From: a virus | IMG/VR virus record: IMGVR_UViG_3300043788_000060 | Location: 1-64,000 of that record | Strand: one strand, 5' to 3' | DNA: 64,000 nucleotides | In this document: piece by piece, positions 1 to 64,000 of the stretch | Numbering within the stretch: the stretch's first letter is position 1 | Layout of the letters: each line of letters opens with the position of its first letter | The notes under the pieces: generated by a model | The model's input: the letters and a program-made list of their open reading frames with translations, nothing else | Told to the model about the DNA's origin: nothing | The model's database searches: none | Translations under genes and position numbers: made by a program

Positions 1-646
1 CCTGTGGATTTTTCAAATATTTGGCCGCGTCCCGAAGAATCTTTGGGTTGTCTTGAGCATATCCTATCATCAAATTGCATGTAGAACATAATAAACCACG
101 AACTACCCCTGTTTCGTGGTTGTGATCTACACAGAGAGACCCGCATTTCTTCTTACATATTGCGCATTTATTTTCTTGAAGTTTGCATCCGATTCTATAC
201 TTTTCAAGAGTAAGGCCGTACTTGCTCTTAAGTTTCTGATGGCGATCCTGATCGGCCCGTTTTTGAGGATTGTTTTCCACGTAGTTTCTCTCTGATTTCT
301 TCTTCTTTTCCGGATTGTTCTTTTGCCATTGGCGGGTAAGCTCGCGGGCAAGTTCTAGATTGCCATCTCTCCACTTTTTGCAGCTAGATTTTGCCTTGCC
401 GGAGGCTGTTCGTTCTCGGGTATAAGCCTTGACGTATTCCGGGTTTTCGAGTTTCCATTTTTTAGAACGCTCGTTTTCCTGTCGCTTTCCTTCTTCTCCA
501 AGACTAATTCTTCTGTCCTTTATTTTCTTATTTCTGCAAGGTTTACACTGATTTATGAAGCCGTCTTTTCCGCGTTTTGACTTGTAGAAATTGTCTTCGT
601 TTACTTCCAGAACAGTACCGCAGTCTATACAAGCTTTCGTTGCCAT
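1..646 (-). CDS. Endonuclease VII-domain protein (runs off the window start)
   Basis: Hand translation from ATG at 646, which abuts the helicase stop, gives ...YGLTLEKY...KCAICKK...VDHNHETGVVRGLLCSTCNLMIGYAQDNPKILRDAAKYL, the endo VII signature. No stop inside the window. Confidence 0.85.
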   Translation of the reverse strand, partial: MATKACIDCGTVLEVNEDNFYKSKRGKDGFINQCKPCRNKKIKDRRISLGEEGKRQENERSKKWKLENPEYVKAYTRERTASGKAKSSCKKWRDGNLELARELTRQWQKNNPEKKKKSERNYVENNPQKRADQDRHQKLKSKYGLTLEKYRIGCKLQENKCAICKKKCGSLCVDHNHETGVVRGLLCSTCNLMIGYAQDNPKILRDAAKYLKNPQ

Positions 647-1456
647 TTATTTCTCCGAAACAGATTTTAAGAATACAGATGGCGCTCCGCTATAGGTTAC
701 CACCAATCTTTGCCGGGCGCGGCTCGCCCCGGTAAACCAGATATTGCGTTCCTCGTCCAGATCAGTTGCTTTTGCGTGGGGCAAAATCCCCTCTGAAACT
801 TGTACGACATGCACTACATCGGCCTCCATGCCTTTGAAACTGTGAATCGTACTTAACATGACGCCCTTCTTGCTCTTGCTGGCAGCAGAGGCTCTCCGCG
901 TATAGTCCAGAAAATCTTTGATCGATCCGTGTTTCCCGGCTAGTTTCACGAGTTCTACAAGGTTGCCGACAGGATCGTTGTCGCCGGAATGATCTTCCTC
1001 TACGGAGTAGTATTCAACGGCCCTCAAGGCAGATATGACTGATTTCAAAGCCTCGGCAGCGTCTAGTGACCTATATCGGCTCAGACTGTGAACGAAGGAT
1101 ACGAAATCCCGGAGTGCGGGCAAATTCTTGATATTCACTAACGAGTCCGGAATTTCAACCAGCATCTTCCAATAGCCGAAATCTTCTGTGTGTCTGGATT
1201 TCATTTCAGCAAGCAGAGCGGATTTAGGCAAGAATTTTGTCGGCCAATATGGAGAATGTAGAGCCCCTAGAATCAACCAATCAGCGGGATAGAGGACGCA
1301 GCCAAGATAACTTAGGCAGGATTTTACTTCCGGCTGCGAAAAGAATCCGGATTTCCCGATGTAGTGGTGAGGGATGTTCTGCTCCGCGAGCGCGGCACCT
1401 ATCGGTAAAAGTGCGCGATTCGTCCTCGCGAGTACACAAATCGTAGGTTTGTCCAT
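647..1456 (-). CDS. UvrD/PcrA-like SF1 helicase, C-terminal half
   Basis: VLARTNR, STIHSFKGMEADVV and EERNIWFTGASRAR match motifs IVa, V and VI. No Walker A. Confidence 0.85.
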   Translation of the reverse strand: MDKPTICVLARTNRALLPIGAALAEQNIPHHYIGKSGFFSQPEVKSCLSYLGCVLYPADWLILGALHSPYWPTKFLPKSALLAEMKSRHTEDFGYWKMLVEIPDSLVNIKNLPALRDFVSFVHSLSRYRSLDAAEALKSVISALRAVEYYSVEEDHSGDNDPVGNLVELVKLAGKHGSIKDFLDYTRRASAASKSKKGVMLSTIHSFKGMEADVVHVVQVSEGILPHAKATDLDEERNIWFTGASRARQRLVVTYSGAPSVFLKSVSEK

Positions 1457-1617
1457 TATTCGGACTCTTTCTCAGGAATCAATCTCACCTTACTGGGGTG
1501 ACCATCCGGCAGCGCGTCGATTCTTGCCTGCATACGCTCCATGCAGCCGGGGCCTTTCTCGACCATGCCGTCCCATTCAATGTAATAGTCGGCGTATTGA
1601 CCGATAACTGGGTTCAT
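1456..1617 (-). CDS. Small hypothetical protein (MNPVIG...KESE)
   Basis: TAATG stop/start coupling at both ends, each inside a copy of the 15-bp repeat. Confidence 0.55.
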   Translation of the reverse strand: MNPVIGQYADYYIEWDGMVEKGPGCMERMQARIDALPDGHPSKVRLIPEKESE

Positions 1618-1799
1618 TATTCGGACTCCGAAAGGTGCCAATCTTGATGGAGATACTTGTTTTGTACCAAAGCGCCGCACACCGGACAAATGTCCGAATA
1701 AAAAGCGTCTCCTTGGGTTCCTATTGTTCCTGCTCTGCCCCACCACTCCGACCGAAGCTGTTCAATTTGTTTATCAGTGAGACGCATCACTCCTCCCAA
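1617..1799 (-). CDS. Small Zn-finger-like hypothetical protein
   Basis: CPVCG...H..WH motif; coupled to its neighbours. Confidence 0.55.
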   Translation of the reverse strand: MGGVMRLTDKQIEQLRSEWWGRAGTIGTQGDAFYSDICPVCGALVQNKYLHQDWHLSESE

Positions 1800-1891
1800 T
1801 CATCGTGATCCATCGCCCACGCAAACACCAGAAAGAAGAACACAATCAGCGCGAACAGGAAATAGGTAGTACCCATGTCGGCGTTGGTCAT
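1787..1891 (-). CDS. Small membrane peptide
   Basis: MTNADMGTTYFLFALIVFFFLVFAWAM, a single hydrophobic helix; coupled to its neighbours. Confidence 0.45.
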   Translation of the reverse strand: MTNADMGTTYFLFALIVFFFLVFAWAMDHDDWEE

Positions 1892-2202
1892 AATGGACCT
1901 TTTGCAATGCCGGTTAGACGCCATTTCAGATAGGCGATGTTCAAAGCCGGATGCAGGTTTCTGGGATAGTCTATCCACGGAGGTGCGTCCGGTTGTTTGA
2001 ACTGACAGAGATCGTCGTTGTCCGGCTTCCAGTTGATGTAGTTGCACCAACCTTCCTCGTCAACAAAAGAAGATAAACCTCTCCCGCCCAAATCCCCAAG
2101 CAGGGCGTTCCATAGCGCGTCAGTAAAACCCGCGCAGCCCTGAGTCATTTGGGAGTTCATGTTGGCTAACTGAGTCCAATCTGTATTTGCGAAACCACCC
2201 AT
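1888..2202 (-). CDS. Hypothetical protein
   Basis: ORF with an upstream GAGG, overlapping the end of the helicase N-half. Confidence 0.55.
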   Translation of the reverse strand: MGGFANTDWTQLANMNSQMTQGCAGFTDALWNALLGDLGGRGLSSFVDEEGWCNYINWKPDNDDLCQFKQPDAPPWIDYPRNLHPALNIAYLKWRLTGIAKGPL

Positions 2203-3188
2203 TTTGCCTCGTCTCCTGCGCTCAAAAATCCCTTTACTTCCGGCACCGGCCCCGAACTGTTGTTCGTATGAAATTTCTCAGCGAGTTCTTTCGAAATCGC
2301 TATCGGACGAATGAAGTCAATAATTTCCGGTGTCGAGCGATAGTTGCAAGCCAGATACATAGTTTGGGTGCCCGGGAACAATTCTTTCATCGAAGCAAAC
2401 AATCCGGGGTCCGAGCCCCGGAATCCATAAATACCCTGCGATATATCCCCGACCGCAAGGACTGACTTCCCGGAAATCAGGCGGACAAGGTCCCACTCGA
2501 TCCGGCTCATGTCCTGACTTTCGTCCAATTGCAGCCAGTTTCTTTTCCATCGGGAGCGTACCTCCGGTTTCTTTTCCATGATTTCGACTGCGTAATAAAT
2601 CAGGTCGTCGAACGACAACAGTCCAGCTTCTTGTGCTTTCTTGCAATATTCTTTGTAGGCCAACGCCAGTTTCAGTCCCTTAGCATCCAGACGGTTTTCA
2701 CACTCACTGACCGCCTGAGGAGGACCCACCCTACGCCTTCTGTAAAGGCTGATCTCGGGGAAAAGGGCACGGGGATCGACTTCGTGGCGTCTGGCGGCGT
2801 CGGCGCATAATTTTCGGGCGGCTGGCTCGGGGGCCAAAGGGAATTCTTGGAGTTCAAAAGGGTAGGCATCGCGCTCCTGTTGGGCAAAGGCTAAACTGAG
2901 GCTGTGAAACGTTCTGGCTCCTGCGATCCGAGAAAATTCCAGTTTTCCAACTTTGTCTTCTACCCGAGTTTGTAAATTCTTCGAGGCAGTCTGAGTAAAG
3001 CTAAGACTCAAAATATCGTCGGGAGAAATTCCTTCTTCGATCAGAGCAGCATAGCGAGAGACCAAGCAGGCACTCTTCCCGCTTCCCGGCCCCGCCAGAC
3101 AGCACCAGAAACCCTCACGGGCGTTAACCACCTCTTGCTGCTCTTCATTGAGGGTTATCGGCTTGGGAGTTGGTTTCTTAGCGGGCAT
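2166..3188 (-). CDS. UvrD/PcrA-like SF1 helicase, N-terminal half
   Basis: LNEEQ, AGPGSGKS (Walker A), TFHS, LDESQD, VGDISQGIYGFRGS, NYRSTPEII. Confidence 0.9.
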   Translation of the reverse strand: MPAKKPTPKPITLNEEQQEVVNAREGFWCCLAGPGSGKSACLVSRYAALIEEGISPDDILSLSFTQTASKNLQTRVEDKVGKLEFSRIAGARTFHSLSLAFAQQERDAYPFELQEFPLAPEPAARKLCADAARRHEVDPRALFPEISLYRRRRVGPPQAVSECENRLDAKGLKLALAYKEYCKKAQEAGLLSFDDLIYYAVEIMEKKPEVRSRWKRNWLQLDESQDMSRIEWDLVRLISGKSVLAVGDISQGIYGFRGSDPGLFASMKELFPGTQTMYLACNYRSTPEIIDFIRPIAISKELAEKFHTNNSSGPVPEVKGFLSAGDEAKWVVSQIQIGLS

Positions 3189-3450
3189 CTCGCTTCTTTC
3201 GCTCTGCGATATACGTTCTCACCCGAAGATCGATTTCCTTGGAAAGAGCAGTGGCCAAGAGTTCCGGGTCCTTCACGATATCCATTATAAGGTCCCCGTT
3301 CTCTTCAACGAAACGTCTTACGATAGCATCCACGATGTCTTGTGCAATGGCGTGGGGAAATGACTGCATCAAATCCCAATCCTGTGTATGGGCGCTGACG
3401 ACGTATCCGCCATCAGGCAGGCGCTCAGATTTTACTGCTACTCTTGGCAT
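3178..3450 (-). CDS. Hypothetical protein
   Basis: RBS GAGGAG; lies in the minus-strand operon. Confidence 0.6.
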   Translation of the reverse strand: MPRVAVKSERLPDGGYVVSAHTQDWDLMQSFPHAIAQDIVDAIVRRFVEENGDLIMDIVKDPELLATALSKEIDLRVRTYIAERKKRDAR

Positions 3451-3459
3451 AGTTTCTCC

Positions 3460-3732
3460 TCAGAACGGAATCCATTGGCTGTAACACTCCTCCGAGCAGC
3501 ACGAATCTCGGGTAAAGAACACAAATTTCCGGCAATCCTCGTTCCCGCATCGGTGAACGAAGAACTCTTGATTGCACTGGACCCACCACTTGAAAGCATA
3601 CCACGGGCCTAGCCATGCTTGGTTGGTAGCTATGAAGTCCCCGTGGTAGATATCCGTTCCGCAGCGGTCGCAGGCCGAGTAGTACGGATCGGAACTCTGA
3701 CATCCGAAAAACCTACAGCGAAATCTGTCCAT
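3460..3732 (-). CDS. Cys-rich hypothetical protein
   Basis: Starts MD inside the 15-bp repeat; several CxxC pairs. Confidence 0.55.
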   Translation of the reverse strand: MDRFRCRFFGCQSSDPYYSACDRCGTDIYHGDFIATNQAWLGPWYAFKWWVQCNQEFFVHRCGNEDCRKFVFFTRDSCCSEECYSQWIPF

Positions 3733-3983
3733 TATACGGACTCCAGAGAAAAGTCGAGGGGCCTAGATAGTCTTGGAGAGTTGTCGAAAATCTTCATAAA
3801 TTCCAGCACTTCTTCCGGGGTCTCGACCGAAAAATCCTTGAATCCGACCCGCCACGAAATATGTGTGGGCCCGACATGCGGTCTCTCTAATCCGGCGTCT
3901 CGCATAGCCAAAGCTATCGGGTCCGAGCTACAGGAGCCTTGGAGACCTACGTCGATATGGTGTTGGGTTACTGAGATTTTCAT
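3732..3983 (-). CDS. Hypothetical phage protein
   Basis: Coupled at both ends. Confidence 0.6.
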   Translation of the reverse strand: MKISVTQHHIDVGLQGSCSSDPIALAMRDAGLERPHVGPTHISWRVGFKDFSVETPEEVLEFMKIFDNSPRLSRPLDFSLESV

Positions 3984-4333
3984 TAGAAAGGAATCTCTTC
4001 AGGAACCTGAACCGATTCTACTTTCAGGTCCGGCTCATCCCCACGAAGAACATTTTCCAAATCTCTCTTGCGGGAGTTGGCGGCGTAAGAATCCTCAAAT
4101 GTTTCATTTACCGGCACTCCAGCGATAGAACCTACGACAGCGAATTTTTCCTTGGTTGTAGGAAGTGCTGGAATTTCCACGGCCATAGAGTAGTCCGAAT
4201 AACGGACTCTGACGACGTGGCCGGTCGAGTCAGTAAAGGTTACGGAACGAACCGAAGCATCGCTGCGGTCCACGTCGATGCTGATTCCCTCCAGCACCAA
4301 GTCCTTCTTTGTCTTTGCTTTTGTCCAGTCCAT
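3983..4333 (-). CDS. Hypothetical protein
   Basis: RBS AAGGAG; ends in an SSB-like EEIPF tail. Confidence 0.65.
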   Translation of the reverse strand: MDWTKAKTKKDLVLEGISIDVDRSDASVRSVTFTDSTGHVVRVRYSDYSMAVEIPALPTTKEKFAVVGSIAGVPVNETFEDSYAANSRKRDLENVLRGDEPDLKVESVQVPEEIPF

Positions 4334-4342
4334 ATTTTCTCC

Positions 4343-4792
4343 TTAAAACGGTTCTTCTCCAAACGGGTCAGACTCATCAGCAGGCGCAGTTACTCTCGCC
4401 GGAGGAGCCGCTTGCTGTCGGGGGGCTGTAGCCGGTGTGAAGGTTCGTTCTTGTCGTGACTCCCCGCGATCAGACCGTGTGTCCAAAAAGGTAATATCCC
4501 GGGCTACTACTTCGGTCTTGTATCGTTTCTGGCCCGTCTGCTTGTCTTCCCACGAGCTTGTCTGAAGGGTTCCGGACAGCGCGATAGTTTTGCCTTTTTT
4601 CAAAAACTTCTCTGCTAATTCCGCAAGCTTCTCCCACGCTATGACGTTGACCCATTCGGTACGTTTGTTGTCTCCGAACCCCTGATCGACGGCAATTGAA
4701 AACGAGGCCACTTTCTTGCCGGACCCGGTCGAGCGAATTTCCGGGTCCTTGCCGAGGTTGCCGACTACGGTGACGCTAATGTAGCCGCTCAT
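4343..4792 (-). CDS. ssb: Single-stranded DNA-binding protein
   Basis: VGNLGKDPEIR...SFSIA...TEWVNVIAWEKLAE...GTLQTSSW; acidic EEPF C-terminus. Confidence 0.95.
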   Translation of the reverse strand: MSGYISVTVVGNLGKDPEIRSTGSGKKVASFSIAVDQGFGDNKRTEWVNVIAWEKLAELAEKFLKKGKTIALSGTLQTSSWEDKQTGQKRYKTEVVARDITFLDTRSDRGESRQERTFTPATAPRQQAAPPARVTAPADESDPFGEEPF

Positions 4793-5382
4793 TGGCTTTC
4801 CTCGGGTTCTGTGATTTCGGCCTCAGACAGCGGCCACGTATACCAGCCGGTGTGGTTTCCATCGTTGTGACGCCTCAATCCGTCTTCGGCATCTGGTTTC
4901 AACCCGAAGGGAACAAATCTATTTTCTCCCGCTTCATTCTTATACCAGAAACCCCACGATCCTTTTCCGTAAAAGGCTTTTGAATCGGTCGTGTTCTTGG
5001 CATAGAAAAGAGTCAGCGGCTCCGGATAGTCTGGCGCTAAAAACGCATGGACAATGTCCCATACAGCGTCGACGAACTCGTCCGATTCGAGAAGTTCTTG
5101 ATTCCGGCAGTCGATACAAACGTCGTCGGTTTCGTCTTCGTCTCCTAAGTTGGCAAGGAAATCCCCTTGATAGGCTTGCTCGGATTCGATGATGGAAAAA
5201 ATCCCTCTATTTGAAACAGAGGAGACCAGAATTTTCTTGTTGCCCGGGGCACCTGTTGGGTCCGCGATGTAGAAATGGTAATCGCCGGAATCGGCTTGTT
5301 CGTACCGGTCGGCTTTGATCACCTGAACGCGGGCAGTTTCGGTTGACGGATCGTGGTGGGTTGTTACATAATACTCAGGCAT
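4789..5382 (-). CDS. Hypothetical protein
   Basis: Likely start ATG 5382 (MPEYYV) after AAGGAG. Confidence 0.6.
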   Translation of the reverse strand: MPEYYVTTHHDPSTETARVQVIKADRYEQADSGDYHFYIADPTGAPGNKKILVSSVSNRGIFSIIESEQAYQGDFLANLGDEDETDDVCIDCRNQELLESDEFVDAVWDIVHAFLAPDYPEPLTLFYAKNTTDSKAFYGKGSWGFWYKNEAGENRFVPFGLKPDAEDGLRRHNDGNHTGWYTWPLSEAEITEPEESQ

Positions 5383-5580
5383 AAATCTCCTTAGTCCGAA
5401 TAATGGACGGTTAGTTTTCTTGGATACTTTTGATGTTGCTGGTTGAAAACGCTGCTGTTTCTTCAAACTTCTGCCCCGGTCCGGGCCGCGAATAGAACGC
5501 CGTACACCCGCGTTCACAGACAAACTTGTCCGCTTCTACCGGTACCGGCTGTTCCGTGGATTTGAGGTGAACCAAGTAGT

Positions 5581-6153
5581 TCACAGCGGGACCTCGATTT
5601 CGGCGGCATAGGCTCCGTAGTATTTATCGGTTCTTGTGCTGCGAAGGCCCTCGGCAGTTCCGCGAGCTTCTGATTCACTATCATACAACCAATTTTGGCC
5701 GAGTTCTACCCGGTTTCCGCTGCCCCAGAGGTTGTACCATTTGGTTACTTTCTTGGTAAGCAGTTTCTTGGCCCGATCCTCAAAGATTTTGTAGACATCC
5801 GAAATGAGGATGCTATCGCCTCGGCGAGTCGAGTATTCTTCCTCTGAAGTGAATCGACTAGTTACGTCGAGTATGCCCTGTCGATATCCCTGTTCGTAAG
5901 TCCGTGTTTGTGCCATGTTTGTCTCCTTGGTTTTCAGTTCTTGGACGAGGTTGGTTATTTCCTCTTGCTGCTCGCCAAACAACATTGAGTAGTAGCCCCG
6001 AAGGGCTCTATCCTCCGTCTGACTGTTCGGTCCACAACGACGGCAACTTCTGCAAACTCCTCGATAGATAACATCTCCTTGCGAGTCGAATCCTATCTCT
6101 ATGTCCATTCCGAAAAGATGGGCGCATTGCTCAGAACGCGGGCATTGGGGCAT
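5581..6153 (-). CDS. Hypothetical protein (possibly starts at an internal Met)
   Basis: Open frame within the operon. Confidence 0.55.
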   Translation of the reverse strand: MPQCPRSEQCAHLFGMDIEIGFDSQGDVIYRGVCRSCRRCGPNSQTEDRALRGYYSMLFGEQQEEITNLVQELKTKETNMAQTRTYEQGYRQGILDVTSRFTSEEEYSTRRGDSILISDVYKIFEDRAKKLLTKKVTKWYNLWGSGNRVELGQNWLYDSESEARGTAEGLRSTRTDKYYGAYAAEIEVPL

Positions 6154-7408
6154 TCTTCGTTACCTCCTTGAGTTTCTCTACATCCAGACCCTCAAGTTCT
6201 CCGAGAGCCTGTGTCCAGTTTCCAACAGTCAGGTCCTTGATTTCCGATTTCTTGCCTACGTTTAGGATGTAGTTCTTCAGTTGGTCGGAAGCTGCGCCTT
6301 TTTCTCTCAAAGCTCGAACTCGGTCGGCGAACGCTTTCTTCTCCTCGGGGTTTGGTGTCGGGTCCAGAGTCTCCACAAACTCAGTGGCAGCTTGTTGGTC
6401 TGGCACAGAAGCTTCTGGCAATACTTCTCCCGGTTTTGGGATATCCGCGTCGGTTATACTCCCGGGAACCTGTCCATTATTCGGACTGGTTTTCGGTTTG
6501 GGCCCGCGCTTCTTTTTCTCGGGCAGCGGAAGTTCGGAGGCGGGTTTAAGGTCCGGAACTGCTGCGAGAGCCTTGTCCTTGGCGGTTTCCTTGGGTACTA
6601 CCTTTAGAGTATCCCCGCTGTGCGCTGGCAGAGTCGCCGGTACTTCATTAACTTGGTACACGGTTTTTGCTTCTCCGGGTCTCGCAGTTTCAGTTCCCAC
6701 TGCTGGGGTTTGGTTTACAGCGGGGACTGGAGGAGGCGGGGAAACGGCCACAGTCGGGGATGCTGGGGTAGCTGGCTCCTCGTTTTCGACCTTGAATTCC
6801 TCGGCGATGTAAAGCCCACCAAGTTCCTCGGGGAATGCTTTACGCAAACTCAACATTTCAGAGCACTTGGCCAATTGTTCCGGGCCCCGGCGCGTCCACA
6901 TATCGTTCAGTCGGACTTCGTTCTTTTCTTTGTCGAAATACGTCGAAGCGTATGCGTCGAACCGGGCGATGCTCGAAACTGGCTGGCTGAAATCCTTCCG
7001 GTACACGGTGGTGCGAACCGCCCACGGTTCCCGGGGTAGCGCGGATTGTCCGGGTTTCAACGGAAGCTGGGGGAGGGGAATTTCGGACACAAGGGAGGGT
7101 GATCCATCCGCGTCGAGATAGATATACTGTTCCGGGGCCTGCCCGTTGTAGACTTTGGTCCGCTCTGCAATCAGACGAGAGGCGTCGATAGTCGTAATGA
7201 AGATGATCTTGGAAATCTTCACCTTGGCCCGAACCGCTTCGTCCCACTCGGACGACTGGCGCAAATTGAAAACTACGTGCTTGCCCGGGAGAAGTCCCCT
7301 TATCTGGCAAAAAGTACGGCAGACATCCTGCTGTTCTTTCGTGAAACCTTTGCAGAACTCTGCCGCAAAAGACCCCCACTGCGCGTCGGTTAATTCAAGC
7401 TGACTCAT
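6131..7408 (-). CDS. Bet/RecT-family single-strand annealing protein with Pro-rich C-terminal extension
   Basis: TTIDASRLIAERT..YNG and W...PEQLAKCSEMLSLRKAFPEELGGLY..EE resemble phage Bet motifs. Confidence 0.85.
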   Translation of the reverse strand: MSQLELTDAQWGSFAAEFCKGFTKEQQDVCRTFCQIRGLLPGKHVVFNLRQSSEWDEAVRAKVKISKIIFITTIDASRLIAERTKVYNGQAPEQYIYLDADGSPSLVSEIPLPQLPLKPGQSALPREPWAVRTTVYRKDFSQPVSSIARFDAYASTYFDKEKNEVRLNDMWTRRGPEQLAKCSEMLSLRKAFPEELGGLYIAEEFKVENEEPATPASPTVAVSPPPPVPAVNQTPAVGTETARPGEAKTVYQVNEVPATLPAHSGDTLKVVPKETAKDKALAAVPDLKPASELPLPEKKKRGPKPKTSPNNGQVPGSITDADIPKPGEVLPEASVPDQQAATEFVETLDPTPNPEEKKAFADRVRALREKGAASDQLKNYILNVGKKSEIKDLTVGNWTQALGELEGLDVEKLKEVTKNAPMPAF

Positions 7409-7425
7409 TTTTGCTCCTTAAAATC

Positions 7426-7578
7426 TTTGGTGGTGGGCCGGATTCAAACCGGCGATGTCTGGACAGCGTCTCCATTTGAATTGTATCCAGCCGTTTGATT
7501 CGGGTCACCTACCCGGAGGGAGGGCTAACGAATCACGAAGGCGCTTGATCGGGTCCTTCCCGCACAGCCACCACCAAA
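7426..7578 (-). ncRNA. Candidate tRNA-like ncRNA with its own promoter
   Basis: 11-bp closing stem TTTGGTGGTGG/CCACCACCAAA, T-arm GCCGG-TTTGAAT-CCGGC, promoter at 7583-7593. Confidence 0.55.
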
Positions 7579-7582
7579 ACCC

Positions 7583-7593
7583 ATTATACCACA
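7583..7593 (-). promoter_or_regulatory. Extended -10 promoter (TGTGGTATAAT) with an adjacent copy of the 15-bp repeat at 7598-7612
   Basis: Exact TG-n-TATAAT match in an intergenic region. Confidence 0.7.
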
Positions 7594-7611
7594 AATTGTC
7601 CGAAAAATGGA

Positions 7612-7812
7612 CTAGATTAGCGAAGATTTCTCTTGTCCATTAAGCTGGTCCACAACCTCGTGGAAGGTTCCGGATACCTCAAGAGACAACCCATTGATGA
7701 GAATAATGCCTGTTTTGCCGATGAGTTTTGAGGGCGATACGAGCGCCACGGGTCCGGGTCCGACGTTGATCGCGACATCCGATTCTTCCTGTTTCAGTTT
7801 GATGAAATTCAT
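7612..7812 (-). CDS. Small hypothetical protein
   Basis: RBS AAGGAG. Confidence 0.55.
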   Translation of the reverse strand: MNFIKLKQEESDVAINVGPGPVALVSPSKLIGKTGIILINGLSLEVSGTFHEVVDQLNGQEKSSLI

Positions 7813-8005
7813 TTGATCTCCTTGGAGTTGACTCTGCCGTGATGGAAATGATCTCCGTTAAAGCATTTATACACCCTAGATCGGAGATCTAAAGTTCCGT
7901 ATTTTATCATTATTTTGTACATTGCCCGACGCGCTTCTCCTTCCGAGGGATATTTGTTCTTTCCGCAATTATCTGGATGCCTCATTTCGTCTCCATCAAC
8001 TTCGA

Positions 8006-8974
8006 TTAACCTTCTCGAACCTGTCGCGCAGCTTCAGCAAGAGTTGCGCTTGCTATCGCTTTCACAGCTTTGTACAAGAGACCTACACATGATCCGTAAG
8101 CCACACCATCAGCGAATCCGGTCTGATCCATCCCGACAAGGCAAGCCGCTATCGCATCTGCTCTCGGGCCCACCGGTAGCTTAACCAGTTCCGACCTGAA
8201 AAATGCGGACAGGACCGAAATCATCCCCCGGGAATCGGCGGTTTTTACCTGCGCCAGAAATCCTGATGCCTTCGCCCAGTTTCCGTTCAGGACTGCCCCG
8301 CAGATGTCACGGTATAGGGGCTCATGTTCGGAACCATGAACCGCGTCTTCAAGAGACACCCCGGCGAGGTATTGGTCGAGGACCCCGAGGATTTCCCGAG
8401 GGGCAGTTATATCATTTCGGAGCAGAAATTCTGTGATTAAGGTGGCATCATGTTGTTTTAATTTGCCACTGCTAGCCCGATCCACAAGGTCCCAAATCTG
8501 AGCCTTGTTAAGCGGAAAAAGCCGGAACGTCGCTGGTTTCGCCCGGGACAAAATCGCCGGAGAAATCTTGTCCTCTTCGTCAGTAGTTATCAGCCAGACT
8601 GCCGGGCATTTCTCCATTGTATCTTTAACTGCGTCTTGTGCCGCCAAAGTCCAGCGATGGAACTCGTTGACAATAAACACCCTTGGCCGTCCATTAAACG
8701 GACGGCTTTGAGCGATTTCGGACAGTTCCCGAGCGTCCTCGACTTTGTTCTGGACCGACCCGTTTATTTCGTGGATATCCCCGTCTTCGCCTGCTACAAG
8801 TTTGGCCACGATTTGGGCGAAGGTAGTTTTGCCCGTGCCCGGGGGTCCGTAGAATAGGAAGACGTTCGGCCAATTGTTTTTCTCGGCGAAGGACTTAATC
8901 GCTTTTTTCGCGGATTCGGCCCCGATAATTTGATCTAGCGAAGTCGGGCGCAGGTCTAGGGCGAGGTTACTCAC
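8006..8974 (-). CDS. Clamp-loader/DnaX-like AAA+ ATPase
   Basis: LRPTSLDQIIG, GPPGTGKT, degenerate Walker B FIVNEFH, AILSR sensor motif. Confidence 0.85.
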   Translation of the reverse strand: MSNLALDLRPTSLDQIIGAESAKKAIKSFAEKNNWPNVFLFYGPPGTGKTTFAQIVAKLVAGEDGDIHEINGSVQNKVEDARELSEIAQSRPFNGRPRVFIVNEFHRWTLAAQDAVKDTMEKCPAVWLITTDEEDKISPAILSRAKPATFRLFPLNKAQIWDLVDRASSGKLKQHDATLITEFLLRNDITAPREILGVLDQYLAGVSLEDAVHGSEHEPLYRDICGAVLNGNWAKASGFLAQVKTADSRGMISVLSAFFRSELVKLPVGPRADAIAACLVGMDQTGFADGVAYGSCVGLLYKAVKAIASATLAEAARQVREG

Positions 8975-9618
8975 TTTTCACCGTCCATTTTTCGGACAAC
9001 TTGTCCCACCACTTATTCCAGAAATAATACCGCGTATACGCAATTACATTTCTGGTCTTTTTGGTGATCTTGTAATCTTTTCCATCACCTATGCGGATGA
9101 CACTACCGACTTTCCAGTCGGGTTGAAATTCGATTTCGAGAGGCATATCATCCTTTCTTATTCTGAGACCGGCTGCGGAAAAGTTCAAGGAAACAGGCAG
9201 CTAGAGATAACGGAAAAATTTTTGCAACAGCCCACCAAAAAGAATCGTTGTGCGATATATTTGCTGCGGTGATCGCCAAAAACCACGTTGCTACCCACCT
9301 CGGTTTGTCCATTTAGTCCTCCCTCAACGCAAGCTCGTCTTTGCGTCTGATTTTCTCGATGTATTGGGGCGCGGCCCCGGTTTGAATCAACATCTCGGCC
9401 TCGTATGCCTGCTTTTCGAGCAGCCGCTTGCGGAGCCGAACCACCTGTTTCTTGAGCAATTTGATTTGTTCAGTGTCGTTCATGTTTTACCGCCAGCTTA
9501 AAACATCCGGCAGTCGCCAGTATAACACAAGGCAGCGCGTACCCGGGGTGGTTTTGAAAAGCCAGCGAAAGTCCTAAAGCGGCCAGAACCCAAACTGCCA
9601 GCCCATATTGCCAGTCCT

Positions 9619-9957
9619 TCATGAATTTTTCTCCGTTTTCTTGTACCAGCATCTGGAGGGTCGTATTAGATTGCTATCGGCCAGCATTCCTCGTTCTGTT
9701 CCAGTTTGGGAGTTTTTCAATGTAAGCCATCCATATTCATTTACGGATATTACTTCGTGAACCGGGTTGCGCCTTGCGGCGACGTTTACTTGTACTAGGG
9801 TTCCCACAGGATAGGCTTTGATACAAGTTTCTAATAGTTCTTCTTTGGCTTGAGATACTCTATCCCGAGCGGCTTCGATTGGTCCTTCGATAGCTTCGGC
9901 CAGTTCGTTCGCTTCTTCACAGGAAGAGGGAACCTGTTTTCCATTCATCTCAATCAT
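9619..9957 (-). CDS. Hypothetical protein
   Basis: ORF in the minus-strand operon with an RBS. Confidence 0.55.
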   Translation of the reverse strand: MIEMNGKQVPSSCEEANELAEAIEGPIEAARDRVSQAKEELLETCIKAYPVGTLVQVNVAARRNPVHEVISVNEYGWLTLKNSQTGTERGMLADSNLIRPSRCWYKKTEKNS

Positions 9958-10132
9958 GAATTCCGCTCTCCTTCTAACCTGCCGTCTCTGTAGGCTGTAT
10001 CCAGTGCTTCTTCGACAATATCCGCTATGGATTCCTGTAGATGGATTTCCTCAAGCGGTGTGTCGGCGTCGATCCGGGGCTGGCGGAAAATCAGATCGTA
10101 AATTTGCGTGGCTACTTCTCGGGGGTCGGGCA

Positions 10133-10432
10133 TCAGAGTTTCCCCTCGCGTTTATATTCAAAGGAAAATCCACAAGTCGAGCAGCCCGCTCGATAGTTCA
10201 CATGGAATGAACCGGAATAAATCCCGATCTCGTAGTCTTCGCGCAAAGTCGAAGTGAACTCGTCGTCGGATGAAATAGCTTTTCGAAAAGAGGCCGTTTC
10301 ATCGCGCTTTTTCAAATATTCCTCGACCGGAATCCGACCGTAGGCCAGAGCGGCCAGATTTTCCGCCGTATCGGCTTTCTCTCGATTGCTTACAAAGCAT
10401 TTCGGACACTGTGTCCAGTTATCTGCACTCAT
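10133..10432 (-). CDS. Zn-ribbon hypothetical protein (MSADNWTQCPKC...)
   Basis: CxxC...CxxC; the start is taken at the internal Met. Confidence 0.55.
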   Translation of the reverse strand: MSADNWTQCPKCFVSNREKADTAENLAALAYGRIPVEEYLKKRDETASFRKAISSDDEFTSTLREDYEIGIYSGSFHVNYRAGCSTCGFSFEYKREGKL

Positions 10433-10779
10433 CGGACTCCTTTCTCGGCTCCGCTGTAGTTCCCAGCAAATTTCCGTCCGGATCAAAACACCCGGACAGA
10501 TTCCCGAACTTGTGCTTGTACGGGTGGTAGACAAACGGTTCCGGGGATTTCCGGACCGTGTTTTCGACGATTTCGGTTTGGCAGTGTTGGCAGATCATAT
10601 TTACTCCACACTCGGAGGTTCGTCTGAGTTTCCCAAAATCCAATCCAGAGTCTCGGCAATTCCCTGTTCGTATGTCATGCCGGGATAATTCGACGGATCA
10701 GTCTCATACACTTTTTCTCGAAAATCTGCCACTTCTTGGGGTTTGCGCTTGAAAATAGCCATAGTTTTCCTTTCGTCCA

Positions 10780-11172
10780 TTATTCGGACAGTTGTTTGAT
10801 GTGTTTGTCGTAGGCGTCCCGAATCAACTTGATTAACTCCGGGTCGCGGTATCTGAAATCATCGGGTATGTTTAGTACCACGATAGGTTTGGGTTCTTCG
10901 AGCAGGTTTTTGATTTCGGTGGCTTGTTTTTGGCTCATGCAAACGATCTCATCTGCCCATTCGAGCAATACCTTGTCCACAGGAATCAAAGCAAATTCTT
11001 TGGTCAGGCCAGCCGCCCGTGTATTGAAATTGTAGGGCTCCTGCGATAGCACAAACGCGGCGGTCGGCGACCGCAAAAGCCCGGCAGAGCACACGCACAA
11101 AACCCGCTTGTATTCGCCTTGATATTTGTTCCCGCAGTTGGCGAGACGGTTCATCAGAAATGGATCACTCAC
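10780..11172 (-). CDS. Low-molecular-weight phosphotyrosine phosphatase/arsenate reductase-fold protein
   Basis: VLCVCSAGLLRSPTA (CX5RS P-loop), WADEIVCM, IPDDF. Start probably GTG 11172 after GGAGG. Confidence 0.85.
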   Translation of the reverse strand: MSDPFLMNRLANCGNKYQGEYKRVLCVCSAGLLRSPTAAFVLSQEPYNFNTRAAGLTKEFALIPVDKVLLEWADEIVCMSQKQATEIKNLLEEPKPIVVLNIPDDFRYRDPELIKLIRDAYDKHIKQLSE

Positions 11173-11480
11173 GATTTTTCCTCCTCCACAGTTTTCCACA
11201 TAAAACCATTCCATCGGCAGGCAAAGCGTTTGTCAGAGCCCGCATTCACTACGAGGTACTGATCGTTGGGAATCTCTGTCAATTTCTTCCACATGGCTCC
11301 TATAGCACTCGCGGGGTTTGACTCGGAAACAGTTGGAGACGACAGCATGTGCCCCTGTCGAACCTCAACGCCGCTAACGCTCAAATACCAGTCGCCCGGC
11401 TTTCTCATCCGCAGACAAACATTGAAATCTCCGGCCAGAGCTTTCAAAGCCTCTAGTTGCTGTTCATAAGCGAAACCCAT
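11169..11480 (-). CDS. Hypothetical protein
   Basis: RBS AAGGAG, downstream of the promoter at 11504-11514. Confidence 0.6.
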   Translation of the reverse strand: MGFAYEQQLEALKALAGDFNVCLRMRKPGDWYLSVSGVEVRQGHMLSSPTVSESNPASAIGAMWKKLTEIPNDQYLVVNAGSDKRFACRWNGFMWKTVEEEKS

Positions 11481-11534
11481 CCTGATTTTCTCCTTCAGTC
11501 CGCATTATACCACGGATTTTGGTTTGTCAAGCAC

Positions 11535-13667
11535 CTATTTGCGATATATTTCTGATTCAAACCCATCGGCCCCGAGCGGAAAAGCGTCTCCGCACCAGTC
11601 AGGAGCGGTTGTCATGCACTCACATAGTTCTTTCAGGCCAAGTCCGGAATCGATGGGCACCAGCGTCACGATTTCATCGTAAGTGTGTCCAACTATTTCA
11701 AACCCCATCTTATCAGCGAGTTTCATGCCATGAACAAGTATATCACGGCTCACGGCCTGATCGGCGTTTTCTACCAGATGTCCGCCAAAAGTCTTGGTTT
11801 CCATCCAGACTTTGGTTTGCTGGTCCTTGGCTTTGTACCAGATTACGTCATTTTCGTATTCTTGCTCTTTCCAAACTCTCTTTTCCTTCCGAACACGGGG
11901 GTCGATGTAATGCAGGGACCGGCCCGAGGGTAACAACATTTCGAGTACCTTGTCTCCCGTGCATTTGAAGGACAAAATTGGGTCTAAAATCGGACGGTTG
12001 ATGCGCTCGAAATACTCGCGGTCGCGGTCAGTATGGGGACAGCCCACTCCTGCGAATTCTCCGGGGTGCCGAATGGCATAAACAGCCGCCCGTTCCATGT
12101 CCTTCCACAACCGCTTGACTTCAGGGTAGGACTCGCGGAAAACTTCGACGGCATATTTGGCCTCATCATAAGTCATTTCGACACCCATGCGCCGCGCGTA
12201 AGCCTGCAACCCATCGTAAAGGGGGTTGCCCATGTCGTCGTATCGCAGCCTGTCTGGAGGCATTCCGGGCCCGAGCCCATATCCCGCGCCGAGCACAGGG
12301 GATTTGCAGACGTTGCGCTTGGTTTTGTTGCCTGCCTCAAATTCGGCCAGCAGGTCTTCGTACTTTTCGTTGTACATCCGGACGGCAAAATCCAAATAGG
12401 GATCACGGCCTTCACGGAATACTTTGAGAATCGCTTCGCATCTGGCGAGGTAGCCCAGCCCTCTGTTTTCGATTGCATTTAAGTCCGCAACCACAAACTT
12501 TTTGCCTTCCGGGGCGCGAAACGCGGATCGCTGGACGGACGCAGCTACTTCGAGCGGCTTGCCAAACTCCCTCACCACTCCGTCGTAGTCCATTTTTCGG
12601 ACAAGATCAACCGCGAGTTCCAGCCTTTTTTCCACTTCCTTTGTGGACTTAAATAAATTGCCCATGTTGACGCCGTGCGCCGCCCATCGGCCCGTATGAG
12701 CCCCATAGTAGGTGTATTGGTAGCGTAGCCTCCCGTCAAGCGCAGTCATATCCGCAAGGGCCGTGTATTTTGACACAGAGGATTTGGAAGTTTGCGTCCG
12801 GATTTCGATTACTTCTTTGGCCAGATCGGTAAGACCTCCCTCGGCCAAAGCTCGGGCAACGAAATCCTTATTCAAGCTCGAAAATCCATAGCCCTGTGTT
12901 TGCAGCCAGCCGAGCATTTGGTTTCGACTGTTGGGATTTTGAAGCCCAGTTAGCTCTTTGAGTCGGGCGGTGAGTGGCTCTAGTTCCTTGAAGACCAGCC
13001 CTCGGGCCCCGTCTACTGTGAGTCTACAAACGGGCCACCCGGTGGAGTTAATTTTGTTATCGAGGAACCATGTTTCCCATTCGGAATCGGGTAGCGGAAA
13101 TCTCCGCATCTTTTTCGCTGCCGCCCGCTCTGCAATCACGTCCTGCTTGCAATACTCGCAGAATAATTCCCAGTCTTTTGGGTGAGTCCTCCAGTCGCAG
13201 AAAGTTGCAGGAGCTATACCGAACAGCGTTTCATATCCGCCTTCGTCTTCCGGCTCACAGAAGAGTTTAATCAGCCGGTCGCCGTCTTCGATCTTCGCAC
13301 TTTCCTTTAGTCCAAGCAATCGCCCAGCCTCGGCCAGATCGCCGGGCAGAGAGAGCGCCCGAGCCATGCACATCGGATCGCGGAACTCCTCAATTGGCTT
13401 GGAGATTTTAAGGACACATTCGGATATTACGCGCTCGAATGTTGCGTTCCAGCACCACGCTTGAACAAACGGGTCGGACAGCGCGTCTTCGAGTTCAGCC
13501 GGGATTTTCGGATCGAGGTGTGGTTGCCAGAGCTTGGGCGATTTGTCGCCGAAGGCGTAAGCAGCCAGAAGGACCTCGGTCGATTTGTCGTGGGCGTAAT
13601 TGTCCAAGCCGCGCTCGTCAAGTGACAGTACGGACCTTGTTTCGTAGTCCAACCAAAGTTTGTCCAT
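11535..13667 (-). CDS. Family A DNA polymerase with 3'-5' exonuclease
   Basis: LDYET (ExoI), motif A VADLNAIENR, motif B RNVCKSPVLGAGYG, motif C HTYDEIV. Confidence 0.93.
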   Translation of the reverse strand: MDKLWLDYETRSVLSLDERGLDNYAHDKSTEVLLAAYAFGDKSPKLWQPHLDPKIPAELEDALSDPFVQAWCWNATFERVISECVLKISKPIEEFRDPMCMARALSLPGDLAEAGRLLGLKESAKIEDGDRLIKLFCEPEDEGGYETLFGIAPATFCDWRTHPKDWELFCEYCKQDVIAERAAAKKMRRFPLPDSEWETWFLDNKINSTGWPVCRLTVDGARGLVFKELEPLTARLKELTGLQNPNSRNQMLGWLQTQGYGFSSLNKDFVARALAEGGLTDLAKEVIEIRTQTSKSSVSKYTALADMTALDGRLRYQYTYYGAHTGRWAAHGVNMGNLFKSTKEVEKRLELAVDLVRKMDYDGVVREFGKPLEVAASVQRSAFRAPEGKKFVVADLNAIENRGLGYLARCEAILKVFREGRDPYLDFAVRMYNEKYEDLLAEFEAGNKTKRNVCKSPVLGAGYGLGPGMPPDRLRYDDMGNPLYDGLQAYARRMGVEMTYDEAKYAVEVFRESYPEVKRLWKDMERAAVYAIRHPGEFAGVGCPHTDRDREYFERINRPILDPILSFKCTGDKVLEMLLPSGRSLHYIDPRVRKEKRVWKEQEYENDVIWYKAKDQQTKVWMETKTFGGHLVENADQAVSRDILVHGMKLADKMGFEIVGHTYDEIVTLVPIDSGLGLKELCECMTTAPDWCGDAFPLGADGFESEIYRK

Positions 13668-14029
13668 TATTCGGAATTCAATATCATTTCCGCTGTCACG
13701 AACGGTTTTTCATCGTAGGATGGCGGATCGGGCAGGTATTCTAGCTCGGTGCTTTCCAAGTGGCCCAATCGCTTGCTAAAGAGATGAACCTCTTCCATAG
13801 CGGCTTGGATTTTCTTTTCTAGGTGTTCTCGGCCAGCTTTACGAGCGGATTCAAAAGTGAAGTGGAACTCGGTGTGTTGATCGGCGCGGGGCTGGCGTTT
13901 CATGAACTTGTATCCACGCTTCACCCACACACTTTTGTCGTTGTGTTTCTCAACTTCGACTTTTTCTATAACGCCAGCGTTTAAGCTGATTTCATACCAG
14001 ATCATTTCTCCCTCGCAGTCACAGCCCAC
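13667..14029 (-). CDS. Hypothetical protein
   Basis: Ends NSE* inside the 15-bp repeat, coupled to the polymerase start. Confidence 0.6.
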   Translation of the reverse strand: MGCDCEGEMIWYEISLNAGVIEKVEVEKHNDKSVWVKRGYKFMKRQPRADQHTEFHFTFESARKAGREHLEKKIQAAMEEVHLFSKRLGHLESTELEYLPDPPSYDEKPFVTAEMILNSE

Positions 14030-14890
14030 AACACAAAGCAGACGATCCCGCCCACCGGGATAAAATACCCGCCACTATCGCCTATCACACACCCGATAAA
14101 CCCAGCTAGTAATCCCCCGGGCACACAGAGGAACCAGAATCGACGGGTGTCGGATTTCTCGGCCTTTTGCCGGTCGGGTTCGGGGTCAGGCTGTTGGTAA
14201 AAGCAGTTGTCAAATTGTTGGCGATTCATGCTCATATCTGTTCCCGTCCTTCTGACCAAGCCAACAACTCCTCAATCGATTGCGGTTCGGGAACATCTGC
14301 GTTATAATCCGGGTTGTCACAACCGCACGCTGGCCAATAAGGAACCCAAGGATTCAATGGTTTGTGCGTGTGGCCACACGGGCCAATTGGTACACTCATA
14401 GCTCCTCCCCCGCGCTCAACAAAGCGGCTTCTGCGATTTCTCGGTCGGACAACCACCCATCTTTGCAAATCATCCGCAGAGCCTCGACCAGTTTCTCGTA
14501 GTCCGAATAATGGACAAACTGGAGTTGCTCTTTCTCACTTACGCACATACCGTGCGGCGTCCATCCCCATCGTTTCATCTCATTCTCCACAAAGTCTTCG
14601 CTCCACACCCCGCCCAACACATAACTTGAACCGGAACAGCGACAATAAACGCTGCCAGCAGAAATATCCCCACAATCGGACCCGAGCTACGTTTTCTCAT
14701 CTCGCCTCTGGTGGATACAAAATTTTGTGGACTTCAAAGAATTTTTCGGCGTCAGTCTGCCATCTTTCGAGCAGGGTTTCCGGTCGCTTGTCCTCAAAGT
14801 TGTAGAAGGCGTGCATACTTCGTAACCCCTGCTCGTTGATAGCCAGTTGGTTGCAGAATTCGTGAACGAAGGTGGTAGCGTAGTCGTCCA

Positions 14891-15184
14891 TTAGTCGGAC
14901 GCCTTGCGTGTGCGAATTTCCTCGATAATCTTCTGTTCTTCCTTGAGACCTTCGTTGAATTCCGGCCTTGTGATGAAAATACCGAGTGTTAGACCGAGCC
15001 AAGTGACTTCGGTCCCAAGATATATCCAAGGATTGGAAGCTACGATTAACCCCGGAACCAAATCAAACGCCCATTGCTTTTTCGTTTGCTCATTTACAAT
15101 GAATTGAAGTCCTACCCATTTGAAGGCGAGAATGGCGTTCACTTTGCCGGGATTAAATTTCGGGCGTTTCGGAATCCAAATCAT
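14891..15184 (-). CDS. Hypothetical protein
   Basis: ATGA overlap with the integrase stop. Confidence 0.55.
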   Translation of the reverse strand: MIWIPKRPKFNPGKVNAILAFKWVGLQFIVNEQTKKQWAFDLVPGLIVASNPWIYLGTEVTWLGLTLGIFITRPEFNEGLKEEQKIIEEIRTRKASD

Positions 15185-16266
15185 ACTTCCTCCATTATAC
15201 CACGAATTCGTTCTTGCTGCCCGTTTGTCCGCTTGGCATAGTGTTTTTCAATTGTAGTAGTAGTGTCTCCCAAAAGTTGGGCAACATCGAATAGCGTACA
15301 TCCCTTGGCGAGCAGATAGCACGCTCGATAATGCCGGAACCTATGAGGATGGCAATTTGCAATCCCAGCTTTTTCTCCCCAACTTCGAACCATCTGGTAC
15401 AGTTTGTGCGGCACCATGCCGGGGAATATTCTGTCCTCCCCTTCGATCCGGAAGTCGTCCATTATTCGGATAAACTCCCGGTTCATCGGAATTTCAACGC
15501 GCTTACCTCGTTTCGCAGTAAGCACCCGCAAGGTCTTGGTCTGAAAATCTACCGACCCCCAACGCAAGCTGGCAACATCGGAGCAGCGCAGGCCGGTATG
15601 CTTGAAAACCGCGAACACCGTTTTTTCTAACGCCGGTTTTTCGACCGCTTCAAGCGCCGACATTTCTTCATCCGTAAACGGCTGGACCGCTTCTTCGACC
15701 GCCGGAATTTTCGGCTTGTACTTGAGTGGGGTTTTCGCCATCCATCCTTCTTCAACCGCAAAGTCAAATAACGCAGACAGCGCAACCGTGTCCGTAATTA
15801 TTCCCCGTCCTGATCCGCCTTTGGCCAAAATCGATTCCTTGCGCCAGAGCAAATGAGATTCTACTGCCTCGGGGGTGATCTCAACAACGTTACCCAGTCC
15901 AGTTTCTATCAGCCGGTCAAAGAACAGCTTGATTACTCTTTCATACTCTCGCCGGGTTCGGACCCCGATCTGTCCAAGTTTCTCGCGCCGTGAGGTATGA
16001 TCCGTAAACCGGGTTTCGAGTTCTGTTAGCTTCATAGGATCGTCAGGCAACACACCTTGTGTCAGCCGTTTGAAGCTGCTTCCCGGCAGAGCCGTCCTCA
16101 ATTCAGCCCATACGTGACTTTTGGGACCGTCCGCTAAAGCATATTGGACTCTGGTTCCCAACCGCTCGGCGGATTTTGGGTCTTTGACCCCCAAGGAGCA
16201 ACGGACACGTCTGCCACTGAGCAGAGTGTCAAGGTGGTATGTCGATCCTCGTTTGGTAAGGGTCAC
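15181..16266 (-). CDS. Tyrosine recombinase/integrase
   Basis: HTGLRCSDV (R), HPHRFRH (HxxR), LLGD...KHYA (Y); N-terminal arm-like segment. Confidence 0.92.
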   Translation of the reverse strand: MTLTKRGSTYHLDTLLSGRRVRCSLGVKDPKSAERLGTRVQYALADGPKSHVWAELRTALPGSSFKRLTQGVLPDDPMKLTELETRFTDHTSRREKLGQIGVRTRREYERVIKLFFDRLIETGLGNVVEITPEAVESHLLWRKESILAKGGSGRGIITDTVALSALFDFAVEEGWMAKTPLKYKPKIPAVEEAVQPFTDEEMSALEAVEKPALEKTVFAVFKHTGLRCSDVASLRWGSVDFQTKTLRVLTAKRGKRVEIPMNREFIRIMDDFRIEGEDRIFPGMVPHKLYQMVRSWGEKAGIANCHPHRFRHYRACYLLAKGCTLFDVAQLLGDTTTTIEKHYAKRTNGQQERIRGIMEEV

Positions 16267-17595
16267 TCTACCCCGCTATGTCCAAAAGTCCATTCCGGTC
16301 GGCGGCATGCCTGCCAATCCGTCGCGTCGTGGTCCTCTGGCGTGAACTCGGTTCGGATGCCCCGCAGTATCGACGGCCTTGATAGTTGGTAGACCTGCGA
16401 GACTCCTGCAATTTCGGCTTTGCGGATTGCGGCTAAAAGGGTCATGCAGTTTCCTCTCTCGGTTTTTCCTGTATCTCTGTGAGCCAGCGGTCCACAATCA
16501 AATGCGCACACCCCGCGCCGCACACGTGTTTCGATCCCGGTTTCTCCGCTGCTCGGGACCACTTGAGAAAATATGGAGCGTTGCGGACATACCGGAGTTC
16601 CAGCCAATGATTGCTTGGCCCGCGTTGTGCCCCGCATTGCTCGCACTCGATGGATTGCTTAATCAAGCGGATTGCTCCATCTCGATATAGGCAATGTTGT
16701 CGCCTTGCACGAAATAGAGATGCTGGTTGGTCCCCATGAAACGCTGGATTGTGCTGCTGGTAAGACTGGACGCAGTAAACGTCCGGTCGGGGGATTCGAG
16801 AATCGCCAGCTTTTGTCCGGTTTTCAAAAATAAGACTCCTTTGATCAGGGTCGGTTTCGGTGTGAGACTCATTGATTTTTCCTCGCCTTCTTCGCCGCAG
16901 CTTTCTCGGCTTTGGCTTTTGCTACGAACCTTGCCACAGCCGCAGTATACACCGAAGCCGGGGTAATCTCATACGATCCGCGCAATCCCTTGAGCCGGAC
17001 CCGCACGCCGTAAGGTGACAACTCGAAGATGATCTCTCTGAGTTTTCCACGTTCTCGAACTGTGTCCGAAAATTCTAGGACGCACCGAGACTTGCGTTTG
17101 GCTAATACGCTCATTGCACACTCCTGAATCCATGAATGATAAGCCAGCCCACGAAAATCCAGACCGCCGCTGTGAAGAAGGCGCAGAATATCCATCCGGC
17201 GAGTGCGACAGGATCGATTTGTCCATTATTCGGACGGGTCATTGCTCCTCCGTGCCGCGATAAACCTTGACCGTCCCGGAGACCATGATAGCAGCCAACG
17301 GAAACCAAGCCGGTAGTGTGAGTGCAAGCCAGATCATAAACCCTCCAAACCATTTGTCAACTTCAACACCCGCGCCGCGTGAAGGCTGGTTTAGGCGGGC
17401 ACCCGGATCGCGCCGGGGCGGGTTACTTGTTCTCGATAAGCAGGCCGTTCGGCTTGGTTACATCTTTATCGCCTCGGGCCAGACGCCGAGTTCGCTTGTT
17501 GAGCCCAAATTCTTCGGACCTGTTTGGGGTGTAGTGTTGGACCTGCGCGTGACCCAACTCGGCCCGCGCTCCTACGACTGCGACTGATTTCATGG

Positions 17596-17811
17596 TTAGC
17601 TCCCTTGGTTGCCGTTGTCGGCGGGGTCGTAGTTGTCAACTTCTTCGTCGTCGAAAGTGACTGCTTCGATTTGGCTGGTAGGCTCCCAGTCCTCGAAATC
17701 ATCGATAGTCAAAGTATTCAAAGCCTCATCGATTGCCGCTTCTTCGTCTTCTGCCTCAACTTCCAAATACGCCTTTCCCGTAATCGGGATGGTTACTCCG
17801 TATGTTCTCAC
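17596..17811 (-). CDS. Acidic hypothetical protein (VEAEDEEAAI motif)
   Basis: Common phage small-protein pattern; GGAGG RBS before GTG. Confidence 0.5.
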   Translation of the reverse strand: MRTYGVTIPITGKAYLEVEAEDEEAAIDEALNTLTIDDFEDWEPTSQIEAVTFDDEEVDNYDPADNGNQGS

Positions 17812-17998
17812 TTTCCCTCCAATTCCGCCAGATGCTCTCTGGCCGATTCCAGTTCTTTGTTCCACTGCGCTCTTTGCTCTTGGGTGATGCCTTGATCGAG
17901 CAGCCAGAGTTTCAGCTTGCTGATTTCCCCACGGTAAAACTCTGCGTTGTATGTGATTCCGCGCATGGCGGCTCCTTTGTCCATTTTTCGGACGGTTT

Positions 17999-18745
17999 TT
18001 AGAGCAAATCGATTCCGGGACTATTTAGCTCCCGCAAGGTTTCCAAAGCAAGATTCGCGGCGAGGCTCAAATAGGCATCCGCCGCCGACCCCGCCGACTC
18101 CGCCGACTGCGCCGACCACGCCGCCGACTGCGCCGACCACGCCGCCGACCACGCCGACCGCGCCGCCGACCGCGCCGACTCCGCCGACCACGCCGACCCC
18201 GCCGACTCCGCCGCCGACCGCGCCGCCGACGCCGCCGACGCCGCCGACGCCGACGCCGCCGACGCCGACCACGCCGACCGCGCCGCCGACCGCGCCGACT
18301 CCGCCGACCACGCCGACTCCGCCGCCGACTCTGGAGTTCCTTCGTCCTCGCACCGCTTTGCTGCTGCGAGGCACTCAGGATACCCTGATAAAGATTGACG
18401 GAAAATTTTCGGAATCAGCACAGAAATAATCTTTTTGGAAAGCCGGACGGTAAATTCAACGTCATCGACTACTCCAAGACTCCCCAACTGCGCCAACCCC
18501 AAATCCCGCAAACCTTTTGCCCGCGCTTCCGCCGAACTCCACTGTGAGTCGTTCAGCTCAATCTTGAATAACCGGACAGAAGATGCTACGCATCCCGGAT
18601 CGTCGCCGTGTGGCAAATTCATCGCTTCGCAGATCGCCGCTTCGATGCAAACCTGACCGCCTTGGCTTCCAAGACCGTTGCTCAATCCGCGTTCGAGGAT
18701 CGAATCGAATTTCCCTATCGGGAATTTCTTGATGTCGAATTTCAT
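17999..18745 (-). CDS. Phage protein with an Ala/Ser/Trp low-complexity repeat tract
   Basis: Start ATG 18745 after AAGGAG; contains SAAESAWSAESARSAARSAW... repeats. Confidence 0.75.
   Translation of the reverse strand: MKFDIKKFPIGKFDSILERGLSNGLGSQGGQVCIEAAICEAMNLPHGDDPGCVASSVRLFKIELNDSQWSSAEARAKGLRDLGLAQLGSLGVVDDVEFTVRLSKKIISVLIPKIFRQSLSGYPECLAAAKRCEDEGTPESAAESAWSAESARSAARSAWSASAASASAASAASAARSAAESAGSAWSAESARSAARSAWSAAWSAQSAAWSAQSAESAGSAADAYLSLAANLALETLRELNSPGIDLL
18080..18330. repeat. Coding tandem repeat of 6-12-nt GC-rich units (CGCCGAC cores)
   Basis: Directly visible in the sequence. Confidence 0.9.
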
Positions 18746-18833
18746 ATTTCTCCTTCTCGGTTGCTGCGACCTCGGGTTCCAATCTCCCGTCAAACCCGAG
18801 GTTTCGCCCCCACCAAAAGGCTCGTCAGGCAGC

Positions 18834-19028
18834 TTAAATGCGGTTGTGGAAGTCCTCGATCAATTCGGCGACGGTCGGGGTTGAAACGCCGAGGCGATCA
18901 AGAGCATCGAGGAAGTCTTTGGCTTCTTCCTCAAGACTGGCAAACTCCTCGAAATTTCCGTCCTCGTCGTACTTGACTCCGTGTTCTGTGTTGAAAAACA
19001 GATCAGAGATATTGCCTTCAACTTTCAT
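18834..19028 (-). CDS. Acidic hypothetical protein
   Basis: RBS GGAGG. Confidence 0.6.
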   Translation of the reverse strand: MKVEGNISDLFFNTEHGVKYDEDGNFEEFASLEEEAKDFLDALDRLGVSTPTVAELIEDFHNRI

Positions 19029-19506
19029 GTTTCCTCCGCGCCGTGTGGGCGACCTACCAAACTATCAGGATCGCAACACCAGCTAGAATCAATATACTAC
19101 ACATCCCGGCTGGTGTCAAGTCCCTAAGTGGATTTTTCATGCGGCCTTCAATCTGCGAATCAGCCGAAACGTAATCGCCCGCATACGCAAGAACTCTTGT
19201 CGGTTGTGCTCCGTGCGCCGTGGAATACGGATTTTTGGCGCGTTCTCGGTATGTTTGGCAAAATATCCGCGTTCGTGCTTCATACAACCTCCGGGTTGCA
19301 AATTTTACACGGGCAGTGGATCGACAAGCAATTATGCTTCCCGTTCCGGCAACTAGCACACGGTTCTGCCCGCTTCATGGAATACTTTGTCCCGCGCCCG
19401 CCCGGTTTGACCGGATCGAGAACGGAGGCTAGGGAACTAGCCCCGCCTAGCGAGCGGGCACCTGTCCGAGAGATACGATGCGGGACGCGGGATAAGCAGG
19501 GGAGTT

Positions 19507-19869
19507 TCACGCTTCAGACCTCGGCATGAAAATAACTGTCCTCGTTCCCGTGAAACGATAATTGCGGAAAGTTCCTTCCCACTTGTAAACGGCACCATCC
19601 GTAAGCTGCTGATAATCCTTAAAGACAAAATCCTGCATGGCATCGAACAACCACGGAGAATCGTCCAGATCATCAAAATGCGCATCGAGGATTACCATAT
19701 CGCCACCATACGCCGCAATAGCGAACACGATAAATCCACGATATGTCCGATTTTTCTTCGGCGCAAGATGACCCCACGTATCGTCCAAAACTGCCATTTT
19801 GTAGGACAGTTCTGCCGGGGCCATCGCCGCTTCCATGTAATTGCCGGAATCGTAACTCACTCCGGGCAT
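19507..19869 (-). CDS. Hypothetical protein
   Basis: RBS GGAG; protein-like composition. Confidence 0.6.
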   Translation of the reverse strand: MPGVSYDSGNYMEAAMAPAELSYKMAVLDDTWGHLAPKKNRTYRGFIVFAIAAYGGDMVILDAHFDDLDDSPWLFDAMQDFVFKDYQQLTDGAVYKWEGTFRNYRFTGTRTVIFMPRSEA

Positions 19870-21088
19870 AAATCCTCCATTTCCAACCCATTAGCCAGTC
19901 CATTATTCGGACTGTTGCCCGCTCCCTGCCACGTGGAGGCTGGATTATAGGGAGCACCCGCCGAAGCGGGGTTAGCCGTGAAATTGAATTCCAATGGCGC
20001 GGGGTGGCTGTGTTGGCCCGACAGCGATTTTGTGCCCCGGCAATCCGATTGTCAAAAGCAGCATCAGAAATGCGAACATATTCCTCCTATTCTGTCCAGC
20101 TTACGGACCACTCAAACAAGCCTTCTTTCATTATACCACGTTTGTCGTACTCGGCTTCGATAATTTTCGAGTGCAGCCGCGCCGTGCGGTTTTTGCGGGC
20201 AAGCAATCCATCGATAAAATCAAGTGCCGCAGCGCATGAGTCGTCGAATGACTTGGTGCGGGTCATATTTTCCCGCCCGAAGGCCCGTTGGTTCCGGCAA
20301 TGTATCCGAGCCAGCGTTCGCTATTGAATTGCGGATTCGCCTTCGCGCAAACTTGCCGGATCGTCCCCACGTCCTGCGCCCACTGCTTTGTGCGTACAGC
20401 ATCAAACATAGGGCGGGATTCGTTGAGCGCATCGGCCAGCGCGATAAAATCCTTTTTTGACATTGACATCGTTGTGTCTCCGTTCTCCTGAATTTAGGCA
20501 ATCAGTAACCGCTCAACCCCACCGCGTGAAGGTTTGCCTATTGGGGTCAACGGGAAGCCATTACCACTCGGTACCAGAGTAATGAACGTTTTCTGCGAGG
20601 CATACTCGCGCATCCCGCGTCCTTTGGTTCCCCGGAATCCGTCGATTCGGGTACTAATAGCGCCACCACGTAAAGGTGAGGACTCAGCGCCAACCGGATA
20701 ACGCGCCGGTATCGCGGTTTGTCCATTATTCGGACGGATAGATTCGGTTCCCGATGCGCTCGCCCCACATCGGCAGCGTGAAGGCCACGCCGTACTGCCC
20801 GGGCCTGTCCAGATTGTGAGTTGCCCGATAGACTAGCACGGAGCTACGGGTTTGATCGGCTATTTTCCGCGCCTCAGTCTGTGCCTGTCTCAACGTCATC
20901 TTCGGTTTCCTCCTCTTCTGGCTCGGCTTCGTGGCTAAACTGCATTCCGCAATTCCGGCATTGAACGTGAACGCGGTTTCCAAGCTGGCCTAACAGCATC
21001 AGCGGGCCGTCGCACAGATCGCAGGTTTCCATTTCCGCTCCTCTCAATTGTATTAACCCTACACCTGTTTTAAAAGGTTGTCAAGGGG

Positions 21089-21337
21089 CTAAACATAAAT
21101 CGGTTGCGCCGTGAAGTCAAGGATCAACACTGATTCCTGACGGTTCGCGGCTTTGATGTCAGTGGCAATCGAGATAACCGTGGCCTTAGACGTGGCTACT
21201 AGGTCAATCGCCAGACTTGCTTCGCGTGTGCCCTTCCACGATCCGATTATGGGCATCACGCTGTAGCTGTCAACGTGCGCGTCCAAGATGGACAGAATAG
21301 CTTCGCGGTTCTTGTCCTCTGTGAGTATGCGGTACAT
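21089..21337 (-). CDS. Hypothetical phage protein
   Basis: G.WKG..E.S...IK..NRQESVL pattern; RBS GAGG. Confidence 0.65.
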   Translation of the reverse strand: MYRILTEDKNREAILSILDAHVDSYSVMPIIGSWKGTREASLAIDLVATSKATVISIATDIKAANRQESVLILDFTAQPIYV

Positions 21338-22516
21338 GGTTTACCTCAATGCAGGGGTTGTGACCTGCTTCCCGCATTAACCCGGATTGCTCCGGGCCAC
21401 TCTGCGTTACAGGTTGTCGTGGACGTTGCTAATCAGCCTTGCAGCCAACCCCAATGCTTCCTCATTGGACAGAAAGAAAAACACCTTTGCCGCGCCCGGT
21501 GCCTGATCTAAACCGGGAGTAAACAGAATCTTGCCCTCATAGCGGCCTACGGTGCCTAGCGTGTCGATGCTGGCCGTCTGCCGTGTCTCTTCGCCCGTGC
21601 GCCCCACTATCACGATTTTCGCCATAAATCCTCCTAGCCTGTCTCTTCAGTGCCGGTAGGCTAATCCCGGCAGACCGTCCGAAAAATGGACGGTTTCGAC
21701 TTATGCGCTCCTGTGCGGGCGGCGCGAGTAGACGTTGGCGGGCTCCGACTCGGGTTGCAATACCGCTTTCGCTTTTCGGTAGGTAATCACAATATCCGGC
21801 CAATCCCGCGCGGTTTGTAGAACCCCCACAGCCTCGACATCGCTCACAAATTCTCGAAGTACCTCAATCGCGGATTTTTCCATCCTATCCCCCTATCTCT
21901 TGAAGTTGATTGCGGTTAAACCCAATACCAGCACGCCGAATACCGCGAGAATCAGGTACGGGGCAATGGTTGCGATGTGCTGGCCATATGCGCCAATCAT
22001 TTTGACTCCAGAACTTCGAGCAGCAAAACATCGTGCCCGGAGCCTGATGCCTTGTCGTAGAATTCCTGCGCTGATTCGCGGCTGAGAAAACCGTGGACTC
22101 CCGGTTCGTATTCATCATCCACGACCACGACAAACTTTACCTTTGCCTTTTCAACGATCACGTTTCTCCTTTCCGCGCTCTCGCCATCGGATTAAATCCC
22201 GACTGTGCGCCGTTACTGTATGCGGCCTAACGATGGCCGCGCCGTTCGGTCTAGTTCGCTGCCCAATATCCGGCAACCATCCACTCTGCCGCTCTCTCCA
22301 GATACACTTCCCGAATCGGATGGCCCGGATGAAAAGCAGACAACCCGAGATTCTGTGCAACCTGATTCCTAACTGCCTTGCGAGTCATAACCTGCGCCAT
22401 TTCATAGACTGTCATTGATCCCCTTTCCCGATTCTCGCCAGCATGTATCCCATGCCTGAATCGCTTTCCTGTATGCCAGCTAACCGGATGCTGGCCCGGA
22501 TTGTCCGAATAATGGA

Positions 22517-22723
22517 CTAAATCACCGAGGGAAGTAGGTCAAACTCAAACCCATCATCGATAGCAAGCTGAATCGCTGCATCTATCGAATCCGCGTCATC
22601 GTCCCATATCACCTTACCCGTTTTCAAATAGGTGATTACGAAGTGGGTTGGATCGTTCTCCTCTTGGTAAAAGCCAAACTCCGGCTCGACCGTCGAAGCG
22701 TAGACCTTGGCAATCAATTTCAT
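22517..22723 (-). CDS. Hypothetical protein, first gene of the leftward arm
   Basis: RBS AGGAGG. Confidence 0.6.
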   Translation of the reverse strand: MKLIAKVYASTVEPEFGFYQEENDPTHFVITYLKTGKVIWDDDADSIDAAIQLAIDDGFEFDLLPSVI

Positions 22724-23851
22724 TGCGTTTCCTCCTGCAAGCGAGAACGTTGAGCGATCATACTCACTGGCTAATCGTCCACATCCATCACGTCTTAATC
22801 ACCGCACCCGCTTGCTTTGCCTATCGGCTGCTAATTGGATGCTGTAACTGGTTTTCGTCGTGTAAACCGTCCAGCCGTTCCCACTTGCATTCTCACTATC
22901 CCACGGATCGAAAATCCTGTCAAGTGGACCATCGCATCAAACCTGTGCAAATCTCCACTAAGTCGTTTAGATTGCTGTCCATTATTCGGATAAAATAATT
23001 ATTTTCGCCTGCTAACCCCGAATCTGTCCGAAAACCCGTCTATACCTAATAGGGGAGTTATTCCAGTCCACCTATAGGCCCGGTATCGCGCAGCTATCCT
23101 CTAGCTAATCAATGCGGAAACGCGCTCGCACCGTCGTTCAAACGGAAACAAACCGGGCCTAATCTCTTGCTTACCTGATCCTGACCGCGCTATATGGCAG
23201 CAAACATCTACAAAAGACTCGAACGCTACTACATTCGAGTGATCGAAGATGCAGGAGCAACTAAGAAAGAGAAAGCCGATGCAGCCTGCCAACTGTTGCA
23301 ACTAAAACTAGTTAAGACACCACAAACGCCGAGGAAACAAACTGCGGCTAATGTGCTCGGATCGATGCCTGTCCAATGATGGGGTTATATGACAAGTCGG
23401 CTTTACATCAGATTCGATCAGCATTGCGGGCAATCGACCCAATGAATTCAACCAGTTAGCCGCGATCTACAACGATCATTGTCAAATTCCCTTTAGAATC
23501 ATGTACATACAATAGGTCTGTGACGTGAGTGTGACGTAGTGGAGTAGGAAAGACTGGCCGTGGTAGCAGAAGAACTTGTCTGGATGCGGTTTAAGTTGTT
23601 GAGTCCAGTAGACTTAGAGGGGTCCCAGAGAGTATGAGACCCGGCCCCCGGCCTAACCCCCTTGACCACCCTGCGTGGGGGCACCGTGACCTAGTAACCC
23701 CAGTCTCCTTCTTCAAAAGGGGTCCCAAATAGGATTATTGCTAATTAGTAAATAGTTAACTCCTTTGAATTGGTAAAAAGTCTCCCAAAACGCGGCAAAA
23801 TACTTTCTTGAATTTTCATTAGATGTTAATCAAGTAATTACTAGGAGCACC

Positions 23852-24139
23852 ATGAAGACCCTATTCTCCCTCGTGTTGCTCTTGATTCTGACTTCCGGTA
23901 GTTTGGGGTATTTCGAATACCAGCAGCATTTGCAGATAATTGCTCTTCAGACCAAAACGTCGGTCCTAACCTCAGAAGTAAACATCCAAAAGACCGCGCT
24001 AATTTCTCATAAGAAGGCGATTGTCCATATCCAATCTCAGAACCAAGCGGTAGAAAAATTGGTTTTGAAGATCATCGATTTCCTAAACGAGATTGAAGTG
24101 GTACCAGAAACCCATGAGAAACCCGGAGCTAGTTCCTGA
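23852..24139 (+). CDS. Membrane-anchored coiled-coil protein (possible lysis accessory)
   Basis: N-terminal hydrophobic helix; RBS AGGAG; coupled to the lysin. Confidence 0.6.
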   Translation: MKTLFSLVLLLILTSGSLGYFEYQQHLQIIALQTKTSVLTSEVNIQKTALISHKKAIVHIQSQNQAVEKLVLKIIDFLNEIEVVPETHEKPGASS

Positions 24140-24693
24140 TGTTGACGCAAGCTGAAACCACTTTCGCCCAGCAACTCGTGTCGGAATCCAAATCTTCCGG
24201 TCACCCATTCCCCGGGTATGCTGCTGCGGAGGCATTTCTGGAGTCTGCGTCCTATAATTCCCCGGACGGCAAATCAGGATTAGCCGAACACACCAACGAT
24301 GTCTTTGGTTTGAAACAACCTAGTTGGTGGACAGGCCAGATTTACGCCGAGCAAACCCGGGAGATTATCAACGGGGTTTCCGAAATGGTCGCCGCGAACT
24401 GGCCGGTGTTTGAAACTCTGTCCGACGCCTTCAATGCCCGGTTGAAAACTCTTCAGGCGTTGCCTTCGATTTATGGACTAGCTTTACAGGCTACCTCGGG
24501 CCCCGAGTTTGTAAGACTCGTGTCCGCCAGTTGGGTAACATCTGGTACTTATCCAGTTTCGGACGCTCACCCTGTGTTTACATTTCCCTCCGGGGTCTGG
24601 CAGTTCGATCACGGCAGATGGTCAACCGCTCCGAACAGAGCATCGAGTGTGTTGTCAACCTATAACACGCATATTTCCATTTTCGGACAATAG
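24139..24693 (+). CDS. GH73/FlgJ-like glucosaminidase (endolysin)
   Basis: AAAEAFLES...LA...NDVFGLK...TREIING...FETLSDA. Confidence 0.75.
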   Translation: MLTQAETTFAQQLVSESKSSGHPFPGYAAAEAFLESASYNSPDGKSGLAEHTNDVFGLKQPSWWTGQIYAEQTREIINGVSEMVAANWPVFETLSDAFNARLKTLQALPSIYGLALQATSGPEFVRLVSASWVTSGTYPVSDAHPVFTFPSGVWQFDHGRWSTAPNRASSVLSTYNTHISIFGQ

Positions 24694-25163
24694 GAGATTT
24701 ATGAATAGACGAGATTTGGTTGCGGGTGCTGTGGCTTTAGCGGCGGCAGCGGTTCAACCGGCGATATCGGAGACAGGCGAGAAATACTATACGGGGTACG
24801 ACCGAAGGAAACCGGAATTTCCTGCACATAACAGCGGAGCGACAAAAACATACTACGAGATTGCTCCTTTGCGAGATGATTTCCCGGTCCATTCTGTTCG
24901 GGTAACTGTGACACTGAAAGATGACGCCCCCGATGGTTTTTGGCACCCAGTTGATTTTGTGAATGCGGCTCGTTGGTTTGCGGCTCAGGCGCAGAAGGGG
25001 TATGAAGTATCCCCGGATTCTTTTGGACCACATGACGAATCCAAATTTAAGTTCTAATTTCTGCCCCAACTGCTCCCATCGCTTGCTCGAATTTCGCTGC
25101 AAACTGGTCTGCCCGGGTTGCGGGTACTACATGAGTTGTTCCGATTTTGTTTAGGAGTCCGGA

Positions 25164-25481
25164 TTGAGCGCAGTCTCCATGCCGAAAACTGTGAAGGTCG
25201 GAACGCATGTCTACACGGTCCTCCGCAAACCTAAATCGCAGATGCCGGACGGGGAGATCGGTGGATGCGATTTTGATTCGTTACAAATCGTAGTGCAAAA
25301 AGGACTTAGACGATCCAAGGCAAAAGAAATATTGGTTCACGAAACTTTGCATACCTGCACCTACCCTTTGCTTAAAGACGAAAAGAAACGGACGGACGAG
25401 CAGTTCATTACGGGCGTTGCCCCGGTCCTCCTACAAGTTCTTCAAGACAACCCAGAACTGGTTGCGTACCTTACCCAATGA
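25164..25481 (+). CDS. HExxH metallopeptidase-like phage protein
   Basis: EILVHETLH motif. Confidence 0.6.
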   Translation: MSAVSMPKTVKVGTHVYTVLRKPKSQMPDGEIGGCDFDSLQIVVQKGLRRSKAKEILVHETLHTCTYPLLKDEKKRTDEQFITGVAPVLLQVLQDNPELVAYLTQ

Positions 25482-26794
25482 GTAGAAAGATCATCCAACG
25501 GGTAGACGACGTTCCGTGGGAAGCAAGAACAGGAGCGGCCCATATTTCTCGTTGGTTCTGTTGCGATTGTGGTCTTGCACACGACATAAAATTTTCGGTT
25601 AAATCCAAGAAACTAATAAAGATAACTGCAAAAAGAAATAACAGAGCCACCGCAACCCGTCGTCGCTACGTTGAGTACGAATGCAAACCAGAGAAGCGAG
25701 CAACAGATGAGATTTAGCAAAAAACTGTTTGTGAAGGGCGAAAAGAAAGTTATCCGGAAAACGGACGAAGTTTCTGCCGCTCTCAAATGTAAACAACCCT
25801 CAGATAAAGTTTTGATTAAACTGCTGGTTAGCAATGATTCGGGTGATGTCACTTCAGCAGACACAGCGATCCGGCAACTGGCTTATGGGGAGTTGTTGAG
25901 ACGCGGATATTTTGTGGAGGCGGCTCAATGAAGCGCATCAGCATGAGTGACCGACGCGGAGAGATTCCGCGCATGATAGAAATCTTAGACAAACATAAAG
26001 ATTGGAAAAGCCTGACCTTCTTTCAGTATAAGGGAGGCAATGCCGATCTGATTAAACCGCTTACGAAGATTAGAGTGTCCCGGAGACCGGCGTACAAGCG
26101 AGTAGAATATCTCGTAATTGTCGGTATCCCAAACTACGCCGAACGCGAGTATGTAAAGAAGTTCAAAAAAGAACAAGCAGAAAACGGCGGGGATAAAGGA
26201 TGCTGGCCCGACGATTTCTACGAGACCTACCCCAAGAAAAATAAGTAGTCCGAATAACGGACAAAAATAAAATGCTACGAATCGGACAGAAAGTCGCTTC
26301 GGTAAAGAACGCTGCCAAGGTTGGTGTGATCCTCGATGTAGGAGGCGACAACCCCAAAGGCATCCAATGGGTTAAGGTCCGATTCAAAGGCGGCAAAGGC
26401 CACTGGACTCTGTCCGACGGCTTGCGAGAATACCAAGCCTCGAAATCCATACCGGTTCCCGACGGGGTAGTTGTGCTGGTCTGGCCCGGACATCCCCCTG
26501 AGCTATTCCAGCAGACGGGCTCTAAGGCGACACAGCCTGAATGTGAGGCTTTCTTTTCCGCGATTCAGGAAATGTTTTTGTTGCACGGCGCGAAATCTGT
26601 GGTATAATTAGGTATGTTCGACGAATTGTATCAGATCGATATTGGTCATGCCGTTGCAGGGATTGTAGTTAGTTGTGGAGTTGTTACGGAATCTGCCCCG
26701 ATCTTTTCTTGGATGAAAAATAAAACTTTGGATTCCATAAAAATTTGGGTGCAAAAGAAACACGGAACGATTGTACCTGTGGTATAATGCCAGC

Positions 26795-27337
26795 ATGAGT
26801 TTGATCAACAAAGCCGTGCTGGTCCTCAACGCAAGTTTTGAGGCCGTCTCAATAACCCGGGCCAAAAACGCCATCAAATTATTGGTCAAAGGCGCGGCGG
26901 TTACTGAAGAGGATTACGGGATTGACGTATACCCGGGTCTCCCCCTTCCCTCGGTTATCCGGCTACGGAACTACAAAAAGATTCCGATTCGGATTTCGTT
27001 GCTGACCAGACCGAATATTTATGCGCGAGACCACTATTTGTGCTTGTACTGCGGAGCCAAAGAAGGTTCCTCGAAGATCATAAACGGGAAACCGGTACGG
27101 ACGATTCTTACTCTGGATCACATCCTGCCTGAATCTCGTGGGGGGCCGTTTTCTTGGGAGAACCTCGCCAGTTGCTGCAAAACGTGCAACTTACGGAAAG
27201 GCGACCGCACTCCAGAAGAAGCTGGAATGCCGTTGCTTCATTCTCCGGGCAGACTGACCATTCACACATCTCGGGCATTGCTCAGGCTTGTGGGACTTGA
27301 AGAAGACACGCGCTGGCACAAGTATTTGTTCTGTTAG
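26795..27337 (+). CDS. HNH endonuclease (McrA-like)
   Basis: VLVLNASFE, RDHYLCLYCG, TLDHILPESRGG..SWENLASCCKTCNLRKGDRTP; promoter at 26778-26788. Confidence 0.9.
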   Translation: MSLINKAVLVLNASFEAVSITRAKNAIKLLVKGAAVTEEDYGIDVYPGLPLPSVIRLRNYKKIPIRISLLTRPNIYARDHYLCLYCGAKEGSSKIINGKPVRTILTLDHILPESRGGPFSWENLASCCKTCNLRKGDRTPEEAGMPLLHSPGRLTIHTSRALLRLVGLEEDTRWHKYLFC

Positions 27338-27399
27338 CGCACAAAACAAAAATCTGTGGTATAATGTAATTGTCTGCTGAAAAGAGACAAGGAGAAGTG

Positions 27400-28752
27400 A
27401 TGAGAACCAACACAAAGGCAACGGTGGTTTTGCCCCGTACCCACGAGGGGGCGGTTGCGGCAAGACTTAACAATTCGCAGAAGCTCCGTCGTCTGGTCAT
27501 GGCCTCGATGTTGTGGGAAGATCAGTTCTATATCGACGGGGTCTCGCACGCAGAGTATGTAAAGCAGGCTTTACTCGAAGCGTCTCCGGAAGAGGTTGCA
27601 CAAATTGCAATCGAAGCCAGAGAACAGATGAAGCTGCGACACATCCCCTTGTTCTTGGTTCGGGAACTGGCCCGCCACCCCGACAAGAAAGCACGGACTT
27701 TGGTTTCGGATACTCTTACCAGAGTGATCCAGAGACCGGATGAACTCACTGAGTTCCTAAGCATTTATTGGCTCGACGGGAAGCAACCACTTTCAGCGCA
27801 AGTCAAGAAGGGCTTGGCTGGAGCTTTCTCAAAGTTCAACGAGTACGAACTGGCAAAATGGCAGAAGGCGGACGCCGCAGTGAAGCTGCGCGACGTTCTG
27901 TTCCTGACCCACGCCCGTCCGGAAAATGGACAGGAAGAACTGTTCAAGAAGATCGTCGATCAGACTTTGGTAACTCCGGATACGTGGGAAGTCGCTCTGT
28001 CTGCCGGATCGGACAAAAAGGAAACTTGGGTCCGTTTGCTTTCAGAGAACAAGCTGGGGGCGCTCGCCCTCCTCCGTAACTTGCGGAACATGCAGCAGGT
28101 TGGGGTTTCTGATGACCTGATCCGTGATGGCCTCAAGAAAATGAAGGTCGAACGGGTACTTCCGTTCCGGTTCATTTCGGCAGCTAAGTATGCTCCTTCC
28201 CTCGAACCTCAGTTGGAAGAGGCGATGTTCAAGTGTCTGGCTGACGCACCAAAGCTAACCGGCAAAACTGTTCTGTGTGTGGATACCTCTGGTTCCATGC
28301 AGAGCACAGTATCCGGAAAGTCTGAAATCAGCAGACAGGAAGCGGCGACCGCTTTGGCGATCCTGCTTCGTGAAATCTGCGAAGATGTTCAGATCATAGC
28401 TTTTGGATCGACCGCCGGTTTCGTTCGTCCTCGCAGAGGATTTGCGCTGAAGGATGAGATCGGAAACGGACGGTTCGGCCACGGAACCGACACGCAGGCA
28501 GCAATCTTGCTTGCGGCAAGCAAGGGATATGACCGAATCATTGTGTTGACCGACGAACAATCAGCAACCAATGTCGGCAATCCTTTAGTTGGAACCAAAG
28601 GCTACATGCTCAACGTTGCTGCTTACCAAAACGGCGTAGGCGGAACCGGCTGGACAAGAGTTGACGGATGGTCAGAAGCTGTGGTAGACTACATCCGTGA
28701 AGTTGAAAGACAGGCGGGGGTAGAAGCTCCCGCAGAACTTGAATATGCTTGA
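27400..28752 (+). CDS. Ro60/TROVE-domain RNA-binding protein (Rsr-like) with a VWA domain
   Basis: THEGA, WEDQFY, QRPDELTEFL, KLRDVLFLTH, TWEVALS, ALLRNLRNM, VLPFRF, MIDAS DTSGSM, VLTDEQ; promoter at 27355-27365. Confidence 0.93.
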   Translation: MRTNTKATVVLPRTHEGAVAARLNNSQKLRRLVMASMLWEDQFYIDGVSHAEYVKQALLEASPEEVAQIAIEAREQMKLRHIPLFLVRELARHPDKKARTLVSDTLTRVIQRPDELTEFLSIYWLDGKQPLSAQVKKGLAGAFSKFNEYELAKWQKADAAVKLRDVLFLTHARPENGQEELFKKIVDQTLVTPDTWEVALSAGSDKKETWVRLLSENKLGALALLRNLRNMQQVGVSDDLIRDGLKKMKVERVLPFRFISAAKYAPSLEPQLEEAMFKCLADAPKLTGKTVLCVDTSGSMQSTVSGKSEISRQEAATALAILLREICEDVQIIAFGSTAGFVRPRRGFALKDEIGNGRFGHGTDTQAAILLAASKGYDRIIVLTDEQSATNVGNPLVGTKGYMLNVAAYQNGVGGTGWTRVDGWSEAVVDYIREVERQAGVEAPAELEYA

Positions 28753-28754
28753 GT

Positions 28755-28892
28755 TTGCTGGAATGGCGTAGAGTTCGGTTACTTTACTGCTAATGAAGAG
28801 ACCCGGGTTCGAATCCCGGCAGGTTCCTTCGGGAATTTGTAGTTCAGTGGTAGAACGCTAAAATCTCCGAGTTCGCTTGTTCCTTCCGGCAA
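28755..28892 (+). ncRNA. Y RNA, YrlA-like (Ro-binding stem plus permuted tRNA-like domain)
   Basis: End pairing GCTGGAA/TTCCGGC; T-arm CCGGG-TTCGAAT-CCCGG, capped acceptor stem CAGGTTCC-TTCG-GGAATTTG, then D-arm GTTC-AGTGGTA-GAAC. Directly follows the Ro60 stop. Confidence 0.85.
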
Positions 28893-28900
28893 TAAATTTT

Positions 28901-29003
28901 TCTCAGAGTGGCGTAGACGACGGTTACTTCTACTCAAAAATTCCCTAATAAGGAATTAGATCGCCTTAAATGGCATATCCGTAGTCGCTTGTTCCCTCTG
29001 GGG
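28901..29003 (+). ncRNA. Second Y RNA-like gene
   Basis: Shares TGGCGTAGA...GGTTACTT and TCGCTTGTTC with Y1; end pairing CTCAGAG/CTCTGGG. Confidence 0.75.
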
Positions 29004-29004
29004 A

Positions 29005-29078
29005 TTTTGGGGTAGTGAAGATCACAGTTACTTCTCCTTAACAGAAAACACAACTGTGCTCGCTTGTTCTCCCCAAAG
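29005..29078 (+). ncRNA. Third, minimal Y RNA-like gene
   Basis: TAGTGAAGA...GTTACTT and TCGCTTGTTC; end pairing TTTGGGG/CCCCAAA. Confidence 0.7.
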
Positions 29079-29084
29079 AGATTT

Positions 29085-29169
29085 GCGGTCTTGGTGGAAT
29101 AGCCAGACACGAACGGCTTAAACCCGTTTGGAGAAATCCGTACCGGTTGAAGTCCGGTAGACCGCACCA
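29085..29169 (+). tRNA. tRNA-Leu(TAA)
   Basis: Cloverleaf; AACGG-CTTAAAC-CCGTT; CCA end. Confidence 0.85.
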
Positions 29170-29170
29170 A

Positions 29171-29247
29171 GGTCCGATACCCAAGTGCTCTAAGGGAGAG
29201 GTCTGCAAAACCTTTATGCGTGGGTTGGAATCCCACTCGGACCTCCA
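29171..29247 (+). tRNA. tRNA-Cys(GCA)
   Basis: Loop CTGCAAA; CCA end. Confidence 0.85.
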
Positions 29248-29251
29248 TTTA

Positions 29252-29333
29252 GCCCGGATGTTGAAATGGCAGACAAGCAACGTTGAGAACGTTGTGCGAA
29301 AGCATGAGGGTTCGAGTCCCTCTTCGGGCACCA
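29252..29333 (+). tRNA. tRNA-Leu(GAG)
   Basis: CAACG-TTGAGAA-CGTTG; CCA end. Confidence 0.85.
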
Positions 29334-29334
29334 C

Positions 29335-29419
29335 GCGGATGTGGTGGAACAGCTATACACGCCAGTCTTAGAAACTGGTGCCTTCGGGCATGAGAGTTGA
29401 AGTCTCTCCATCCGCACCA
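29335..29419 (+). tRNA. tRNA-Leu(TAG)
   Basis: CCAGT-CTTAGAA-ACTGG; CCA end. Confidence 0.85.
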
Positions 29420-29517
29420 AGTTTAGCCGGAATTAGAAGGAATGCCGTTCCCCAACTCGCGCCTTCTTTGAGAGACTGCTAATCATGGGGTAAAAAGCAG
29501 ACCGGCTAATTAGTTTT

Positions 29518-29602
29518 GCTCCTATGGTGGAATGTAATACACGGCAGTCTCAAAAACTGTTGCCTTTGCGGCGTATCGGTTAGAGTCCGATTAGGAGCAC
29601 CA
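29518..29602 (+). tRNA. tRNA-Leu(CAA)
   Basis: GCAGT-CTCAAAA-ACTGT; CCA end. Confidence 0.85.
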
Positions 29603-29615
29603 AGTTTGGAGAACA

Positions 29616-29792
29616 ATGGCTGACAAAATTTATTGCCGAGAACTGGAAGACAAGAGCGGTTTTGTAGTTTGCTTCGGGGGTTTTCTCCCCGCGTATCCGG
29701 CTCCTGTTTGGGGCAGAAGTCGTTGGGAGGAAGTCTTGGGAGTCGGCGATACAAGAAAAGAGGCTTGGCAAGATTATAGAAGCCGAAAATAA
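29616..29792 (+). CDS. 58-aa hypothetical protein within the tRNA array
   Basis: GGAG RBS; MADKIYCRE...; fills the gap between two tRNAs. Confidence 0.5.
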   Translation: MADKIYCRELEDKSGFVVCFGGFLPAYPAPVWGRSRWEEVLGVGDTRKEAWQDYRSRK

Positions 29793-29797
29793 GTTTT

Positions 29798-29884
29798 GGA
29801 AGAGTGGCTCAATGGTACAGCACGGCTCTGCTAAGGCCGCAAGACCGAAAGGTTGTAGGAGTTCAAGTCTCCTCTCTTCCGCCA
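29798..29884 (+). tRNA. tRNA-Ser(GCT)
   Basis: Loop CTGCTAA; long variable arm; GCCA end. Confidence 0.85.
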
Positions 29885-29891
29885 TATTCAA

Positions 29892-29979
29892 GGAAGGGTG
29901 AGCGGAACGGTATCGCTCCTGCTTGGAAAGCAGGCTCATGTGAAAGCATGTGCAGGTTCGAGTCCTGTCCCTTCCGCCA
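29892..29979 (+). tRNA. tRNA-Ser(GGA)
   Basis: CCTGC-TTGGAAA-GCAGG; GCCA end. Confidence 0.85.
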
Positions 29980-29983
29980 TTTT

Positions 29984-30067
29984 GGATCGTACTGCTGACG
30001 TTCAGCGACTCGTCTCGAAAACGAGGGCTCCTTCGGGATGATGGTTAAACTCCATTGCGGTCCGCCA
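29984..30067 (+). tRNA. tRNA-Ser(CGA), atypical D/T loops
   Basis: CTCGT-CTCGAAA-ACGAG; GCCA end. Confidence 0.75.
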
Positions 30068-30071
30068 TTTT

Positions 30072-30155
30072 GGAAGTTGCCGCTGTCGTACAGCAAACCG
30101 GTTTGAACCCGGTGGTTCCGCAAGGATAGGGGTTAAACTCCTCCAACTTCCGCCA
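30072..30155 (+). tRNA. tRNA-Ser(TGA), atypical D/T loops
   Basis: ACCGG-TTTGAAC-CCGGT; GCCA end. Confidence 0.75.
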
Positions 30156-30156
30156 T

Positions 30157-30243
30157 GCAAGCGACGTGCTAAGGTAGCCGGGCTCTCTGTAAAAGAGCCG
30201 CCCCTTGTGGGCAGAGCAGTTTCGATTACTGCCGCTTGCACCA
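30157..30243 (+). tRNA. tRNA-Tyr(GTA)
   Basis: GCTCT-CTGTAAA-AGAGC; long variable arm; ACCA end. Confidence 0.8.
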
Positions 30244-30264
30244 GTTTTGTGGTATAATGTCTTA

Positions 30265-30343
30265 TGCGAGCGAGTGGAACGGATCACCATTCAACCCTCA
30301 TAAGGTTGAGATACTTCGGTTCGACTCCGAAGGCACGCACCCA
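30265..30343 (+). tRNA. tRNA-CAT (Met type)
   Basis: CAACC-CTCATAA-GGTTG; one acceptor-stem mismatch; promoter at 30248-30258. Confidence 0.75.
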
Positions 30344-30526
30344 AATTGATGTTAATTCGCGGGTTGGCTACGATCCGGTGGTACCGCCGGGGAGCTTGAA
30401 TACGAATCTCGGTCCTCTATTACCCGTAAAGGATTGATCCGAAGTCGTCGGACACATTTGGTTAAACTCTAACACGACCAACAACGACTTACGAGTGGCA
30501 TCCGGGAGAGACCGGAAAAATTTTAC

Positions 30527-30602
30527 GCGGCTGTAGCTTAATTGACAAAGTCCTTCCTTGTCACGGAAGAGGATACGAGTTTGACTCTCGCCGGTCGCGC
30601 CA
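30527..30602 (+). tRNA. tRNA-Asp(GTC)
   Basis: CTTCC-TTGTCAC-GGAAG; GCCA end. Confidence 0.85.
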
Positions 30603-30609
30603 TTTTCAT

Positions 30610-30688
30610 GGGGTAGTTGGCAAGTTGGTTTAAGCCACCACTTTCTCACAGTGGTTATGCGTGAGTTCGAACCTCACCTACCCTGCCA
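30610..30688 (+). tRNA. tRNA-Glu(CTC)
   Basis: CCACT-TTCTCAC-AGTGG; CCA end. Confidence 0.8.
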
Positions 30689-30737
30689 TACCCGCCGGGA
30701 AATCATAGGTCAGCGTCTAGACGCTGCGGCGGAAAAC

Positions 30738-30814
30738 GCGGTATCAGGGGTGCTGATTCTCCAGACGGTCTTTCAAGCCGTTGGACGCGGGTTTGATTCC
30801 CGCATACCGCGCCA
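30738..30814 (+). tRNA. tRNA-Glu(TTC)
   Basis: ACGGT-CTTTCAA-GCCGT; CCA end. Confidence 0.8.
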
Positions 30815-30835
30815 ATTCAAATAAGGGGAGAGCCG

Positions 30836-31354
30836 TTGAGCAACCCAAAAGATGTAGGAAGAACGGAACGAATCGCAGAAACTGTCCGATTACTCTCGGT
30901 GGCAGATATTGTCCCTCCGTACACAACCTTCGATATTACGGAAGAAATGCTCGCTGAATACATCAGAGTCTATGGTAGTCTCGGACCCAAAGGAAACGGA
31001 AAGTTCCACTACGGGTTCGCTCGTAAGTTAGCTGGGCTAGAGCTTCTTCGGCTCAAGTTTCATAGGGGCGCTAAACCCAAGGATTGCAAAGAAGGCCAAG
31101 TCTACTTAATTGGTAATCCTGCATGGCCGGAGCACATCAAGATCGGAATGTCTGTAGATTCCGACGCTAGGTTGGATTCATACCAGACGTACGATCCATT
31201 TCGCGCCTATTACATCAAAAATTACGAATTTGTCCTCGACAGACGGGCTGCGGAAAAGAAGTTAATAGATGATTTCGGATTTCATCTACTGGAGGGAGAA
31301 TGGGTCAAGTATTCAGACTCTTCCAAGATAATCAAGGCAATTCGAACATTTTAA
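30836..31354 (+). CDS. GIY-YIG superfamily (T5orf172-like) nuclease-domain protein
   Basis: GQVYLIGNPAWPEHIKIGMS.D...RL..YQT..P...AEKKL...GEWV. Confidence 0.75.
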   Translation: MSNPKDVGRTERIAETVRLLSVADIVPPYTTFDITEEMLAEYIRVYGSLGPKGNGKFHYGFARKLAGLELLRLKFHRGAKPKDCKEGQVYLIGNPAWPEHIKIGMSVDSDARLDSYQTYDPFRAYYIKNYEFVLDRRAAEKKLIDDFGFHLLEGEWVKYSDSSKIIKAIRTF

Positions 31355-31359
31355 CACGT

Positions 31360-31435
31360 TGGACGGTCGTATAACTGGTATTACACTTGATTGTTACTCA
31401 AGGCGATGAGAGTTCGAATCTCTCCTGTCCAGCCA
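31360..31435 (+). tRNA. tRNA-Asn(GTT)
   Basis: CTTGA-TTGTTAC-TCAAG; GCCA end. Confidence 0.85.
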
Positions 31436-31442
31436 AATTTAA

Positions 31443-31517
31443 TACCTCGTTCGTTCAGCGGCAGGACCACTGACTCTGACTCAGTTAACGGTGGTTCGAA
31501 TCCATCACGAGGTGCCA
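31443..31517 (+). tRNA. tRNA-Gln(CTG)
   Basis: ACTGA-CTCTGAC-TCAGT. Confidence 0.85.
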
Positions 31518-31593
31518 CGCCAGCGTCGTTCAACGCCAAGGACCTTGAGCTTTGACCTCAAAGATAAAGGTTGGATTCCTTTCGCTGGTGCCA
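31518..31593 (+). tRNA. tRNA-Gln(TTG)
   Basis: TTGAG-CTTTGAC-CTCAA. Confidence 0.8.
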
Positions 31594-31598
31594 TTTTC

Positions 31599-31674
31599 GC
31601 GGGCGTAATTCAATTGGCAGAATGTTGGTGTGCCACACCAGATGTTGCCGGATCGTTGCCGGTCGCCCGCTCCA
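31599..31674 (+). tRNA. tRNA-Gly(GCC)
   Basis: Loop GTGCCAC; TCCA end; atypical T-loop. Confidence 0.8.
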
Positions 31675-31697
31675 TTTCGTCCAGATAATGGACAAAC

Positions 31698-31774
31698 GCA
31701 TCTGTGGCTCAGACGGTACAGCGCGTCCCTCGTAAAGACGTATTTCGCAGGTTCGATTCCTGTCAGATGCTCCA
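31698..31774 (+). tRNA. tRNA-Thr(CGT)
   Basis: Loop CTCGTAA; CCA end. Confidence 0.85.
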
Positions 31775-31775
31775 C

Positions 31776-31851
31776 GCCGGTCAAGCTCATTAGGATGAGC
31801 AATCCCTCGGTAAGGGATAGGCAGTCCGTTCGATTCGGATGATCGGCTCCA
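31776..31851 (+). tRNA. tRNA-Thr(GGT)
   Basis: ATCCC-TCGGTAA-GGGAT. Confidence 0.8.
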
Positions 31852-32197
31852 TTTTAGTAAGAAATTTGTCACACTTTTCTGACAAGTTGTGGTATAATGT
31901 ATTTGTTGGTAGGTAACAGGTATGGTGAGGAGAAAAACCCCTAACCCTGAGCCGAACTTGAAGGACGCTTCGAGATGCCACCAAAATCGGTGCTGAGTTC
32001 CGAAACGGACTCAGATGAGGGACCCAGTATTCAGGTTTGAGGGAAGATACCACCGAAACAAGCTTATGACCCACTATGTTTGTCCAATGTGCGAGAAACC
32101 CGACGGCAAAGAGTACGACGATTTCTTGTCGATTAGCAGCAGAAAAGGAATTTTGAGGTTCTGCGAATTTTGCAAACATACGTGGAGAGAAAAGTTT

Positions 32198-32272
32198 GCC
32201 TCGTAAGCATTGGTGCTGATGCACCGGTCCTGTAAACCGGACAACTCAGTTGAACTCTGAGACGGGGCTCCA
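32198..32272 (+). tRNA. tRNA-Thr(TGT)
   Basis: CCGGT-CCTGTAA-ACCGG. Confidence 0.75.
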
Positions 32273-32359
32273 TACAAGCATCTTGTGACACCTACTCCAG
32301 ATGCGCCTAACTAGGAAGGCTAAGTGGTGTGACTCCCGGGAGAGTACGGACAAATTTAT

Positions 32360-32435
32360 GGTGGGATTGGCCGAGAGATTTAGGCGCGGGACTGTGACCC
32401 CCGATACAGGAGTTTGATTCTCCTATCCTACCCCA
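32360..32435 (+). tRNA. tRNA-His(GTG)
   Basis: Loop CTGTGAC; G-1:C73 pair; CCA end. Confidence 0.8.
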
Positions 32436-32439
32436 AGGT

Positions 32440-32511
32440 GCCAGAAAATTCCGGCTCGAATCCGGACCAACGGGTGCAAACGTTGAGTCGTCTAACGGGA
32501 GGACATCTGGC
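32440..32511 (+). ncRNA. Circularly permuted tRNA-like element
   Basis: Order is GCCAGA, T-arm, capped acceptor-like stem, D-arm, TCTGGC. Confidence 0.55.
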
Positions 32512-32520
32512 TGTATTTTT

Positions 32521-32592
32521 GGGCCGGGCTCCGAAGAGCAGATTTTCCTTGCAAGAAAGTCGCGGTGGGTTTAACTCCCACACGGTCCACCA
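32521..32592 (+). tRNA. tRNA-Ala(TGC), reduced D-arm
   Basis: Loop CTTGCAA; G3:U70 pair; ACCA end. Confidence 0.7.
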
Positions 32593-32646
32593 ATGTATGA
32601 ATGGGACCAACCGCTGCCGAGGCAAGTTGCCCATTCGCCCGTTTTA

Positions 32647-32722
32647 GCCAACTGAGCAAGAGTGGTCTTTGCACCGGCTTGAAGCACCGAGGAGAGGCGT
32701 TCGATTCGCCTAGTTGGCACCA
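32647..32722 (+). tRNA. tRNA-Phe(GAA), weak anticodon stem
   Basis: Acceptor GCCAACT/AGTTGGC; loop TTGAAGC. Confidence 0.7.
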
Positions 32723-32727
32723 TAAAG

Positions 32728-32800
32728 TTTTGCCTTGGTGTAATAGTGAGCACGAAGCCCCATAGGGGTTTATGATCCGGCTAAAATCCGGGAGGCAAAA
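32728..32800 (+). pseudogene. Degenerate tRNA-like cloverleaf without CCA
   Basis: D-, anticodon- and T-like stems present; non-canonical loops. Confidence 0.4.
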
Positions 32801-32808
32801 AGTTTTAT

Positions 32809-32879
32809 CAGTGACTGGGGTAGTGGTCGCCTCCGAGCCTCGGATGCTCGTGGAGAAAGTTCGATTCTTTCGTCGCTGA
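32809..32879 (+). tRNA. tRNA-Pro(CGG), no encoded CCA, abuts the next tRNA
   Basis: CGAGC-CTCGGAT-GCTCG. Confidence 0.75.
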
Positions 32880-32967
32880 CGGGGTGTAAAACCGTAAATA
32901 GAAGCGGTCCTGCTTTGGAAGCAGGAGATTAAGATCACTGGACGTGCAAGTCGTCTCACCCCGACCA
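32880..32967 (+). tRNA. tRNA-Pro(TGG) with enlarged variable region
   Basis: CCTGC-TTTGGAA-GCAGG; acceptor CGGGGTG/CACCCCG; ACCA end. Confidence 0.7.
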
Positions 32968-32972
32968 GTTAT

Positions 32973-33047
32973 GCCCGGTTCGTTCAACGTATAGGACCCA
33001 AGATTGCGAATCTTGAGACAGAAGTTAGACTCTTCTATCGGGCACCA
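32973..33047 (+). tRNA. tRNA-Arg(GCG)
   Basis: CAAGA-TTGCGAA-TCTTG. Confidence 0.8.
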
Positions 33048-33052
33048 TTTAC

Positions 33053-33129
33053 GGCTCTATCGGCAACTGGAAAGTCGATCTCGCTTCGAACGAGAAACAG
33101 TGTAGGTTCGAGTCCTACTAGGGCTACCA
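33053..33129 (+). tRNA. tRNA-Arg(TCG)
   Basis: TCTCG-CTTCGAA-CGAGA. Confidence 0.8.
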
Positions 33130-33130
33130 C

Positions 33131-33204
33131 GCGAGTTTAATTTAGTGCCAGAATGTCGATCTCCAAAATCGAACGCAGGGGTTGAATTCCTCTAACTCGC
33201 GCCA
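33131..33204 (+). tRNA. tRNA-Trp(CCA)
   Basis: TCGAT-CTCCAAA-ATCGA. Confidence 0.8.
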
Positions 33205-33209
33205 TTTTC

Positions 33210-33285
33210 GCCAACGAGGACGAAGCGGATAGTCGCCGCCCTCATAAAGCGGTTGTAGCTGATTCGAGTTCAGCCGTTGGCACCA
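33210..33285 (+). tRNA. tRNA-CAT (Met or Ile2)
   Basis: Loop CTCATAA; ACCA end. Confidence 0.75.
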
Positions 33286-33430
33286 AGTTCAAAGAACAGG
33301 GGCAGAAATGTCAACTGTTCCTAGGCGGATAGAGCGCCCGGTCTAATAGCTGGCACATGGCGAGAGGAAGGAACAGGGTACCTTACGTCGTGCCGCCCTA
33401 TCCGTGACCCATTAGTCCGAATAATGGACT

Positions 33431-33525
33431 GCCGGAATTCTCAGGCGAGACGCTGGGTTTTATAAGCCCGGTTGTTGTCGGTCGATAGCCGATGCGCGAG
33501 AGATCGTCCCTCTCTTCCGGCCCCA
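33431..33525 (+). tRNA. Atypical tRNA with TAT anticodon and long variable arm
   Basis: Acceptor GCCGGAA/TTCCGGC; TGGGT-TTTATAA-GCCCG; T-stem GAGAG/CTCTC; CCA end. Confidence 0.65.
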
Positions 33526-33526
33526 C

Positions 33527-33601
33527 GGGTTGCAAGCTTTGATGGCGAAGCATCCGGCTCTTACCCGGAAGAACAGATTTCGATTATCTGGCAACCCACC
33601 A
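33527..33601 (+). tRNA. tRNA-Lys(CTT)
   Basis: TCCGG-CTCTTAC-CCGGA. Confidence 0.8.
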
Positions 33602-33619
33602 ATTAAAAGTCAACACTGT

Positions 33620-33694
33620 GGGCCTCAAGCTTTAATGGTGAAGCAGTTGGCTTTTAACCTCCAGAACGGGGATCGTTACCCCGGGGGCCCACCA
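33620..33694 (+). tRNA. tRNA-Lys(TTT), weak anticodon stem
   Basis: Loop CTTTTAA; ACCA end. Confidence 0.7.
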
Positions 33695-33701
33695 AGTTTA
33701 T

Positions 33702-33779
33702 GCGCCAGTGGCTCGAAATGAACTAGGCCCCGAGCTTCTACCTCGGAGTATGCAGGTTTGAATCCTGTCTGGCGTTCCA
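33702..33779 (+). tRNA. tRNA-Arg(TCT)
   Basis: CCGAG-CTTCTAC-CTCGG. Confidence 0.8.
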
Positions 33780-33997
33780 TTTTGCGCAGGACCTCATCGT
33801 TGGCCCAGCAGAGATTTTGATATCCACGGGGTCTCACAGAAAGTAACCTGCGCAAATTTTTTCGAGGAGTTCAGATGAAAGTTGAATTCGCTTTTATGAA
33901 ACCTTGGTCCGGGATTTGGGTCGGGTTTCTCTGGGACGAACAAGTTAACGGATTATATATTAGTTTGTTACCTCCGTTTGTCATCAAGTTTCTATTT

Positions 33998-34073
33998 GGT
34001 CCCGTAGCTCAAGAGAACAGAGCGGTAGTTTCCTAAACTTCAGACCCGAGTTTAAGTCTCGGCGGGACCCCCA
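33998..34073 (+). tRNA. tRNA-Arg(CCT)
   Basis: Loop TTCCTAA; CCA end. Confidence 0.8.
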
Positions 34074-34163
34074 AGTTTGTGTGGTTAGCGAGGGAAGGGC
34101 AAGCTCCACCTCCCAAAGCGTTTGATGAGCAAAGGTAACAACAAACATCCACACAAAGTTTTT

Positions 34164-34238
34164 GCAGACGTAGTGAAACGGACATAATAAAACCCTCCGA
34201 AGGTTTAGTTGGCAGTTCGAATCTGCCCGTCTGCACCA
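34164..34238 (+). tRNA. tRNA-Arg(CCG)
   Basis: AAACC-CTCCGAA-GGTTT. Confidence 0.85.
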
Positions 34239-34395
34239 TGTTTGTAACAGCAGCGAGAAATCGCAGGTAGGAACGCCCTTTCTGAGCGGTCAGCCGTCGT
34301 CCCGAGGCTTCCCATAATGGACCGGTGGGACATCACACAGATGTTAAACGCCCGCTATAATTTCGGGGCACTCAGAATCTGTTACAATTCGTTTT

Positions 34396-34473
34396 GCCGG
34401 GTTAACTCAGTCTGCTCAGAGTGCCTCTCTTACAAAGAGGAAGCCGAAGGTTGGAATCCTTCACCCGGTACCA
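34396..34473 (+). tRNA. tRNA-Val(TAC)
   Basis: CCTCT-CTTACAA-AGAGG. Confidence 0.85.
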
Positions 34474-34478
34474 TATTT

Positions 34479-34556
34479 CCCAGAGTAGCTCAAGTGGCTC
34501 AGAGCACTCGACCGATAATCGAGAGGTTGGGGATTCGATTACCCCCTCTGGGACCA
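34479..34556 (+). tRNA. tRNA-Ile(GAT)
   Basis: CTCGA-CCGATAA-TCGAG. Confidence 0.85.
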
Positions 34557-34668
34557 TACAATTTATTTGCAGAATACTTGTGTATTGGCTTTCTGATGTC
34601 AAGAGCCGAATACGACAGCACATGGCAGTGCATAATAAATCGTCCTGCAAATGAGACATCAAATTTTC

Positions 34669-34746
34669 GCGGCCATAGCCAAGTCTGCTAAGGCAATAGT
34701 CTTCCAAACTATCATCACGCGGGTTGGAATCCCGCTGGCCGCTCCA
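34669..34746 (+). tRNA. tRNA-Gly(TCC)
   Basis: ATAGT-CTTCCAA-ACTAT; TCCA end. Confidence 0.85.
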
Positions 34747-35123
34747 TCGTTCCGCTACCATGTGTAGTCCGAATTGGCTCGACGGTTCCCGACGGGCCCC
34801 CAAAATTTTAGTCCGGATAATGGACTAATTCGATCCGAGCCCGAGCGCCGGAATCCCACGAGAACAATATGTCGAATGAATCCAAAATCACAGCCGAGTT
34901 GCGTGTGAAAAGCTGCGTAGTTAGCCAATTCCCCAAACCAAACAAACGATCATTTGCTCCAAGCAAACAACAGGGAGAAGAAGTTTGGGAAGTTAAAGCT
35001 GAAGGAGACGGAATACCCTACCCCATCTCTCTGCACTTCACGACTCTGCCCGGACACAAAGTTATTGCCCCTATGGGGAAAATCAAGATCACAATCGAGG
35101 CTTCGGCCTAAAGGAATTTTAAC

Positions 35124-35771
35124 ATGGCACGTCAAGACACGTCAGTTGGCTATTACAATTATCCGGTAGCCACTACTACTTCCACCTCCGCTAATATCAT
35201 TCTTGCACCAACTGCTTCGGGTGTGTACCCCGGGTTCCCTTCCCCCCTATTCCCGTTGTCCACTTCGACCTATCCGGCTGCTCTGATTCTATCGGTTCCG
35301 CCTGATGTCGCTTTGAGCGAGTCGTGGGATGGACATCCATTTGAAATCGTAGTTGCTGGGCGTTTGACTACATCGGCTACTTCGAATTTCTTGCTCAATA
35401 TGTACAACGTGACCAATGCCGCTTCGTATGGGGCAACCCCAAGCGGTTCCGCGTATAAGGCAGCGTCCACTAGCGGTACAGGCGTAACTACTCTTATTAC
35501 CGGTACGGCGACGGCAGTTGGTTCGGGCGGTGCTTCGGTCAACTTTGTAGCTCGTGGCCAGTTTATTTGGGATTCGATTTCGAAAACACTGAACGCCGCA
35601 AACGCTGCTTCCACCTATCAAGCAGGATCGTCCGTTTCCACAGCGAATACTACTGCCTCAGTAACTAGCATCGCAGCCACCGATCTAAACTTCACGTTGG
35701 GGATTACGTATTCGTCCGCCACCGCCGCTCCCGCTCTAGTATTGACCGAGTGGGTAATCAACCGCATCTAA
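35124..35771 (+). CDS. Putative virion structural protein (Thr/Ser/Ala-rich), paralog of 56309-56989
   Basis: Shared motifs W.G.PF, NF....(I/L)WD..S..L and terminal E(W/F)VI..I. Confidence 0.65.
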   Translation: MARQDTSVGYYNYPVATTTSTSANIILAPTASGVYPGFPSPLFPLSTSTYPAALILSVPPDVALSESWDGHPFEIVVAGRLTTSATSNFLLNMYNVTNAASYGATPSGSAYKAASTSGTGVTTLITGTATAVGSGGASVNFVARGQFIWDSISKTLNAANAASTYQAGSSVSTANTTASVTSIAATDLNFTLGITYSSATAAPALVLTEWVINRI

Positions 35772-35778
35772 CCAACAC

Positions 35779-35808
35779 AGGAGGGTCTTCGGGCCCTCCT
35801 AACTTCTT
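35779..35808 (+). terminator. Probable intrinsic terminator
   Basis: AGGAGGGTC-TTCG-GGCCCTCCT hairpin followed by a T-rich run. Confidence 0.55.
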
Positions 35809-36036
35809 TAAGGGGTCCAGTATGGAATGGTTAGTTCTTATTGGATTTCTGGTGCTGGCAGGCTGGGGAATCGACCGCCATCTTCGCCTGCGCGATATAG
35901 AAATCGCCCTCAAAGATCATCTAAGCGATCTCGAAACAGCTTCGCCTCTCACCAAAACCTGCGAATGCTGCCTGCAATCCCGGATCATGGAGATTAAACA
36001 CCTGATCAGGGAACATTTCAAGTTGTAAGGAACAAC

Positions 36037-36417
36037 ATGGCAACTACTGTAATCAAAACTCGGGTCGCGGTGAATTTGGGAAGCATCTCGGCGGTCAATA
36101 CTCCTGTGACGTTCGGTCTCGGCGATATGACTTTTAACTATCGCGGATTCCTGACTATAATGGGCGGCTCAGGCGGCGCGGTAACGACACCGACATATAT
36201 TCTGGAAGCCAGCCTCGATCAGGGAGTTAGCTGGTTTGCAATACCGGCCAACACTACCCAACCCGCCGTTGTTACCGGGACTTTCCTTACAGGAGACACC
36301 GCCGCGCTTTTTGTCAACCAGTATAATGTGTCCGGTCTGTCTGGAGCGTTATTTCATTTTGGTTTGACAGCAGGATCGGCTATAACTGCGATTCCGATTT
36401 GGGCGCTGGTAGGATAA
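36037..36417 (+). CDS. Putative structural protein
   Basis: Beta-rich, LEASLDQG.SW motif; RBS AAGGA. Confidence 0.55.
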   Translation: MATTVIKTRVAVNLGSISAVNTPVTFGLGDMTFNYRGFLTIMGGSGGAVTTPTYILEASLDQGVSWFAIPANTTQPAVVTGTFLTGDTAALFVNQYNVSGLSGALFHFGLTAGSAITAIPIWALVG

Positions 36418-36815
36418 ACTCGTCCGAATAACGGACAGAAAAGACAAATTCAATGGCAGAAAAATCTCACACCGGTTCCCGCGCAAAGTCCGCGCTCTCC
36501 GGCAAGGGCAAGTCGAAATCGAAGTCCAGTGGCAAGAAACCACATCGCCTGACTATTCGCCACGGCAAGTCTGGTGGCCACGTGGTTACCCATCACTTTG
36601 AACCCGACGAAAGCGGAATGGCACAGCCGGACGAAGAACACGTATTACCAGATCAGCAATCCATGCTCCAACACGTAGCCGATAATACGGACAATAATCC
36701 TATTTCCCAACCTCTTCCTCAGCCAACTGTGACCCCTTCTCCCACAGCAGGAACAGCCCCTCCCGCCGGAATGTAAAAGGACCGTAAACTCTAGTCCTAG
36801 AAGGTAATTTATCTT

Positions 36816-37076
36816 ATGTCTATTGGAAATGTCATCGTGGATCATTGGGGAGCAATTGCTGGAACGGGCGGCGGGTTTCTTGCCTTCAACGCGGCAGTAG
36901 CCGCCCTTCCGCCTAAAGACACCAAGATATCTTCTTTCAAACAATTCCTTGCGGTGTCTTACGGATTTGTCTACGATTTTCTGCATAACTTCGCGTCGTT
37001 CCGGAGTGGTGGTTCTTCCAACCCTTCGACCCTTCAAAACCCTACCCAGCCGGTATCCCCGGCCACGACCAAATAA
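36816..37076 (+). CDS. Small membrane protein (holin-like)
   Basis: Hydrophobic segments. Confidence 0.4.
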   Translation: MSIGNVIVDHWGAIAGTGGGFLAFNAAVAALPPKDTKISSFKQFLAVSYGFVYDFLHNFASFRSGGSSNPSTLQNPTQPVSPATTK

Positions 37077-37090
37077 CCAAGGAGATTCAA

Positions 37091-37522
37091 ATGGCAACAA
37101 CTTTCAAATCATTTCTTAGCGCAGTCGGCCACGACTTCGTGACTGCTCTAAACTGGATTGGCAGCACCAAGGGGCAAGCAGCTATCGCGGGTACAGAAAC
37201 TATTGTCAACTCGGTAGTGACTGCCATTAACCCAGCAGCCGGTCTGGCGTTGGACGGCGTGGAGGCTCTTGTTAATGCTGGCCTAAAGCAAGTCGTTGCA
37301 ATCGAAGCATCCGCCGCCGCGTTGAATGTACAGAGCGGAACAGGCGCTCAGAAGCTGGCCGCTGTGGTAGCTGCTTTGACACCGCAGGCTCAGGCTTTGC
37401 TGGTGAGTGTTGGAGTTTCTGCTCCGACAGCAGCAGAAGTTCAGACTCTGGCAAGCAATATTGCTAACGGTCTCGTGGCCATCCTCAATGCAATTCCGGC
37501 TTCTGCAACCGCAACAGCGTAA
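37091..37522 (+). CDS. Ala-rich hypothetical protein
   Basis: RBS AAGGAG. Confidence 0.65.
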   Translation: MATTFKSFLSAVGHDFVTALNWIGSTKGQAAIAGTETIVNSVVTAINPAAGLALDGVEALVNAGLKQVVAIEASAAALNVQSGTGAQKLAAVVAALTPQAQALLVSVGVSAPTAAEVQTLASNIANGLVAILNAIPASATATA

Positions 37523-37541
37523 ATCGTCCGAATAGTGGACT

Positions 37542-38264
37542 ATGACCACTTGGTTAAGTAAAATTCGTTTATGGGAAGTAGCACTGACTGTGCTAGTAGC
37601 CTTCAGTTGCTACTTTCTGTGGACGGCTTCACAAACCGATAGACAGATCGCGCAACAGGCAACTGTTGTTCTCAAGCACGCTGACAAGTCTTTGTCTGGG
37701 ATTGACAAATCGGTTGCCCAAGTTGGAACGGCTTTTACTACCGCCGCAACTGCTGTAACTAAAACCCAGAAGTCTGTAGCAGCAGTATCGACGCAGTTGT
37801 CTGGGGTAGCGGTTGGTTTGCAAAAAACGGTAGCTTTGGTTAACGCCCCGTGCGCGCCCGGCCCATGCGGAACGGTCGCGGAGGTCGGAAAGACCCTGAA
37901 TACCGCTAGGCTTACTATGGGTCAAGTCGAGATCGCTACAAACTCCTTCGACAAGAACCAAGACAAGTTTTACCAGCAGGAAGCGCAGTTGTACGCCGAT
38001 TCGGATGGGGCGGCAAAAAATCTGAATTCCATTTTGACTTCACCAGATGTCTACGATTCTCTACACAACATAAATACTGTGACCGCCAATCTAGGACAAT
38101 CGACGACTGATTTCCAGAATAAATTCCACGATTTTTTGTATCCTCCGCCGTGTGCCGGATTCAAATGTTGGGTTAGGAAAACTTACGAGACAATCAAAGT
38201 TGGGTCGGACTTGTTAGAACCTGCGTATTATGGTTGGGCGTTAGTGGGGAACATCAGACCTTGA
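37542..38264 (+). CDS. Membrane-anchored coiled-coil protein (spanin-like?)
   Basis: N-terminal TM helix followed by a long helical region. Confidence 0.55.
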   Translation: MTTWLSKIRLWEVALTVLVAFSCYFLWTASQTDRQIAQQATVVLKHADKSLSGIDKSVAQVGTAFTTAATAVTKTQKSVAAVSTQLSGVAVGLQKTVALVNAPCAPGPCGTVAEVGKTLNTARLTMGQVEIATNSFDKNQDKFYQQEAQLYADSDGAAKNLNSILTSPDVYDSLHNINTVTANLGQSTTDFQNKFHDFLYPPPCAGFKCWVRKTYETIKVGSDLLEPAYYGWALVGNIRP

Positions 38265-38438
38265 GCCCCGAATCCATAGAACGGATCAGACAATATGTCT
38301 CTGGTACCAGACGCGAGGATGTAGCTTCCGCTAGAAACAGTCGCGACAACGGGTACAAATCCATCGCTATGGAGCATGAAAACAGGGTCGCGCTAGCCGA
38401 TCAAATCTTGAAGGACCTCGCAGAATTTGGAGGGCAGA

Positions 38439-38576
38439 ATGCCGTATAAATCGAAAGCGCAAGAAGCCTATTTCAACGTCAACCGCAAGAAACTTGAGAA
38501 GCAAGGGGTCGATGTTGGCGAATGGAATAAGGCGTCTAAGGGAAAGAAACTCCCCAAGAAGGTCAAGAAGAAATAG
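38439..38576 (+). CDS. Small basic phage protein (MPYKSKAQ...)
   Basis: Hand-translated 45 aa, Lys-rich; RBS GGAGG. Confidence 0.65.
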   Translation: MPYKSKAQEAYFNVNRKKLEKQGVDVGEWNKASKGKKLPKKVKKK

Positions 38577-38851
38577 TGCCAGACTCTCGCGCAAAATCCG
38601 TGCTTGGTAAATCTGAACCTCACGGACAGGGAACCCGGGTTGCGGAGTATATTGAAACGCCTCTTCGCATTCACTGCGGAACTTGCGAATATCTTGTTGG
38701 CAAAAAATTTTGTAGACAAGGGAACGTAGCTAAAGACAAACAGGTCCCGACCGACAAATCTACCGGACTGAAAATTGTTGATCCCGTAAAAGGATGCTGT
38801 CGTTTTTGGGAGCCGGAAGACAAGAAAGATTTGTCCAAATAATGGACGTTC

Positions 38852-40945
38852 ATGACGAGTAATTTTGACGAGATCGTATCCCAATTTGGAAAACCGTCTG
38901 AAATTCCTCACGATGTTTTGTATGAGTTTCTTGCGGCCAACAAGCAGAACATCGTCAATATGTCCAAATTGGGGGCCGACCATGTTCCCAATTCCTTGTT
39001 AGGTAGGGAAGTTCGGAGAAGAAGTCAGGCCGATCTCAAGTGGCTATCCAAATATTTTTTGTGGGATGCCTTATCCGCCAGCGACGGTGGAACCAAGCCA
39101 ATAAGTGAGAACATCTTCCTCGACCCTGTCTACGACATCTTTTCTGAGTTATTTGTCAAGAAAGACCCCAATGTTGCAATACAGGATTTGAGCCCAGTTA
39201 AGACTCGTCTTTTGCTGTGGCCCAGAGGCGGGGCAAAAAGCACTTACGACTGCATTGATACGGCTCAATGGATTCTCTGCTTTCCGACAATAAGAATCCT
39301 ATTTCTGACAGGCGAAGCCACTCTTTCGAAAGGTTTCATTTCAGAGCTAAAAGGCGTTTTTTCGCTGCGTGAGGAAGAACCCACTCTGATCAATTTGTTC
39401 TTCCCTGAGCACTGTTGCTTGCTGAAGGACATGGGCGCTGGAAATGTCTTTACAACACCAGCCTACAAGAAGAAGAAAACGGGACGCAAAGAACCCACAG
39501 TTGTAGCCTCTTCGGTTGGAAAGACAAAAAGCGGTTGGCATTACGAAGTCATCAAGGCCGACGACGCCGTTTCAGACAAGAATACAGAGACTTTGGAACA
39601 ATGCGTTTCGGTTTCTGAAAAACTATTCCTTGCTGAGAAACTTCTGATCCCCGGTGGATATTACAAAGATTACGTAGGAACTCGCTATGCCGAGGAAGAC
39701 CACTACGGCGTTCTGCTCGAAAAGTATCTAACCGTAGGAAAGATAGAAACTATCTCAGGAGTAGGCTGGGTTTTCACCCACAACGACACCTTCAACATCA
39801 ATATCTTGGTTGGACGGGCCTGTCAGATCAAATCGGAAGTCGAAGACAGACTCCGCAGAGAAGGTAAGATTGTAAATTACATAGAGGCGGGAGAAGATGG
39901 CTGTATCCTGCTCCTGCCTTTGAAGCAGCCCTACTCGTGGTTGATGGGTGAATTTACCAACAACGAGAAAGTTTTTGAAGGCCAGCTAAATCAGAATCCT
40001 AGAATCGCCAGTCAACGCGGCTTCAATCGAATCTCTCTTATCAAAGCCACAATTCCCTACAACATGCTCCCCCGGACCGGTCCTGTTTCGCAATTCTGGG
40101 ATTTGAGTTTTAGCCAAAAGAAGGGCACCGATTACTGCGTGGGTAGTTCGGTCATGTGGGGGGAAGAAGATGTCATCGATCTTCAAGGAAAGAAGACAGG
40201 CGGGAAGAAAACCGTCGGTTACGTCCGCAAGATAATTCGGGATCGGTTTAACCCGTTTACAGCCGCCCAAGCTATTGTCCAATTAGTTGTCGAGGAACGT
40301 CCTTTTGTTCTGGGCATCGAAGACGCGGGCGGCTCGAAGAACCTCGAACCGGCTATTCAGGCCGAGGCGTATAAGACCCAAGATTCGCACGTTATCGCAG
40401 TTTGTACCCACATCAATTGGGTAACCCCAAGTAACCAATTCGACGCCAAGCGAATTCGTATGGGCAGTTTGATTCCGTGGGTTGAAGAAGGCAGACTAAA
40501 ATTCGCCAACTTCTGCATGGAGCCAAAATACCCTACATTAGACATAATGTACGAGGAATTCATCGCTTGTCTGTCGAGTCATCATCACGATGACATTCCG
40601 GACAACTTGGGGTACCAACCGCTGTACGCCCCCCAAGCAACCCAAGCGATTGTCGAAAATAATGTCAGCATGTTTTACCGGGTCGATCAGCAAGGTTGGG
40701 GTCAGATTTACGATCAAGGATTTAATCCAGACGCCGGATCGGTCTACACTTTGGGCAATGACGGCAGTTTGCAACCCCACCAGAGAACTCAGGCCACGAA
40801 ATATATGCTGGATGACAGCGGCAAATTAGTTCCTTTGGATGAACCGTACCAACCAATCAATGATGATTGGTCGCCGGAGCCTGAAGTCAGGGGAGATACC
40901 CCGTATCAGATGCCAAATGTCTTGGGGATTGGAATTTTTGGATGA
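38852..40945 (+). CDS. Terminase large subunit
   Basis: LLLWPRGGAKST (Walker A variant), HYEVIKADD (Walker B), VGTRY, nuclease FWDLS...DY and HHDDIPD. Confidence 0.88.
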   Translation: MTSNFDEIVSQFGKPSEIPHDVLYEFLAANKQNIVNMSKLGADHVPNSLLGREVRRRSQADLKWLSKYFLWDALSASDGGTKPISENIFLDPVYDIFSELFVKKDPNVAIQDLSPVKTRLLLWPRGGAKSTYDCIDTAQWILCFPTIRILFLTGEATLSKGFISELKGVFSLREEEPTLINLFFPEHCCLLKDMGAGNVFTTPAYKKKKTGRKEPTVVASSVGKTKSGWHYEVIKADDAVSDKNTETLEQCVSVSEKLFLAEKLLIPGGYYKDYVGTRYAEEDHYGVLLEKYLTVGKIETISGVGWVFTHNDTFNINILVGRACQIKSEVEDRLRREGKIVNYIEAGEDGCILLLPLKQPYSWLMGEFTNNEKVFEGQLNQNPRIASQRGFNRISLIKATIPYNMLPRTGPVSQFWDLSFSQKKGTDYCVGSSVMWGEEDVIDLQGKKTGGKKTVGYVRKIIRDRFNPFTAAQAIVQLVVEERPFVLGIEDAGGSKNLEPAIQAEAYKTQDSHVIAVCTHINWVTPSNQFDAKRIRMGSLIPWVEEGRLKFANFCMEPKYPTLDIMYEEFIACLSSHHHDDIPDNLGYQPLYAPQATQAIVENNVSMFYRVDQQGWGQIYDQGFNPDAGSVYTLGNDGSLQPHQRTQATKYMLDDSGKLVPLDEPYQPINDDWSPEPEVRGDTPYQMPNVLGIGIFG

Positions 40946-41779
40946 GACTAGAAGTCCGAATATACGATGACGCCGAACAAGTAGTAGCTGAATACAAAGG
41001 CGATCCCTGTCAACCGGGACAGTGGAGGGCACAAGTTGGTAAGACGGTGAAAGGCAAGATGCCCAGACAATCGGACCAAGATAACAGCGGAACCTACGAG
41101 TTGCACGGGTTTACTTACCAGCCGCACCTTCAGGTAGAAAGACCTAACGGATACACAGCCCCGCAACCCAATCCGAATAATGGACAGGTTCCGACGAATC
41201 CTTTTGCGGGTCTTCCAAAATATTTTCAACCAAAATCTTCGTGGGGTCCGGTTTCCCCGACAGCATCACCCGCGCCTAGCGCGAACAACTTAAACAGAGG
41301 TTTGTAAAATGAGCACAGATAGCGCAATGGGCGGACTTATAAAACTTGGGGGCAACCTCGAAAATCCGCGTGATTCAAAAGCACAAGACTGGCCCAACGT
41401 TGGAGCCTCGGGTCCAGCCGGTCAAGAATCCGGTCGCAACCAACTCGTCAAGCAGACGACCGAACAAGAAGGTCCGATGCACACGCAGGACTCCGGAGAC
41501 ATGACGCCCAGCGTGTGGGGTAAGGCAGATTTTCCGGTAGGTAAGTCCAAAGGAGAATCCGGGTCGTCTCCGTCTGCGGTTTCGATTAAGGGCAGCATCG
41601 ATTGTTCTACAGGTCAGATGGTTCCGAACGCTGTAGACCAGACATACTAATGACATCAAAATCTACCCCATGTTCGGAGAAAACACCCAAGCAGCCTTGG
41701 TATAAGAAACTTATACAGGCTATTGGAACTGCGATTGGGAACGCGAAGTTTGGTCAATAACTCGAACGTGAAGGCATAA

Positions 41780-43855
41780 ATGGCGATACTTCCGGAACCA
41801 CAATTTAATGTCCATTCGGAGATTACTCCGAAAGAGGCAAAAGGATTTGTCGCTACTGGCGTATGGGCCGATGACCCAGCCGCTAAACTTGTGGTTCAAG
41901 ATGCCGAGAGAGCGGAAAAAGGAGAGCAGAGCCGCGCTTGGATAATGGCGTGGCAATCGGCTTCCACCCTCTATCAGTCACCTTTTTCGCCACGCTACTG
42001 GCCGGGGACGCAATCTGAAGCTGCCTCAATTAGCTTCTTCACGGTTGCCTGCGCGGTAAATGGAATCAATCCACAAGCCCTTGCGGGTTTATTCTATGAA
42101 AATCCGCCCTTTATGATACAAGAGCGCAGCGGAACAACCGCACAAGCTGCCCGCGCTGTATCTGCATTACTTCAGTATCAACTCGAAGATATCAATTTCA
42201 GAGAAGAACTGAGACTGGGTTCGATGAACTGTCTGCTTTTTGGAACAGCGATGTTCCAAGAAGGCTGGGAAAAGTTTACCTGCGAACGGAAGATCATCAA
42301 GAGGAAAAACCCCTCGGTTAAAATCCCGAGTTCGATTCCCGGGGTGCCTTCGTCTACAATCTCGGACGATGAGCTAGAAGAAGAAGTAATTGAAGAGGTC
42401 GTAGACCGGCCCACCTTCGAGCACATCGTAAATCTCAGAGAAGTTCTCGTCGATCCGGGTTTGCAAGTTCCGGATATCCGCAAGGCGAAGTACGTTGTCC
42501 GTCGTCGGTACATGACATGGGATGACCTCGACAAACTTCGCGACCGAGACGGATATACAATTCCTTCCCGGGACAAATTGATCGAACTGTTCCTGCCCCC
42601 GCAGGAACCAGTAGAGCCAGCCCTAAATGAAGAAGGCGGACGCAACCCGCTTTGGGAAGCAAAAGCCGAACCACGTTGGGAACCAACCACCGTCGATCCG
42701 ACTCAGCAACCATTAGAAGTCTTAGAACGGTGGGACAACAAAACCTACATCGTAGTCCTTCAAAAGAAGGTCGTGATTTTCAACGACCGGAATGTCTATG
42801 GTAAGATTCCGTTTCTCTCAATCGGCTGGTGGGATATCCCCGGTGCTTTTTGGTCGATGGGGCTGGGCCGTACTATCGGAACAGAGCAAAGACTCCAGTC
42901 CGGAATTACCAACCTTGTAATTGACAACGCCTCGCTGAACCTGAACATGCCGATGGTTCGCGTCCGTGGAAAATCGATCCCGACCCAGAACATCAGAATC
43001 GGTCCGGGCAAGATCATCGAAGTCGATGCTCAAGGAGACATGGCTCCGCTTATGCGGTCGGCCCCAGTCCCCGAGGCAGGTGAACTTCTGGCTATGTCCC
43101 AAGGCCGCGTGGACATGGTGTCCGGAAACCCGGTTACCTCAAGAGGCGACGTAGGCTCAAGCGGTCACTCCAACATGGCCCGTAGTTCCGCCGGGGCATC
43201 CGGAATTCTGGCAGGAGCGAACACCCCGATTTCGGATTTCATCGACAAACTTGCTAACCAAGTTATCATACCGTTCCTATATGATTGTCAAGAGATGAAC
43301 CGGTCGATGCTGCCGCTAAGTCAGCTTGACTACATCATGTCCGACGAGTTGAAACACGAGTATGTCACAAACGGCGGGGACCTGATTGACATCCTGAACG
43401 CCAAGGTGAAGTTCCAAATTCTGGCGGGCAGCAAAATGACTACTCGCCGGAACATGGCTCAGGGTCTACCACAACTTACAGCTTTTCTCGCCCAACCCGC
43501 TGTCTTAGAACAGCTAGCGGTAGAGGGAAAGAAAGTCGATGTAAACGAAATTGTAAGGATGTGGTTCGAGGCATCCGAGTGGAAGAACATGAACGACGTA
43601 GTCGTCCCGATGACCCCGCAGGACTTGCAGAGACAGCAGCAACAAAGTCAAGGAGGTCAGAATGAGCAGAAGTTCTTGCAGCAGCAGGCATTGATCGCGC
43701 AGAAAGCACAACTTCAATCTCAACAGGCAGATGCGGACAATATTGCAAGGGCCAGCAGGGACGTTTTAAGGGAAGGCTTTAAAAAGGCAGTCGAACCGGA
43801 GGAATTAACAGGAGAGGTAAATACCTCTGGTTCCGGCTTCGGAAGCGTACTATAA
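41780..43855 (+). CDS. Portal protein
   Basis: 691 aa, between terminase and scaffold; P22-like pattern (VDP, FWSMGLG..I..EQ, IGPGKII) and Gln-rich C-terminal helix. Confidence 0.8.
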   Translation: MAILPEPQFNVHSEITPKEAKGFVATGVWADDPAAKLVVQDAERAEKGEQSRAWIMAWQSASTLYQSPFSPRYWPGTQSEAASISFFTVACAVNGINPQALAGLFYENPPFMIQERSGTTAQAARAVSALLQYQLEDINFREELRLGSMNCLLFGTAMFQEGWEKFTCERKIIKRKNPSVKIPSSIPGVPSSTISDDELEEEVIEEVVDRPTFEHIVNLREVLVDPGLQVPDIRKAKYVVRRRYMTWDDLDKLRDRDGYTIPSRDKLIELFLPPQEPVEPALNEEGGRNPLWEAKAEPRWEPTTVDPTQQPLEVLERWDNKTYIVVLQKKVVIFNDRNVYGKIPFLSIGWWDIPGAFWSMGLGRTIGTEQRLQSGITNLVIDNASLNLNMPMVRVRGKSIPTQNIRIGPGKIIEVDAQGDMAPLMRSAPVPEAGELLAMSQGRVDMVSGNPVTSRGDVGSSGHSNMARSSAGASGILAGANTPISDFIDKLANQVIIPFLYDCQEMNRSMLPLSQLDYIMSDELKHEYVTNGGDLIDILNAKVKFQILAGSKMTTRRNMAQGLPQLTAFLAQPAVLEQLAVEGKKVDVNEIVRMWFEASEWKNMNDVVVPMTPQDLQRQQQQSQGGQNEQKFLQQQALIAQKAQLQSQQADADNIARASRDVLREGFKKAVEPEELTGEVNTSGSGFGSVL

Positions 43856-44404
43856 CCGTCCGAATAATGGACCAACAACTTCCCGTAAGTGAGGATTTCA
43901 CTTAGGAGTTCAGAATGTTTAAGTGGATCAGAAGAAAGTTTTTGGAACTAAACGCAGAGGCGCTTCGCACCAATAACGCCGAGCGTCTGGCCCAACGTTT
44001 TCCTTTAGAAGACCAAATAGATGACTACGCAGATCATCAAATAGCATGGTTGCTTCGTGCTTCCTCGGAATATCGAGCCGCTAAAAAAGACCCGAACGCT
44101 TTCGTTGAAAAATATTTCTCCGAAAAGATCAAACCAATCAAACCCTATGTCGATTCGTGGACGCAGGGTTTGTTAGTGGAGTATCCCGACAAATATACCC
44201 GGTATTACGAAGACCCGGAGGACGAGTAAATGACCGGTTTCGTCCAAGCCAAACCCGACAAATTCAACAGCTTCTCATCCTCGGAATATGACAACCTTAC
44301 CGATGACCAACTTGCCGAACTTCTTCGCCAATGCAAAGTCAACGTTTCCCCGCAGCTAAAACCGCAGTCCCCGAAATACACGGACCTAGACAGGCTGGTG
44401 GGCA

Positions 44405-44779
44405 GTGAGTGAAACTCCTAATGGCCTGCCGATTTTCGCCGATCCAGAGCAGGATTTATCCCAACTCGAAGCCCAGCTAGACCTGTTTGAAAAAGGCCGC
44501 AAATTGCGGAAGTTCGTGCTCGATCCTGACTGGGAAATTGTCGTGCAGGTTCTCAGAGACTACCGGGACAAATATCGGGACGCGCTGATTGCTCTGCCGC
44601 CCGGGACTCCGCATGTTTTGCAGTCCCACGCCGCTGCGTCTGCTTCAAACGATATGTTTACCTTTTTCCAGCAGGACATAGACAACGCGATTGAAATCGC
44701 CAATAACCCCCCACCGGAATTGAAGAACCATATACGGGGAATTCGCAAGGCTGTAGAAGAAGCGCAGGGCGGCATTTAA
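44405..44779 (+). CDS. Hypothetical head-region protein
   Basis: Helical protein downstream of the portal gene. Confidence 0.55.
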   Translation: MSETPNGLPIFADPEQDLSQLEAQLDLFEKGRKLRKFVLDPDWEIVVQVLRDYRDKYRDALIALPPGTPHVLQSHAAASASNDMFTFFQQDIDNAIEIANNPPPELKNHIRGIRKAVEEAQGGI

Positions 44780-45287
44780 TGAGGTCGCATACACATTGCT
44801 GCTTTTGCGGAGCGTACAACGCAAAGGACCCGGTAGGATATGCCGGAGAACGCGCTTGTTACGTATGTGGGCACGGGGGTCAAGGGGAGGGTAGACTCCC
44901 CGTAATGGCCTCGGATTCTTGGGAAAAAGTTGATTTCTACGGATACGTCCCCAACTATCTACCACCTCTCGAAGGCAACGAAAATAAAATCTATTAGTCC
45001 GCTCCTCGGAAGGAAAAATGAAAGCACCATTAGCATATCTTGGACATTGGAGAGACAAAGAAGTATCTCGTTTAACCCTTTTGGCCCAGAAAACCGAGAA
45101 TGGCTATGAGTTCGAATATCATATCGCAGAAGACCTCGGAACAGCCTCTGGCAACCACGAAGTTGCTTCCTTTTTCGGATCAATAGTTCCTGCTATCGAG
45201 AAAGAATTTTCAAAACAATTTAGTAAACCGTCCGAATAATGGACAAACCACACCCCGTGATAGAGGATTTCTATCGAGGAGCAAGTA

Positions 45288-46436
45288 ATGGCAAAACCTG
45301 TAATCGATCCGTGGCTTCTAAACGCCGACGGAACCCCAGACCCCTTTTCACAAGCCGTAGACTACGGCATGACCGCGAAAGACGAAGTCGATCCGGACCT
45401 ACAACCTATTGAACCGCACGGCGGGCTCGATCCACAGATCATCGCCAACCAGCCACCAGCCCCGAGCGAAGAAACACCAGTAGAAACACCGCCCGCTCCC
45501 GTCGTTGAACCGGAGCCAGAAGGTCCCGAAGTTTTCGAACTGCCGAACGGCGGCACGGTAACCCGCACCAAGGAAAAAGGACAATGGAAGGCCGTCCTCG
45601 ACCCGGGCACCGGAGCAAACCCCGAAGTATTCTGGGGCAAGAACAAGGATGAGCTTTTGGTAAGCGTACTCACGGGGAAGCTAGAGGCTACCAAAAAGAT
45701 TAGGGAGTTGAACAAAAAGGTAAAGCTGACCGCTCCCGCTGCTCCGAGACAAGTTCAACAGCCGCCCCAACCGTCTGTCCGCGATCTTACCGCCGACGAA
45801 TCATTTGAGATCAAGGCCCTCTGGGACTCAAACCCCGCCGCCGCCCTCGATCTTCTTGTCAAAAAGCGGACAAACCTCACTCTTGAAGACTTGGTGGCAA
45901 AAGCCAATAGGGGCGACCAAGCCAACATCAGTCTGGAAACCGAGGCAATTACTCGGGAATTCATCGAAAAGAATCCAGACTACTACACTGACCCAAGGAA
46001 CGCCGATGCGTTTCTCAAATGGTTGGCAAAATTCAAACTCGGCAAGAACGTCACGGAAACCAACTCGGGAGAAATACTTACCGAACTTTGGACATCCGGT
46101 AACTTCACTGTCGAAAATCTTGAGGAAGCGTTCCAAGACCTGACCGACGATGGATTATTGGTCAAGCCACGTCTTCCCAAAACACCTCCGCCGGTAGAGG
46201 TTCTACCAGAACCGGTACCTGCGCCAGCGCCCCCGAACACACGGATTGTGAAGACGGAGACGCGCCCGCGAGCGGCACTAGGAATCAGGAACAGCGATGT
46301 ATCAGCTACACCGCCTCCTCAAACTCCGACTGCGCCCACAGACGAGGACCTAGAGAATCTTCCTGACGAACAGATCAGCGCATTGCTGAGAGGCGTTCGC
46401 AAGATGAAAGCTCAACAGGCCCGGCGCTCTAACTAA
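45288..46436 (+). CDS. Capsid scaffolding protein (putative)
   Basis: Acidic, Pro-rich and helical; directly upstream of the capsid gene; strong RBS. Confidence 0.7.
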   Translation: MAKPVIDPWLLNADGTPDPFSQAVDYGMTAKDEVDPDLQPIEPHGGLDPQIIANQPPAPSEETPVETPPAPVVEPEPEGPEVFELPNGGTVTRTKEKGQWKAVLDPGTGANPEVFWGKNKDELLVSVLTGKLEATKKIRELNKKVKLTAPAAPRQVQQPPQPSVRDLTADESFEIKALWDSNPAAALDLLVKKRTNLTLEDLVAKANRGDQANISLETEAITREFIEKNPDYYTDPRNADAFLKWLAKFKLGKNVTETNSGEILTELWTSGNFTVENLEEAFQDLTDDGLLVKPRLPKTPPPVEVLPEPVPAPAPPNTRIVKTETRPRAALGIRNSDVSATPPPQTPTAPTDEDLENLPDEQISALLRGVRKMKAQQARRSN

Positions 46437-46452
46437 ACAACAAGGAGTAACC

Positions 46453-46670
46453 ATGAGTTACTCTCCTACAAGTATCGTCACGAGCGGGGCGCTTCCGAAC
46501 TTAGTCGCAATTCACTATGAGCGCGAAGCTGTTCCCAACCTCAAGGCGCAAACTCCTTTCCTTTCCATGACCAAGCAGCGTCCGCTGCCGTTGCGGCAAG
46601 GTAACCAGATTCAGTTCTACACCTACGCGATCTTGGCTGCAAACCTGAACCAAGCCGCTGAGGGAACCGT
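46453..46670 (+). CDS. Major capsid protein (N4-gp56-like), exon 1
   Basis: MSYSP...PLPLRQGNQIQFYTY...AAEGT(V); ends at the U of a group I P1 helix. Confidence 0.8.
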
Positions 46671-47730
46671 GAATAAACCTGCGGTTCTAAAATTCGCCCA
46701 AATCCGTCAATACCTGTTTGCAGAAGCCGCCTAGTGTGGTATAATGTGAATAGACAAGACGGAGGAAAATTCTTGCGAAGCGACATCCATCCCAAGCGTT
46801 GGGCTTTCATAGCCGGTCTAATTGACGGTGATGGAAGTTTCAGTATCCGATATGACAAAGAGTCCGGATATCAATTAACTGTTAACATATATTCGACATC
46901 GAGAAATCTGATGAACTGGTTGGTCAAGCTGATTGGTGGCCAGTATCGAAAGATGCCTACGAAGGGCAATCGTAAACAGCGGTATGCTTGGTATTCAGGG
47001 AATTCAGAAATTCCCACCAATGTTGCTCCGTATCTCATTCTCAAGAAAAGTCAGGCAGAGTCTTCCGTTCTATTCTTTAATCTTGGCTCAGAGAGAAATC
47101 CTCAAGCTAGAGAAGAATTGATGAGAGACATTCAAAATGCTAATGACTTTTATGTACCAGCCAATAAAAAAGATGTACAGGATAGTCGAAAAAATCCGAT
47201 AGAACCCACCAAACTGGATTGGGCCTATCTCTCCGGATTGTTTGATGCTGAGGGGTCTTTCGGCCTCCAAAGGCGCAGCAAAAAGGGCAACGGTTCCTAT
47301 ACATCTTACGCACGAATTTCAAACACAGATAATCGGGTATTCTTGTGGATCGCGCCCCGCTTCGGCGGTCGGTTTTCGGTTACTACCAAGGAACACGATA
47401 AAGATGAAGGCGCATGGACGTTGTCCGGCTCCATCGGTTTAGAAGGAAGAAAAGATCGAGAGAACAAACTCTTGGCTTTGGTTCCTTATCTGGTTGCTAA
47501 GAAAGAACGTGCGGTGCTCTTTATGGAGTGGATTAGAAATAACCACCTATTGACCAAAGAGCAAAAATTGGATTATTTTCTGAGAATGAAGGCGTTGAAC
47601 AAACGCGGAATCTCTCTAGAGACTAATACGGCGAACTGTCCAGAAAATGGACAGATGATAGAGTCCGATCCTGATAGCGATATCAGGTGCGACCCAGCAG
47701 TGATGTTGGAGTCCTAAAACACAAATAAGG
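46671..47730 (+). mobile_element. Group I intron 1 with LAGLIDADG ORF (3' end at 47727 or 47730)
   Basis: P1 GGAACCGU/GCGGUUCU with U-G at the splice site; core GAGACTAATACGGCGAA...GATAGAGTCC. Confidence 0.8.
46773..47717 (+). CDS. Double-motif LAGLIDADG homing endonuclease
   Basis: WAFIAGLIDGDGSF and WAYLSGLFDAEGSF; TTG start after GGAGG; own promoter at 46735-46745. Confidence 0.9.
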   Translation: MRSDIHPKRWAFIAGLIDGDGSFSIRYDKESGYQLTVNIYSTSRNLMNWLVKLIGGQYRKMPTKGNRKQRYAWYSGNSEIPTNVAPYLILKKSQAESSVLFFNLGSERNPQAREELMRDIQNANDFYVPANKKDVQDSRKNPIEPTKLDWAYLSGLFDAEGSFGLQRRSKKGNGSYTSYARISNTDNRVFLWIAPRFGGRFSVTTKEHDKDEGAWTLSGSIGLEGRKDRENKLLALVPYLVAKKERAVLFMEWIRNNHLLTKEQKLDYFLRMKALNKRGISLETNTANCPENGQMIESDPDSDIRCDPAVMLES

Positions 47731-48334
47731 AAGCCCGATCTCCGAATCGAGCACCAAGATCGTTGCTACCATCGGGCAGTATGCCGATTTTATCAACAGT
47801 TCTGACTTGGCTCTCGACGTAGCAATCGACGATCCGGGTTTGCTCCAGAATCTGGCAAACGAACTCAACTACCGGCTTGCTCTTACCCTCAACTCTCTTG
47901 TCCAGATCACAGCGGACTCGGCAGTTGCGGTGGACTCGCTGGTCAACACACAACTGGCCAACGGCTCGTATCTGACGGCGAACAACCTTCGTTCGGCAGT
48001 TCAGTCGCTGGTATCGGTCAACGCACGGCCTCTCGTAAATAACTCCTACGGTGGAATCATTCACCCGAACGTGGTACGAGACATCCTCAACGACACGTCT
48101 TTCAATGGTCTAACCGACATTGTAAAGCGCGATCCTGAGATGGCGAAGATGCTGTACGAACTCCCGAAGAATGATGATGTTATCAAGTTCGCCGGGGTCA
48201 CGTTCAAGCAAACAAGCACTGCGCCGACGGTGACCATCAGTTCGAACACGTATTACAACACTTACATCTTCGGGGACGACGCGATTTTCAGCGTCTTCTT
48301 GGGCAAGAATCCCGAGGATGGATCGAAGAACTAT
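47731..48334 (+). CDS. Major capsid protein, exon 2
   Basis: SPISESSTKIVATIGQYADFINSSDLALDVAIDDP...GIIHPNVVRDI...TYIFGDDA...GSKNY. Confidence 0.8.
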
Positions 48335-48552
48335 TTGCAAAAAGTAGCTTGAGCGGGCAACTGCTCTCGAACAGACCGTAAATTCGGTGGAACCCTCACA
48401 GAGGCAATACCGAGCCAAGTCGCGAAAGCGGAAGGTGTAGAGACTAGAGACGGTCCTCCCTATGGGATGATAGTATAGTCCGGACTGCACAGCGATGTGC
48501 AGAGGCAAACAGAAATGATTTGCCCGTCCGAATAATGGACAGTAACAAAACG
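48335..48552 (+). mobile_element. Group I intron 2 (218 nt, no ORF)
   Basis: P1 CUAU/GUAG; AATTCGGTGGAA, AATACCGAGCCAAG, GTAGAGACTA, ATAGTCC; terminal G; removal restores the frame. Confidence 0.85.
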
Positions 48553-48606
48553 AAACTCTTCATCCAGAGTGCGCCTGAGCAGGGAAGTGTAAGTGATCCA
48601 GCACGT
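48553..48606 (+). CDS. Major capsid protein, exon 3 (54 nt)
   Basis: KLFIQSAPEQGSVSDPAR. Confidence 0.8.
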
Positions 48607-48828
48607 CAACTTTAGGCGTCACTAAGGCGAAATCCTTAGAAGAAAATTCTATCTAATTGACTTGGAAGCTGAGAAGCCAACAAGGCGGAACCCAGAAATC
48701 GGGACCGTGAGAGACTAAACGATAGAACACCCTTTGGGGTGATGCGATAGTCCGGCCTCATACGAAATGAAGTATGAGAGGTGTGCAGAAATGACGCACC
48801 CCGTCCATTTTAGACGAGTAACATTCCG
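48607..48828 (+). mobile_element. Group I intron 3 (222 nt, no ORF)
   Basis: P1 ACGU/GCGU; AATTGACTTGGAA, AACAAGGCGGAA, GAGAGACTAAACG, GATAGTCC; terminal G. Confidence 0.85.
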
Positions 48829-48933
48829 CAAATTGGAGGCTGGGTTTCTTACAATGTACGGTACACAAACACTTTGCGTCCGGGCAGCACAATGACGCTA
48901 AGACGTTTGCAATCAGAGACATCCAGTTCATAG
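48829..48933 (+). CDS. Major capsid protein, exon 4
   Basis: QIGGWVSYNVRYTNTLRPG...SSS*; the junction SDPARQIGGW resembles the N4-gp56 SDPxxQxG motif. Confidence 0.8.
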   Translation, partial: QIGGWVSYNVRYTNTLRPGSTMTLRRLQSETSSS

Positions 48934-49073
48934 GAGTCTTTGAAAAAATAGTTTCGAAATTCTTTACACAAAGCCATTAAACTGTGGTATAATGTATTTG
49001 AGTTTCGAAATTCAAACCGGGAAGGGCGGTACCTCACTACCGCCCAACTCGACTCATGTGAGGATGAGAGAAC

Positions 49074-49853
49074 ATGTATTACATCTATTTGGTAACGAAT
49101 AAAGTCAACGGAAAGATTTATGTTGGTCAGACTGGGTTGACCATAGAGGAACGTTTTAAAAGTCACATCTGGTCTCGGAACAAGGACGATCATTTTCATG
49201 CGGCAATCCGAAAGTATGGAGAAGACGCTTTCGTCATCCAAGAGTTGGGCAAGTTCGAATCTCTCGAAGAAGCCAACAACGCAGAATCTTTGTGGATAAT
49301 CTCCCTTCGATCCTACGACAGCAAAATTGGCTACAACACGAAATTTGGTGGCGAAAACGGAGGAGCCCCCACCGAAGAAACAAGAATCAAAATCGGATTA
49401 GCAAGCAGCCAAAGAGTTCATGCTGCTGAGACTCGGGAAAAGATGCGAAATTCTCATCTCAAACGCCAAGGAAAAACTACTTCCCACGAGGGAGTGGGGG
49501 TTTTTAAAGGACGTTTTCGGGCGAGAATCAAGATTCACGGAAAAGAAATTTCTTTGGGACAACACGATACCATTGAAGAGGCGGTTGAGTTTCGAAAAAA
49601 GAGTTTAGAACGGCTGAGCCAAATCGGACTAGAAGCTTTCACGGGAGAACTAGAAATCTTCCGTAAAGAAGTAAACAAGAAAAGAATCGCAAACCGGCCT
49701 CACAGAGGACCTTTATCTGACGAAGAAAAGGAACAGATTAGTATTCGCACCAAGAAACGATGGGCGAAGAACTTTAATTGGATGGACGCTCAATTCGTTT
49801 CTCCCTTTGTAACGGACGCCCAAACCCAGCAGAACGATCAGGTTGCATCATGA
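49074..49853 (+). CDS. Free-standing GIY-YIG homing endonuclease with NUMOD3-like and AP2-like DNA-binding segments
   Basis: YIYLVTNKVNGKIYVGQT...RFKSH...GYN; ETR.K repeats; GV...GRFRARIKIHGKEISLG.HDTIEEA; promoter at 48983-48993. Confidence 0.88.
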   Translation: MYYIYLVTNKVNGKIYVGQTGLTIEERFKSHIWSRNKDDHFHAAIRKYGEDAFVIQELGKFESLEEANNAESLWIISLRSYDSKIGYNTKFGGENGGAPTEETRIKIGLASSQRVHAAETREKMRNSHLKRQGKTTSHEGVGVFKGRFRARIKIHGKEISLGQHDTIEEAVEFRKKSLERLSQIGLEAFTGELEIFRKEVNKKRIANRPHRGPLSDEEKEQISIRTKKRWAKNFNWMDAQFVSPFVTDAQTQQNDQVAS

Positions 49854-51251
49854 GCTACGAAACTTGGTTTCACGGCACGAACGAGGATTCGGCTCGTCTA
49901 ATTATTCAAACCGGATTTCAACCCGGAACATATTTTGCAAAACACATGGAAGACGCAATCATATTTGGCGGTCCCTGCGTTTTCTGGATTAGAGTAGAAT
50001 GGGAGCGAAAGAGTTTGGACGGATGGCAGCAGATAAGTTCTAACCATATTCCATCCAAGGCAATTGTAGGATTTTTCCTTGGAGAAGGTTGGTTCGAAGA
50101 AGCCAAGGAGGCCGCATGATCGCCTGTTGCGGGAGCCGGGCTATTGCGGATTATTGCAAACGGTGCGGTCGGAATTTAACGGCTCTTGGGCAATACCGAG
50201 ATTATGTTCACTATGTCCCCGGAACTCAGACCCCATGTTTGACCATCGAAGAAGCCCTCGGAATGACCGAAGAGGAATTTGACGAGATAATAAATCCTCT
50301 TCAAGAAGAACTCGCAAGAAAGCTATCCGAAACCATTGACCTTTTAGTAAAGGATTTCACCTAATGCCCGTCTCCCCAGCATCCTCCAGTACCGGCCTGA
50401 CAACTACCACAGCGGTTTTCTACGGCGCGAAAAAGAAACCCAAGCCGAGGAAGAAGCCAAAGAAGAAATGACGGCGCTTTGGATAGTCGGGATAAGTTTA
50501 GGATGCCTTCTTGTAGCCACAATTGCAGCGGCGGTCGTCATCGGCATTGCTAAACAAGCTATCAACTATTTCATTGGTCGCTCTCGATGACGACGATCTA
50601 GTAGCCGACGGAACCCTGTCCGAAGAAGAACTGAAAGAAGCGGTCGAGAAATTCAGGCGGCTGCGGTCGGCGCACTCCGAAGTTTGGGAAGAAGAGGAGT
50701 CCGATGTTTAAAAAGGTCCGCCTGAGCCTGCCTGCCTATTATTGCGTTCTTGGACAGTTCCCGCATTGTGACCAAAGAATTCTTCACGCCCGGGGCGAGT
50801 GCCAATATTGTGATAAGCACCCAGACTGGCAAGCTCTTCGGGAGGCGTGGGGAATATCCTTTACTGGATACGAACCGGAAGACAAAGAATTGCCCTGTCC
50901 GGCGGATTATGCACGAGGAGATTCTCATAAGCTCTGGTATGGAAACGTAGCAGCGAAGGAGTCCGAATAATGGACAAATTCAACCCATTTCGCAAGCTGG
51001 TCCCAAAGTCCAACCGAGTTGTCGGCGCAGTCAAAGCAATCCCGCTGTGGTTCCGGCCTAACATCAAACCGTGGGGTTACTACTCCGGAAGATTGGAAAG
51101 TCGTCCGGATTTCCGGAGACCGAACAGGGTACATCGAATCGAGATTTGTGCAGTAGTTTTTTACTGCATTTGCAGTAAAATGCCCGAGAGGGCCAAAACC
51201 AACTGACTTTAATTCTGAGCACCTAGTCAGTGTGCTGTTCAAGGAGAACAC

Positions 51252-52196
51252 ATGATGTACACGCAGGGATACATAGCATCTTTGAAGGTCGGAGGTAAAA
51301 TCCTCCGGGAATCAAACGGAACAGTTTCGCTCCCATTTGGGTCTGAATATTCCGTGCTCCTCAAAAACAAACTCTCCCGTCGGGCTCAAGTCAAAGTCGA
51401 AGTAGACGGCCAAGACGCGACCGAGGGAACCAAGCTGATCCTGCCCGCAAACGGATCGCTGGAGCTAGAACGCTTTATCAAGTCTGGCAACCTAAAAGCG
51501 GGCAACAAGTTCAAGTTTATCGAACGGACTTCGAAGATCGAAGAACACCGGGGAATCAAAGAAGACGACGGCTTGATCCGAATCGAATTCTGGGCTGAGA
51601 AAGAAGTCGTAGATGTACCGGTTGTCCGGCATCATTATTACGATGATTGGGTTCCAGTCCGCAGATATTACTGGGATCGCCCGTGGTATGATCCGTACTA
51701 CCCGACATGGCCTCAACCGACGATTACTTGGAATTCCAATTCCGGTATCCAAACTTCCTGCTATAATACAAGCGGAAGTTTAGGAGAGGCACAAAGCGAT
51801 AATCTGGGCTCGGCGCAAAATTTTTCTGGCAGTTTGCAAAAATCTTCTGCGAGACAGACCAGAAGTCTACACCCGCAAGCGTCTAGCGGCATCACTCGCG
51901 ATTCAGGTCAGCAAGTTCATGCTCAGAACTGCATGATGGCGGAAACCAGTTTCAACGACGCAGGAATCACGGTCCCGGGAAGTCACTCAAACCAAGAGTT
52001 CCAAAGCACTTACGGGTTTGAAACCGAATCGAACAGTCACGTGATTGTACTTCAGTTGCGGGGTGTGGTTGGGGACAAACCAGTCGTAGTTCCGGTTACC
52101 GTAGACCACAAGCCGGTCTGCCCAACCTGCGGAACTACAAACAAGGCGCAAAATAAATTCTGCAAAGAATGCGGAACGGCCTTGCAATTAGTCTAA
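51252..52196 (+). CDS. Hypothetical protein with C-terminal zinc ribbon
   Basis: RBS AAGGAG; CPTCG...FCKECG. Confidence 0.75.
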   Translation: MMYTQGYIASLKVGGKILRESNGTVSLPFGSEYSVLLKNKLSRRAQVKVEVDGQDATEGTKLILPANGSLELERFIKSGNLKAGNKFKFIERTSKIEEHRGIKEDDGLIRIEFWAEKEVVDVPVVRHHYYDDWVPVRRYYWDRPWYDPYYPTWPQPTITWNSNSGIQTSCYNTSGSLGEAQSDNLGSAQNFSGSLQKSSARQTRSLHPQASSGITRDSGQQVHAQNCMMAETSFNDAGITVPGSHSNQEFQSTYGFETESNSHVIVLQLRGVVGDKPVVVPVTVDHKPVCPTCGTTNKAQNKFCKECGTALQLV

Positions 52197-52216
52197 AGTG
52201 TGGTATAATGTATTTG

Positions 52217-53005
52217 TTAGGTAGCGGGTTTCACCGGCCAAGGCGGAGTCTTTAAGCGAGAACAAAAACGGGAATGACTCTAACCGGTAGAGTGACCTTG
52301 GTTTGCAGATAGCAACATAACCGCCCAGAGCGTGATTATGCTGCCTATAAATTTCGAGTTTGCGTAAATCGAGGGATGCTGGCTACTGAGGAGCGAAGGT
52401 AGCTGGATCGGGAACTTCCCAAACCACCCCGATCTTTGCCCTCCTTGCTCAGAAATGACGATTTACGCAATGAAGGTGAGGGCCACGGTTGGTCATACGT
52501 CCAAACTGTTGGGTAGGTACTGGATGGGACAGCCTCCAACAGCCCGTGGCCTGATTCCCAAAGGACAACATGATTGATTCAGAGTTTGGTTGGTGGCGTA
52601 GTTGGATTAGTGAGCTTCTTTCCTAGATCGATCTGGGAAAGATGAACCAGAGGTAGTTTCAGTTCAGCCCTCTCACCCCCGGAAGTCATGAGCCGGACTC
52701 GGGTGCTTATTAGAACTGAAGCGGGGATGGGGCTCGGGTTTGGCCTCAACGCATACCCACGGGGTTCATTACCCAACAGGCCCAACATTTTAGGTTTGAC
52801 CCTCTTCGGAGGAGAACAGCAACAAGCGGAACTTTAGTTCACACAAACTTGAGTTTTGACGCATCCCCCTCGCCCGGTACCTGCTTGTTTGGGGTGGCCC
52901 CTGAATTCCTAGGAATTCAGTAATCCGGTGGTCAAATGGTGGTGACACCTACCAGCCTGTGTGGGCAAAGTGGTGTGACTCTAGCATTCTCAGAGTAGAA
53001 GCTTA
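52217..53005 (+). ncRNA. Large structured ncRNA candidate (about 790 nt)
   Basis: Promoter at 52199-52209, no plus-strand ORF of 60 aa or more, many long helices. Confidence 0.65.
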
Positions 53006-53038
53006 ATTTCGTCCAGATAATGGACTAGGGAGAAAACG

Positions 53039-53194
53039 ATGGCACCAAAGCATCCGGGGTTCAAAGCAGTTCAATCGAAGATCGCAGGAGAAGGCTATAG
53101 CAAGAAAGCAGCCGGAGCGATCCTCGCAAACGCGACACGAAATGCCAGCAAGTCTGCGAAGGCAAAGAACCCCAAACTCCGCAAAGTCAAGTAG
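53039..53194 (+). CDS. Small basic phage protein (MAPKHPGFKAVQ...)
   Basis: Hand-translated 51 aa; RBS GGGAG. Confidence 0.65.
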   Translation: MAPKHPGFKAVQSKIAGEGYSKKAAGAILANATRNASKSAKAKNPKLRKVK

Positions 53195-53422
53195 ATGGAA
53201 GAATCTCTTCAAATCCACCACAGCGAGCAGATTCACTGGGCTTCCTACGATCCGGACACCCAGCAATTGAACCTGACGCTCAACGACCGGAGAAAGCACG
53301 GGTATTCGCCGGTCCCCCAAAAGGTGGTTAACGGATTTGTCCGCGCTAAATCCCACGGGGATTTTTTCCACAAGAACATCAGAAACAACCCGAATTACCG
53401 ATACCACGGAAAGGTAGAATGA
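53195..53422 (+). CDS. KTSC-domain protein
   Basis: S.QI...SYDPDTQQL...Y..VP......F..A.SHG.FF..NIR. Confidence 0.8.
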   Translation: MEESLQIHHSEQIHWASYDPDTQQLNLTLNDRRKHGYSPVPQKVVNGFVRAKSHGDFFHKNIRNNPNYRYHGKVE

Positions 53423-53748
53423 ACATGAAACTGGCTTTACTTTCAGTGTTCCTAGCGTTACCACTTTTGCTTCCGGCGCAAGTCGTGGTTTCTCCCGCCC
53501 CGGAAACGACCGTGACCTTGTCTGGAGCGGGCACAATTTCCTCCTACAGTATTTTGGTTTCAACGGGGGACCCATGTGCGCTATACGGGGGAAAACAACT
53601 CAAGGATGGAACCTGTCAAACGACCTTTGATTTTCATATGGGTCCGGACAATTCCGTTTGTCTCTTGCATTTTTCTCTAAAACTCTGGCACGATCCGAAG
53701 GTAATTTGCACTTGGACTCCCAACACCTCGAAAGGAAACACCAAATGA
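53419..53748 (+). CDS. Secreted-type hypothetical protein
   Basis: Signal peptide MKLALLSVFLALPLLLPA|Q. Confidence 0.6.
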   Translation: MNMKLALLSVFLALPLLLPAQVVVSPAPETTVTLSGAGTISSYSILVSTGDPCALYGGKQLKDGTCQTTFDFHMGPDNSVCLLHFSLKLWHDPKVICTWTPNTSKGNTK

Positions 53749-54056
53749 AGAAAGTATCCGGCCTACTGGCGGTACTGTTCGCCGCAACACTCGTAGCACA
53801 AACACCGCTTCCGCCTAAGATTCCGGTGGAAGTTCTCAAACAGTTTTATGCGGCAGACGCCGCCCAGCAAAGGGCCCAGCGCGAATTGGATTCAGCGCAG
53901 AGAGATATCCAATCAGCAAACGACGGCTGGAAGCAGGCTGTTAGTTCTCTACAAAAGATTTGTGGAGATAAATTTGCTCTGAAACAGGATACAGTCAACA
54001 CCGACCCGTATTGTGTGGCCAAACCTGAACCAGAGAAACCATCTGAAAAGAAATAA
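53745..54056 (+). CDS. Secreted-type coiled-coil protein
   Basis: Signal peptide MKKVSGLLAVLFAATLVA|Q; RBS AAGGA. Confidence 0.6.
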   Translation: MKKVSGLLAVLFAATLVAQTPLPPKIPVEVLKQFYAADAAQQRAQRELDSAQRDIQSANDGWKQAVSSLQKICGDKFALKQDTVNTDPYCVAKPEPEKPSEKK

Positions 54057-54155
54057 GCTCGGCTCGGCGCTTTATCCTCCTTTCTCGCCGAGTCACCGGG
54101 GACGGAATAATTCCTCCTTCCTCCGTCCCCGGAGTTCTTCAATCGAAAGGCTTTT

Positions 54156-54521
54156 ATGACAAACTGGCGCACTTTCCAACCGGTGTCGAAAGAAGAACAC
54201 CTGATTCTCATTAACGAAATTCAACTTCTCCGAAAGGAAATTAAAGAACTCATGAGCACCGTACCTACTGGACTAGCAGCACTTACCCAAGCCGATGCCG
54301 ATCTCGCGGCAGCAATCACAGCTAACACCACCGAAACCACCGCAGTTGTTGCGGCAATTGCAGCACTTAGCGCACAGCTTACTGCGCTGAATAGCGAGGA
54401 CCCGCAGGTAGCGACTATCGCCGCCGATCTCGAAACCAAAGTTGCTGCCCTGACAGCGAATACAACCGCGTTGACAGCCGCTATTGCTCCGCCCGCATCG
54501 ACAACCCCAGCAGCTTCCTAA
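54156..54521 (+). CDS. Ala/Thr-rich coiled-coil protein
   Basis: Heptad-like composition. Confidence 0.6.
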   Translation: MTNWRTFQPVSKEEHLILINEIQLLRKEIKELMSTVPTGLAALTQADADLAAAITANTTETTAVVAAIAALSAQLTALNSEDPQVATIAADLETKVAALTANTTALTAAIAPPASTTPAAS

Positions 54522-55179
54522 CCATGCGCCGTCTACTGTTTGACCTTTCGCTTCCGTTCGTTATCTGTTGGGGATTACTTATCTGGTTTATCGCCAACTG
54601 CGGAAATGGGGGCGATTGGCAAACATGGATGGAAGACCATCTTTCGTAGTTTGCGCGGGGAGCCTAAATACACCGGCCAAGACTCTGAGAGGGCCGGACG
54701 CGCAAAGTTTTAATGTCCGAATAATGGACAGCAGGTTGCCTTTCACAGAGGAGTCGAACCGCTGGTTTACTAGCCCTAATCTGGCGGCAAGGTTACTTTA
54801 ACAGGTTGTTCCAAGGAGCAGGACTCGCCGCAGACGATCTCTACGGAGGAGCAGTTTCTGAAGCGCAACCGGGCAACGTCATCGTAATATCCGAAACGAA
54901 TCGCGACCTGCCCTTTTTACTTCCATGCCAAATCATATCAAAAATCTCGGTATATGTGCTCTTTGCAGACAAGAGGTATTGTCAGTAATGGACCTAAAGG
55001 AGCATGTCATGGGAGATGTTAATAAAAATGGTTTGATTGGCTGGTCCGAAGGGAAAGATTTATCTCCTCTTTGAAAGCAACTTTGGTGCAGCAAATGTAT
55101 TGCTCGCATCCACCCACGGATATGTATCTGTCCACATTGCAAAGCCGCCAAACTATCCGAATAATGGACTAAGGAACTC

Positions 55180-55650
55180 ATGCCAATCGATCCGCTCGAT
55201 AGTATCCACATCACCAAAAACTTCCCAGACCACGTCCTCTTAGATATTGCTCGCAACGGTTCCGCCCAGCAAGATTACCGGTTACTCGCTGTTGAAATCC
55301 TGAACGCCCGCAAGTCTCCCAAACTACAGCATCCGGACATACAATTTCTGGTTCGTGATTTGGAAATCGAGTTGGAAGGAATTGTGTTTGAGCACCCGGC
55401 CCCCTCGGGACCGGGGCCGCTGACTGCTGGTGTGACGACCGCGACTATGTTTGCGGACGTGCCGATTCAAAACGAGTTTACGGGGTTTGAGTCCATCGAT
55501 ATGGACTCCTTGCGTGAGGATGGAATTCTTGTAGATGCTGTAACAACGGAGGTCATCTCTGACATTCCGCCGACAGAGCCCGAAGCCGTTTCGACCAAGC
55601 CGAAGAGAAATCCAAAGCCACCAAAGGATAAACCCGATGCCGCCGAATGA
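55180..55650 (+). CDS. Hypothetical protein
   Basis: RBS AAGGA just after a copy of the 15-bp repeat. Confidence 0.6.
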   Translation: MPIDPLDSIHITKNFPDHVLLDIARNGSAQQDYRLLAVEILNARKSPKLQHPDIQFLVRDLEIELEGIVFEHPAPSGPGPLTAGVTTATMFADVPIQNEFTGFESIDMDSLREDGILVDAVTTEVISDIPPTEPEAVSTKPKRNPKPPKDKPDAAE

Positions 55651-56263
55651 TCCCGCAGTATATGTCGTCCGGCACGGGCGAACTGAACTCAACGCAACCC
55701 AAAAATTTAGAGGAAACGCCAATCCCCCTCTTGATAGTGTCGGAATAAAGCAAGCCCATAAATTAGCCAGCCTGTTCTCAAACATTCCAATCTCCCACAT
55801 CTTCTGCTCCGATAAACAGCGAGCAACTAAAACAGCCGAAATCATAGCGCAAGCCAAGGGTGGTCAGATTCACCAGTCCGAAGCCTTACGGGCTCTTAAT
55901 GTAGGAGAATTCTCCGGCAAACCCCGCAACAAAGAATCCGAAGCAGAACTTCAGCAGTATCTCGATGACCCTGATTGCTGCATACCCGGTGGAGAGTCGT
56001 TAAACGACTTTAGAGCCCGCATCAGACCCTGTCTACTAGAAGCGATAGATATTTATCTTGAGTGCGGAGTGCCTCCCATGTTGGTCGCGCATTCCTCGGT
56101 GGTTCATGAGGTTTCGAATATCGCAACAGGTAATCATAAAAAGATTCTAGTAGAGCCCGGCGGAGCAATCGCTGTGTACTGCGATGGCGGAAAAATTACC
56201 GCCGAACCAATTTTCAAACCAGTCAAGATTGAGCACGGAACACCCGCTCAGATTATCACATAA
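55637..56263 (+). CDS. Histidine phosphatase family protein
   Basis: VVRHGRT...N, SD..RA..TA, GES, VAHS. Confidence 0.9.
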   Translation: MPPNDPAVYVVRHGRTELNATQKFRGNANPPLDSVGIKQAHKLASLFSNIPISHIFCSDKQRATKTAEIIAQAKGGQIHQSEALRALNVGEFSGKPRNKESEAELQQYLDDPDCCIPGGESLNDFRARIRPCLLEAIDIYLECGVPPMLVAHSSVVHEVSNIATGNHKKILVEPGGAIAVYCDGGKITAEPIFKPVKIEHGTPAQIIT

Positions 56264-56308
56264 TTCACAAACCCGCTCTGCGGGCATAATCAAACAAAGG
56301 AAACAATC

Positions 56309-56989
56309 ATGTCCAATCCAGCATCAATAGCGGGTTTCACGGGTTCCGGTACTGTACGCAATACGTGGCCCACGCAAACTGTGGCTACCGTCACGGAAAC
56401 AATTTTACAGATCAACACCGACGGATCGGCGGTAGGAGCCTACATAACGGTGCCTACTGGCGGTCAGTATTTGGGTGCCCAAACCAACCTTAACGTAAAC
56501 GCTAACGCCTCCATTACGGGACGTTCAGGCCGTCATTACGGCCTAGCCGCAGGCGTATCAAACGATCAATTCTCTTCTGAATCTTGGAGCGGTCGCCCGT
56601 TCTTTGTCCGGGTATCCGGAATAGGTAATGCAGGCGCTAACGCTGCTCAGTCAATTCAGGTTAACCTATATCAGGGTTCATCGGCAACCGTAGCTTCGAA
56701 CAAGAAGGTTGGAACGACCGGAACGGGCCTTGCAGCAGTGGCTGGCGGCGCGTTCAACTTCTATGTGGAAGCGGAGATGCTGTGGGACCCAACATCGCAG
56801 ATTTTGTCCGGTTCGTACACAGCAAACATTGCCTTCGGAACTACGTCACAGTTCACAACTACGACTGTTTCTCCAAGCGTTGTGGCTTCGGTAACCGCAG
56901 CAAACTTGGTGTTCAACGCAACGTTGGTTCTTGGTAACGGTGCGTCGAGCACTATCACGGTCAAGGAATTTGTGATCGACCAAATCTAA
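56309..56989 (+). CDS. Putative virion structural protein, paralog of 35124-35771
   Basis: Gly/Thr/Ala-rich beta protein with the shared motifs. Confidence 0.65.
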   Translation: MSNPASIAGFTGSGTVRNTWPTQTVATVTETILQINTDGSAVGAYITVPTGGQYLGAQTNLNVNANASITGRSGRHYGLAAGVSNDQFSSESWSGRPFFVRVSGIGNAGANAAQSIQVNLYQGSSATVASNKKVGTTGTGLAAVAGGAFNFYVEAEMLWDPTSQILSGSYTANIAFGTTSQFTTTTVSPSVVASVTAANLVFNATLVLGNGASSTITVKEFVIDQI

Positions 56990-57361
56990 AGTAACCGAGT
57001 TTCCGGCCTCGACAAAACCGGATTGTCCGAATAATGGACTACGGAGTCAAAATGTCAGTTGTTATTAAGATTCTCCATGAACGGGACTGGAACGGAAGAG
57101 AGTACGCGGAAGCGGCTATCAGGGACCCCAGACTTACGTCTGACGCGATTTCCGGAGTCATCGGTTACGTTGTCGCGGCCCTTGTCAAACATCCTTCGGA
57201 TGGGGCAGTTACCCTTGAAAGGGCTATCGCTGTAACCGCCGATAACTCCGAAGACAATGAACTCGCCGAGTCAGTCGTCAAAACCATCGAACGCAAACTG
57301 AACGAGGCTTTTCCTGACCCAAATCAACAGGAAGTTCCCGAAGTCTCGCTCTGGGTACCCG

Positions 57362-58078
57362 ATGGCAATTGAGTCTGATTACGACGTACTTGACTACGAA
57401 GCTGGAGCGGACAACGAAGTTCGTGGACAAGAATGTTGTAGCTGCTTTCGACTACTCCGGTGGGAGTTCTTCGATAGAAATTCTGCCTATAAAAACGGCT
57501 ACTCTCCGCAATGTAGCTGGTGCAAGCAACAGCCCGTTCTTAGCGTAGCCGAGCACACCGCTCGTTTACGGCAGATGAACTACAACTCCGATGGAACCAA
57601 ACGTCAGAGGCACATAGATCAAGACGAGTTCCATAAAGAGCGCAAGGGCGAAGTCGTGGACTTTTCCTTGTTCCTTCAGAAACTCCACCACATCTATCCA
57701 AATCTCTATATCACCCCCGGAGCAGTAACCGTAAACGGTAAAATCGCCGATATCTCACTGTTCGCCACCAGCGGCGTAGCCAAATCCGAATGGAGAGGCC
57801 AAACCGCAAAATACATGGGATACATTACCATAGGCCCCATGCCCGAGTACAACGAGTACGAGTTCGATTCGAGAGATATTATGCTACGAGCAACTCGGAT
57901 TGGATGGAGAGATGTCCTTCTTCGGTTTATCAAGAACGGAATTTTGACCGAAGAACAATGTAACAGAGAATTTGGACCCCCGTCTGGGTTCGCAGATTCG
58001 ACCTACTGGTACAAGAAATTGCATCAGTTTAGAAATTCCAAGAAACTCGTAAACACACCTTCCGTTAGTTCGGATTGA
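57362..58078 (+). CDS. Hypothetical protein with N-terminal CxxC...CxxC
   Basis: ORF within the plus-strand operon. Confidence 0.65.
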   Translation: MAIESDYDVLDYEAGADNEVRGQECCSCFRLLRWEFFDRNSAYKNGYSPQCSWCKQQPVLSVAEHTARLRQMNYNSDGTKRQRHIDQDEFHKERKGEVVDFSLFLQKLHHIYPNLYITPGAVTVNGKIADISLFATSGVAKSEWRGQTAKYMGYITIGPMPEYNEYEFDSRDIMLRATRIGWRDVLLRFIKNGILTEEQCNREFGPPSGFADSTYWYKKLHQFRNSKKLVNTPSVSSD

Positions 58079-58092
58079 ACTAGGAGCCCGAA

Positions 58093-58695
58093 ATGTCCAT
58101 AAAACCCATCAAGCCCAAATCAGATTCACCCGAAGAGCCAGTTTCAGCAAACGTTGAAATTCCCCCAGTCGTTGAAACTGCTGTAGATACTAGCGCGAAG
58201 CCCTTGTCTACCGAGCAGTTGCTTCAGATCATCGTTTCCCTGCAACAGGACAACGCCAAAGCGAACGCCGCTCTGGCCAACGCTATCTTGGAAACCACCA
58301 AGCCCCGCGAAGTTCTCAAGACTAAAGAGCAACTCGCTCGGGAAGCCAACGACAAGATTTTCGAAGAGCAAGCCAAAGAAACCAGACGGCGTCAGAGGCA
58401 AACCAAGCAAACCGAGCAAGAACAGTGCGACCACATCGCCGGTAGTCTTGGAGAGACCCGAGACGTTCACCAACGTACCTCGATTGTCTGGCACCGCACA
58501 GACGCTCAAGTGGACATCGGAATTTGCTCAACCTGCCAGCGATTGTTCCACCCCGAAGACCCGGTCGATGCCCAAGGCCACAACTATTCGTATTGGCGTC
58601 GTAAGGGCTCGTTCAACCGCATCTCCGCAGCCGGTGTCCGCCAGTTTATGGACCCGCTCCGAGCCCAACACGATTCGTTTTTGCGCGACAGCTAA
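58093..58695 (+). CDS. Hypothetical coiled-coil/Zn-binding protein
   Basis: RBS AGGAG; CDH...CSTC. Confidence 0.65.
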   Translation: MSIKPIKPKSDSPEEPVSANVEIPPVVETAVDTSAKPLSTEQLLQIIVSLQQDNAKANAALANAILETTKPREVLKTKEQLAREANDKIFEEQAKETRRRQRQTKQTEQEQCDHIAGSLGETRDVHQRTSIVWHRTDAQVDIGICSTCQRLFHPEDPVDAQGHNYSYWRRKGSFNRISAAGVRQFMDPLRAQHDSFLRDS

Positions 58696-58705
58696 CTGAG
58701 GATAT

Positions 58706-59119
58706 ATGGAAGAACTTCTTGATTATGAAAGCTGGGTACGCCAGTTCATAGAGAACCTGTTCTCCTATTTTGATATTGTTGGATGGGAACTCCGCATTGA
58801 ATTTGCTAACGCTCCATCGGAAAAACACGGGGGAAATGCCTACGCAAGTATCGATGTGGAGCCCACCTATCAAATGGCCACCATTACCTGCTTTCCAATC
58901 GTAAAAGAAGATTTTGACGAGAAGAAGATAGATGACATGGTCCAACGCCTGACTCACGAAGTCGTGCATGTTTTCCTCTCTCCGTTTCAAGAATTTGTAG
59001 AACCCCACCTCTCGACAACCACTTCTCCTTATTTCAATAAAATCCTAGAACAGCAGACGCAAAAGCTGACGATGGTTTTCTTGAAAACCCTTCCTAAAAA
59101 TCTAATCCCACCAAGGTAG
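58706..59119 (+). CDS. HExxH metallopeptidase-like protein
   Basis: LTHEVVH motif. Confidence 0.55.
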   Translation: MEELLDYESWVRQFIENLFSYFDIVGWELRIEFANAPSEKHGGNAYASIDVEPTYQMATITCFPIVKEDFDEKKIDDMVQRLTHEVVHVFLSPFQEFVEPHLSTTTSPYFNKILEQQTQKLTMVFLKTLPKNLIPPR

Positions 59120-59120
59120 C

Positions 59121-59837
59121 ATGGCTTCCTCCACGATCCAACTTCAGCGGACGATCAACCGCTCCTCGCAATACGCCCGCTTGGAGCCACTGACGTTTGT
59201 CTCAAATACCGCTAATGACCCGGCGTTTTCAAACGCCGATTGGGTGATGCAGACTATTTTGGCTCCCCCGTTTGCGTGGAGATGGAACAGGACCTCGGAA
59301 GGAACTCCGTCGGCCCCTGCGTTTGTCACTGAAATCGGCGTAACGGACTATCAAGTTAATCTCCCAACTTTTGGTTGGCTCGAAAAGGCTACTTTGTACG
59401 ATCCAACTTCTGGATACGCGGCTCTGGAATTGCAAGTAGAACTGATCAAGGCTATCGAAACCAACCCTATCCAACCCCAGCGTATCGCAACACAACTTGA
59501 CGACGGACAAGGAAACATAACGTTCCGATTATTCGGGTCCCCGGATCAGGTCTATAATGTTTGTCTGGAATTTCAAAACGCGGCCCAATTATTCACCGAT
59601 CCAACAAATACGTGGGCTCCTATTCCGGACTACTTATCATACATCTACAACGAAGGCATGGATTATAAGACGTTTGAATATTTGTCGGACCCCCGTATGC
59701 AGACATCTGGACAGTTGTTCTTTCAATCCCTCGCTGCGGCTTCTGAAGGGCTGACGGAATCTCAGAAAAATCTTTGGCTAAGTGACAAAATGAATACGCT
59801 CCGTCAGACTGCATCCGTTCAATCGGGGAGGGCCTAA
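59121..59837 (+). CDS. Putative head-tail adaptor
   Basis: Position and size; F.WRWNR and P..VY....EFQ patterns. Confidence 0.55.
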   Translation: MASSTIQLQRTINRSSQYARLEPLTFVSNTANDPAFSNADWVMQTILAPPFAWRWNRTSEGTPSAPAFVTEIGVTDYQVNLPTFGWLEKATLYDPTSGYAALELQVELIKAIETNPIQPQRIATQLDDGQGNITFRLFGSPDQVYNVCLEFQNAAQLFTDPTNTWAPIPDYLSYIYNEGMDYKTFEYLSDPRMQTSGQLFFQSLAAASEGLTESQKNLWLSDKMNTLRQTASVQSGRA

Positions 59838-60136
59838 TGGGAACAGCAACTACCGGGTTTCATCGCTTTAGTAACGTCACTGCTCGGGCTCCATACTCAA
59901 CTACCCAAGAGGTGGTTCCCGGGGCTACTATTTATGTAACTTTGACGACGACCGGAGCCGGGGCTGTTATTTATTCGGACCCGGGACTGTCTGTAGTTAT
60001 ACCGGGGTCGTTGATTACTGCCGACCCCTCGGGGTGGTACGAATATTATATTCCCCTGAATTACAACGTGACAGAAACCATTACCTCGGTTTCCGGATTG
60101 AATTTTACGATCACGAACATCGTGTCTAACACATAG
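59837..60136 (+). CDS. Small head-binding-like domain protein, paralogous to the N-terminus of the next gene
   Basis: ATTG.HR...VVP.A.I.VT.T.TG..A.IYSDP.LS...TAD..G.Y.YY.PLNY.VTETIT is shared. Confidence 0.7.
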   Translation: MGTATTGFHRFSNVTARAPYSTTQEVVPGATIYVTLTTTGAGAVIYSDPGLSVVIPGSLITADPSGWYEYYIPLNYNVTETITSVSGLNFTITNIVSNT

Positions 60137-60143
60137 GATTGGA

Positions 60144-63100
60144 ATGAAGAAATTTCTTCTCATCGTCGCTTTGTTCCTCGCAATCTGTCCATTATCCGGA
60201 CTGAATGCTCAAGCCACGACCGGCTATCATCGGGTAAATCAGGTGCTGTCCCGAGCCTCTACCGGGATCAACGCTCAGGTGGTCCCCAACGCCAGAATCA
60301 CGGTTACCCAAACGGCTACCGGAACTGCGGCAACTATCTATTCCGACCCCCTGTTGTCCAACCTTATAACTCCGTCTGTAGTCACTGCCGATAACGCAGG
60401 GAACTATTCATATTATGTCCCTCTGAACTATTGTGTAACAGAAACAATCACTGCCCCCGGTCAGGGGACTCAGATAATCCCTAACATCTGTTCAAACAGC
60501 GCCAGCAGCAGTACCTTTCCTTCCCCTCCGTCATTTTCTGTACAATTCGCAAACAGCGGGTCATCGGCTTTTGATAGTGATTCGACTATTAACGTCACTC
60601 CCTCTACTCATACCCTTACTTCTCCAACGGTACAACCGGGTCAGGATGTTACCCAGAGTTCTCCTGTTATAGACATTCGCAACACTGCCTTTGCGGGCGG
60701 TGCGGTGATCGACGGCCACACCGATATTAGCCCCGCAGTGTGCGCCGCCCGTGAAAGTTGGAGCGCCTCACATCCGGGTCAAAGTCAGACAATTTTATTG
60801 GCCTGCGGCGGCGGTGGTTCATCCGCTTCTTGCTGGTGGGCTAACCCTTTGGCGAGTTGTTCTGGAAGCATAGGCAGTGATTTTAAGTACGTCCTGCAAG
60901 GCACTCTCAATGTAGGTACCACGTTGTCCGTTGGTGCGGGTGGGGCTTCTATAGGCGCGTCAGAGTTCGATGGGGAATCGGGAGAGTTTGGAACTCAATT
61001 CCAAGGCACTTTGGCGACAGCAGTAGTCAACGGTCCTCTATGTTTTGGTACGCTCGGCACCGCAATCACAACGATCAACACCCCGGTCACGGTGACGCCG
61101 ACATTTTCCGGAACGACTATCGGCGGTGCATGTTCGATTGCAAATCTTCCGGTAAATTCCGCGCTGACTATGCGCGGCATGGAAACGTCAGCGGCTACGG
61201 GTACGCGGTCTTCAACTTCACTCAGCGGAAGCGGTGGGTACGCGGTACTGACCTTATCTTCTGCCGTGCGTATTTCGGCGGGGTCGAACATTCAGGTAAC
61301 TGGCTGCTCAGACACAGCGTTCAATACCGGTACTCTGGGAACGCTGTCACAAAGCGTAGTCGCCACTCCGGATTATCCCAATCAGCAACTCGGCTATTAC
61401 ATCTCGACATCTGGTACCGGGTCATCAACAGGATGCACGGTGAAGGGGGCCAGTGACGACCGTTTTGAGACAGAGCTAGTGCAGTGCTCAAACGGCACGG
61501 CTAATCCCGGATACTCCTGCGGCGCGGGACAGATCACTTTCGTAAACGCCCATACATACGCATCGACTGACCAGTGGGGCGAAGTGGCGATGGAAAGCCC
61601 GTTCAACGACGGGGCCGGTGGAACTGGGTTGGTAATGAAGCGGATTCTAGTCCAAGGTTCCGCAGGAGCAGAATTCTTCTCCGATGAGTCCATCCATGAG
61701 ACGTTCGAGGATGATGGGTTTATTGCCTTTGGGACGCCCACTTCGATTCCTTTCGAGGCAGATTACCCGCAGAACCTCACAGTCCATTCATCGGCTTTTA
61801 ATTCGGTCAACAATGGGTATAGCACTTGCCAATCCGGTAACTGTGGGAACGTGAGTTACCCGTTCGGATTTCGCTGTACCATGATCCCGCCCAGTATCAG
61901 TTCTTATCAGGCGGGAACGTGTAACAACTCGAAAATTGATACTTACTCTCAGGTTCGCGGTGGAATCAAAGTCGATACCAACGGATTCTCTCTGAACTTC
62001 GGTATTGAGGCAGCAGCCCCGGAACTTGACCGTGTTTTAATCGAGGAGCCTGTATGGGGTGGAATTACTTTCGATACCCGAGATGGAGTCACAGGCCCGG
62101 TTTACATCAAGGATAGCTACTTACAGGATTTCGTTTCTGGGAGCACCGATCAGGCTTTTATTGCTGCGGAAAATCCGGGGGGCACTGGATATATTTTTGA
62201 GAACAATACCTACTCAGAAAATCCTTTTCTCGTCAATAAATATTGGTATAGTCCAGCAATCAGTGTGCGCGGAAACATCTCTGATCAGCTTTATACTCCG
62301 TGGCCTTATCAAGGGATAGGGGCTGTAGGGCTATTTGAGGACAATGGATTTCTCAAGGGTGAAGTTGAAGCTCCCGCATTTACTGGTTTCGAGAGTTTGC
62401 CCTTCGGTTCGCTCGCTGTAAATCAGTCGCCTGCATCTTGGACTTCGGCTTGCAGCACGAACTGTACGGTAACAACGGTTCAAGACCCCACAGGCGGTCA
62501 GAACGGCGCTAATATCGCCTCAAACTCAACCACTCATCAAACGATCCTGATTAGCATACAATCCGTATCCACCTACCCCGGCGATCAGTTTATCTTTATG
62601 GATTGGTTGCGTCCCGGTACCGGACAACTCATACCTAATGACTGGCGAGGTAACTATCCATTCCAACTCCAAACTTTGGGCACGGATACCTTTCAGAACA
62701 ACGGATGCGAAAGCGGCATTGGGTCAAATACAGCCTGCGCTACTAATTACGGACTTCCTATGTTGAACGACGACTGGGCACCTTACGTGGCTACCGCCAC
62801 TATCGGGACAGGCGAGTCAGCAGCGCACTTCATGGAGTTTAATCTCGAAAGCGGCCAATGCACGAATGGTTCGATCCTCAACTGCGGAACACAGCATTTC
62901 TGCCCGCAGTGGGCTTTTGTACCGGGGCCTAATAACCCCTCCTACACAGGTGTTTCTACGTTCGACGTGCAAATCGCCCGCATGTACAACTATCACGGTT
63001 GTGCGCCGGGCGGGTTACTTGCCGGACAGGTGGCGACTAATCAAACTGTTGTAGCCGCCCAGATTATCGATTCAGGAACCCCATCCAGCACAGCCCCGCT

Positions 63101-64000
63101 ATGTCCAAACGGTCCTAACGGTCAATTCACTACTTCTGGTTGCGTAGCTGGTGCGGTAACCTCCGTCTCCAACTCCGATGGAACTTTAACTATCTTCCCA
63201 ACAACGAGTGCGGTAGTAGCCTCTCTAAACACAAGCCACGCGAATTCATGGACCGGGTTACAGACGTTTGGAACAGATATCTCTATAGGCGGTGTAACAG
63301 CTACAGGGGCCACAGGAACTGGTAACGTCGTATTCTCGGCTGCTCCGACCTTTACCGGAACAATCACGGGGGTAAATCTTACGTTGACCGGTATTGAGTC
63401 GGGCAGCGGAAGTTCTTGCTTGCAGATCAGCACTGCCGGAGTCATCAGCAATACAGGAGCCCCCTGCGGATCGGGAAGCGGCGCGGTTAATTCTATCACC
63501 GGAGACGGCGGTATAATCACCAACAGCCTATCTACCGGTGCCGTTACTCTGACTTTAGGAGCTACAGAAGCAGGCCAGTTTATAGTGGCTTCTGGGTCGG
63601 GAACCGCCGTATGGGGAAAGCAAGTCACGCTTGGTCACCAAAATGATAGCGGCGCTTTAGCTAACGGCTCTCTTACGATTGCCGGTAGCACAACTGCGTC
63701 TGGAAATTTAACTCTTAACGGAACAGGGTCTTCTCCCGGACAGATGTCGTTATTCCTTAATTCTGCCGGAACTATTATGGATTTGGGAAGCACCAACGCC
63801 ACGGTATCGGCAGCCGGGGCCTATGTTGGAACGAATGTAACTGATTCAGCACTAAACGTGGCTGGATTGGTAACTAACTCGTCTGCTGGACTTCTAGGAA
63901 CAGAAGCTAATTGTACTATCGCACAAGGATGTACGAACGCAACTAGTGCGACGGCGGGTACAGTTCCTAACGCTACTAGCGGGACTGCGTCTAGCTGGAC
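60144..64000 (+). CDS. Large fibre/tailspike-like protein (>1285 aa, runs off the window end) with N-terminal signal peptide
   Basis: MKKFLLIVALFLAICPLSGLNA|QATTGYHR...; Gly/Ser/Thr-rich. The start and end of the frame were read by hand; its absence from the ORF track is consistent with no in-window stop. Confidence 0.8.
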   Translation, partial: MKKFLLIVALFLAICPLSGLNAQATTGYHRVNQVLSRASTGINAQVVPNARITVTQTATGTAATIYSDPLLSNLITPSVVTADNAGNYSYYVPLNYCVTETITAPGQGTQIIPNICSNSASSSTFPSPPSFSVQFANSGSSAFDSDSTINVTPSTHTLTSPTVQPGQDVTQSSPVIDIRNTAFAGGAVIDGHTDISPAVCAARESWSASHPGQSQTILLACGGGGSSASCWWANPLASCSGSIGSDFKYVLQGTLNVGTTLSVGAGGASIGASEFDGESGEFGTQFQGTLATAVVNGPLCFGTLGTAITTINTPVTVTPTFSGTTIGGACSIANLPVNSALTMRGMETSAATGTRSSTSLSGSGGYAVLTLSSAVRISAGSNIQVTGCSDTAFNTGTLGTLSQSVVATPDYPNQQLGYYISTSGTGSSTGCTVKGASDDRFETELVQCSNGTANPGYSCGAGQITFVNAHTYASTDQWGEVAMESPFNDGAGGTGLVMKRILVQGSAGAEFFSDESIHETFEDDGFIAFGTPTSIPFEADYPQNLTVHSSAFNSVNNGYSTCQSGNCGNVSYPFGFRCTMIPPSISSYQAGTCNNSKIDTYSQVRGGIKVDTNGFSLNFGIEAAAPELDRVLIEEPVWGGITFDTRDGVTGPVYIKDSYLQDFVSGSTDQAFIAAENPGGTGYIFENNTYSENPFLVNKYWYSPAISVRGNISDQLYTPWPYQGIGAVGLFEDNGFLKGEVEAPAFTGFESLPFGSLAVNQSPASWTSACSTNCTVTTVQDPTGGQNGANIASNSTTHQTILISIQSVSTYPGDQFIFMDWLRPGTGQLIPNDWRGNYPFQLQTLGTDTFQNNGCESGIGSNTACATNYGLPMLNDDWAPYVATATIGTGESAAHFMEFNLESGQCTNGSILNCGTQHFCPQWAFVPGPNNPSYTGVSTFDVQIARMYNYHGCAPGGLLAGQVATNQTVVAAQIIDSGTPSSTAPLCPNGPNGQFTTSGCVAGAVTSVSNSDGTLTIFPTTSAVVASLNTSHANSWTGLQTFGTDISIGGVTATGATGTGNVVFSAAPTFTGTITGVNLTLTGIESGSGSSCLQISTAGVISNTGAPCGSGSGAVNSITGDGGIITNSLSTGAVTLTLGATEAGQFIVASGSGTAVWGKQVTLGHQNDSGALANGSLTIAGSTTASGNLTLNGTGSSPGQMSLFLNSAGTIMDLGSTNATVSAAGAYVGTNVTDSALNVAGLVTNSSAGLLGTEANCTIAQGCTNATSATAGTVPNATSGTASSW

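Follow-up and report, generated by a model that had tools for sequence, protein, structure and literature searches.

One 15-base, half-palindromic DNA word is dispersed throughout the genome of an uncultured soil phage, with 63 copies on a contig of 110 kb. The array that these copies form exists, is under selection at the level of the DNA, is nearly neutral in orientation, evolves in concert in related phages and coincides with breakpoints between them. In our judgement the chances are about even that the sites are docking points for a putative phage DNA-binding protein, which would organise or regulate the phage chromosome, and that they double as crossover points. Since no cognate binding protein was identified, the term 'operator-like' stands here for what we infer, namely that a protein binds, which protein it is and what its binding does.

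Distribution of the sites in the window

The window is the whole stretch of DNA that was analysed, 64,000 nucleotides in length. It holds 40 copies of GTCCGAATAATGGAC with up to two mismatches, as against 0.17 expected from shuffled sequences, in which the largest value was 2; the original prediction had put the number at about 38. All of the copies that it located by coordinate are present, but the one at 47638 has three mismatches and matches GTCC-N7-GGAC. The general form of the motif is GTCC-RRAWAAT-GGAC, nearly invariant at 10 positions, and it was correctly foreseen that the flanks do not consistently extend the stem, there being no conserved flanking positions. The density is about one site per 1.3-1.7 kb and the coefficient of variation (CV) of the spacing is 0.64-0.85, with the closest pair at least 112 bp apart, a minimum that is also explained by there being at most one site per gene boundary. 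Sites occur irrespective of gene structure and are enriched 3-4 fold in intergenic DNA, such that ~45% of them lie in the intergenic 10-20% of the genome. The sites in the window, together with the tyrosine recombinase gene, are as follows (SD, Shine-Dalgarno sequence).

1451..1465 (-), exact site; its TAA closes the upstream ORF and its ATG starts the next
1612..1626 (-), site with GAAC arm; stop/start junction
3727..3741 (-), stop/start junction
4193..4207 (+), antisense site within a CDS
5394..5408 (+), antisense, intergenic; 3-4 relatives have a site at the same place
6472..6486 (-), in RecT-like gene, SPNNG reading; 3 relatives have a site at the same codons
7598..7612 (+), antisense, intergenic
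8689..8703 (-), in clamp-loader gene
8983..8997 (-), clamp-loader start codon 8 nt downstream
10775..10789 (-), TAA stop of upstream ORF, then SD and start 12 nt downstream
12588..12602 (-), in DNA polymerase gene, VRKMD; G002 and G004 have a site at the same codons
13662..13676 (-), stop of upstream ORF and DNA polymerase start codon; kept in 3 relatives
14501..14515 (+), antisense site
14886..14900 (-), stop/start junction
15181..16266 (-), gene for the clade-conserved tyrosine recombinase, a candidate reader in one of the competing explanations
15457..15471 (-), site in tyrosine recombinase gene
17221..17235 (-), small-ORF junction
17979..17993 (-), adjoins SD on its 5' side; start codon 12 nt downstream
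19898..19912 (-), P4 stem-loop of HDV-like ribozyme at 19884..19955 (-)
20721..20735 (-), stop/start junction
21677..21691 (+), in reverse orientation, capping one helix of type II hammerhead ribozyme at 21633..21701 (-)
22503..22517 (+), antisense, intergenic
22977..22991 (-), in the divergent inter-arm region
26248..26262 (+), stop codon before, start codon 9 nt downstream
27917..27931 (+), in Ro60 gene
31679..31693 (+), flanked by tRNA-Gly and tRNA-Thr
33415..33429 (+), tRNA gene directly downstream
34811..34825 (+), intergenic, past the tRNA cluster
36422..36436 (+), stop codon 4 nt earlier
37526..37540 (+), start codon 1 nt later
38833..38847 (+), large terminase start 4 nt later; place also occupied in G002, G004 and L001
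41171..41185 (+), in a CDS, NPNNG reading; G001, G002 and G004 have a site at the same codons
43858..43872 (+), portal gene stop 2 nt earlier
45230..45244 (+), its TAA is the stop of the upstream ORF and its ATG begins an ORF
47638..47652 (+), site GTCCAGAAAATGGAC within a weak group I intron match
48526..48540 (+), capsid gene region, flanked by two group I intron matches
50961..50975 (+), stop/start junction; GAAGGA directly upstream
53011..53025 (+), adjoins SD on its 5' side; start codon 13 nt downstream
54715..54729 (+), intergenic
55155..55169 (+), adjoins SD on its 5' side; start codon 10 nt downstream
57025..57039 (+), adjoins SD on its 5' side; start codon 12 nt downstream
60187..60201 (-), antisense, codons 15-19 of 2295-aa fibre gene; place occupied in 4/4 relatives, at nucleotide level in G001, G002 and G004

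The motif contains TAATG, and ribosome-binding sequences frequently lie against it or overlap it. Its proposed use as a stop/start junction holds at 1451, 3727, 13662, 14886, 20721, 45230 and 50961, where its TAA ends one ORF and its ATG starts another; at 10775 and 57025, for which the same had been proposed, translation could begin equally well 12 nt downstream, behind a Shine-Dalgarno sequence, or at the ATG of the motif itself. Across five genomes a stop codon, a start codon or both come from the motif at 42 of 355 sites, and about 20 sites have the start codon within them. Of the co-oriented sites at junctions or in intergenic DNA, 45 stop 8-17 nt short of a start codon, which is likewise the preferred place of antisense intergenic sites. 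Copies within coding sequences had been placed in different frames, and were found in two sense frames (giving VRIMD and PNNG readings) as well as in antisense. Those placed between tRNAs are also there. Of the two assigned to group I introns, the copy at 47638 falls within a weak match, but that at 48526 lies between two intron matches, and the overlap claimed between the 7598 copy and the -35 region of a promoter was not reproduced by a consensus scan.

Conservation, orientation and the DNA-level reading

Relatives carry from 21 to about 80 copies each, in variants of their own that include GGAA arms. Within two mismatches of the G000 word there are 29-43 copies in each and none of a reversed control pattern, under GTCC-N7-GGAC there are 53-76 sites each, and one relative has a perfect 14-bp palindrome, TTCCATTAATGGAA, in 31 copies in 62 kb. 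When loci were retrieved by the exact 15-mer, ~84 of 108 matched G000-G004 by blastn; cellular genomes gave only single and scattered matches, and no prophage was seen. In the sequences compared, the array is a hallmark of the clade and goes with the early/replication module rather than the structural one. G006 has the structural module in common (portal 56% identical), but has neither the early/replication module nor a dense array.

In-gene sites tend to stay in place, with 38 of 65 aligned site-relative pairs (58%) keeping a site within 6 nt as against 0.41% of random positions. Centres are nearer to other sites of the same genome (mean distance 1.46) than to their own orthologs (1.61), and in 28 of 38 cases the centre was nearer to the modal centre of its own genome. 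Each genome has its own centre even at the cost of protein change (VRIMD, IQKMD, VHKMD, VQVMD), and the modal centres of G001 and G002 have A at position 8, with which the TAA stop is absent.

An earlier count had 31 of 38 copies oriented with transcription, and by measurement 33 of 41 window sites run in the direction of the genes around them; for G000 the co-oriented share is 77%. Over five genomes, co-orientation is 67% (237/355) compared with 58-62% expected from the A-richness of the sense strand alone, and the bias is mostly compositional. The pattern of orientation across regions differs among genomes, relatives do not preserve the bias of a given region, and sites at orthologous intergenic positions can point in different directions. 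An analogy with mycobacteriophage stoperators, which rests on orientation with transcription, is therefore unsupported, and no evidence of lysogeny or silencing was found for the silencing system that had been proposed.

The antisense sites, which make up one third of all, equal the sense sites in information profile and positional conservation, and for two of them (60187 and 78399) the orthologous place holds a site in all four relatives. The stem does not covary: with C at position 11, position 5 is A in seven cases and G in four, and G1/A15 combinations occur, GTCC...GGAA copies being common in the GGAA-arm subclade and the outer pair often broken. Because antisense copies are conserved like sense copies and covariation is lacking, a double-stranded DNA site is favoured over an RNA hairpin, as the original prediction had it.

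We regard as unlikely an element acting in RNA, a transcribed small hairpin with a 4-5 bp stem that would be read by a protein or the ribosome in the processing or stability of polycistronic mRNA or in translational coupling through TAATG. The folding energy of the motif (-3.4 to -5.7 kcal/mol), the sense-orientation P4 hairpin of the HDV-like ribozyme, the stop and start codons and the pre-start positions counted above and the 77% co-orientation in G000 are consistent with such a hairpin. Against it, the stem is weak, compensatory changes are absent, with A5/C11 and G1/A15 both present, the bias in orientation comes close to what composition predicts and varies among relatives, the antisense third is identical in profile and equally conserved in position, and the modal centres of G001 and G002 have lost the TAA stop. 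TAATG, the overlap with ribosome-binding sequences and the stem-loop in two ribozymes nevertheless leave room for an RNA-level role of the sense copies.

Possible readers and competing explanations

As a docking array, the 15-bp element would be a double-stranded DNA recognition site for a sequence-specific protein, repeated genome-wide. The unit read would be an inverted pair of AATGGA(C/A) half-sites, with a strict right half and a left half that has decayed in most genomes to (G)TCC and a run of purines. The early/replication module probably encodes the reader, whose specificity would drift along with the sites; this would account for the different centres preferred by individual genomes. 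The function of the array would most likely be docking for chromosome organisation or regulation, e.g. compaction, roadblocks or shut-off, while junction sites could supply the stop codon, the post-Shine-Dalgarno spacer and the start codon. As the same 15 bp is located at many gene junctions, it may double as a crossover point for gene gain, loss or swap. Two features count against the docking-site reading: the strongly asymmetric centre is unusual for the site of a homodimer, and the difference in spacer between lineages (14 vs 15 bp) is more readily accommodated by a hairpin than by a rigid dimer.

Pfam revealed no ParB_N, Fis-type HTH, Cro/CI, RHH or AbrB fold among the phage proteins, the ParB N-terminal (CTPase) domain was detectable in no genome examined, and the absence of a recognisable repressor, first noted for the window, extends to the rest of the contig, in which none was found on searching. 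The early/replication module encodes a sigma factor, a tyrosine recombinase and a 236-aa protein (contig 96370-97080), the last of which tracks the array and is a candidate for the reader. An unbiased structure search with this protein gave a ParB-like match (Z 7.1) interleaved with unrelated helical proteins (Z 6.2-6.7), and in that search the fold similarity does not rise above background. On a second look at Foldseek's own hits the ten best were all ParB/Spo0J/Noc DNA-binding domains (Z 6.8-8.0), and a protein atlas placed it near weak ParB-HTH and DUF3102 neighbours. Ro60 was considered as a reader and rejected.

Of the homology breakpoints between close relatives, 8.7% lie no more than 10 nt from a site, compared with 1.3% at random, an association that is confounded with gene boundaries. 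L036 has a 1.86-kb insert between two direct site copies, both of which align to a single site in G003. Recombination joints, which had been offered as an alternative, have real support in these observations. That a clade-conserved tyrosine recombinase inserts, excises or swaps gene cassettes at the sites in integron-like fashion is, all the same, no more probable than the hairpin. The recombinase is in every complete or near-complete array-bearing genome, the geometry is that of two inverted arms of 4-5 bp separated by an asymmetric spacer of 7 bp, strand exchange would require a uniform spacer such as each genome has, and sites are found at none of 13 junctions with conserved adjacency but commonly at gene-content boundaries. 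However, the conserved arms are only 4-5 bp each with flanks that are not conserved, whereas the known binding elements of this recombinase family are 9-13 bp. With some 60 active sites facing either way, the genome would be expected to become scrambled, yet G000 and G001 agree in the gene order of the replication arm, and many sites are fixed at the same codons of essential genes, where cassette exchange makes little sense. The 15-bp identity could equally be microhomology for the phage RecT-like protein and nuclease.

A shade less probable is the recruitment of a host DNA-bending protein of Fis-like geometry, with the differences between genomes reflecting differences between hosts. The motif, mainly in its position-5 A variants, fits the 15-bp Fis consensus GnnYAnnnnnTRnnC (PMC10380432), its centre is AT-rich and bounded by Y-R steps, and there is no recognisable phage-encoded reader. 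A palindromic 15-mer would, however, fit so degenerate a consensus by chance in ~3-6% of cases by our estimate, the specificity of the motif is far above that of Fis sites, and it is the early module of the phage that the array follows, not the structural one. The hosts, moreover, are likely to be Acidobacteriota, in which we know of no Fis-like site.

We think it quite improbable that the centre and right arm (NAWAAT-GGAC) form a -10/discriminator-like element, either a promoter on the model of the T4 late promoters, which are -10-only, or a sigma-dependent pause site. A sigma factor of 166 aa is conserved along with the array, the clamp and clamp loader of the phage are T4-like, many sites lie directly upstream of ribosome-binding sites, and the centre resembles TATAAT with a G-rich discriminator after it. 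Yet the antisense third of the sites is conserved to the same degree, ~20 sites have the start codon inside the motif and thus upstream of any possible transcription start, common G004 variants lose the A equivalent to -11, no -35 element or other flank is conserved, and separate, ordinary extended -10 promoters (TGTGGTATAATG) are present. Least probable of all are priming or loading sites for a DnaG-DnaB type primase-helicase at about Okazaki-fragment spacing, for which the distances and CV given above, the independence from gene structure, a primase-helicase that tracks the array and the 5'-GTC (the T7 primase trinucleotide) that begins each strand of the site can be cited, but nothing requires 15 bp when known primase sites are 3-5 nt, exact codon-level conservation is unexpected, GTC is missing from one strand in GGAA-arm lineages, and the minimum spacing follows equally from at most one site per gene boundary.

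Comparison with known repeat systems

The arrays of the ParB family (Noc NBS, KorB operators, parS) are 13-16 bp palindromes present in tens per replicon and read by a dimeric HTH protein, and it is there that the 236-aa protein has its best structural matches. However, ParB_N is detectable in none of the genomes, the fold match is not above background in the unbiased search, and the present site is asymmetric in most genomes. Fis sites share the 15-bp length, G/C ends, Y-R steps at positions 4-5 and 11-12 and an AT-rich centre (PMC10380432), but are highly degenerate, whereas the present motif is nearly invariant at 10 positions and the phages encode no Fis-type HTH. The PeSL cassettes of T4-type phages are described as composite promoter-terminator motifs (PMC2839356, PMC4122927), and they resemble the array as repeated short sequences that border small variable genes and are crossover points for modular shuffling; the present element is instead a bare 15-mer without conserved flanks and lies also inside essential genes.

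The stoperators of Cluster A mycobacteriophages likewise number tens of 13-15 bp sites on both genome arms, many at gene junctions, and according to the summary in PMC4351075 they are asymmetric, oriented with transcription and bound by the known immunity repressor of temperate phages. The present arms, by contrast, are palindromic, the orientation is near-neutral, and searches for a repressor and a prophage found neither.

Of the known systems, the closest is a dyad repeat of 17 bp in mycobacteriophages of Cluster O, TGTTCGGNNNCCGAACA, of which more than 30 copies run through the genome (PMC4351075). These are intergenic apart from about one third in genes, have an asymmetric centre (TTT or AAA) and show no meaningful orientation relative to transcription; no lysogens were obtained, the function of the repeat was not explained, and one gene lies between direct repeats of the motif where relatives have a single copy (PMC4351075). 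Both are short dispersed dyad words with mixed intergenic and in-gene copies, an asymmetric centre and near-neutral orientation, and the gene between direct repeats is the same pattern as the insert in L036 relative to G003. The sequence and the phages are, however, unrelated to those of the present array, whose arms are only 4-5 bp around a strongly asymmetric centre of 5-7 bp. The present motif also embeds TAATG, used as a stop/start junction, and its array adds codon-level positional conservation across deep divergence together with concerted, genome-specific change of the centre.

The repeat array and the phages that carry it

The window-wide, operator-like repeat of the original prediction is real, as GTCCGAATAATGGAC occurs 40 times in the window at ≤2 mismatches against 0.17 copies expected, and 63 times in the contig from which the window is taken (G000). 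A looser definition of the site gives 65 oriented sites in the contig, 41 of them in the window. Information content is nil at all positions flanking the site, which is therefore a free-standing 15-mer. Four relatives (G001-G004), all ~100-kb contigs whose large terminases have 52-71% identity to the G000 enzyme, carry 29-43 copies per genome within two mismatches of the G000 word, with none for the reversed control pattern. Across the five genomes there are 53-76 sites of the form GTCC-N7-GGAC per genome, with the consensus GTCC-R-R-A-W-A-A-T-GGAC. The exact 15-mer retrieved 108 viral loci, ~84 of which match G000-G004 by blastn, the others having a single copy as expected by chance, and among the matches listed in cellular genomes it was found as single copies that are scattered taxonomically. 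The motif is characteristic of a phage clade.

Variants of the word were found in further relatives. The complete genome G007 has 21 copies of GTCC-RGAAAAT-GGAC, G008 has (T/G)TCC-AGATAAT-GGAA and G009 has the perfect palindrome TTCCATTAATGGAA, with 31 copies in 62 kb. What stays constant is thus two AATGGA(C/A) half-sites in inverted arrangement, of which the right is strict and the left has decayed in most genomes. One relative, G006 (IMGVR_UViG_3300021405_000009, loci L215-L219; 98 kb, 59% G+C), has the structural module in common with G000 (portal 56% identical); homologs of the replication and transcription genes were not found in it, there is essentially no array, and a whole module seems to have been swapped. 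Just one relative is in culture, Tunturiibacter phage Tunturi_3 (PP885686.1, locus L240; portal 31% identical), whose host is an acidobacterium from Finnish soil and which has no array in the first 50 kb of its genome. There are hints that the clade infects Acidobacteriota. A portal protein search of cellular genomes, which reaches close relatives only, found no relative, and no prophage copy was seen either there or among the 15-mer matches listed.

G000 itself is phage-like, with 110,256 bp, of which the window is the first 64 kb, and 51% G+C. The early and replication genes are on a minus-strand arm running from ~23.5 kb down to 1 and continuing from 110 kb down to 88 kb, while Ro60, ~31 tRNAs and the packaging, head, tail and fibre genes are on a plus-strand arm from 23.9 to 88.1 kb. 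On the minus strand a 166-aa sigma factor (contig 95018-95518; Sigma70 region 4, 6e-11) is abutted at the downstream end of its gene by a 133-aa gene (contig 94616-95017), with a sliding-clamp-like protein at contig 97077-98132 and a clamp loader at 8006-8974 in the window, a layout that recalls T4 late transcription. Also encoded there is a MazZ-like dATP/dGTP diphosphohydrolase N-terminal domain (contig 88161-88529); PurZ (adenylosuccinate synthetase-like) was not found and G000 is probably not a 2-aminoadenine genome. On the plus strand the Ro60 gene (TROVE and vWA domains; 27400-28752) is followed by a weak YrlA-like match (28800-28856), the region 28751-29085 having a tRNA-like element by ARAGORN and GGTTACTT and TCGCTTGTTCC common to three modules. 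The tRNA cluster (28751-34746; ~31 genes covering most amino acids) has an HNH endonuclease gene just upstream (26771-27337) and a T5orf172/MUG113 (GIY-YIG-like) gene within it (30836-31354). Three group I intron matches (47511-47687, 48324-48502 and 48585-48771; 47.6, 20.8 and 20.5 bits, each short of the gathering score of 50) sit in the capsid gene region, where the protein pieces are 83-96% identical to relatives, and are followed by a GIY-YIG gene (49074-49853). There are also two giant genes, one of 2295 aa (60144-63998 in the window, continuing to contig 67031) that is conserved in relatives only in short stretches, and one of 2322 aa (contig 81126-88094) that matches only PHROG families of unknown function.

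Conservation, orientation and form of the site

The standout features of the array are the codon-level conservation of positions, the concerted, genome-specific centres and the built-in stop/start junction. About 45% of sites are intergenic compared with 10-20% of each genome, and the copies inside CDSs comprise 99 in sense and 62 in antisense orientation out of 355 sites in the five genomes. None of the genomes has two sites less than 112 bp apart (gap CV 0.64-0.85), whereas an estimated ~5 pairs per genome would be closer under random placement; this may come partly from there being at most one site per gene boundary. When G000 sites inside genes were compared with aligned orthologs (65 site-relative pairs), the relative had a site within 6 nt in 38 pairs, against 0.41% at random positions. 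Gene-relative orientation was retained in 35 of these 38, and the pairs match codon for codon.

The variable bases between the arms change together within a genome, the centre being GAAT in G000, AGAA in G001, ATAA in G002, AGAT in G003 and GGAT in G004. In 28 of the 38 pairs the orthologous site follows the centre of its own genome, with seven the opposite and three ties, and the mean centre distance is 1.46 to non-orthologous sites of the same genome compared with 1.61 to a site's own orthologs. These changes alter the protein, so that one site is read as VRIMD, IQKMD, VHKMD, VQVMD and VRIMD in the five genomes. Substitution, and not insertion, accounts for both the gain and the decay of sites. 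Such concerted change calls for a reader, a protein recognising the site, with a specificity that drifts alongside the sites, or else for a process that needs identical centres.

The original prediction had likened the array to stoperators that silence in an orientation-dependent manner, and this is not sustained. Although 77% of sites in G000 and 67% (237/355) over the five genomes are co-oriented with genes, composition alone predicts 58-62%, because the sense strand and the motif centre are both A-rich, and the regional pattern, an all-sense run at 26 to 57 kb, is confined to G000 and absent in the relatives. The position-by-position profile of antisense sites is that of sense sites, antisense intergenic sites favour 8-17 nt before a start codon as other sites do, and all four relatives have a site at the positions orthologous to the antisense copies at 60187 and 78399.

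The inverted GTCC/GGAC arms are near-invariant, and two sites do form stem-loops in ribozymes: one, in sense orientation, makes up the P4 hairpin of an HDV-like ribozyme, and the other, reversed, caps a helix of a hammerhead. Three self-cleaving ribozymes, all above Rfam gathering thresholds, were found within 2 kb among small early ORFs:

19884-19955, minus strand: HDV-like ribozyme, 48.7 bits, using a site as stem-loop
21352-21406, minus strand: twister-P5 ribozyme, 61.9 bits
21633-21701, minus strand: type II hammerhead ribozyme, 42.5 bits, using a site as stem-loop

These stem-loops are places where a palindromic DNA site is most easily tolerated. A structured RNA would be expected to show compensatory base-pair changes, of which there are none; the inner pairs never vary, and C at position 11 goes with A5 in seven cases and G5 in four. 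A G.U pair at positions 5/11, giving a boxB-like 5-bp stem and pentaloop, was rejected when larger samples gave no covariation. In the GGAA-arm lineage GTCC is often paired with GGAA (G1 with A15), which would break the closing pair, and a third of all sites are antisense and equally conserved. The orientation neutrality, antisense conservation, lack of covariation and broken closing pair together favour recognition on double-stranded DNA over an RNA hairpin, and the original reading of a double-stranded DNA site is supported in part.

Gene exchange and candidate readers

A stop codon, a start codon or both are supplied by the motif at 42 of the 355 sites. At several junctions an upstream GGA and the first G of the motif make GGAG 8 nt before the motif's ATG, which enables the word to serve as a complete coupling junction. 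Junctions with conserved adjacency in G000 had a site in 0 of 13 cases compared with 23-26% of other junctions, and per relative a site was found at 9% of conserved adjacencies compared with 30% of junctions with an ortholog for one neighbour only, a contrast that is confounded because tightly overlapping genes leave no space for a site. In the comparison that the original prediction proposed, homology breakpoints in relatives coincide with the motif: in loci with 78-99% identity to a reference genome, 8.7% of the internal breakpoints lay no more than 10 nt from a site, compared with 1.3% at random, with some events counted repeatedly. The cleanest case of exchange is between G003, with a single site at 87690, and the viral locus L036, where direct copies at 11258 and 13135 surround a 1.86-kb insert; homology on the left flank stops at the first copy and that on the right begins again from the second, and both copies align to 87690. 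The same pattern, with flanking direct repeat copies, was described for Corndog gene 14 (PMC4351075). Crossovers thus do occur at the sites, and may be either what the sites are for or a by-product of common 15-bp identity.

One way in which crossovers could be their purpose is that the tyrosine recombinase (15181-16266, minus strand) acts on the site in the manner of integron attC recombination. The asymmetric spacer RRAWAAT has 7 bp, within the 6-8 bp of such core sites, and the recombinase is encoded nearby; PF00589 is found in G000, G007 and G008, and there are orthologs in G001-G004. The G007 gene was missed by tblastn and detected by the Pfam profile, so that on phyletic grounds the recombinase stays in contention. 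However, conservation extends over just 4-5 bp in each arm and the flanks are uninformative, the binding elements known for such recombinases being ~9-13 bp, and gene order is stable. The earlier suggestion of recombination joints is supported in part, by the breakpoints and the insert between direct copies, and is weakened by the short arms and stable gene order.

The genes that track the array encode a DnaG-DnaB primase-helicase, DNA polymerase, clamp loader, endonuclease VII, PD-(D/E)XK nuclease, the 166-aa sigma factor, the tyrosine recombinase and proteins of 236 and 83 aa; uncharacterised proteins of 197 and 133 aa are also counted among the array-tracking products of G000. Since G006 lacks both the early/replication genes and the array, that module is probably where the reader is encoded. 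For the 236-aa protein, whose gene lies beyond the window at contig 96370-97080, the model was moderate (pLDDT 72.6). When Foldseek's own hits were examined a second time, the top 10 were all ParB/Spo0J/Noc DNA-binding domains (Z 6.8-8.0, rmsd 3.0-4.5 Å, 96-117 residues), and an unbiased search placed Spo0J first at Z 7.1, with unrelated helical proteins at Z 6.2-6.7. Its neighbours in a protein atlas, ParB-HTH/DUF1016 and DUF3102, are weak only. The predicted fold makes this protein a lead, not an assignment, as a ParB/Noc-like reader, and residue-to-motif covariation has only two independent GGAA-arm lineages on which to draw.

It is also possible that a host DNA-bending protein such as Fis reads the site. 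The 15-bp Fis consensus GnnYAnnnnnTRnnC (PMC10380432) agrees with the motif at G1, C4, A5 (51%; G otherwise), T11, G12 and C15, and it is this fit that makes such a protein possible. A phage-encoded Fis-type protein was rejected, with no HTH_8 domain in the five phage genomes.

It is unlikely that the phage sigma factor uses the motif as a promoter or pause signal, as antisense sites are conserved equally, some start codons fall inside the motif, there is no -35 element and ordinary extended -10 promoters (TGTGGTATAATG) are separate from it. Matches to the sigma-70-type consensus at the sites are at chance level. TGTGGTATAATG is enriched upstream of genes in the intergenic regions of G000, G002, G003 and G004, and TTGACA-containing words are enriched in G001 and G004; both are likely to be host-type early promoters distinct from the 15-mer. 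N4-style hairpin promoters served by a giant virion RNA polymerase found no support, the 2322-aa protein having no polymerase signature.

Other candidate readers fared no better. The 83-aa core protein gave a confident model (pLDDT 94) with no fold match and no DNA-binding fold. The ParB N-terminal (CTP-binding) domain PF02195 is absent in G000-G004, the control genomes being positive, and no Cro/CI, RHH or AbrB fold was found among 88 small proteins. The original statement that no repressor is recognisable thus agrees with these surveys, as the HTH, RHH and ParB genes it proposed to look for were found neither by PF02195 or HTH_8 in the five genomes nor by fold among the 88 small proteins. 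Ro60 was considered as the motif contains GUCCGA, Ro60 makes contact with GGUCCGA in Y RNA (PMC4201824) and G000 encodes Ro60 adjoining a weak YrlA match; it was rejected, the TROVE domain being present in G000 (7e-15) but in none of G001-G004, and GUCCGA not being conserved in relatives.

A possible site-reader system and its relation to known repeats

A tentative and rather improbable interpretation of the whole is that lytic soil phages run a private, co-evolving system of sites and a phage-encoded reader which organises or silences the chromosome. The reader, for which the ParB/Noc-like 236-aa protein is one possibility, would be a DNA-binding protein that docks at ~60 fixed positions and so organises or silences the phage chromosome. 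The 15-bp word would serve as a standard junction at which genes could be swapped with stop codon, ribosome-site spacing and start codon intact, and divergence of reader specificity between sister phages might also limit their recombination. The array adds unusually strong evolutionary evidence that dispersed phage dyad repeats are functional, with sites held at the same codons although the proteins are only ~50% identical, and with centres that shift together at an amino-acid cost. It also provides natural specificity variants (GGAC vs GGAA arms, 15 vs 14 bp, five centres), which with the short list of candidate readers make a binding or specificity-swap experiment feasible without phage culture. 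Should gene exchange also be guided by the sites, they would offer a simple mechanism behind phage mosaicism.

Comparison with described systems sets the array apart from several of them. It is unlike ParB/Noc/KorB arrays in that PF02195 is absent here. The PeSL cassettes of T4-type phages are described as combining a promoter with a stem-loop terminator, whereas the flanks here are unconserved and promoter matches are at chance. The Cluster A stoperators are described as asymmetric, non-palindromic 13-14 bp elements with an orientation tied to transcription, read by the immunity repressor of a temperate phage; here the arms are inverted, the site of one relative is a perfect palindrome, and 118 of 355 sites (33%) are antisense. 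As to a repressor and a temperate habit, a tyrosine recombinase is encoded, and the three kinds of repressor fold sought were not found among the 88 small proteins. The Cluster O mycobacteriophages have a 17-bp dyad repeat with >30 copies, ~1/3 of them in genes, and an asymmetric centre without orientation meaning; no lysogens were obtained and the function was not established (PMC4351075). The present array is similar in being a dyad word with >30 copies genome-wide, in combining intergenic copies with a sizeable share in genes, in having an asymmetric centre with no meaningful orientation, and in gene gain or loss bounded by direct copies, as between L036 and G003. The Cluster O dyad repeat is the closest described case, the likeness being one of kind and not that of a homologous family.

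What the first reader, a model, noticed from the sequence alone, without database searches (positions are those of the whole stretch)
27355..29078. Phage Ro60 followed by three Y RNAs with one shared protein-binding stem but three different payload domains
Seen: promoter, Ro60, then three tandem RNAs. Each has a different closing helix but the same internal motifs (TRGYGWAGA...GTTACTT and TCGCTTGTTC). Y1 carries a permuted tRNA domain (T-arm, capped acceptor, D-arm), Y2 carries short hairpins, and Y3 carries only an A-rich loop. Established: bacterial Ro60 binds adjacent Y RNAs, the YrlA class mimics tRNA, and Y RNA can tether Ro60 to effectors such as PNPase. Ro60/Y loci are known in some phages. 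Inference: a modular RNP toolkit co-transcribed with the tRNA array, for tRNA protection/quality control or as decoys for host anticodon nucleases. No RtcB ligase is present in this window.
Basis: partly seen in the sequence, partly recalled or inferred. Interest (0 to 1): 0.8.

Follow-up and report, generated by a model that had tools for sequence, protein, structure and literature searches.

The report
Phage Ro60 gene with three Y RNAs
A soil phage encodes the ring-shaped RNA-binding protein Ro60 followed by three small Y RNA genes that share one docking stem but carry different heads (one a tRNA look-alike); it is a well-supported but expected new example of a system already known in bacteria and other phages.

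Summary
A phage promoter motif at 27355-27365 precedes a Ro60 gene (27400-28752). The protein has TROVE and vWA domains, and its predicted fold matches only solved Ro60 structures. Three tandem structured RNAs follow: Y1 28757-28890, Y2 28902-29002 and Y3 29006-29077. They end 7 nt before the first tRNA of the array.

All three share one scaffold: a variable closing helix, a bulged U, a 2-bp clamp, a conserved internal loop (YGUA opposite GYUUGUU), an 8-bp helix, then UUAC. Covariation in relatives supports it (93-95% of cells paired, against 41-56% with partners slid). A model built only from short modules finds exactly these three sites in the 110-kb genome.

Y1 is a divergent YrlA-class tRNA mimic, with T arm, capped 7-bp acceptor, D arm and a covarying Levitt pair. 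It scores below Rfam's cut-off. Y2 and Y3 are shorter paralogs resembling YrlB.

The same scaffold flanks Ro60, always on its strand, in 23 of 26 phage loci and 40 of 40 bacterial loci, mostly Acidobacteriota. Phage Ro60/Y RNA loci have been published since 2014, and a phage complex with host PNPase was described in 2025.

This is a new member of a known kind. The decoy and tRNA-protection ideas are untested.

The parts
27355..27365 (+). Extended -10 promoter motif TGTGGTATAAT of the Ro60 / Y RNA / tRNA transcription unit
   Evidence: 12 copies of YGTGGTATAAT in the window against 0.43 expected. Their orientation follows gene orientation. The next + strand copy is at 30248. Function as a promoter is inferred.
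27400..28752 (+). Ro60 (Rsr) gene, 450 aa: TROVE HEAT-repeat ring plus vWA domain with a complete MIDAS motif (D295-x-S297-x-S299, T363, D385)
   Evidence: Pfam TROVE 2.3e-15 and vWA_Ro60 1.4e-06. phmmer to Thermus phage phiLo Ro60 9KOP/9L5Y, E 3.3e-25 over residues 13-436. AlphaFold model pLDDT 79; the top 12 listed Foldseek PDB matches are all Ro60 entries (9KOP TM 0.66, 2NVO 0.60, 1YVP 0.53). MIDAS residues are invariant or nearly so in 24 homologs.
28757..28890 (+). Y1: YrlA-class Y RNA. P1 28757-28763/28884-28890; bulged U 28764; GG:CC 28765-66/28882-83; loop CGUA / GCUUGUU; P2 28771-28778/28867-28874; UUAC 28779-28782; then the tRNA-like domain
   Evidence: Scaffold model R1, which was not trained on Y1, scores 49.0 bits, E 3.3e-11. 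Rfam YrlA 27.8 bits partial; genome-wide E 3.3e-05. In 10 relatives 32 pairs are 95% paired and 25 carry compensatory changes; covariation 0.797 against at most 0.196 when slid.
28782..28798 (+). Y1 V hairpin (CUUUA / UGAAG, 7-nt loop CUGCUAA)
   Evidence: Predicted by RNAfold and aligned as an anticodon arm by the tRNA model. The loop is conserved only in the nearest relatives. No covariation.
28803..28819 (+). Y1 T arm (5-bp stem, loop UUCGAAU)
   Evidence: 100% paired in 10 relatives; 4 of 5 pairs compensatory. Loop invariant.
28820..28839 (+). Y1 capped acceptor-like stem (7 bp plus a C:G pair, closed by UUCG)
   Evidence: 8 pairs, 92.5% paired, 7 with compensatory changes. Followed by U8-A9-like UA.
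28842..28856 (+). Y1 D arm (4-bp stem, loop AGUGGUA with G18 G19)
   Evidence: 100% paired; 3 of 4 pairs compensatory. Levitt pair G15:C48 in 9 relatives, switched to A15:U48 in L002.
28902..29002 (+). Y2: Y RNA with the same scaffold. The payload is an extended V arm (inner hairpin with 7-nt loop CUAAUAA) plus a second small hairpin
   Evidence: R1, not trained on Y2, scores 46.2 bits, E 2.1e-10. RNAalifold on 7 Y2-type relatives independently returns the scaffold; 14 of 17 pairs are compensatory. Both payload hairpins are kept with different sequences in L001-L003.
29006..29077 (+). Y3: minimal Y RNA. The scaffold has AG:CU in place of GG:CC. The 26-nt apical region holds a predicted 4-bp hairpin and an A-rich tract
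   Evidence: 12 short relatives: 17 scaffold pairs 93.6% paired against 41-52% when slid; covariation 0.861; 0 of 500 shuffles reach it. R1 scores 73.8 bits, but Y3 is in the training set.
29085..29169 (+). tRNA-Leu(UAA), first gene of the tRNA array that directly follows Y3 (context)
   Evidence: ARAGORN and Rfam tRNA. The same Ro60 / Y RNA / tRNA-Leu / tRNA-Cys order occurs in L001 and L003.

Best explanation
This is a phage copy of the bacterial rsr (Ro60) / Y RNA system.

One extended -10 promoter drives the Ro60 mRNA, three Y RNAs and the first tRNAs. The Y RNAs are probably cut out of that precursor along with the tRNAs (inferred).

Each Y RNA offers Ro60 the same docking site. It consists of a bulged helix and a conserved internal loop: 5' GGYGUAG, a one-base variant of the published GNCGAAN0-1G motif, opposite 3' CGYUUGUUCC.

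The three RNAs differ in the distal module. Y1 is a YrlA-type L-shaped tRNA mimic with a capped 7-bp acceptor stem. Y2 and Y3 are hairpin-only, YrlB-like forms. Ro60 can therefore form three alternative RNPs.

By analogy with Deinococcus, Salmonella and Thermus phage phiLo, these RNPs most likely tether Ro60 to a host partner, most plausibly the 3'-5' exonuclease PNPase, and gate its central cavity. That would direct decay or surveillance of structured or misfolded RNAs during infection.

Shown here: protein identity and fold, RNA structures, the shared scaffold, and the genomic linkage. Inferred: Ro60 binding, RNA processing, partners and targets.
For: Ro60 identity: Pfam TROVE and vWA_Ro60; phmmer to phiLo Ro60; the fold matches only Ro60 structures.

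Scaffold reality: covariation in three independent alignments.

Scaffold specificity: model R1 hits only these three sites in the 110-kb genome.

Linkage to Ro60: 53 of 53 hits (E below 0.01) in phage loci and 121 of 121 in bacterial loci lie on the Ro60 strand, within about 3 kb. Hits occur in 23 of 26 and 40 of 40 loci.

Homology to YrlA: Rfam YrlA aligns full length to the Y1 orthologs in L001 (44.3 bits) and CcrColossus (42.3 bits). Its consensus carries cggCgaAUG, CUA and AcUuGucGcc at the positions of our GGCGUAG, UUAC and CGCUUGUUCC.

tRNA tertiary set, with a covarying Levitt pair.

Precedent: YrlA/YrlB bound by Rsr and processed from one precursor; YrlA-like RNAs in 22 phages (PMC4201824). 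phiLo Ro60 binds two phage Yrl RNAs and forms ternary complexes with host PNPase (PMC12135203).

No + strand terminator-like site lies between the Ro60 stop and the promoter at 30248.
Against: There are no expression, processing or binding data, because the phage is an uncultured metagenome record.

Y1 is below the Rfam YrlA gathering score: 27.8 against 69 bits, with only model positions 28-81 aligned.

The 5' motif differs from GNCGAAN0-1G at one base in Y1 and Y2 and at three bases in Y3.

The partner is unknown. The phage encodes no PNPase, so a host enzyme must be assumed.

The analogy to phiLo rests on 25-26% protein identity.
Confidence: 0.72

Rival explanations
1. Anti-defence or tRNA-protection device. 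The Y RNAs, above all the tRNA-like Y1, would act as decoys or sensors for host tRNA-cleaving nucleases. Alternatively, the Ro60 RNP would shield or triage the phage's own tRNAs.
For: The locus sits at the head of a 30-plus tRNA array. Ro60/Y loci lie among same-strand tRNA genes in about half of the phage loci. Y1 keeps the tRNA elbow and a 7-bp acceptor. Some payload loops look like anticodon loops: CUGCUAA in Y1 and CUAAUAA in Y2. The bacterial rsr-yrlBA genes belong to the RtcB RNA-repair operon (PMC7790460, listed).
Against: The anticodon-like loops are not conserved. L001 and L014 have 3-4-nt loops at the V position, and L003's Y2 loop lacks the purine at position 37. None resembles a known target such as tRNA-Lys(UUU). 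The genome has no RtcB and no CCA-adding enzyme. The only ligase-family gene is 75 kb away. The same arrays sit upstream of chromosomal Ro60 in 40 of 40 bacterial loci, where an anti-defence role makes no sense.
Confidence: 0.13
2. Cis-acting 3' UTR elements. The three modules would stay attached to the Ro60 mRNA or the tRNA precursor. They would act as Ro60-binding sites for autoregulation, or as stabilisers against 3' exonucleases, rather than as free Y RNAs.
For: Y1 starts 5 nt after the stop codon, with no promoter or terminator of its own. The modules are separated by only 3-11 nt.
Against: In relatives and in all sampled bacteria the modules lie upstream of Ro60, or are separated from it by tRNAs or ORFs. 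The position relative to the mRNA is therefore not conserved, while the strand is. M. smegmatis YrlA and YrlB are processed from one precursor into free RNAs (PMC4201824). RNase P cleavage at tRNA-Leu would free a 3' end just after Y3.
Confidence: 0.1
3. Decaying tRNA-derived repeats without function, for example relics of recombination within the tRNA array. ARAGORN even calls a tRNA-Val at 28751-28827.
For: ARAGORN call. A partial tRNA model match of 25.7 bits. The payloads are built from tRNA parts.
Against: The tRNA match is below the cut-off and uses the scaffold's 5' strand as a false D arm. Compensatory changes maintain P1, P2, T, AS and D across Ro60 lineages down to about 50% identity. 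The link to Ro60 is strict in strand and position.
Confidence: 0.02

Closest known systems
Bacterial Rsr (Ro60) with YrlA and YrlB (Salmonella Typhimurium, Mycobacterium smegmatis; Chen et al. 2014, PMC4201824; YrlA structure 6CU1, bioRxiv 10.1101/312249)
   Same: Ro60 gene with two or more Y RNA genes on the same strand within 4 kb. One Y RNA is a permuted tRNA mimic (V, T, capped acceptor, D) with U8-A9, G18G19, a UUCGA T loop and a Levitt pair that covaries. There is a 5' G-N-C-G-A/U-A-G motif, a YUAY, and further hairpin-type Y RNAs. The 7-bp acceptor matches M. smegmatis YrlA.
   Different: The 5' motif is GGYGUAG (U for A). A strongly conserved 3' strand, CGYUUGUUCC, forms an internal loop rather than the continuous GGCGA/UCGCC helix of the Rfam consensus. 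There are three RNAs, placed downstream of Ro60 and fused to a tRNA array. There is no RtcB/RtcA operon. The score is below the Rfam RF02553 cut-off.
Thermus phage phiLo Ro60 with Yrl1 and Yrl2 (PMC12135203; PDB 9KOP, 9L5Y)
   Same: It is the nearest solved structure to this protein (E 3.3e-25; TM 0.66). It is a phage-encoded Ro60 with more than one adjacent Y-like RNA carrying the CGAA-type motif. Binding and a ternary complex with host PNPase were shown experimentally.
   Different: Only 25-26% identity. The phiLo RNAs lie upstream, number two, and are not described as tRNA mimics. No tRNA array context is reported.
[quoted passage not shown] 2014)
   Same: Phage TROVE protein with a YrlA nearby. 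CcrColossus Ro60 is 46.5% identical. Its locus holds a full-length Rfam YrlA match (42.3 bits) plus four scaffold-model hits upstream of the gene.
   Different: Only the tRNA-like member was reported there. The non-tRNA-like paralogs sharing the scaffold were not described in the text I could read.
Deinococcus radiodurans Rsr / Yrn1 / PNPase (RYPER)
   Same: The working model: Y RNA tethers Ro60 to an exonuclease and gates the cavity. There are several Y RNAs per locus.
   Different: Yrn1 has an unpermuted tRNA-like topology and a metazoan-like two-strand binding helix. No PNPase link is shown here.

Membership tests
Ro60 / TROVE (Rsr) | TROVE (HEAT-repeat ring) domain | tested here: met
   PF05731 E 2.3e-15, 57.2 bits against a cut-off of 23. 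Precomputed on all close homologs; many are named '60 kDa SS-A/Ro ribonucleoprotein' by JGI.
Ro60 / TROVE (Rsr) | C-terminal vWA domain with MIDAS motif DxSxS...T...D | tested here: met
   PF25045 and PF13519 over their cut-offs. D295, S297, S299 and D385 are invariant and T363 nearly so in 24 homologs.
Ro60 / TROVE (Rsr) | Overall fold of solved Ro60 proteins | tested here: met
   AlphaFold model pLDDT 79.3. The top 12 listed Foldseek matches are all Ro60 entries, E 7e-19 to 5e-11, TM 0.50-0.66; the next hit has TM 0.15.
Ro60 / TROVE (Rsr) | Binds Y RNA and misfolded RNA ends | not testable with these tools
   Needs gel shifts or RIP.
YrlA (Rfam RF02553; Chen et al. 2014) | Encoded within 4 kb of Ro60 on the same strand | tested here: met
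   Y1 starts 5 nt after the Ro60 stop, on the + strand.
YrlA (Rfam RF02553; Chen et al. 2014) | T arm, closed acceptor-like stem and D arm in permuted order, with tRNA tertiary nucleotides | tested here: met
   cmscan aligns model positions 28-81. T, AS and D helices are 92-100% paired with 14 of 17 pairs compensatory. UA, A14, G18G19 and UUCGA are present. Levitt G15:C48 changes to A15:U48 in L002.
YrlA (Rfam RF02553; Chen et al. 2014) | 5' GNCGAAN0-1G motif and conserved YUAY | tested here: inconclusive
   YUAY is met (UUAC). The 5' motif is GGCGUAG in Y1 and Y2 (one substitution) and AGUGAAG in Y3. The exact GGCGAAG occurs in relative L009.
YrlA (Rfam RF02553; Chen et al. 2014) | Score at or above the Rfam gathering threshold (69 bits) | tested here: not met
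   27.8 bits partial. Orthologs in L001, CcrColossus, L009 and L014 score 38-44 bits full length. This is a curated score, not a biological feature. The genome-wide E of 3.3e-05 would pass the E below 5e-05 rule used by Chen et al., although with a different model.
Y RNA in general (Ro60-binding module plus variable module) | Long 5'/3' stem with a conserved bulged or looped Ro60 site shared by the RNAs of one locus | tested here: met
   The same scaffold appears in Y1, Y2 and Y3. R1 scores are 49.0, 46.2 and 73.8 bits. Covariation is shown.
Y RNA in general (Ro60-binding module plus variable module) | Discrete stable RNA bound by Ro60 in vivo | not testable with these tools
   No transcriptome is available for this uncultured phage.

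The most novel reading that the evidence does not exclude
The scaffold may be a portable Ro60 docking cassette that repeatedly captures pieces of tRNA genes. Payloads seen here include a T arm alone, anticodon arm plus T arm, a permuted T/acceptor/D set, and a whole unpermuted tRNA body. One Ro60 would then be served by arrays of 3-5 or more different adaptor RNAs. Phages would plant the cassette inside their tRNA operons so that the tRNA-processing machinery matures the adaptors, and so that Ro60 is directed to tRNA-handling enzymes or to the phage's own unusual tRNAs. A scaffold-only model would open a census of non-tRNA-like Y RNAs, which Chen et al. said 'eluded bioinformatic discovery'.
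Probability: 0.2. Interest if true: 0.55.

Novelty: new member of a known kind. Interest (0 to 1): 0.3.

Why it matters
The locus adds a clean, fully delimited three-RNA Ro60 locus from an uncultured 110-kb soil phage. It also shows that the hairpin-type Y RNAs, not only the tRNA-like one, can be recognised by sequence and structure through a shared scaffold.

That scaffold model finds 1-5 modules beside nearly every Ro60 of this subfamily, in phages and in Acidobacteriota. Rfam's YrlA threshold calls none of the loci scanned with it here. Current annotation therefore probably misses most of these RNAs.

The function of bacterial and phage Ro60 RNPs is still open. Compact phage operons such as this one are convenient material for binding, processing and partner-identification experiments.

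The finding does not change the picture of how Ro60 works.

Tried and rejected
- Rfam at gathering thresholds finds no Y RNA in the window. Only the permissive scan shows the partial YrlA match.
- The generic sigma-70 scan missed the promoter, which has no -35 element. The repeated extended -10 motif had to be searched directly.
- ARAGORN's tRNA-Val(UAC) at 28751-28827 is rejected. It is the 5' half of Y1. The tRNA model reaches only 25.7 bits, and covariation supports the Y fold instead.
- I considered that the V hairpin or the Y2 hairpin mimics an anticodon stem-loop. I dropped the idea because the loop size and sequence are not kept in relatives.
- I considered that GGYGUAG pairs with CCUUGUU as a continuous helix. 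Variants in L009 (GGUGAUG / CGAUUAUUCC) give A-A and U-U oppositions, so I treat it as a conserved internal loop.
- MAFFT did not align the Y2 payload hairpins structurally. Their conservation therefore rests on single-sequence folds and inspection, not on formal pair counts.
- Genome-wide searches for RtcB, CCA-adding enzyme, RNase PH/PNPase and RNase P RNA were all negative.
- The Ralstonia phage RsoM2USA locus, L017 and L021 gave no scaffold-model hit. L017 does hold a module by pattern search.
- The region 32440-32511, noted earlier in this scan as a second permuted tRNA-like module, gives no YrlA or scaffold hit.
- Two reviews (PMC10870794, PMC6047535) are not held, so I could not check whether scaffold-sharing paralog arrays are discussed there.
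Full report
**What is there**

The window is the first 64 kb of a 110,256-base IMG/VR virus record rated complete by CheckV.

At 27355-27365 lies TGTGGTATAAT. This extended -10 motif (YGTGGTATAAT) occurs 12 times in the window against 0.43 expected, and its orientation follows gene orientation. A generic sigma-70 scan does not see it because there is no -35 element.

An AAGGAG ribosome-binding site and an ATG at 27400 open a 450-codon frame that ends at 28752.

The protein matches Pfam TROVE (2.3e-15), VWA_2 and vWA_Ro60. By sequence its nearest solved relative is Thermus phage phiLo Ro60, 9KOP/9L5Y, at E 3.3e-25 over residues 13-436.

An AlphaFold model built on 24 homologs has pLDDT 79.3. 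Its top 12 listed PDB matches are all Ro60 entries: phiLo, Xenopus, human and Deinococcus, with TM 0.50-0.66. The next hit has TM 0.15.

The MIDAS residues D295, S297, S299, T363 and D385 are conserved.

The family is very large. At least 8000 metagenomic proteins match at E of 1e-10 or better, and 93 GenBank phage records hold a homolog.

**The three RNAs**

Directly after the stop codon come three closed stem structures:
- Y1, 28757-28890
- Y2, 28902-29002
- Y3, 29006-29077

tRNA-Leu begins at 29085.

GTAG-N(3-14)-GTTACTT occurs three times in 64 kb, all here, against 0.12 expected. Exact CGCTTGTTC occurs only at these three sites.

Read together with relatives, the common scaffold has six parts in order:
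- a closing helix P1 of about 7 bp with free sequence
- a bulged U
- a 2-bp clamp, GG:CC in Y1 and Y2 and AG:CU in Y3, which is itself a compensatory change
- an asymmetric internal loop, YGUA opposite GYUUGUU
- an 8-bp helix P2 that always opens with G:C
- UUAC(UU)

**Is the scaffold more than chance?**

I fetched 24 viral loci that encode a relative of this Ro60, at 42-88% identity. I aligned their modules by class.

*Ten YrlA-type modules.* RNAalifold gives 32 pairs, 25 with compensatory changes. 95.0% of cells are paired, against 42-56% when the 3' partners are slid. The covariation score is 0.797 against at most 0.196, and 0 of 500 shuffles reach it.

*Twelve short Y3-type modules.* For the 17 scaffold pairs, 93.6% of cells are paired against 41-52% when slid. 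The covariation score is 0.861, and 14 pairs have changes on both sides.

*Seven Y2-type modules.* RNAalifold independently returns the same scaffold, with 14 of 17 pairs compensatory.

A covariance model (R1) built only from the short modules scores Y1 at 49.0 bits and Y2 at 46.2 bits, although neither was in its training set. It finds exactly three sites in the window and in the whole 110-kb genome.

**Payloads**

*Y1.* After UUAC, Y1 carries:
- a V hairpin
- a 4-nt variable loop ending in C48
- a T arm (loop UUCGAAU)
- a 7-bp acceptor-like stem, extended by a C:G pair and capped by UUCG
- U8-A9
- a D arm with G18 G19

It then returns to P2. The T, acceptor and D helices are 92-100% paired with 14 of 17 pairs compensatory.

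The Levitt pair is G15:C48 in nine relatives and A15:U48 in L002. This is the same tertiary covariation that Chen et al. reported for YrlA.

Rfam's YrlA model aligns positions 28-81 at 27.8 bits, against a gathering score of 69. The Y1 orthologs in L001, CcrColossus, L009 and L014 align full length at 38-44 bits.

The Rfam consensus shows cggCgaAUG, CUA and AcUuGucGcc where the phage RNAs have GGCGUAG, UUAC and CGCUUGUUCC. The scaffold is therefore a diverged form of the YrlA Ro60-binding module. The published 5' motif GNCGAAN0-1G is matched with one substitution, and exactly in L009.

*Y2.* It replaces the T-acceptor-D set with a single small hairpin. Its V arm is lengthened by an inner hairpin with a 7-nt loop. 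Both hairpins persist with different sequences in L001-L003.

*Y3.* It keeps only a short predicted hairpin and an A-rich tract. That stem is sequence-conserved without covariation, so it is unproven.

The three classes recur in the nearest relatives in the same or a shuffled order. L003 has Y1-Y2-Y3. L001 has an extra short module. L002 has a short module upstream of Ro60.

**Linkage to Ro60**

In 237 kb of window plus 25 phage loci, 53 R1 hits fall at E below 0.01. All 53 lie on the Ro60 strand, in 23 of 26 loci, with 1-4 per locus. They lie up- or downstream, mostly within a few hundred bases.

I then fetched 80 loci from bacterial and archaeal genomes. The nearest are 52-58% identical and are overwhelmingly Acidobacteriota (Terriglobia, Candidatus Angelobacter), many on megabase contigs.

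In 40 of these loci R1 finds 121 hits. Every locus has at least one. All hits are on the Ro60 strand and upstream of the gene, with up to five per locus.

The scaffold is therefore not a phage invention. It is the normal partner of this Ro60 subfamily, and the phage carries a compact copy. The Acidobacteriota bias also hints at the host (inference).

**Context**

No terminator-like site lies on the + strand between the Ro60 stop and the next promoter motif at 30248. Ro60, Y1-Y3 and the first ten or so tRNAs probably form one transcript. This is inferred.

tRNA genes flank Ro60 on the same strand in about half of the phage loci. Examples are Microcystis phage Mvi-JY20, with tRNA-Leu, Ro60, one module and three tRNAs, and CcrColossus.

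An HNH endonuclease gene lies immediately upstream.

The genome has no RtcB, CCA-adding enzyme, RNase PH/PNPase or RNase P RNA. It does have a 207-aa Rnl2-family ligase about 75 kb away.

**How it most likely works**

Established knowledge:
- Ro60 binds the conserved stem of Y RNAs.
- Y RNA tethers Rsr to PNPase in Deinococcus and Salmonella.
- M. smegmatis YrlA and YrlB are cut from one precursor, and its 7-bp-acceptor YrlA is an RNase P and CCA-addition substrate (PMC4201824).
- The YrlA domain is a true L-shaped tRNA mimic (bioRxiv 10.1101/312249).
- phiLo Ro60 binds two phage Yrl RNAs and assembles with host PNPase (PMC12135203).

By homology, the phage Ro60 should dock on the shared loop of Y1-Y3 and form three alternative RNPs. 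Their distal modules would recruit different partners: a tRNA-elbow-binding factor for Y1, and an exonuclease such as host PNPase for the hairpin types. These RNPs would steer decay or surveillance of structured RNA during infection.

Protein identity, RNA structures and linkage are shown here. Binding, processing, partners and targets are inferred.

**Rivals**

*Decoy or tRNA protection.* This draws only on context. The anticodon-like loops are not conserved, no repair enzymes are linked to the locus, and the same arrays serve chromosomal Ro60 in bacteria.

*Cis-acting 3' UTR elements.* This fits the tight spacing. It does not fit the variable position of the modules relative to Ro60 in relatives.

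*Decaying tRNA relics.* This is excluded by the covariation.

**Comparison and novelty**

Chen et al. (2014) reported 355 YrlA-like RNAs near Ro60 in 254 bacteria and 22 phages, including CcrColossus, with several per locus where found. Jumbo-phage surveys note TROVE proteins with a tRNA-like partner. The 2025 phiLo study gives structure and binding for a phage Ro60 with two Yrl RNAs.

What is added here:
- a new, precisely delimited locus in an uncultured soil phage
- a variant docking motif with a conserved 3' strand
- the demonstration that the non-tRNA-like paralogs share the scaffold, so a scaffold-only model can find them
- the placement at the head of a tRNA array

That makes it a new member of a known kind, of modest interest. 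Earlier notes of this scan on the same genome agree on the internal promoters at 30248 and 31888 and describe the phage as a 110-kb soil phage.

Noticed in passing
L014:2072-2188: A module with the same Y scaffold carries an unpermuted tRNA body: D arm, 5-bp anticodon-like arm and T arm. The tRNA model scores 41.3 bits over positions 6-65, so the Ro60 stem replaces the acceptor stem. It sits in the same array as a permuted YrlA-type module (2196-2335). Both topologies, Yrn1-like and YrlA-like, therefore coexist in one locus.
   Followed up: partly
L004:5-326: A bacterial class A RNase P RNA (148.8 bits, gathering score 100) is encoded on a viral contig. It lies just upstream of a run of 21 tRNA genes and the Ro60/Y RNA locus. 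The window's own genome has none.
   Followed up: no
L039-L116 (genome-contig loci): The closest cellular Ro60 homologs (52-58% identity) are almost all in Acidobacteriota (Terriglobia, Candidatus Angelobacter) chromosomes. Each has 1-5 scaffold modules upstream on the same strand. This hints at the phage's host range and at the origin of the cassette.
   Followed up: partly
window 28751-28827: ARAGORN calls a tRNA-Val(UAC) here. It is the 5' half of Y1 (scaffold 5' strand, V hairpin, T arm) and would be a false tRNA in automatic annotation. ARAGORN makes similar calls at the Y1 ortholog in L001, and the Rfam tRNA model matches the one in L003 at 40.7 bits.
   Followed up: yes
window 19884-19955, 21352-21406, 21633-21701 (all - strand): Three small self-cleaving ribozyme matches score above Rfam gathering: HDV-F-prausnitzii type (48.7 bits), twister-P5 (61.9 bits) and hammerhead II (42.5 bits). 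They cluster within 2 kb.
   Followed up: no
window 30836-31354 (+): A 172-aa ORF inside the tRNA array matches T5orf172/MUG113 (GIY-YIG-related) domains. It is probably a homing-endonuclease-like insertion. An HNH endonuclease ORF (26807-27337) lies directly upstream of the Ro60 promoter.
   Followed up: no
genome 103524-104027 (- strand; L036:1489-2109): A 207-aa protein consists of the PF09414 RNA_ligase (Rnl2-type) nucleotidyltransferase domain only (1.6e-18). It is the only RNA-repair-type gene found in the genome and lies about 75 kb from the Ro60 locus.
   Followed up: partly
L012:6856-7251: ARAGORN reports a tmRNA (tag peptide ANDTQFALAA) on a viral contig. It lies at the end of a tRNA array that also contains Ro60 and a Y module.
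   Followed up: no
L031 (Caulobacter phage CcrColossus, JX100810.1 104086-111414): Upstream of the annotated TROVE gene there are four scaffold-model hits (1717-1804, 1809-1908, 2323-2435, 2787-2917) plus a full-length Rfam YrlA match (1968-2081). No ncRNA is annotated in the GenBank record there. Module 2323-2435 carries an anticodon-like arm plus a T arm.
   Followed up: partly

What the first reader, a model, noticed from the sequence alone, without database searches (positions are those of the whole stretch)
46453..48933. Major capsid gene interrupted by three group I introns, including two compact introns around a 54-nt exon
Seen: four exons join in frame to give a 326-327-aa N4-gp56-like capsid protein. 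Each intron has a P1 U-G splice pair and P7 core sequences. Introns 2 and 3 are only 218 and 222 nt with no ORF. Established: phage group I introns mostly occupy nucleotide-metabolism and replication genes, so three in the most abundant structural gene is unusual. Automated annotation would call this gene fragmented. Inference: splicing could gate capsid production.
Basis: partly seen in the sequence, partly recalled or inferred. Interest (0 to 1): 0.75.

Follow-up and report, generated by a model that had tools for sequence, protein, structure and literature searches.

The report
Capsid gene split by three introns
The major capsid gene of this 110-kb soil phage is broken into four pieces by three self-splicing group I introns, and relatives carry none to eight such introns at about 35 positions in the same gene, making it an exceptional hot spot for selfish mobile introns.

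Summary
Four exons (46453-46670, 47728-48334, 48553-48606, 48829-48933) join into a 327-aa HK97-fold capsid protein. It is colinear with intronless 327-328-aa homologues, and every junction peptide is conserved.

All three interruptions are group I introns. Each has a U·G pair in P1 and a P3/P7 pseudoknot core, with strong covariation in relatives (96-98% of cells paired, against 29-42% in slid controls).
- Intron 1 (1057 nt) carries a LAGLIDADG homing endonuclease.
- Introns 2 (218 nt) and 3 (222 nt) have no ORF.
- Intron 3 occurs only where an orthologue of the downstream free-standing GIY-YIG endonuclease (49074-49853) is present (4/4 against 0/42). This fits collaborative homing.

The gene is a hot spot. 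Forty-nine distinct complete relatives carry 0-8 introns of one family at about 35 sites. That family was found only in this gene.

One oddity remains. Intron 1 and three diverged relatives end in A where the sister lineage has the canonical terminal G.

No evidence supports splicing as a "gate" on capsid production; selfish mobility explains the data better. Single capsid-gene introns and three-intron phage genes are already published, so this is a new variant of a known kind. No RNA evidence of splicing was obtained.

The parts
46453..46670 (+). MCP exon 1 (codons 1-72 plus GU of Val73). An AAGGAG ribosome-binding site lies just upstream. Its last 8 nt, GGAACCGU (46663-46670), form the 5' strand of P1.
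46671..47727 (+). Intron 1, a 1057-nt group I intron. Guide: CCU (46678-46680, P10) followed by GCGGUUCU (46681-46688, P1). P7 is 47619-47624 with 47662-47666. P8 hairpin 47637-47655. P9 47668-47685. The last base is A47727, where seven sister sequences have G. The alternative 3' end is G47730.
46734..47717 (+). Double-motif LAGLIDADG homing endonuclease ORF inside intron 1. The likely start is TTG 46773, after GGAGG. The promoter-like TGTGGTATAATG lies at 46735-46746. The 3' end of the ORF overlaps the P7-P9 ribozyme core.
   Evidence: (PF00961, 46.8 bits against a cut-off of 23.1)
47728..48334 (+). MCP exon 2 (third base of Val73 to Tyr275). It would start at 47731 if G47730 is the intron's last base.
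48335..48552 (+). Intron 2, a 218-nt ORF-less group I intron at CDS nt 825. P1 is 48328-48334 with 48344-48350. P7 is 48440-48446 with 48476-48481. The P9.2 hairpin at 48526-48540 is a copy of the genome-wide 15-nt motif. The terminal G is 48552.
48553..48606 (+). MCP exon 3, a 54-nt micro-exon (KLFIQSAPEQGSVSDPAR).
48607..48828 (+). Intron 3, a 222-nt ORF-less group I intron at CDS nt 879. P1 is 48603-48606 with 48616-48619. P7 is 48711-48717 with 48748-48753. The terminal G is 48828.
48829..48933 (+). MCP exon 4 (QIGGWVSYNV...SSS, with the stop codon).
49074..49853 (+). Free-standing GIY-YIG homing endonuclease gene, 140 nt after the MCP stop, preceded by TGTGGTATAATG (48983-48994). It is the candidate trans-acting endonuclease for intron 3.
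   Evidence: (PF01541, 41.2 bits against 22.6)

Best explanation
The capsid gene carries three self-splicing group I introns that must be removed from the late mRNA to make the 327-aa capsid protein. They are selfish mobile elements rather than a regulatory device.

Intron 1 is a classical mobile intron. Its own LAGLIDADG endonuclease, made from a promoter and ribosome-binding site inside the intron, would cut intronless capsid alleles of co-infecting relatives at CDS nt 218. Repair would then copy the intron in.

Intron 3 has no ORF. It travels as a cassette with the free-standing GIY-YIG endonuclease gene 245 nt downstream. This is collaborative (trans) homing: the endonuclease cuts alleles that lack the intron, and the intron protects its own genome.

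Intron 2 is an ORF-less member of the same intron family. It either rides along by co-conversion (it lies 54 nt from intron 3) or is a relic of earlier homing.

What is shown: exon structure, ribozyme architecture with covariation, endonuclease domains, co-occurrence statistics and the family-wide hot spot. What is inferred: actual splicing, endonuclease target sites and the homing pathway.
For: 1. The joined exons are colinear with intronless homologues, and all junction peptides are conserved.
2. In 49 distinct complete relatives, removing the inferred introns always restores a stop-free 324-329-aa ORF. Of 147 interruptions, 125 have a best-scoring junction of exon-U | ... G-intron.
3. Covariation supports group I architecture, including the P3/P7 pseudoknot:
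- intron 2 family: 98.1% of cells paired, 34 of 59 pairs compensatory, slid controls 34-40%;
- intron 3 subfamily: 96.5%, 41 of 53;
- intron 1 3' domain: 95.7%, 14 of 26.
4. P1 guide sequences change with the insertion site (helix 1).
5. LAGLIDADG and GIY-YIG domains score above the Pfam cut-offs. Both genes sit behind the recurrent promoter-like motif TGTGGTATAATG, which occurs 12 times against 0.14 expected.
6. Orthologues of the GIY-YIG gene (66-90% identity) lie 139-155 nt downstream of the MCP stop in 4 of 4 loci with the site-879 intron and in 0 of 42 without it (Fisher 6e-6). Those four loci otherwise have different intron sets. Site-879 introns are 94% identical to each other, against 74% for site-825 introns, which suggests recent spread.
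7. Relatives with at least 97% identical capsid proteins carry quite different intron sets, so turnover is fast.
8. Collaborative homing is an established pathway (PMC3984707).
Against: - No direct RNA evidence. Metatranscriptome contigs that join across intron 1 and intron 2 come from 85-95% identical relatives, so they cannot be told apart from intronless alleles.
- No intron reaches Rfam's gathering score.
- Intron 1 lacks the canonical terminal G, so its splicing may be inefficient or may use another site.
- The 4/4 against 0/42 association is not corrected for shared ancestry.
- No endonuclease can be assigned to intron 2.
Confidence: 0.85

Rival explanations
1. Arms-race or competition reading (compatible with the best explanation). 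The introns and endonucleases are weapons and shields between co-infecting related phages. Each endonuclease cuts the essential capsid gene of rivals, and each intron disrupts a target site in its own genome. Repeated rounds have filled the gene with introns.
For: - About 35 insertion sites and 0-8 introns per gene, with LAGLIDADG ORFs of at least three similarity classes (23-35%, 58-83% and 100% identity to the window's) in introns at many sites.
- Different GIY-YIG genes lie downstream of different 3'-proximal introns.
- The intron family was found only in this gene, both in the whole genome and in the ±4-kb flanks of 80 loci.
- An intron endonuclease that mediates phage-phage interference has been published (PMC11620839).
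Against: No fitness or co-infection data exist. Purely selfish super-Mendelian spread predicts the same pattern.
Confidence: 0.4
2. Intron 1 does not end at A47727 but at G47730. After the terminal G mutated to A, the next in-frame G was adopted as the 3' splice site, so the capsid protein has 326 aa and lacks Gly74.
For: - A terminal G is near-universal in group I introns.
- The G-binding pair of P7 (G47621-C47665, next to bulged A47620) is unchanged between the A-ending and G-ending lineages.
- G47730 gives an in-frame product in all four A-lineage sequences.
Against: - In the alignment the A sits exactly in the terminal-G column..ARU-A|A-GGN against ..ARU-G|N-GGN.
- AGG 47728-47730 pairs with CCU 46678-46680, right next to P1, as a P10. 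Nothing pairs with the alternative exon start.
- No homologue is shorter between the EG and QY motifs: none of 55 diverse homologues and none of about 47 alleles.
- A natural intron that lacks the canonical terminal G has been published for Coxiella 23S rRNA (Raghavan 2007). Only the title was seen, in the reference list of PMC11270868.
Confidence: 0.4
3. One reading: splicing is a regulatory gate that times or limits capsid production.
For: - Splicing is obligatory for capsid synthesis.
- The introns carry copies of a genome-wide 15-nt hairpin motif that could bind a phage factor.
Against: - Close relatives make the same protein with no introns, or with different ones, so no particular intron is needed.
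- No conserved regulatory feature specific to these introns was found.
Confidence: 0.1
4. The interruptions are not introns. They could be assembly chimeras, a decayed gene, inteins or a genuinely split gene.
For: The window comes from a metagenome assembly. Gene callers report the pieces as separate proteins.
Against: - The same introns at the same sites occur in many independent contigs from different samples.
- Ribozyme covariation is strong.
- The inserts contain stop codons and are not in frame, so they cannot be inteins.
- Exons 2-4 have no start codons or ribosome-binding sites of their own.
Confidence: 0.02

Closest known systems
Capsid-gene group I introns of mycobacteriophage LittleE (Cluster J) and lactococcal phage Tuc2009
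   Same: A group I intron lies in the major capsid gene, with exon-U and intron-G ends. LittleE's intron carries a LAGLIDADG-like ORF and was shown by RT-PCR to be spliced (PMC3706429).
   Different: Those genes have one intron each. Here there are three (up to eight in relatives), two of them ORF-less and compact, around a 54-nt exon.
Staphylococcus phage Twort orf142, and Bastillevirinae DNA polymerase and terL genes
   Same: One phage gene holds two or three group I introns, and exon skipping is possible between neighbouring introns (Landthaler & Shub 1999, cited in PMC6669764 and PMC11878797).
   Different: The host gene class differs. No comparable family-wide spread to about 35 sites within a 1-kb gene has been reported.
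Jug (jumbo gut) phage introns
   Same: Many compact (about 206 nt) ORF-less group I introns split essential genes, including terL, alongside many stand-alone homing endonucleases. Metatranscriptomes supported splicing (PMC12880540).
   Different: Jug introns are spread over many genes of a 360-400-kb genome (18.5 per genome). Here one intron family was found in a single gene of a 110-kb phage and nowhere else.
Collaborative (trans) homing: cyanophage psbA intron with F-CphI, and T7-like phage ΦI DNA polymerase intron (Zeng 2009 and Bonocora & Shub 2009, reviewed in PMC3984707)
   Same: An ORF-less intron and a free-standing endonuclease gene next to the interrupted gene occur together.
   Different: Cleavage at the intron insertion site is untested here. 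The endonuclease is I-TevI-like GIY-YIG (TIGR01453, 47.6 bits, below the 56.05 cut-off).
[quoted passage not shown]
   Same: Two group I introns flank a tiny exon (34 bp there, 54 nt here), and one intron lacks the canonical terminal G (title of Raghavan et al. 2007, J Bacteriol 189:6572).
   Different: That is an rRNA gene of a bacterium. Here the gene is protein-coding and phage-borne, and A-ending and G-ending sister lineages of the same intron coexist. I could not read the paper itself, so details beyond its title come from memory.

Membership tests
Group I intron | The last exon base is U and forms a U·G wobble with the internal guide sequence in P1. | tested here: met
   - Intron 1: GGAACCGU with GCGGUUCU.
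- Intron 2: GAACUAU with GUAGCUU (one A·C mismatch).
- Intron 3: ACGU with GCGU.
The U·G pair is invariant in relatives, and P1 covaries with the insertion site.
Group I intron | The last base of the intron is G. | tested here: not met
   Met for intron 2 (G48552) and intron 3 (G48828). Not met for intron 1 at the homologous position: A47727, shared with L069, L070 and L091, whereas seven sister sequences have G.
Group I intron | A conserved core of helices P3-P9 with the P3/P7 pseudoknot, kept by compensatory changes. | tested here: met
   - 98.1% of cells paired, 34 compensatory pairs.
- 96.5%, 41 pairs.
- 95.7%, 14 pairs (3' domain of intron 1 only).
- Slid controls: 29-42%.
Group I intron | A G-binding G-C pair in P7 next to a bulged nucleotide. 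| tested here: met
   All three introns have GAGACUA paired with UAGUCC or GAGUCC, with a bulged A and invariant G-C pairs.
Group I intron | Reaches the Rfam RF00028 gathering score of 50 bits. | tested here: not met
   The scores are 47.6, 20.8 and 20.5 bits. The single Rfam model fits compact phage introns poorly. An HMM of the family gives E 1e-42 to 4e-10.
Group I intron | Guanosine-dependent self-splicing. | not testable with these tools
   The only RNA data are contigs from relatives, which are ambiguous.
LAGLIDADG homing endonuclease | Pfam LAGLIDADG domain above its cut-off, with two motifs (monomeric type). | tested here: met
   PF00961 scores 46.8 bits against 23.1, and PF14528 scores 38.4 against 22.5. 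Two motifs are visible in the translation, LIDGDGSF and LFDAEGSF.
GIY-YIG homing endonuclease (I-TevI-like) | An N-terminal GIY-YIG domain, and the NCBIfam 'group I intron endonuclease' model. | tested here: inconclusive
   PF01541 scores 41.2 bits against 22.6, so the domain is met. TIGR01453 scores 47.6 bits, below its cut-off of 56.05. PHROG 314 'homing endonuclease' matches at 1e-29.
N4-gp56 family major capsid protein (HK97 fold) | The TIGR04387 equivalog score, and an HK97-like fold closest to N4 gp56. | tested here: inconclusive
   TIGR04387 scores 39.9 bits, below its cut-off of 60. The AlphaFold model of the 88%-identical homologue P0004 has pLDDT 82.6, and its top Foldseek hit is the phage N4 capsid, 9e99, E 3.4e-15, TM 0.62, 12% identity. 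The fold criterion is met; sequence-family membership is only distant.
Collaborative (trans) homing pair | A free-standing endonuclease gene lies beside the gene and co-occurs with an ORF-less intron. | tested here: met
   4 of 4 against 0 of 42, Fisher 6e-6.
Collaborative (trans) homing pair | The endonuclease cuts the intronless allele at or near the intron insertion site. | not testable with these tools
   This needs a cleavage assay.

The most novel reading that the evidence does not exclude
Intron 1 and its relatives L069, L070 and L091 form a stable natural lineage of group I introns. On this reading they splice accurately with A instead of G as the last base, although the G-binding pocket is unchanged, and a strengthened P10 (AGG with CCU, abutting P1) helps them do so. 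They sit inside a capsid gene that is the arena of an intron/endonuclease arms race. That gene has about 35 insertion sites and up to eight full introns. In relatives it also holds 40-59-nt pieces with no catalytic core that carry only the P1 and P10 guide and a terminal G, and these would have to borrow a neighbouring intron's catalytic core.
Probability: 0.4. Interest if true: 0.8.

Novelty: new variant of a known kind. Interest (0 to 1): 0.68.

Why it matters
- **Annotation.** Automatic gene callers report this capsid gene as unrelated fragments. Dozens of such fragments are already in protein databases as separate 'proteins'. Soil-phage capsid counts and marker-gene surveys are distorted as a result.
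- **Intron biology.** The family offers a natural series: one intron family that has re-targeted its guide sequence to about 35 sites in a 1-kb gene, with and without endonucleases. That makes open questions directly testable: how group I introns move to new sites, how ORF-less introns and free-standing endonucleases team up, and whether such elements serve in phage-phage competition.
- **Ribozyme mechanism.** The A-ending lineage, beside G-ending sisters with the same G-binding pocket, is a ready-made test of how strict the terminal-G rule really is.

Tried and rejected
- **Rfam at gathering threshold** found no intron. They appeared only at the E-value threshold.
- **Other introns in this genome.** RF00028 and the family HMM, run over all 110,256 bases, found only the three capsid introns. 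Other intron families would be missed.
- **RNA evidence.** One search for sequencing runs and one lay of reads. Two metatranscriptomes hold related sequence, and contigs join 46670 to 47735 and 48334 to 48556. However, they are 85-95% alike and carry relatives' codons, so they may be intronless alleles. No contig covered 47727 at high identity. This is no evidence either way.
- **Change of G-binding specificity in the A-ending lineage.** P7 is identical in both lineages, so this was rejected.
- **Ribosomal bypassing** (as in T4 gene 60) as the explanation for the 40-59-nt pieces in relatives. Take-off and landing codons do not fit, and Trp298 would be lost; only a U|...G| junction restores the protein. 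Rejected.
- **Papers.** The Coxiella papers (PMC2045182, PMC3187410) are not held, so only the title could be cited.
- **Subgroup assignment** (IA, IB, IC) was not possible with the single Rfam model. There is only one hairpin (P8) between P3' and P7', so the compact introns lack the P7.1/P7.2 helices typical of subgroup IA2.
Full report
**What the window is**

The window is bases 1-64000 of a 110,256-bp IMG/VR virus record rated 100% complete by CheckV. Around the finding lie a large terminase gene (38852-40945), a portal gene (41780-43855) and a 382-aa ORF of no known family (45288-46436). Then come the interrupted capsid gene and a GIY-YIG gene. The only cultured relative found is Tunturiibacter (Acidobacteriota) phage Tunturi_3, whose major head protein is 38.7% identical over exon 2. 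One 75%-identical homologue comes from a Candidatus Sulfotelmatobacter MAG. Sequencing runs that hold related sequence are soil, peat, wetland and lake metagenomes (small shares, so no habitat claim).

tblastn with the intronless Tunturi_3 protein finds three of the four exons in order. MAFFT of the joined exons with nine intronless 327-328-aa homologues is colinear from Met1 to the C-terminal SSS.
- Exons: 46453-46670, 47728-48334, 48553-48606 and 48829-48933.
- Joined product: 984 nt, 327 aa, 88% identical to P0004.
- Junction peptides conserved in every intronless homologue: EGTV|GSPIS, KNY|KLFIQ, DPAR|QIGG.

The protein is a distant N4-gp56-type capsid protein.
- TIGR04387 scores 39.9 bits (cut-off 60).
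- PHROG 1357 is 'major head protein'.
- An AlphaFold model of P0004 (pLDDT 82.6) finds the phage N4 capsid 9e99 as its best Foldseek hit (E 3.4e-15), followed by other HK97-fold capsids.

**The three inserts are group I introns**

Rfam RF00028 matches each of them, but below its gathering score: 47.6, 20.8 and 20.5 bits. Comparative data are much stronger.

A search of IMG/VR with P0004 returned 80 loci. I chained tblastn hits and scored every possible junction against the protein.
- 147 interruptions were found.
- 125 of them have a best-scoring junction in which the exon ends in U and the insert ends in G.
- In 49 distinct complete genes, removing the inserts always restores a stop-free ORF of 324-329 aa.
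- 64 distinct compact inserts (189-237 nt) align as one family, with conserved GAGACUA...AUAGUCC (P7), AGAAAUGA and AGUAACA...G elements.

Covariation was tested on structures that I named myself:

| Alignment | Sequences | Cells paired | Compensatory pairs | Slid controls |
|---|---|---|---|---|
| Site-825 introns (intron 2) | 11 | 98.1% | 34 of 59 | 34-40% |
| Intron 3 subfamily | 17 | 96.5% | 41 of 53 | 34-42% |
| Intron 1, 3' domain (P7, P8, P9, P9.1) | 11 | 95.7% | 14 of 26 | 29-42% |

All three structures include P7; the two full-intron structures (rows 1 and 2) also include P3, which with P7 forms the pseudoknot. In the intron 3 subfamily, P1 covaries with the exon sequence between insertion sites.

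In the window, P1 is:
- intron 1: GGAACCGU with GCGGUUCU;
- intron 2: GAACUAU with GUAGCUU;
- intron 3: ACGU with GCGU.

Each has U·G at the splice site.

**Endonucleases**

Intron 1 holds a two-motif LAGLIDADG ORF (PF00961, 46.8 bits). It sits where the compact family has its P6a hairpin loop, and its 3' end overlaps P7-P9.

A free-standing GIY-YIG gene (PF01541, 41.2 bits) starts 140 nt after the capsid stop.

Both genes are preceded by TGTGGTATAATG. This extended -10-like motif occurs 12 times in the window, against 0.14 expected. The LAGLIDADG ORF also has GGAGG seven bases before a TTG at 46773.

**Intron 3 and the GIY-YIG gene travel together**

Close orthologues of the GIY-YIG protein (66-90% identity, full length) lie 139-155 nt downstream of the capsid stop in WIN, L056, L065 and L082. 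These are exactly the testable loci with an intron at CDS nt 879. None of 42 other distinct loci with enough downstream sequence has such an orthologue (Fisher 6e-6).

The four loci otherwise carry different introns:
- WIN: 218, 825
- L056: 96, 163, 744, 791, 832
- L065: 163, 728
- L082: 548, 747

The site-879 introns are 94% identical to each other. This is the signature of collaborative homing (PMC3984707), though cleavage is untested and shared ancestry is not corrected for. Other, distantly related GIY-YIG genes sit downstream of genes with other 3'-proximal introns (sites 928-954).

**The capsid gene is a hot spot**

- About 35 insertion sites are occupied across the relatives.
- Among the 49 distinct complete genes, 20 have no intron and 29 have one to eight. 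L074 has eight hits to the ribozyme HMM; L056 and L067 have six each.
- Relatives whose capsid protein is at least 97% identical to the window's carry quite different sets: L008 only 915, L027 only 825, L070 218/747/832/908, L065 163/728/879. Gain and loss therefore outpace exon divergence.
- The family HMM hits nothing else in the 110-kb genome. In the 80 loci with ±4-kb flanks, all 187 hits lie on the coding strand in or right at the capsid gene.
- blastn shows that the P4-P6 core resembles sequences in T7-like phages of Ralstonia, Klebsiella, Vibrio and Pelagibacter (77-83% over about 70-85 nt). The ribozyme type is therefore widespread in phages.

**The odd 3' end of intron 1**

The intron ends ...AAAUA|A GGA AGC. 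Seven distinct sister sequences at the same site end ...ARUG|N GGN (L055/L066, L094, L059, L095, L074/L096, L093/L098, L097). Four diverged sequences end ...ARUA|A GGN (WIN, L070, L069, L091/L092). The LAGLIDADG proteins of L069 and L070 are 79% and 66% identical to the window's. P9 and P9.1 show compensatory changes within the A group. So this is a maintained lineage, not an assembly error.

Evidence that A47727 is the true end:
- It occupies the terminal-G column of the alignment.
- AGG 47728-47730 can pair with CCU 46678-46680, directly next to P1, as P10.
- None of 55 diverse homologues and none of about 47 alleles is one residue shorter between the EG and QY motifs.

Evidence for the alternative, G47730, which gives an in-frame loss of Gly74:
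- The terminal-G rule is strong.
- P7 is unchanged between the two lineages.

A natural intron without the canonical terminal G has been reported for Coxiella 23S rRNA (Raghavan 2007); I saw only the title. I put A47727 at about 0.55-0.6. A cDNA sequence would settle it.

**Interpretation**

The patchy distribution, the endonucleases and the cassette behaviour fit selfish homing elements, possibly sharpened by phage-phage competition (PMC11620839). Nothing points to a regulatory gate, because near-identical capsid proteins are made from genes with no introns or with other introns. Splicing itself is inferred. The RNA contigs that bridge the introns come from relatives and could be intronless alleles.

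**Novelty**

Capsid-gene introns (LittleE, Tuc2009; PMC3706429), three-intron phage genes (Twort; Bastillevirinae, PMC11878797) and swarms of compact introns (Jug phages, PMC12880540) are all published. The window's gene is therefore a new variant of a known kind. I did not find the following described:
- confinement of one intron family to one 1-kb gene at about 35 sites;
- the A-ending lineage beside G-ending sisters;
- in relatives, 40-59-nt pieces with no catalytic core that carry only a P1/P10 guide.

**Earlier notes of this scan**

Earlier notes had already raised the A ending with the P10 argument, the promoter and ribosome-binding site inside intron 1, and the 15-nt genome motif in intron hairpins. 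I checked each here.
- The motif GTCCGAATAATGGAC (up to 2 mismatches) occurs 40 times in the window, against 0.17 expected.
- One copy is the P9.2 hairpin of intron 2.
- A relative of the motif, GTCCAGAAAATGGAC, forms P8 of intron 1. The exact motif forms P8 in L069 and L091.
- 24 of 99 distinct introns in relatives carry the motif.

Noticed in passing
L055:4898-4937, L045:4954-4999, L042:5121-5165, L060:4958-5003, L066:4900-4958, L083:4851-4906, L074: about 5321-5367: Relatives carry pieces of 40-59 nt at capsid CDS nt 891/892. These are far too short for a ribozyme core, yet the ORF is intact only if they are removed exactly at U|...G|. Each carries a complete guide. A P10 strand (ACCC(A), or CACU in L042) is complementary to the start of the next exon. 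A P1 strand (GUCCACCU, GCCCUCC or GCCUCCGA) is complementary to the end of the previous exon, with U·G at the splice site. P10 covaries in L042. A full compact intron starts 17-38 nt downstream. They may be non-autonomous mini-introns spliced by a neighbour's catalytic core. I found no description of such elements.
   Followed up: partly
window 1451-60201 (40 sites), e.g. 48526-48540, 19898-19912, 21677-21691: The 15-nt hairpin motif GTCCGAATAATGGAC (up to 2 mismatches) occurs 40 times against 0.17 expected, mostly oriented with transcription. One copy is P9.2 of intron 2. Two more lie inside the HDV-like and hammerhead ribozyme matches. In relatives' flanks it occurs 51 times on the capsid strand and 5 times on the other. 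It looks like an RNA-level module of unknown role.
   Followed up: partly
window 7582-52210 (12 sites), incl. 46735-46746 and 48983-48994: The extended -10-like motif TGTGGTATAATG occurs 12 times against 0.14 expected. It precedes both homing endonuclease genes and lies near the tRNA region. It is probably a promoter class used throughout the phage.
   Followed up: partly
window 19884-19955(-), 21352-21406(-), 21633-21701(-): Three small self-cleaving ribozyme matches above Rfam gathering scores lie within 2 kb on the minus strand: HDV-F-prausnitzii type (48.7 bits), twister-P5 (61.9 bits) and hammerhead II (42.5 bits).
   Followed up: no
window 29085-34743(+): A block of 26 tRNA genes (Rfam RF00005 matches above the gathering score).
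   Followed up: no
L064, L073, L076-L079 at capsid CDS nt 555; L045-L049 near nt 908-930: Six loci have 252-819-nt inserts at CDS nt 555 whose best junction ends in A rather than G; the 648-819-nt ones hold LAGLIDADG-like ORFs. These may be further non-G ends, or my junctions may be off. In L045-L049, what I first counted as one 438-nt insert is really two tandem introns (sites 908 and 930) around a 22-nt micro-exon (RYTNTLR).
   Followed up: partly
   Followed up: partly

Follow-up and report, generated by a model that had tools for sequence, protein, structure and literature searches.

The roughly 840 bases between two neighboring genes of a phage genome, which an earlier note had taken for a large, ornate RNA of about 790 nt resembling the GOLLD and ROOL classes, are probably a non-coding, promoter-driven mosaic leader that carries one conserved small RNA. 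The conserved part, denoted D1 (positions 52218-52347, plus strand), is a closed three-way-junction domain of ~130 nt located directly behind the promoter. On the comparative evidence presented here, D1 is a previously undescribed small structured RNA family represented in six phage lineages, and the only part of the gap under detectable selection. The earlier reading of the region as non-coding, promoter-driven, and host to a real structured RNA is thereby retained, and that of one giant RNA is not supported.

All coordinates refer to the window, that is, the 64,000 nucleotides that were analyzed, which comprise the first 64 kb of the 110,256-bp IMG/VR virus record IMGVR_UViG_3300043788_000060, rated complete. 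The gap (52197-53038) is bounded upstream by gene A (51252-52196, plus strand, from the ORF list), which has more than 2000 homologues and encodes a 314-aa protein of unassigned function with a C-terminal zinc ribbon (residues 289-312 yield weak Pfam zinc-ribbon/DUF7577 matches, all under the curated cut-offs), and downstream by gene S (53039-53194, plus strand), which encodes a 51-aa basic protein and is directly followed by gene K (53195-53422, plus strand), encoding a 75-aa KTSC-domain protein. The claim that the gap is non-coding was borne out: the ORF list contains no ORF longer than 69 aa between 52197 and 53038, each of the six frames is interrupted by 9-17 stops of mixed types, and the codon-usage log-odds, computed with the long ORFs of this phage as the training set, are negative in all gap frames and positive in the flanking genes.

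The phage is rich in RNA genes, with 31 tRNA genes at 28.7-34.7 kb, the nearest of which is 17 kb distant from the gap, and Rfam matches to twister, hammerhead, and HDV-like ribozymes; several homing endonuclease genes lie near the gap. The ribozyme matches, all on the minus strand and above the Rfam gathering score, are HDV-like (19884-19955), twister-P5 (21352-21406), and hammerhead II (21633-21701), the latter two inside a 2.3-kb stretch (20328-22647) without an ORF of at least 100 aa. Ro60, with its TROVE and vWA_Ro60 domains, is encoded at 27400-28752, and its gene is followed by three short Y-like RNAs (28.75-29.08 kb) with common 5' GGTTACTT-type and 3' CGCTTGTTC motifs, and then by the tRNA array. 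The Ro60 of the related phage L005 is 86% identical to that of the window; G004, a relative that is 97% complete, lacks the gene. Three matches to the group I intron model, all sub-threshold (20.8, 47.6, and 20.5 bits; 47511-48771), directly follow a LAGLIDADG endonuclease ORF (46734-47717), and L005 has two group I matches at the syntenic position.

The promoter scan identified a sigma-70-type promoter, TTGCAA-16-TGTGGTATAAT, on the plus strand at 52182-52209, with the -35 box inside the last codons of gene A. It agrees with the sigma-70 consensus at 10 of 12 positions, possesses an extended -10 (TG), and is kept in the related loci L005, L085, L088, and L167, so the strong promoter described earlier stands as a motif. 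Its position would place the start of transcription near 52216. The -10/+1 block has two exact copies, one within the tRNA array (31888) and one ahead of a GIY-YIG endonuclease gene (48983), and a one-mismatch copy precedes the Ro60 gene at 27355. A simple pattern scan detected no terminator-like site on the plus strand between 51000 and 54000, and hence not the intrinsic terminator at the 3' end that would mark a terminated small-RNA gene; because no such site was seen, transcription probably continues into S and K.

At its other end, the gap closes, as had been noted, with a copy of a 15-bp repeat, the hairpin motif GTCCAGATAATGGAC (53011-53025, plus strand), which is followed by the ribosome-binding site and start of S. 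The motif, GTCC[AG][AG]ATAATGGAC, occurs in 64 copies in the 110-kb genome with one mismatch allowed, is oriented with transcription, and often overlaps a stop (TAA) and the next start (ATG). The copy at 53011 encodes a two-codon mini-ORF ahead of the S ribosome-binding site. Copies within the window span 1451-60201, with others in the rest of the genome; one lies inside the HDV-like match (19898-19912) and another inside the hammerhead match, on the opposite strand (21677-21691), and the motif is kept in the relatives L005, L088, L167, and L171. A further copy (54715) lies in another stretch of ~410 nt without long ORFs (54522-54932).

D1 consists of a 9-bp closing helix P1 (52218-52226 with 52339-47), a four-pair helix P2 (UCAC/GUGA), a 7-bp helix P3, and an inner hairpin. 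Two blocks, GCGGGUUUCACCGG and CCGCC-N-AGAGCGUGAUUAUGC, contain P2 and are identical in all six distinct sequences; this invariance is partly by construction because four of the sequences were found via a pattern derived from these blocks. In total, ~35 junction nucleotides are invariant, the peripheral helices vary, and insertions are tolerated; P3 encloses a variable insert ending RAAGC...GAACA. The six distinct sequences, of 114-139 nt, come from uncultured phages and comprise, besides the window, the loci L087/L088, L167, L176 (the locus of G004), L254/L257, and L256/L258. The promoter and D1 together, which make up the first ~155 nt of the gap, are 77% identical to the L087/L088 pair. A covariance model built from the window and this pair recovered L167 and L176, and a pattern composed of the two invariant blocks recovered L254/L257 and L256/L258; two pattern scans also produced the chance matches L168 and L169, both of which the covariance model rejected.

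In the D1 alignment, 97.2% of the pair cells hold standard pairs and 12 pairs are changed on both sides, figures that pertain to six sequences and to an alignment fitted to the model. None of 500 column shuffles reached any of the main measures, pairing fell to 24-47% when the 3' partners were slid by 1-3 columns, and the covariation was also checked by hand. P1, which ranges from 8 to 13 bp, is paired in 100% of its cells and changed on both sides in six of its nine pairs; the corresponding values for P3 are 90% and five of seven. The first helix listed in the earlier note is this same P1 and thus proved real and supported by covariation. The invariant G-U pair in P1 assigns D1 to the plus strand.

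D1 is single-copy in each genome searched, with no second D1-like copy within the gap, and is always located between genes in the sense orientation. In the window, it begins 2 nt after the inferred start of transcription, and its place directly behind the promoter is shared by L088 and L167. It is found between genes in L176, L254, and L256, where that promoter was not recognized upstream; the next start codon follows D1 at ~320, 25, and 17 nt, respectively. The genes downstream differ between the lineages, and all lineages but L088, five of the six, have an A/U-rich tail after P1. In G004, the intergenic space that holds D1 comes after the third gene of the S-K operon and is syntenically near 54522-54932 of the window. 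One soil-metagenome Logan contig contains the promoter and D1 at 176 of 180 identical bases, joined to another upstream flank. Searches of the D1 homologues from L088 and L167 against Rfam, of D1 against GenBank phages, and of a D1 19-mer by exact scan of IMG/VR produced no match, and a literature search with the invariant strings retrieved an unrelated plant primer only.

The search for homologues and covariation that had been suggested as a check gave a divided outcome, with 12 compensated pairs in D1 and no homologue for 52350-52930. This interior of ~590 nt had no counterpart by blastn, nhmmer, or tblastx in about 250 loci gathered from IMG/VR and JGI metagenomes via genes A, S, and K, is absent from the records of seven related phages, one of them the syntenic relative that is 97% complete, and matches nothing in GenBank phages or the Logan 31-mer index. 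The nearest relatives in these searches are 68-71% identical in the gene A protein, so that an interior conserved among very close kin only would have escaped.

Folding of the region as a whole was no better than that of shuffled sequence (minimum free energy z -1.28 on the plus strand and -1.50 on the minus strand). All the helices listed previously are present within at most one base of their places, and most are at chance level: 12 perfect inverted repeats of at least 8 bp were observed vs 7.3 +/- 3.0 in 500 dinucleotide shuffles (P = 0.09). The longest arm reached at least 12 bp in 2.6% of the shuffles, and among the listed helices the 12-bp pair alone was shown to be rare. As a calibration point, lists of 8-9-bp helices in 800 nt are expected by chance. 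When seven sub-windows were folded, five behaved as the shuffles did and a single one, 52356-52475, was exceptional (z -4.18, 0 of 200 shuffles).

That sub-window contains D2 (52360-52470), a 111-nt imperfect inverted repeat detected by repeat finding, which forms a long hairpin with a perfect 12-bp closing stem; the pseudoknot proposed earlier is merely the two arms of this hairpin. On the minus strand, the folding stands out just as much (z -4.24, again 0 of 200 shuffles), and D2 is for this reason considered a strand-symmetric inverted repeat. No D2 homologue was found, an exact scan of IMG/VR with a D2 24-mer was also empty, and D2 is so far present only in this phage. Downstream of it, an orphan non-coding spacer (52471-52931, plus strand; sub-window z -1.45 to +0.51) includes two 8-bp helices (52481/52544 and 52658/52713) that are at chance level by shuffles, a 26-nt near-palindrome (52617-52642), and a perfect 20-nt palindrome (52901-52920). 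Neither D2 nor the 26-nt and 20-nt palindromes have copies elsewhere in the genome. The interior is not featureless because D2, and probably the 20-nt palindrome, is rarer than chance, the shuffle test being that of the 12-bp pair.

The last module of the gap, D3 (52932-53010, plus strand), consists of a GUGACACC...GGUGUGAC hairpin and a second small hairpin. By nhmmer and blastn, 52932-53027 is homologous to L171:1438-1569 of the L005 phage, a segment that directly follows the homologous tRNA-Thr and ends at the same 15-bp motif. D3 also partly matches 32286-32335 of the window, the spacer between tRNA-Thr and tRNA-His, where the GUGACACC...GGUGUGAC hairpin recurs. Given this homology to tRNA-array spacers, the gap reuses building blocks of the RNA-gene array of the phage. 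Within that array, the promoter copy at 31888 is followed by a leader of ~155 nt (31888-32066) before a zinc-ribbon mini-ORF of 46 codons (32066-32206), which extends into tRNA-Thr. This leader is kept in the L005 phage (L171:1275-1362) with apparent compensatory changes, has no Rfam match at the gathering threshold, and may be another unnamed structured RNA.

Comparison of the loci gathered via genes A, S, and K shows the space between A and S to be a mosaic slot. In the closest relatives, the promoter and the 15-bp motif are nearly letter-identical and the sequence between them is wholly different, amounting to 125-470 nt of non-coding sequence; at more distant gene A loci, the next ORF follows after 0-280 nt. 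L005, whose A, S, and K proteins are 68%, 86%, and 79% identical to those of the window, has ~470 nt in the slot that cannot be aligned to the window and that consist of an element X and ~340 nt; the slot of L085 contains the ~125-nt element X only. The slot holds ~225 nt in L087/L088 (A 71% identical), those of L088 being D1 and ~95 nt; in L167, it contains D1 and ~30 nt. In G004 (97% complete, syntenic), it is occupied by the promoter, a 30-codon remnant of the gene A zinc ribbon, and a long hairpin. S and K follow the slot in L005, L088, and L176, a different small basic protein replaces S in L085, and two other small ORFs precede K in L167. Two public sequencing runs, of DNA or unknown type, contain small parts of this sequence, and the homology of their Logan contigs breaks off precisely at positions 52183 and 53005, the borders of the modules; these contigs cover 52183-52362 and 53005-53300 only and, without cover of the interior, are no evidence on it either way.

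Several further features were observed in the slots of the relatives. Element X (L005:4940-5057, L085:2684-2812; ~120 nt, about 93% identical) replaces D1 behind the same promoter, shows at least one compensated pair (AGUC/GACU vs GGUC/GACC), and is without an Rfam match; that it might be homologous to D1 was considered and rejected, the alignment being unconvincing. Just before the 15-bp motif, L088:1725-1795 and L005:5300-5385 contain small 5-bp hairpins with a common GAAAGA loop and differing stems (CUCAG/CUGAG, GCAG/CUGC, GCCGG/CCGGC) that look like protein-binding hairpins of the boxB type. The zinc-ribbon remnant of G004 (L176:2286-2378) is a stand-alone 30-codon sequence behind the promoter, gene A being otherwise gone at this locus, and thus shows gene loss at the same slot.

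The window was searched with cmscan against all 4227 Rfam 15 models at the gathering thresholds and the segment 52000-53300 at E<=10 on both strands. This segment produced zero matches on either strand, which covers the families that had been named for checking: neither GOLLD (RF01998) nor ROOL (RF03087) nor the group I intron (RF00028, P3-P9 core) was detected at E<=10, and the same holds for OLE, HEARO, RNase P, the group II intron, 6S, tmRNA, and the known ribozymes and riboswitches. As a positive control, a similar search detects the group I introns of this genome (47.5-48.8 kb) at 20-48 bits, so that weak members of known families probably would have been seen. As far as these models reach, GOLLD, ROOL, OLE, HEARO, RNase P, and group I and II introns are excluded.

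Measured against GOLLD and ROOL, the gap is similar in length (theirs are about 800 and 581 nt), is non-coding, and sits in a phage genome carrying tRNA genes. In GOLLD, the 3' half is conserved and contains multi-stem junctions and pseudoknots. [quoted passage not shown] Unlike them, the gap is without a conserved multi-junction body, the first 130 nt alone being conserved; whole-length conservation with covariation is thus not seen, as 52218-52347 alone has homologues. Also unlike GOLLD and ROOL, the relatives hold unrelated sequences of 125-470 nt in the same slot, and tRNA adjacency is lacking, since the array ends at 34746 and only the 3' ~90 nt of the gap are spacer-like. A giant RNA of this class would have been notable, and the evidence does not support one. 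Another parallel is offered by small intergenic structured motifs such as riboswitch aptamers and protein-binding leaders, of which comparative genomics of intergenic regions has uncovered 224 structured examples (PMC5737381). D1 resembles these in its long closing P1 and multi-stem junction, its invariant junction nucleotides, its peripheral helices of variable length with compensatory changes, and its 5'-leader position in three lineages; it differs in having no match among the 4227 Rfam models and in being known from six uncultured phage lineages only.

Two other comparisons concern phage leaders and Y RNAs. Lambdoid phages possess promoter-proximal leader RNAs, namely the nut boxB hairpins and the put RNAs of HK022. 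By analogy, D1 may be likened to these as a structured RNA that immediately follows a phage promoter and heads an operon, and the leaders of L088 and L005 carry the small 5-bp GAAAGA-loop hairpins. The comparison is drawn from general knowledge, with no similarity of sequence or model; unlike the lambdoid leaders, D1 also occurs away from promoters (L176, L254, L256), and the window itself, unlike L088 and L005, lacks the GAAAGA-loop hairpins. Like the Y RNAs that partner Ro60, D1 has a terminal helix formed by its 5' and 3' ends that encloses a variable body, and it shares the phage and the promoter type with the Y-like RNA/Ro60 region. D1 was nevertheless rejected as a Y RNA: the motifs of the Y-like RNAs at 28.75-29.08 kb are not in the gap, and D1 is not a partner of Ro60 because G004 has D1 without Ro60 and the Ro60-bearing L005 fragment is without D1, so that neither the Ro-binding stem motifs nor co-occurrence with Ro60 link the gap or D1 to this class.

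If the whole ~790 nt were one large lineage-specific RNA similar to GOLLD or ROOL, D1 would form the 5' domain, and the remainder would be a body that was acquired recently or evolves fast. The size of the region, its strong promoter and lack of ORFs, the wealth of RNA genes in this phage (31 tRNAs, Ro60, and ribozyme and intron matches), the exceptional folding of D2, and the long non-coding sequence that the relatives, too, keep in the slot are all in keeping with such an RNA. Against it, Rfam yields no match at E<=10, the region as a whole and five of its seven sub-windows fold like shuffled sequence, D2 is strand-symmetric, D1 has its own closing helix and stands alone at 115-131 nt in other phages, and the interior is missing from all relatives, including the 97%-complete one. 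We therefore regard this reading as improbable; it keeps a small probability because the relatives compared are no closer than ~70% protein identity. A similarly low probability attaches to the idea that the interior acts as DNA, either as a regulatory or replication region in which the palindromes are protein sites or form a cruciform, or as the decayed remains of an inserted gene or free-standing homing endonuclease. The three strand-symmetric palindromic elements (111, 26, and 20 nt), the homing endonuclease genes nearby, and the behavior of the slot as a recombination hot spot would suit this explanation, but the genome contains no further copies of the palindromes, and none of the six read-through frames retains a protein-domain remnant when compared with Pfam and PHROGs. 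An interior ORF of 49 aa (52688-52837) gave the sole, marginal PHROG match (E 0.036), had no homologue among 5.8 billion proteins, and was rejected; likewise, an origin of replication at 52-53 kb was rejected, there being no GC-skew turn, no AT-rich stretch, and a GC content of 47-53%, like that of the genome.

D1 might be a stand-alone RNA that acts in trans as a small RNA or, as a self-cleaving ribozyme of a new kind, cuts a polycistronic transcript, in which case the remainder of the gap would be spacer; as a whole, we consider this unlikely, although a trans-acting or ribozyme role for D1 is a serious alternative to a cis-acting one. Compactness, variable peripheral helices with tolerated insertions, and long invariant junction blocks agree with a stand-alone RNA, as do the single-copy, intergenic, sense-oriented placement next to unrelated genes, the twister, hammerhead, and HDV-like matches in the same genome, and the A/U-rich tail after P1 in five of six lineages. 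Conversely, no canonical terminator follows D1, no promoter was recognized upstream of it in L176, L254, and L256, and no known ribozyme model matches it. The variety of genes behind D1 in the different lineages speaks against a classical metabolite riboswitch dedicated to a single pathway, and D1 may instead act in trans or as a catalyst; for the same reason, no ligand or pathway can be inferred for D1.

Under the favored reading, the mosaic leader with one conserved small RNA, a polymerase of the host type would start near 52216 and the first ~130 nt would fold into D1, an autonomous domain with a 9-bp closing helix and a three-way junction that appears to be a portable single-copy module in six phage lineages. 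With its closed architecture and long invariant blocks at the junction, D1 fits an aptamer-like element acting in cis, and we infer that it may be a leader domain that binds a ligand or protein and thereby conditions how stable the message of the small-protein operon behind it (S, K, and the genes that follow) is, or how that message is processed or translated. Transcription would then read through ~590 nt of lineage-specific sequence, composed of the long strand-symmetric hairpin, palindromes, and an otherwise unremarkable rest, and would cross the ~90-nt module borrowed from tRNA-array spacers and the 15-bp motif before entering S. A bolder proposal, put forward tentatively and unlikely to hold in full, is that D1 is the central part of a riboswitch aptamer or self-cleaving ribozyme of a new class, spread as a portable single-copy module of soil and peat phages, and that the A-S slot is a cassette site at which non-coding RNA modules (D1, element X, and the tRNA-spacer hairpins) are swapped behind one conserved promoter.

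The gap offers a clear example of a promoter-bounded intergenic slot in which related phages exchange unrelated non-coding RNA cassettes. Among these, D1 appears as a covariation-supported RNA family of ~130 nt that phages carry as a portable module; with long invariant blocks at its junction, it is a reasonable candidate for tests of ligand binding, protein binding, or catalysis.
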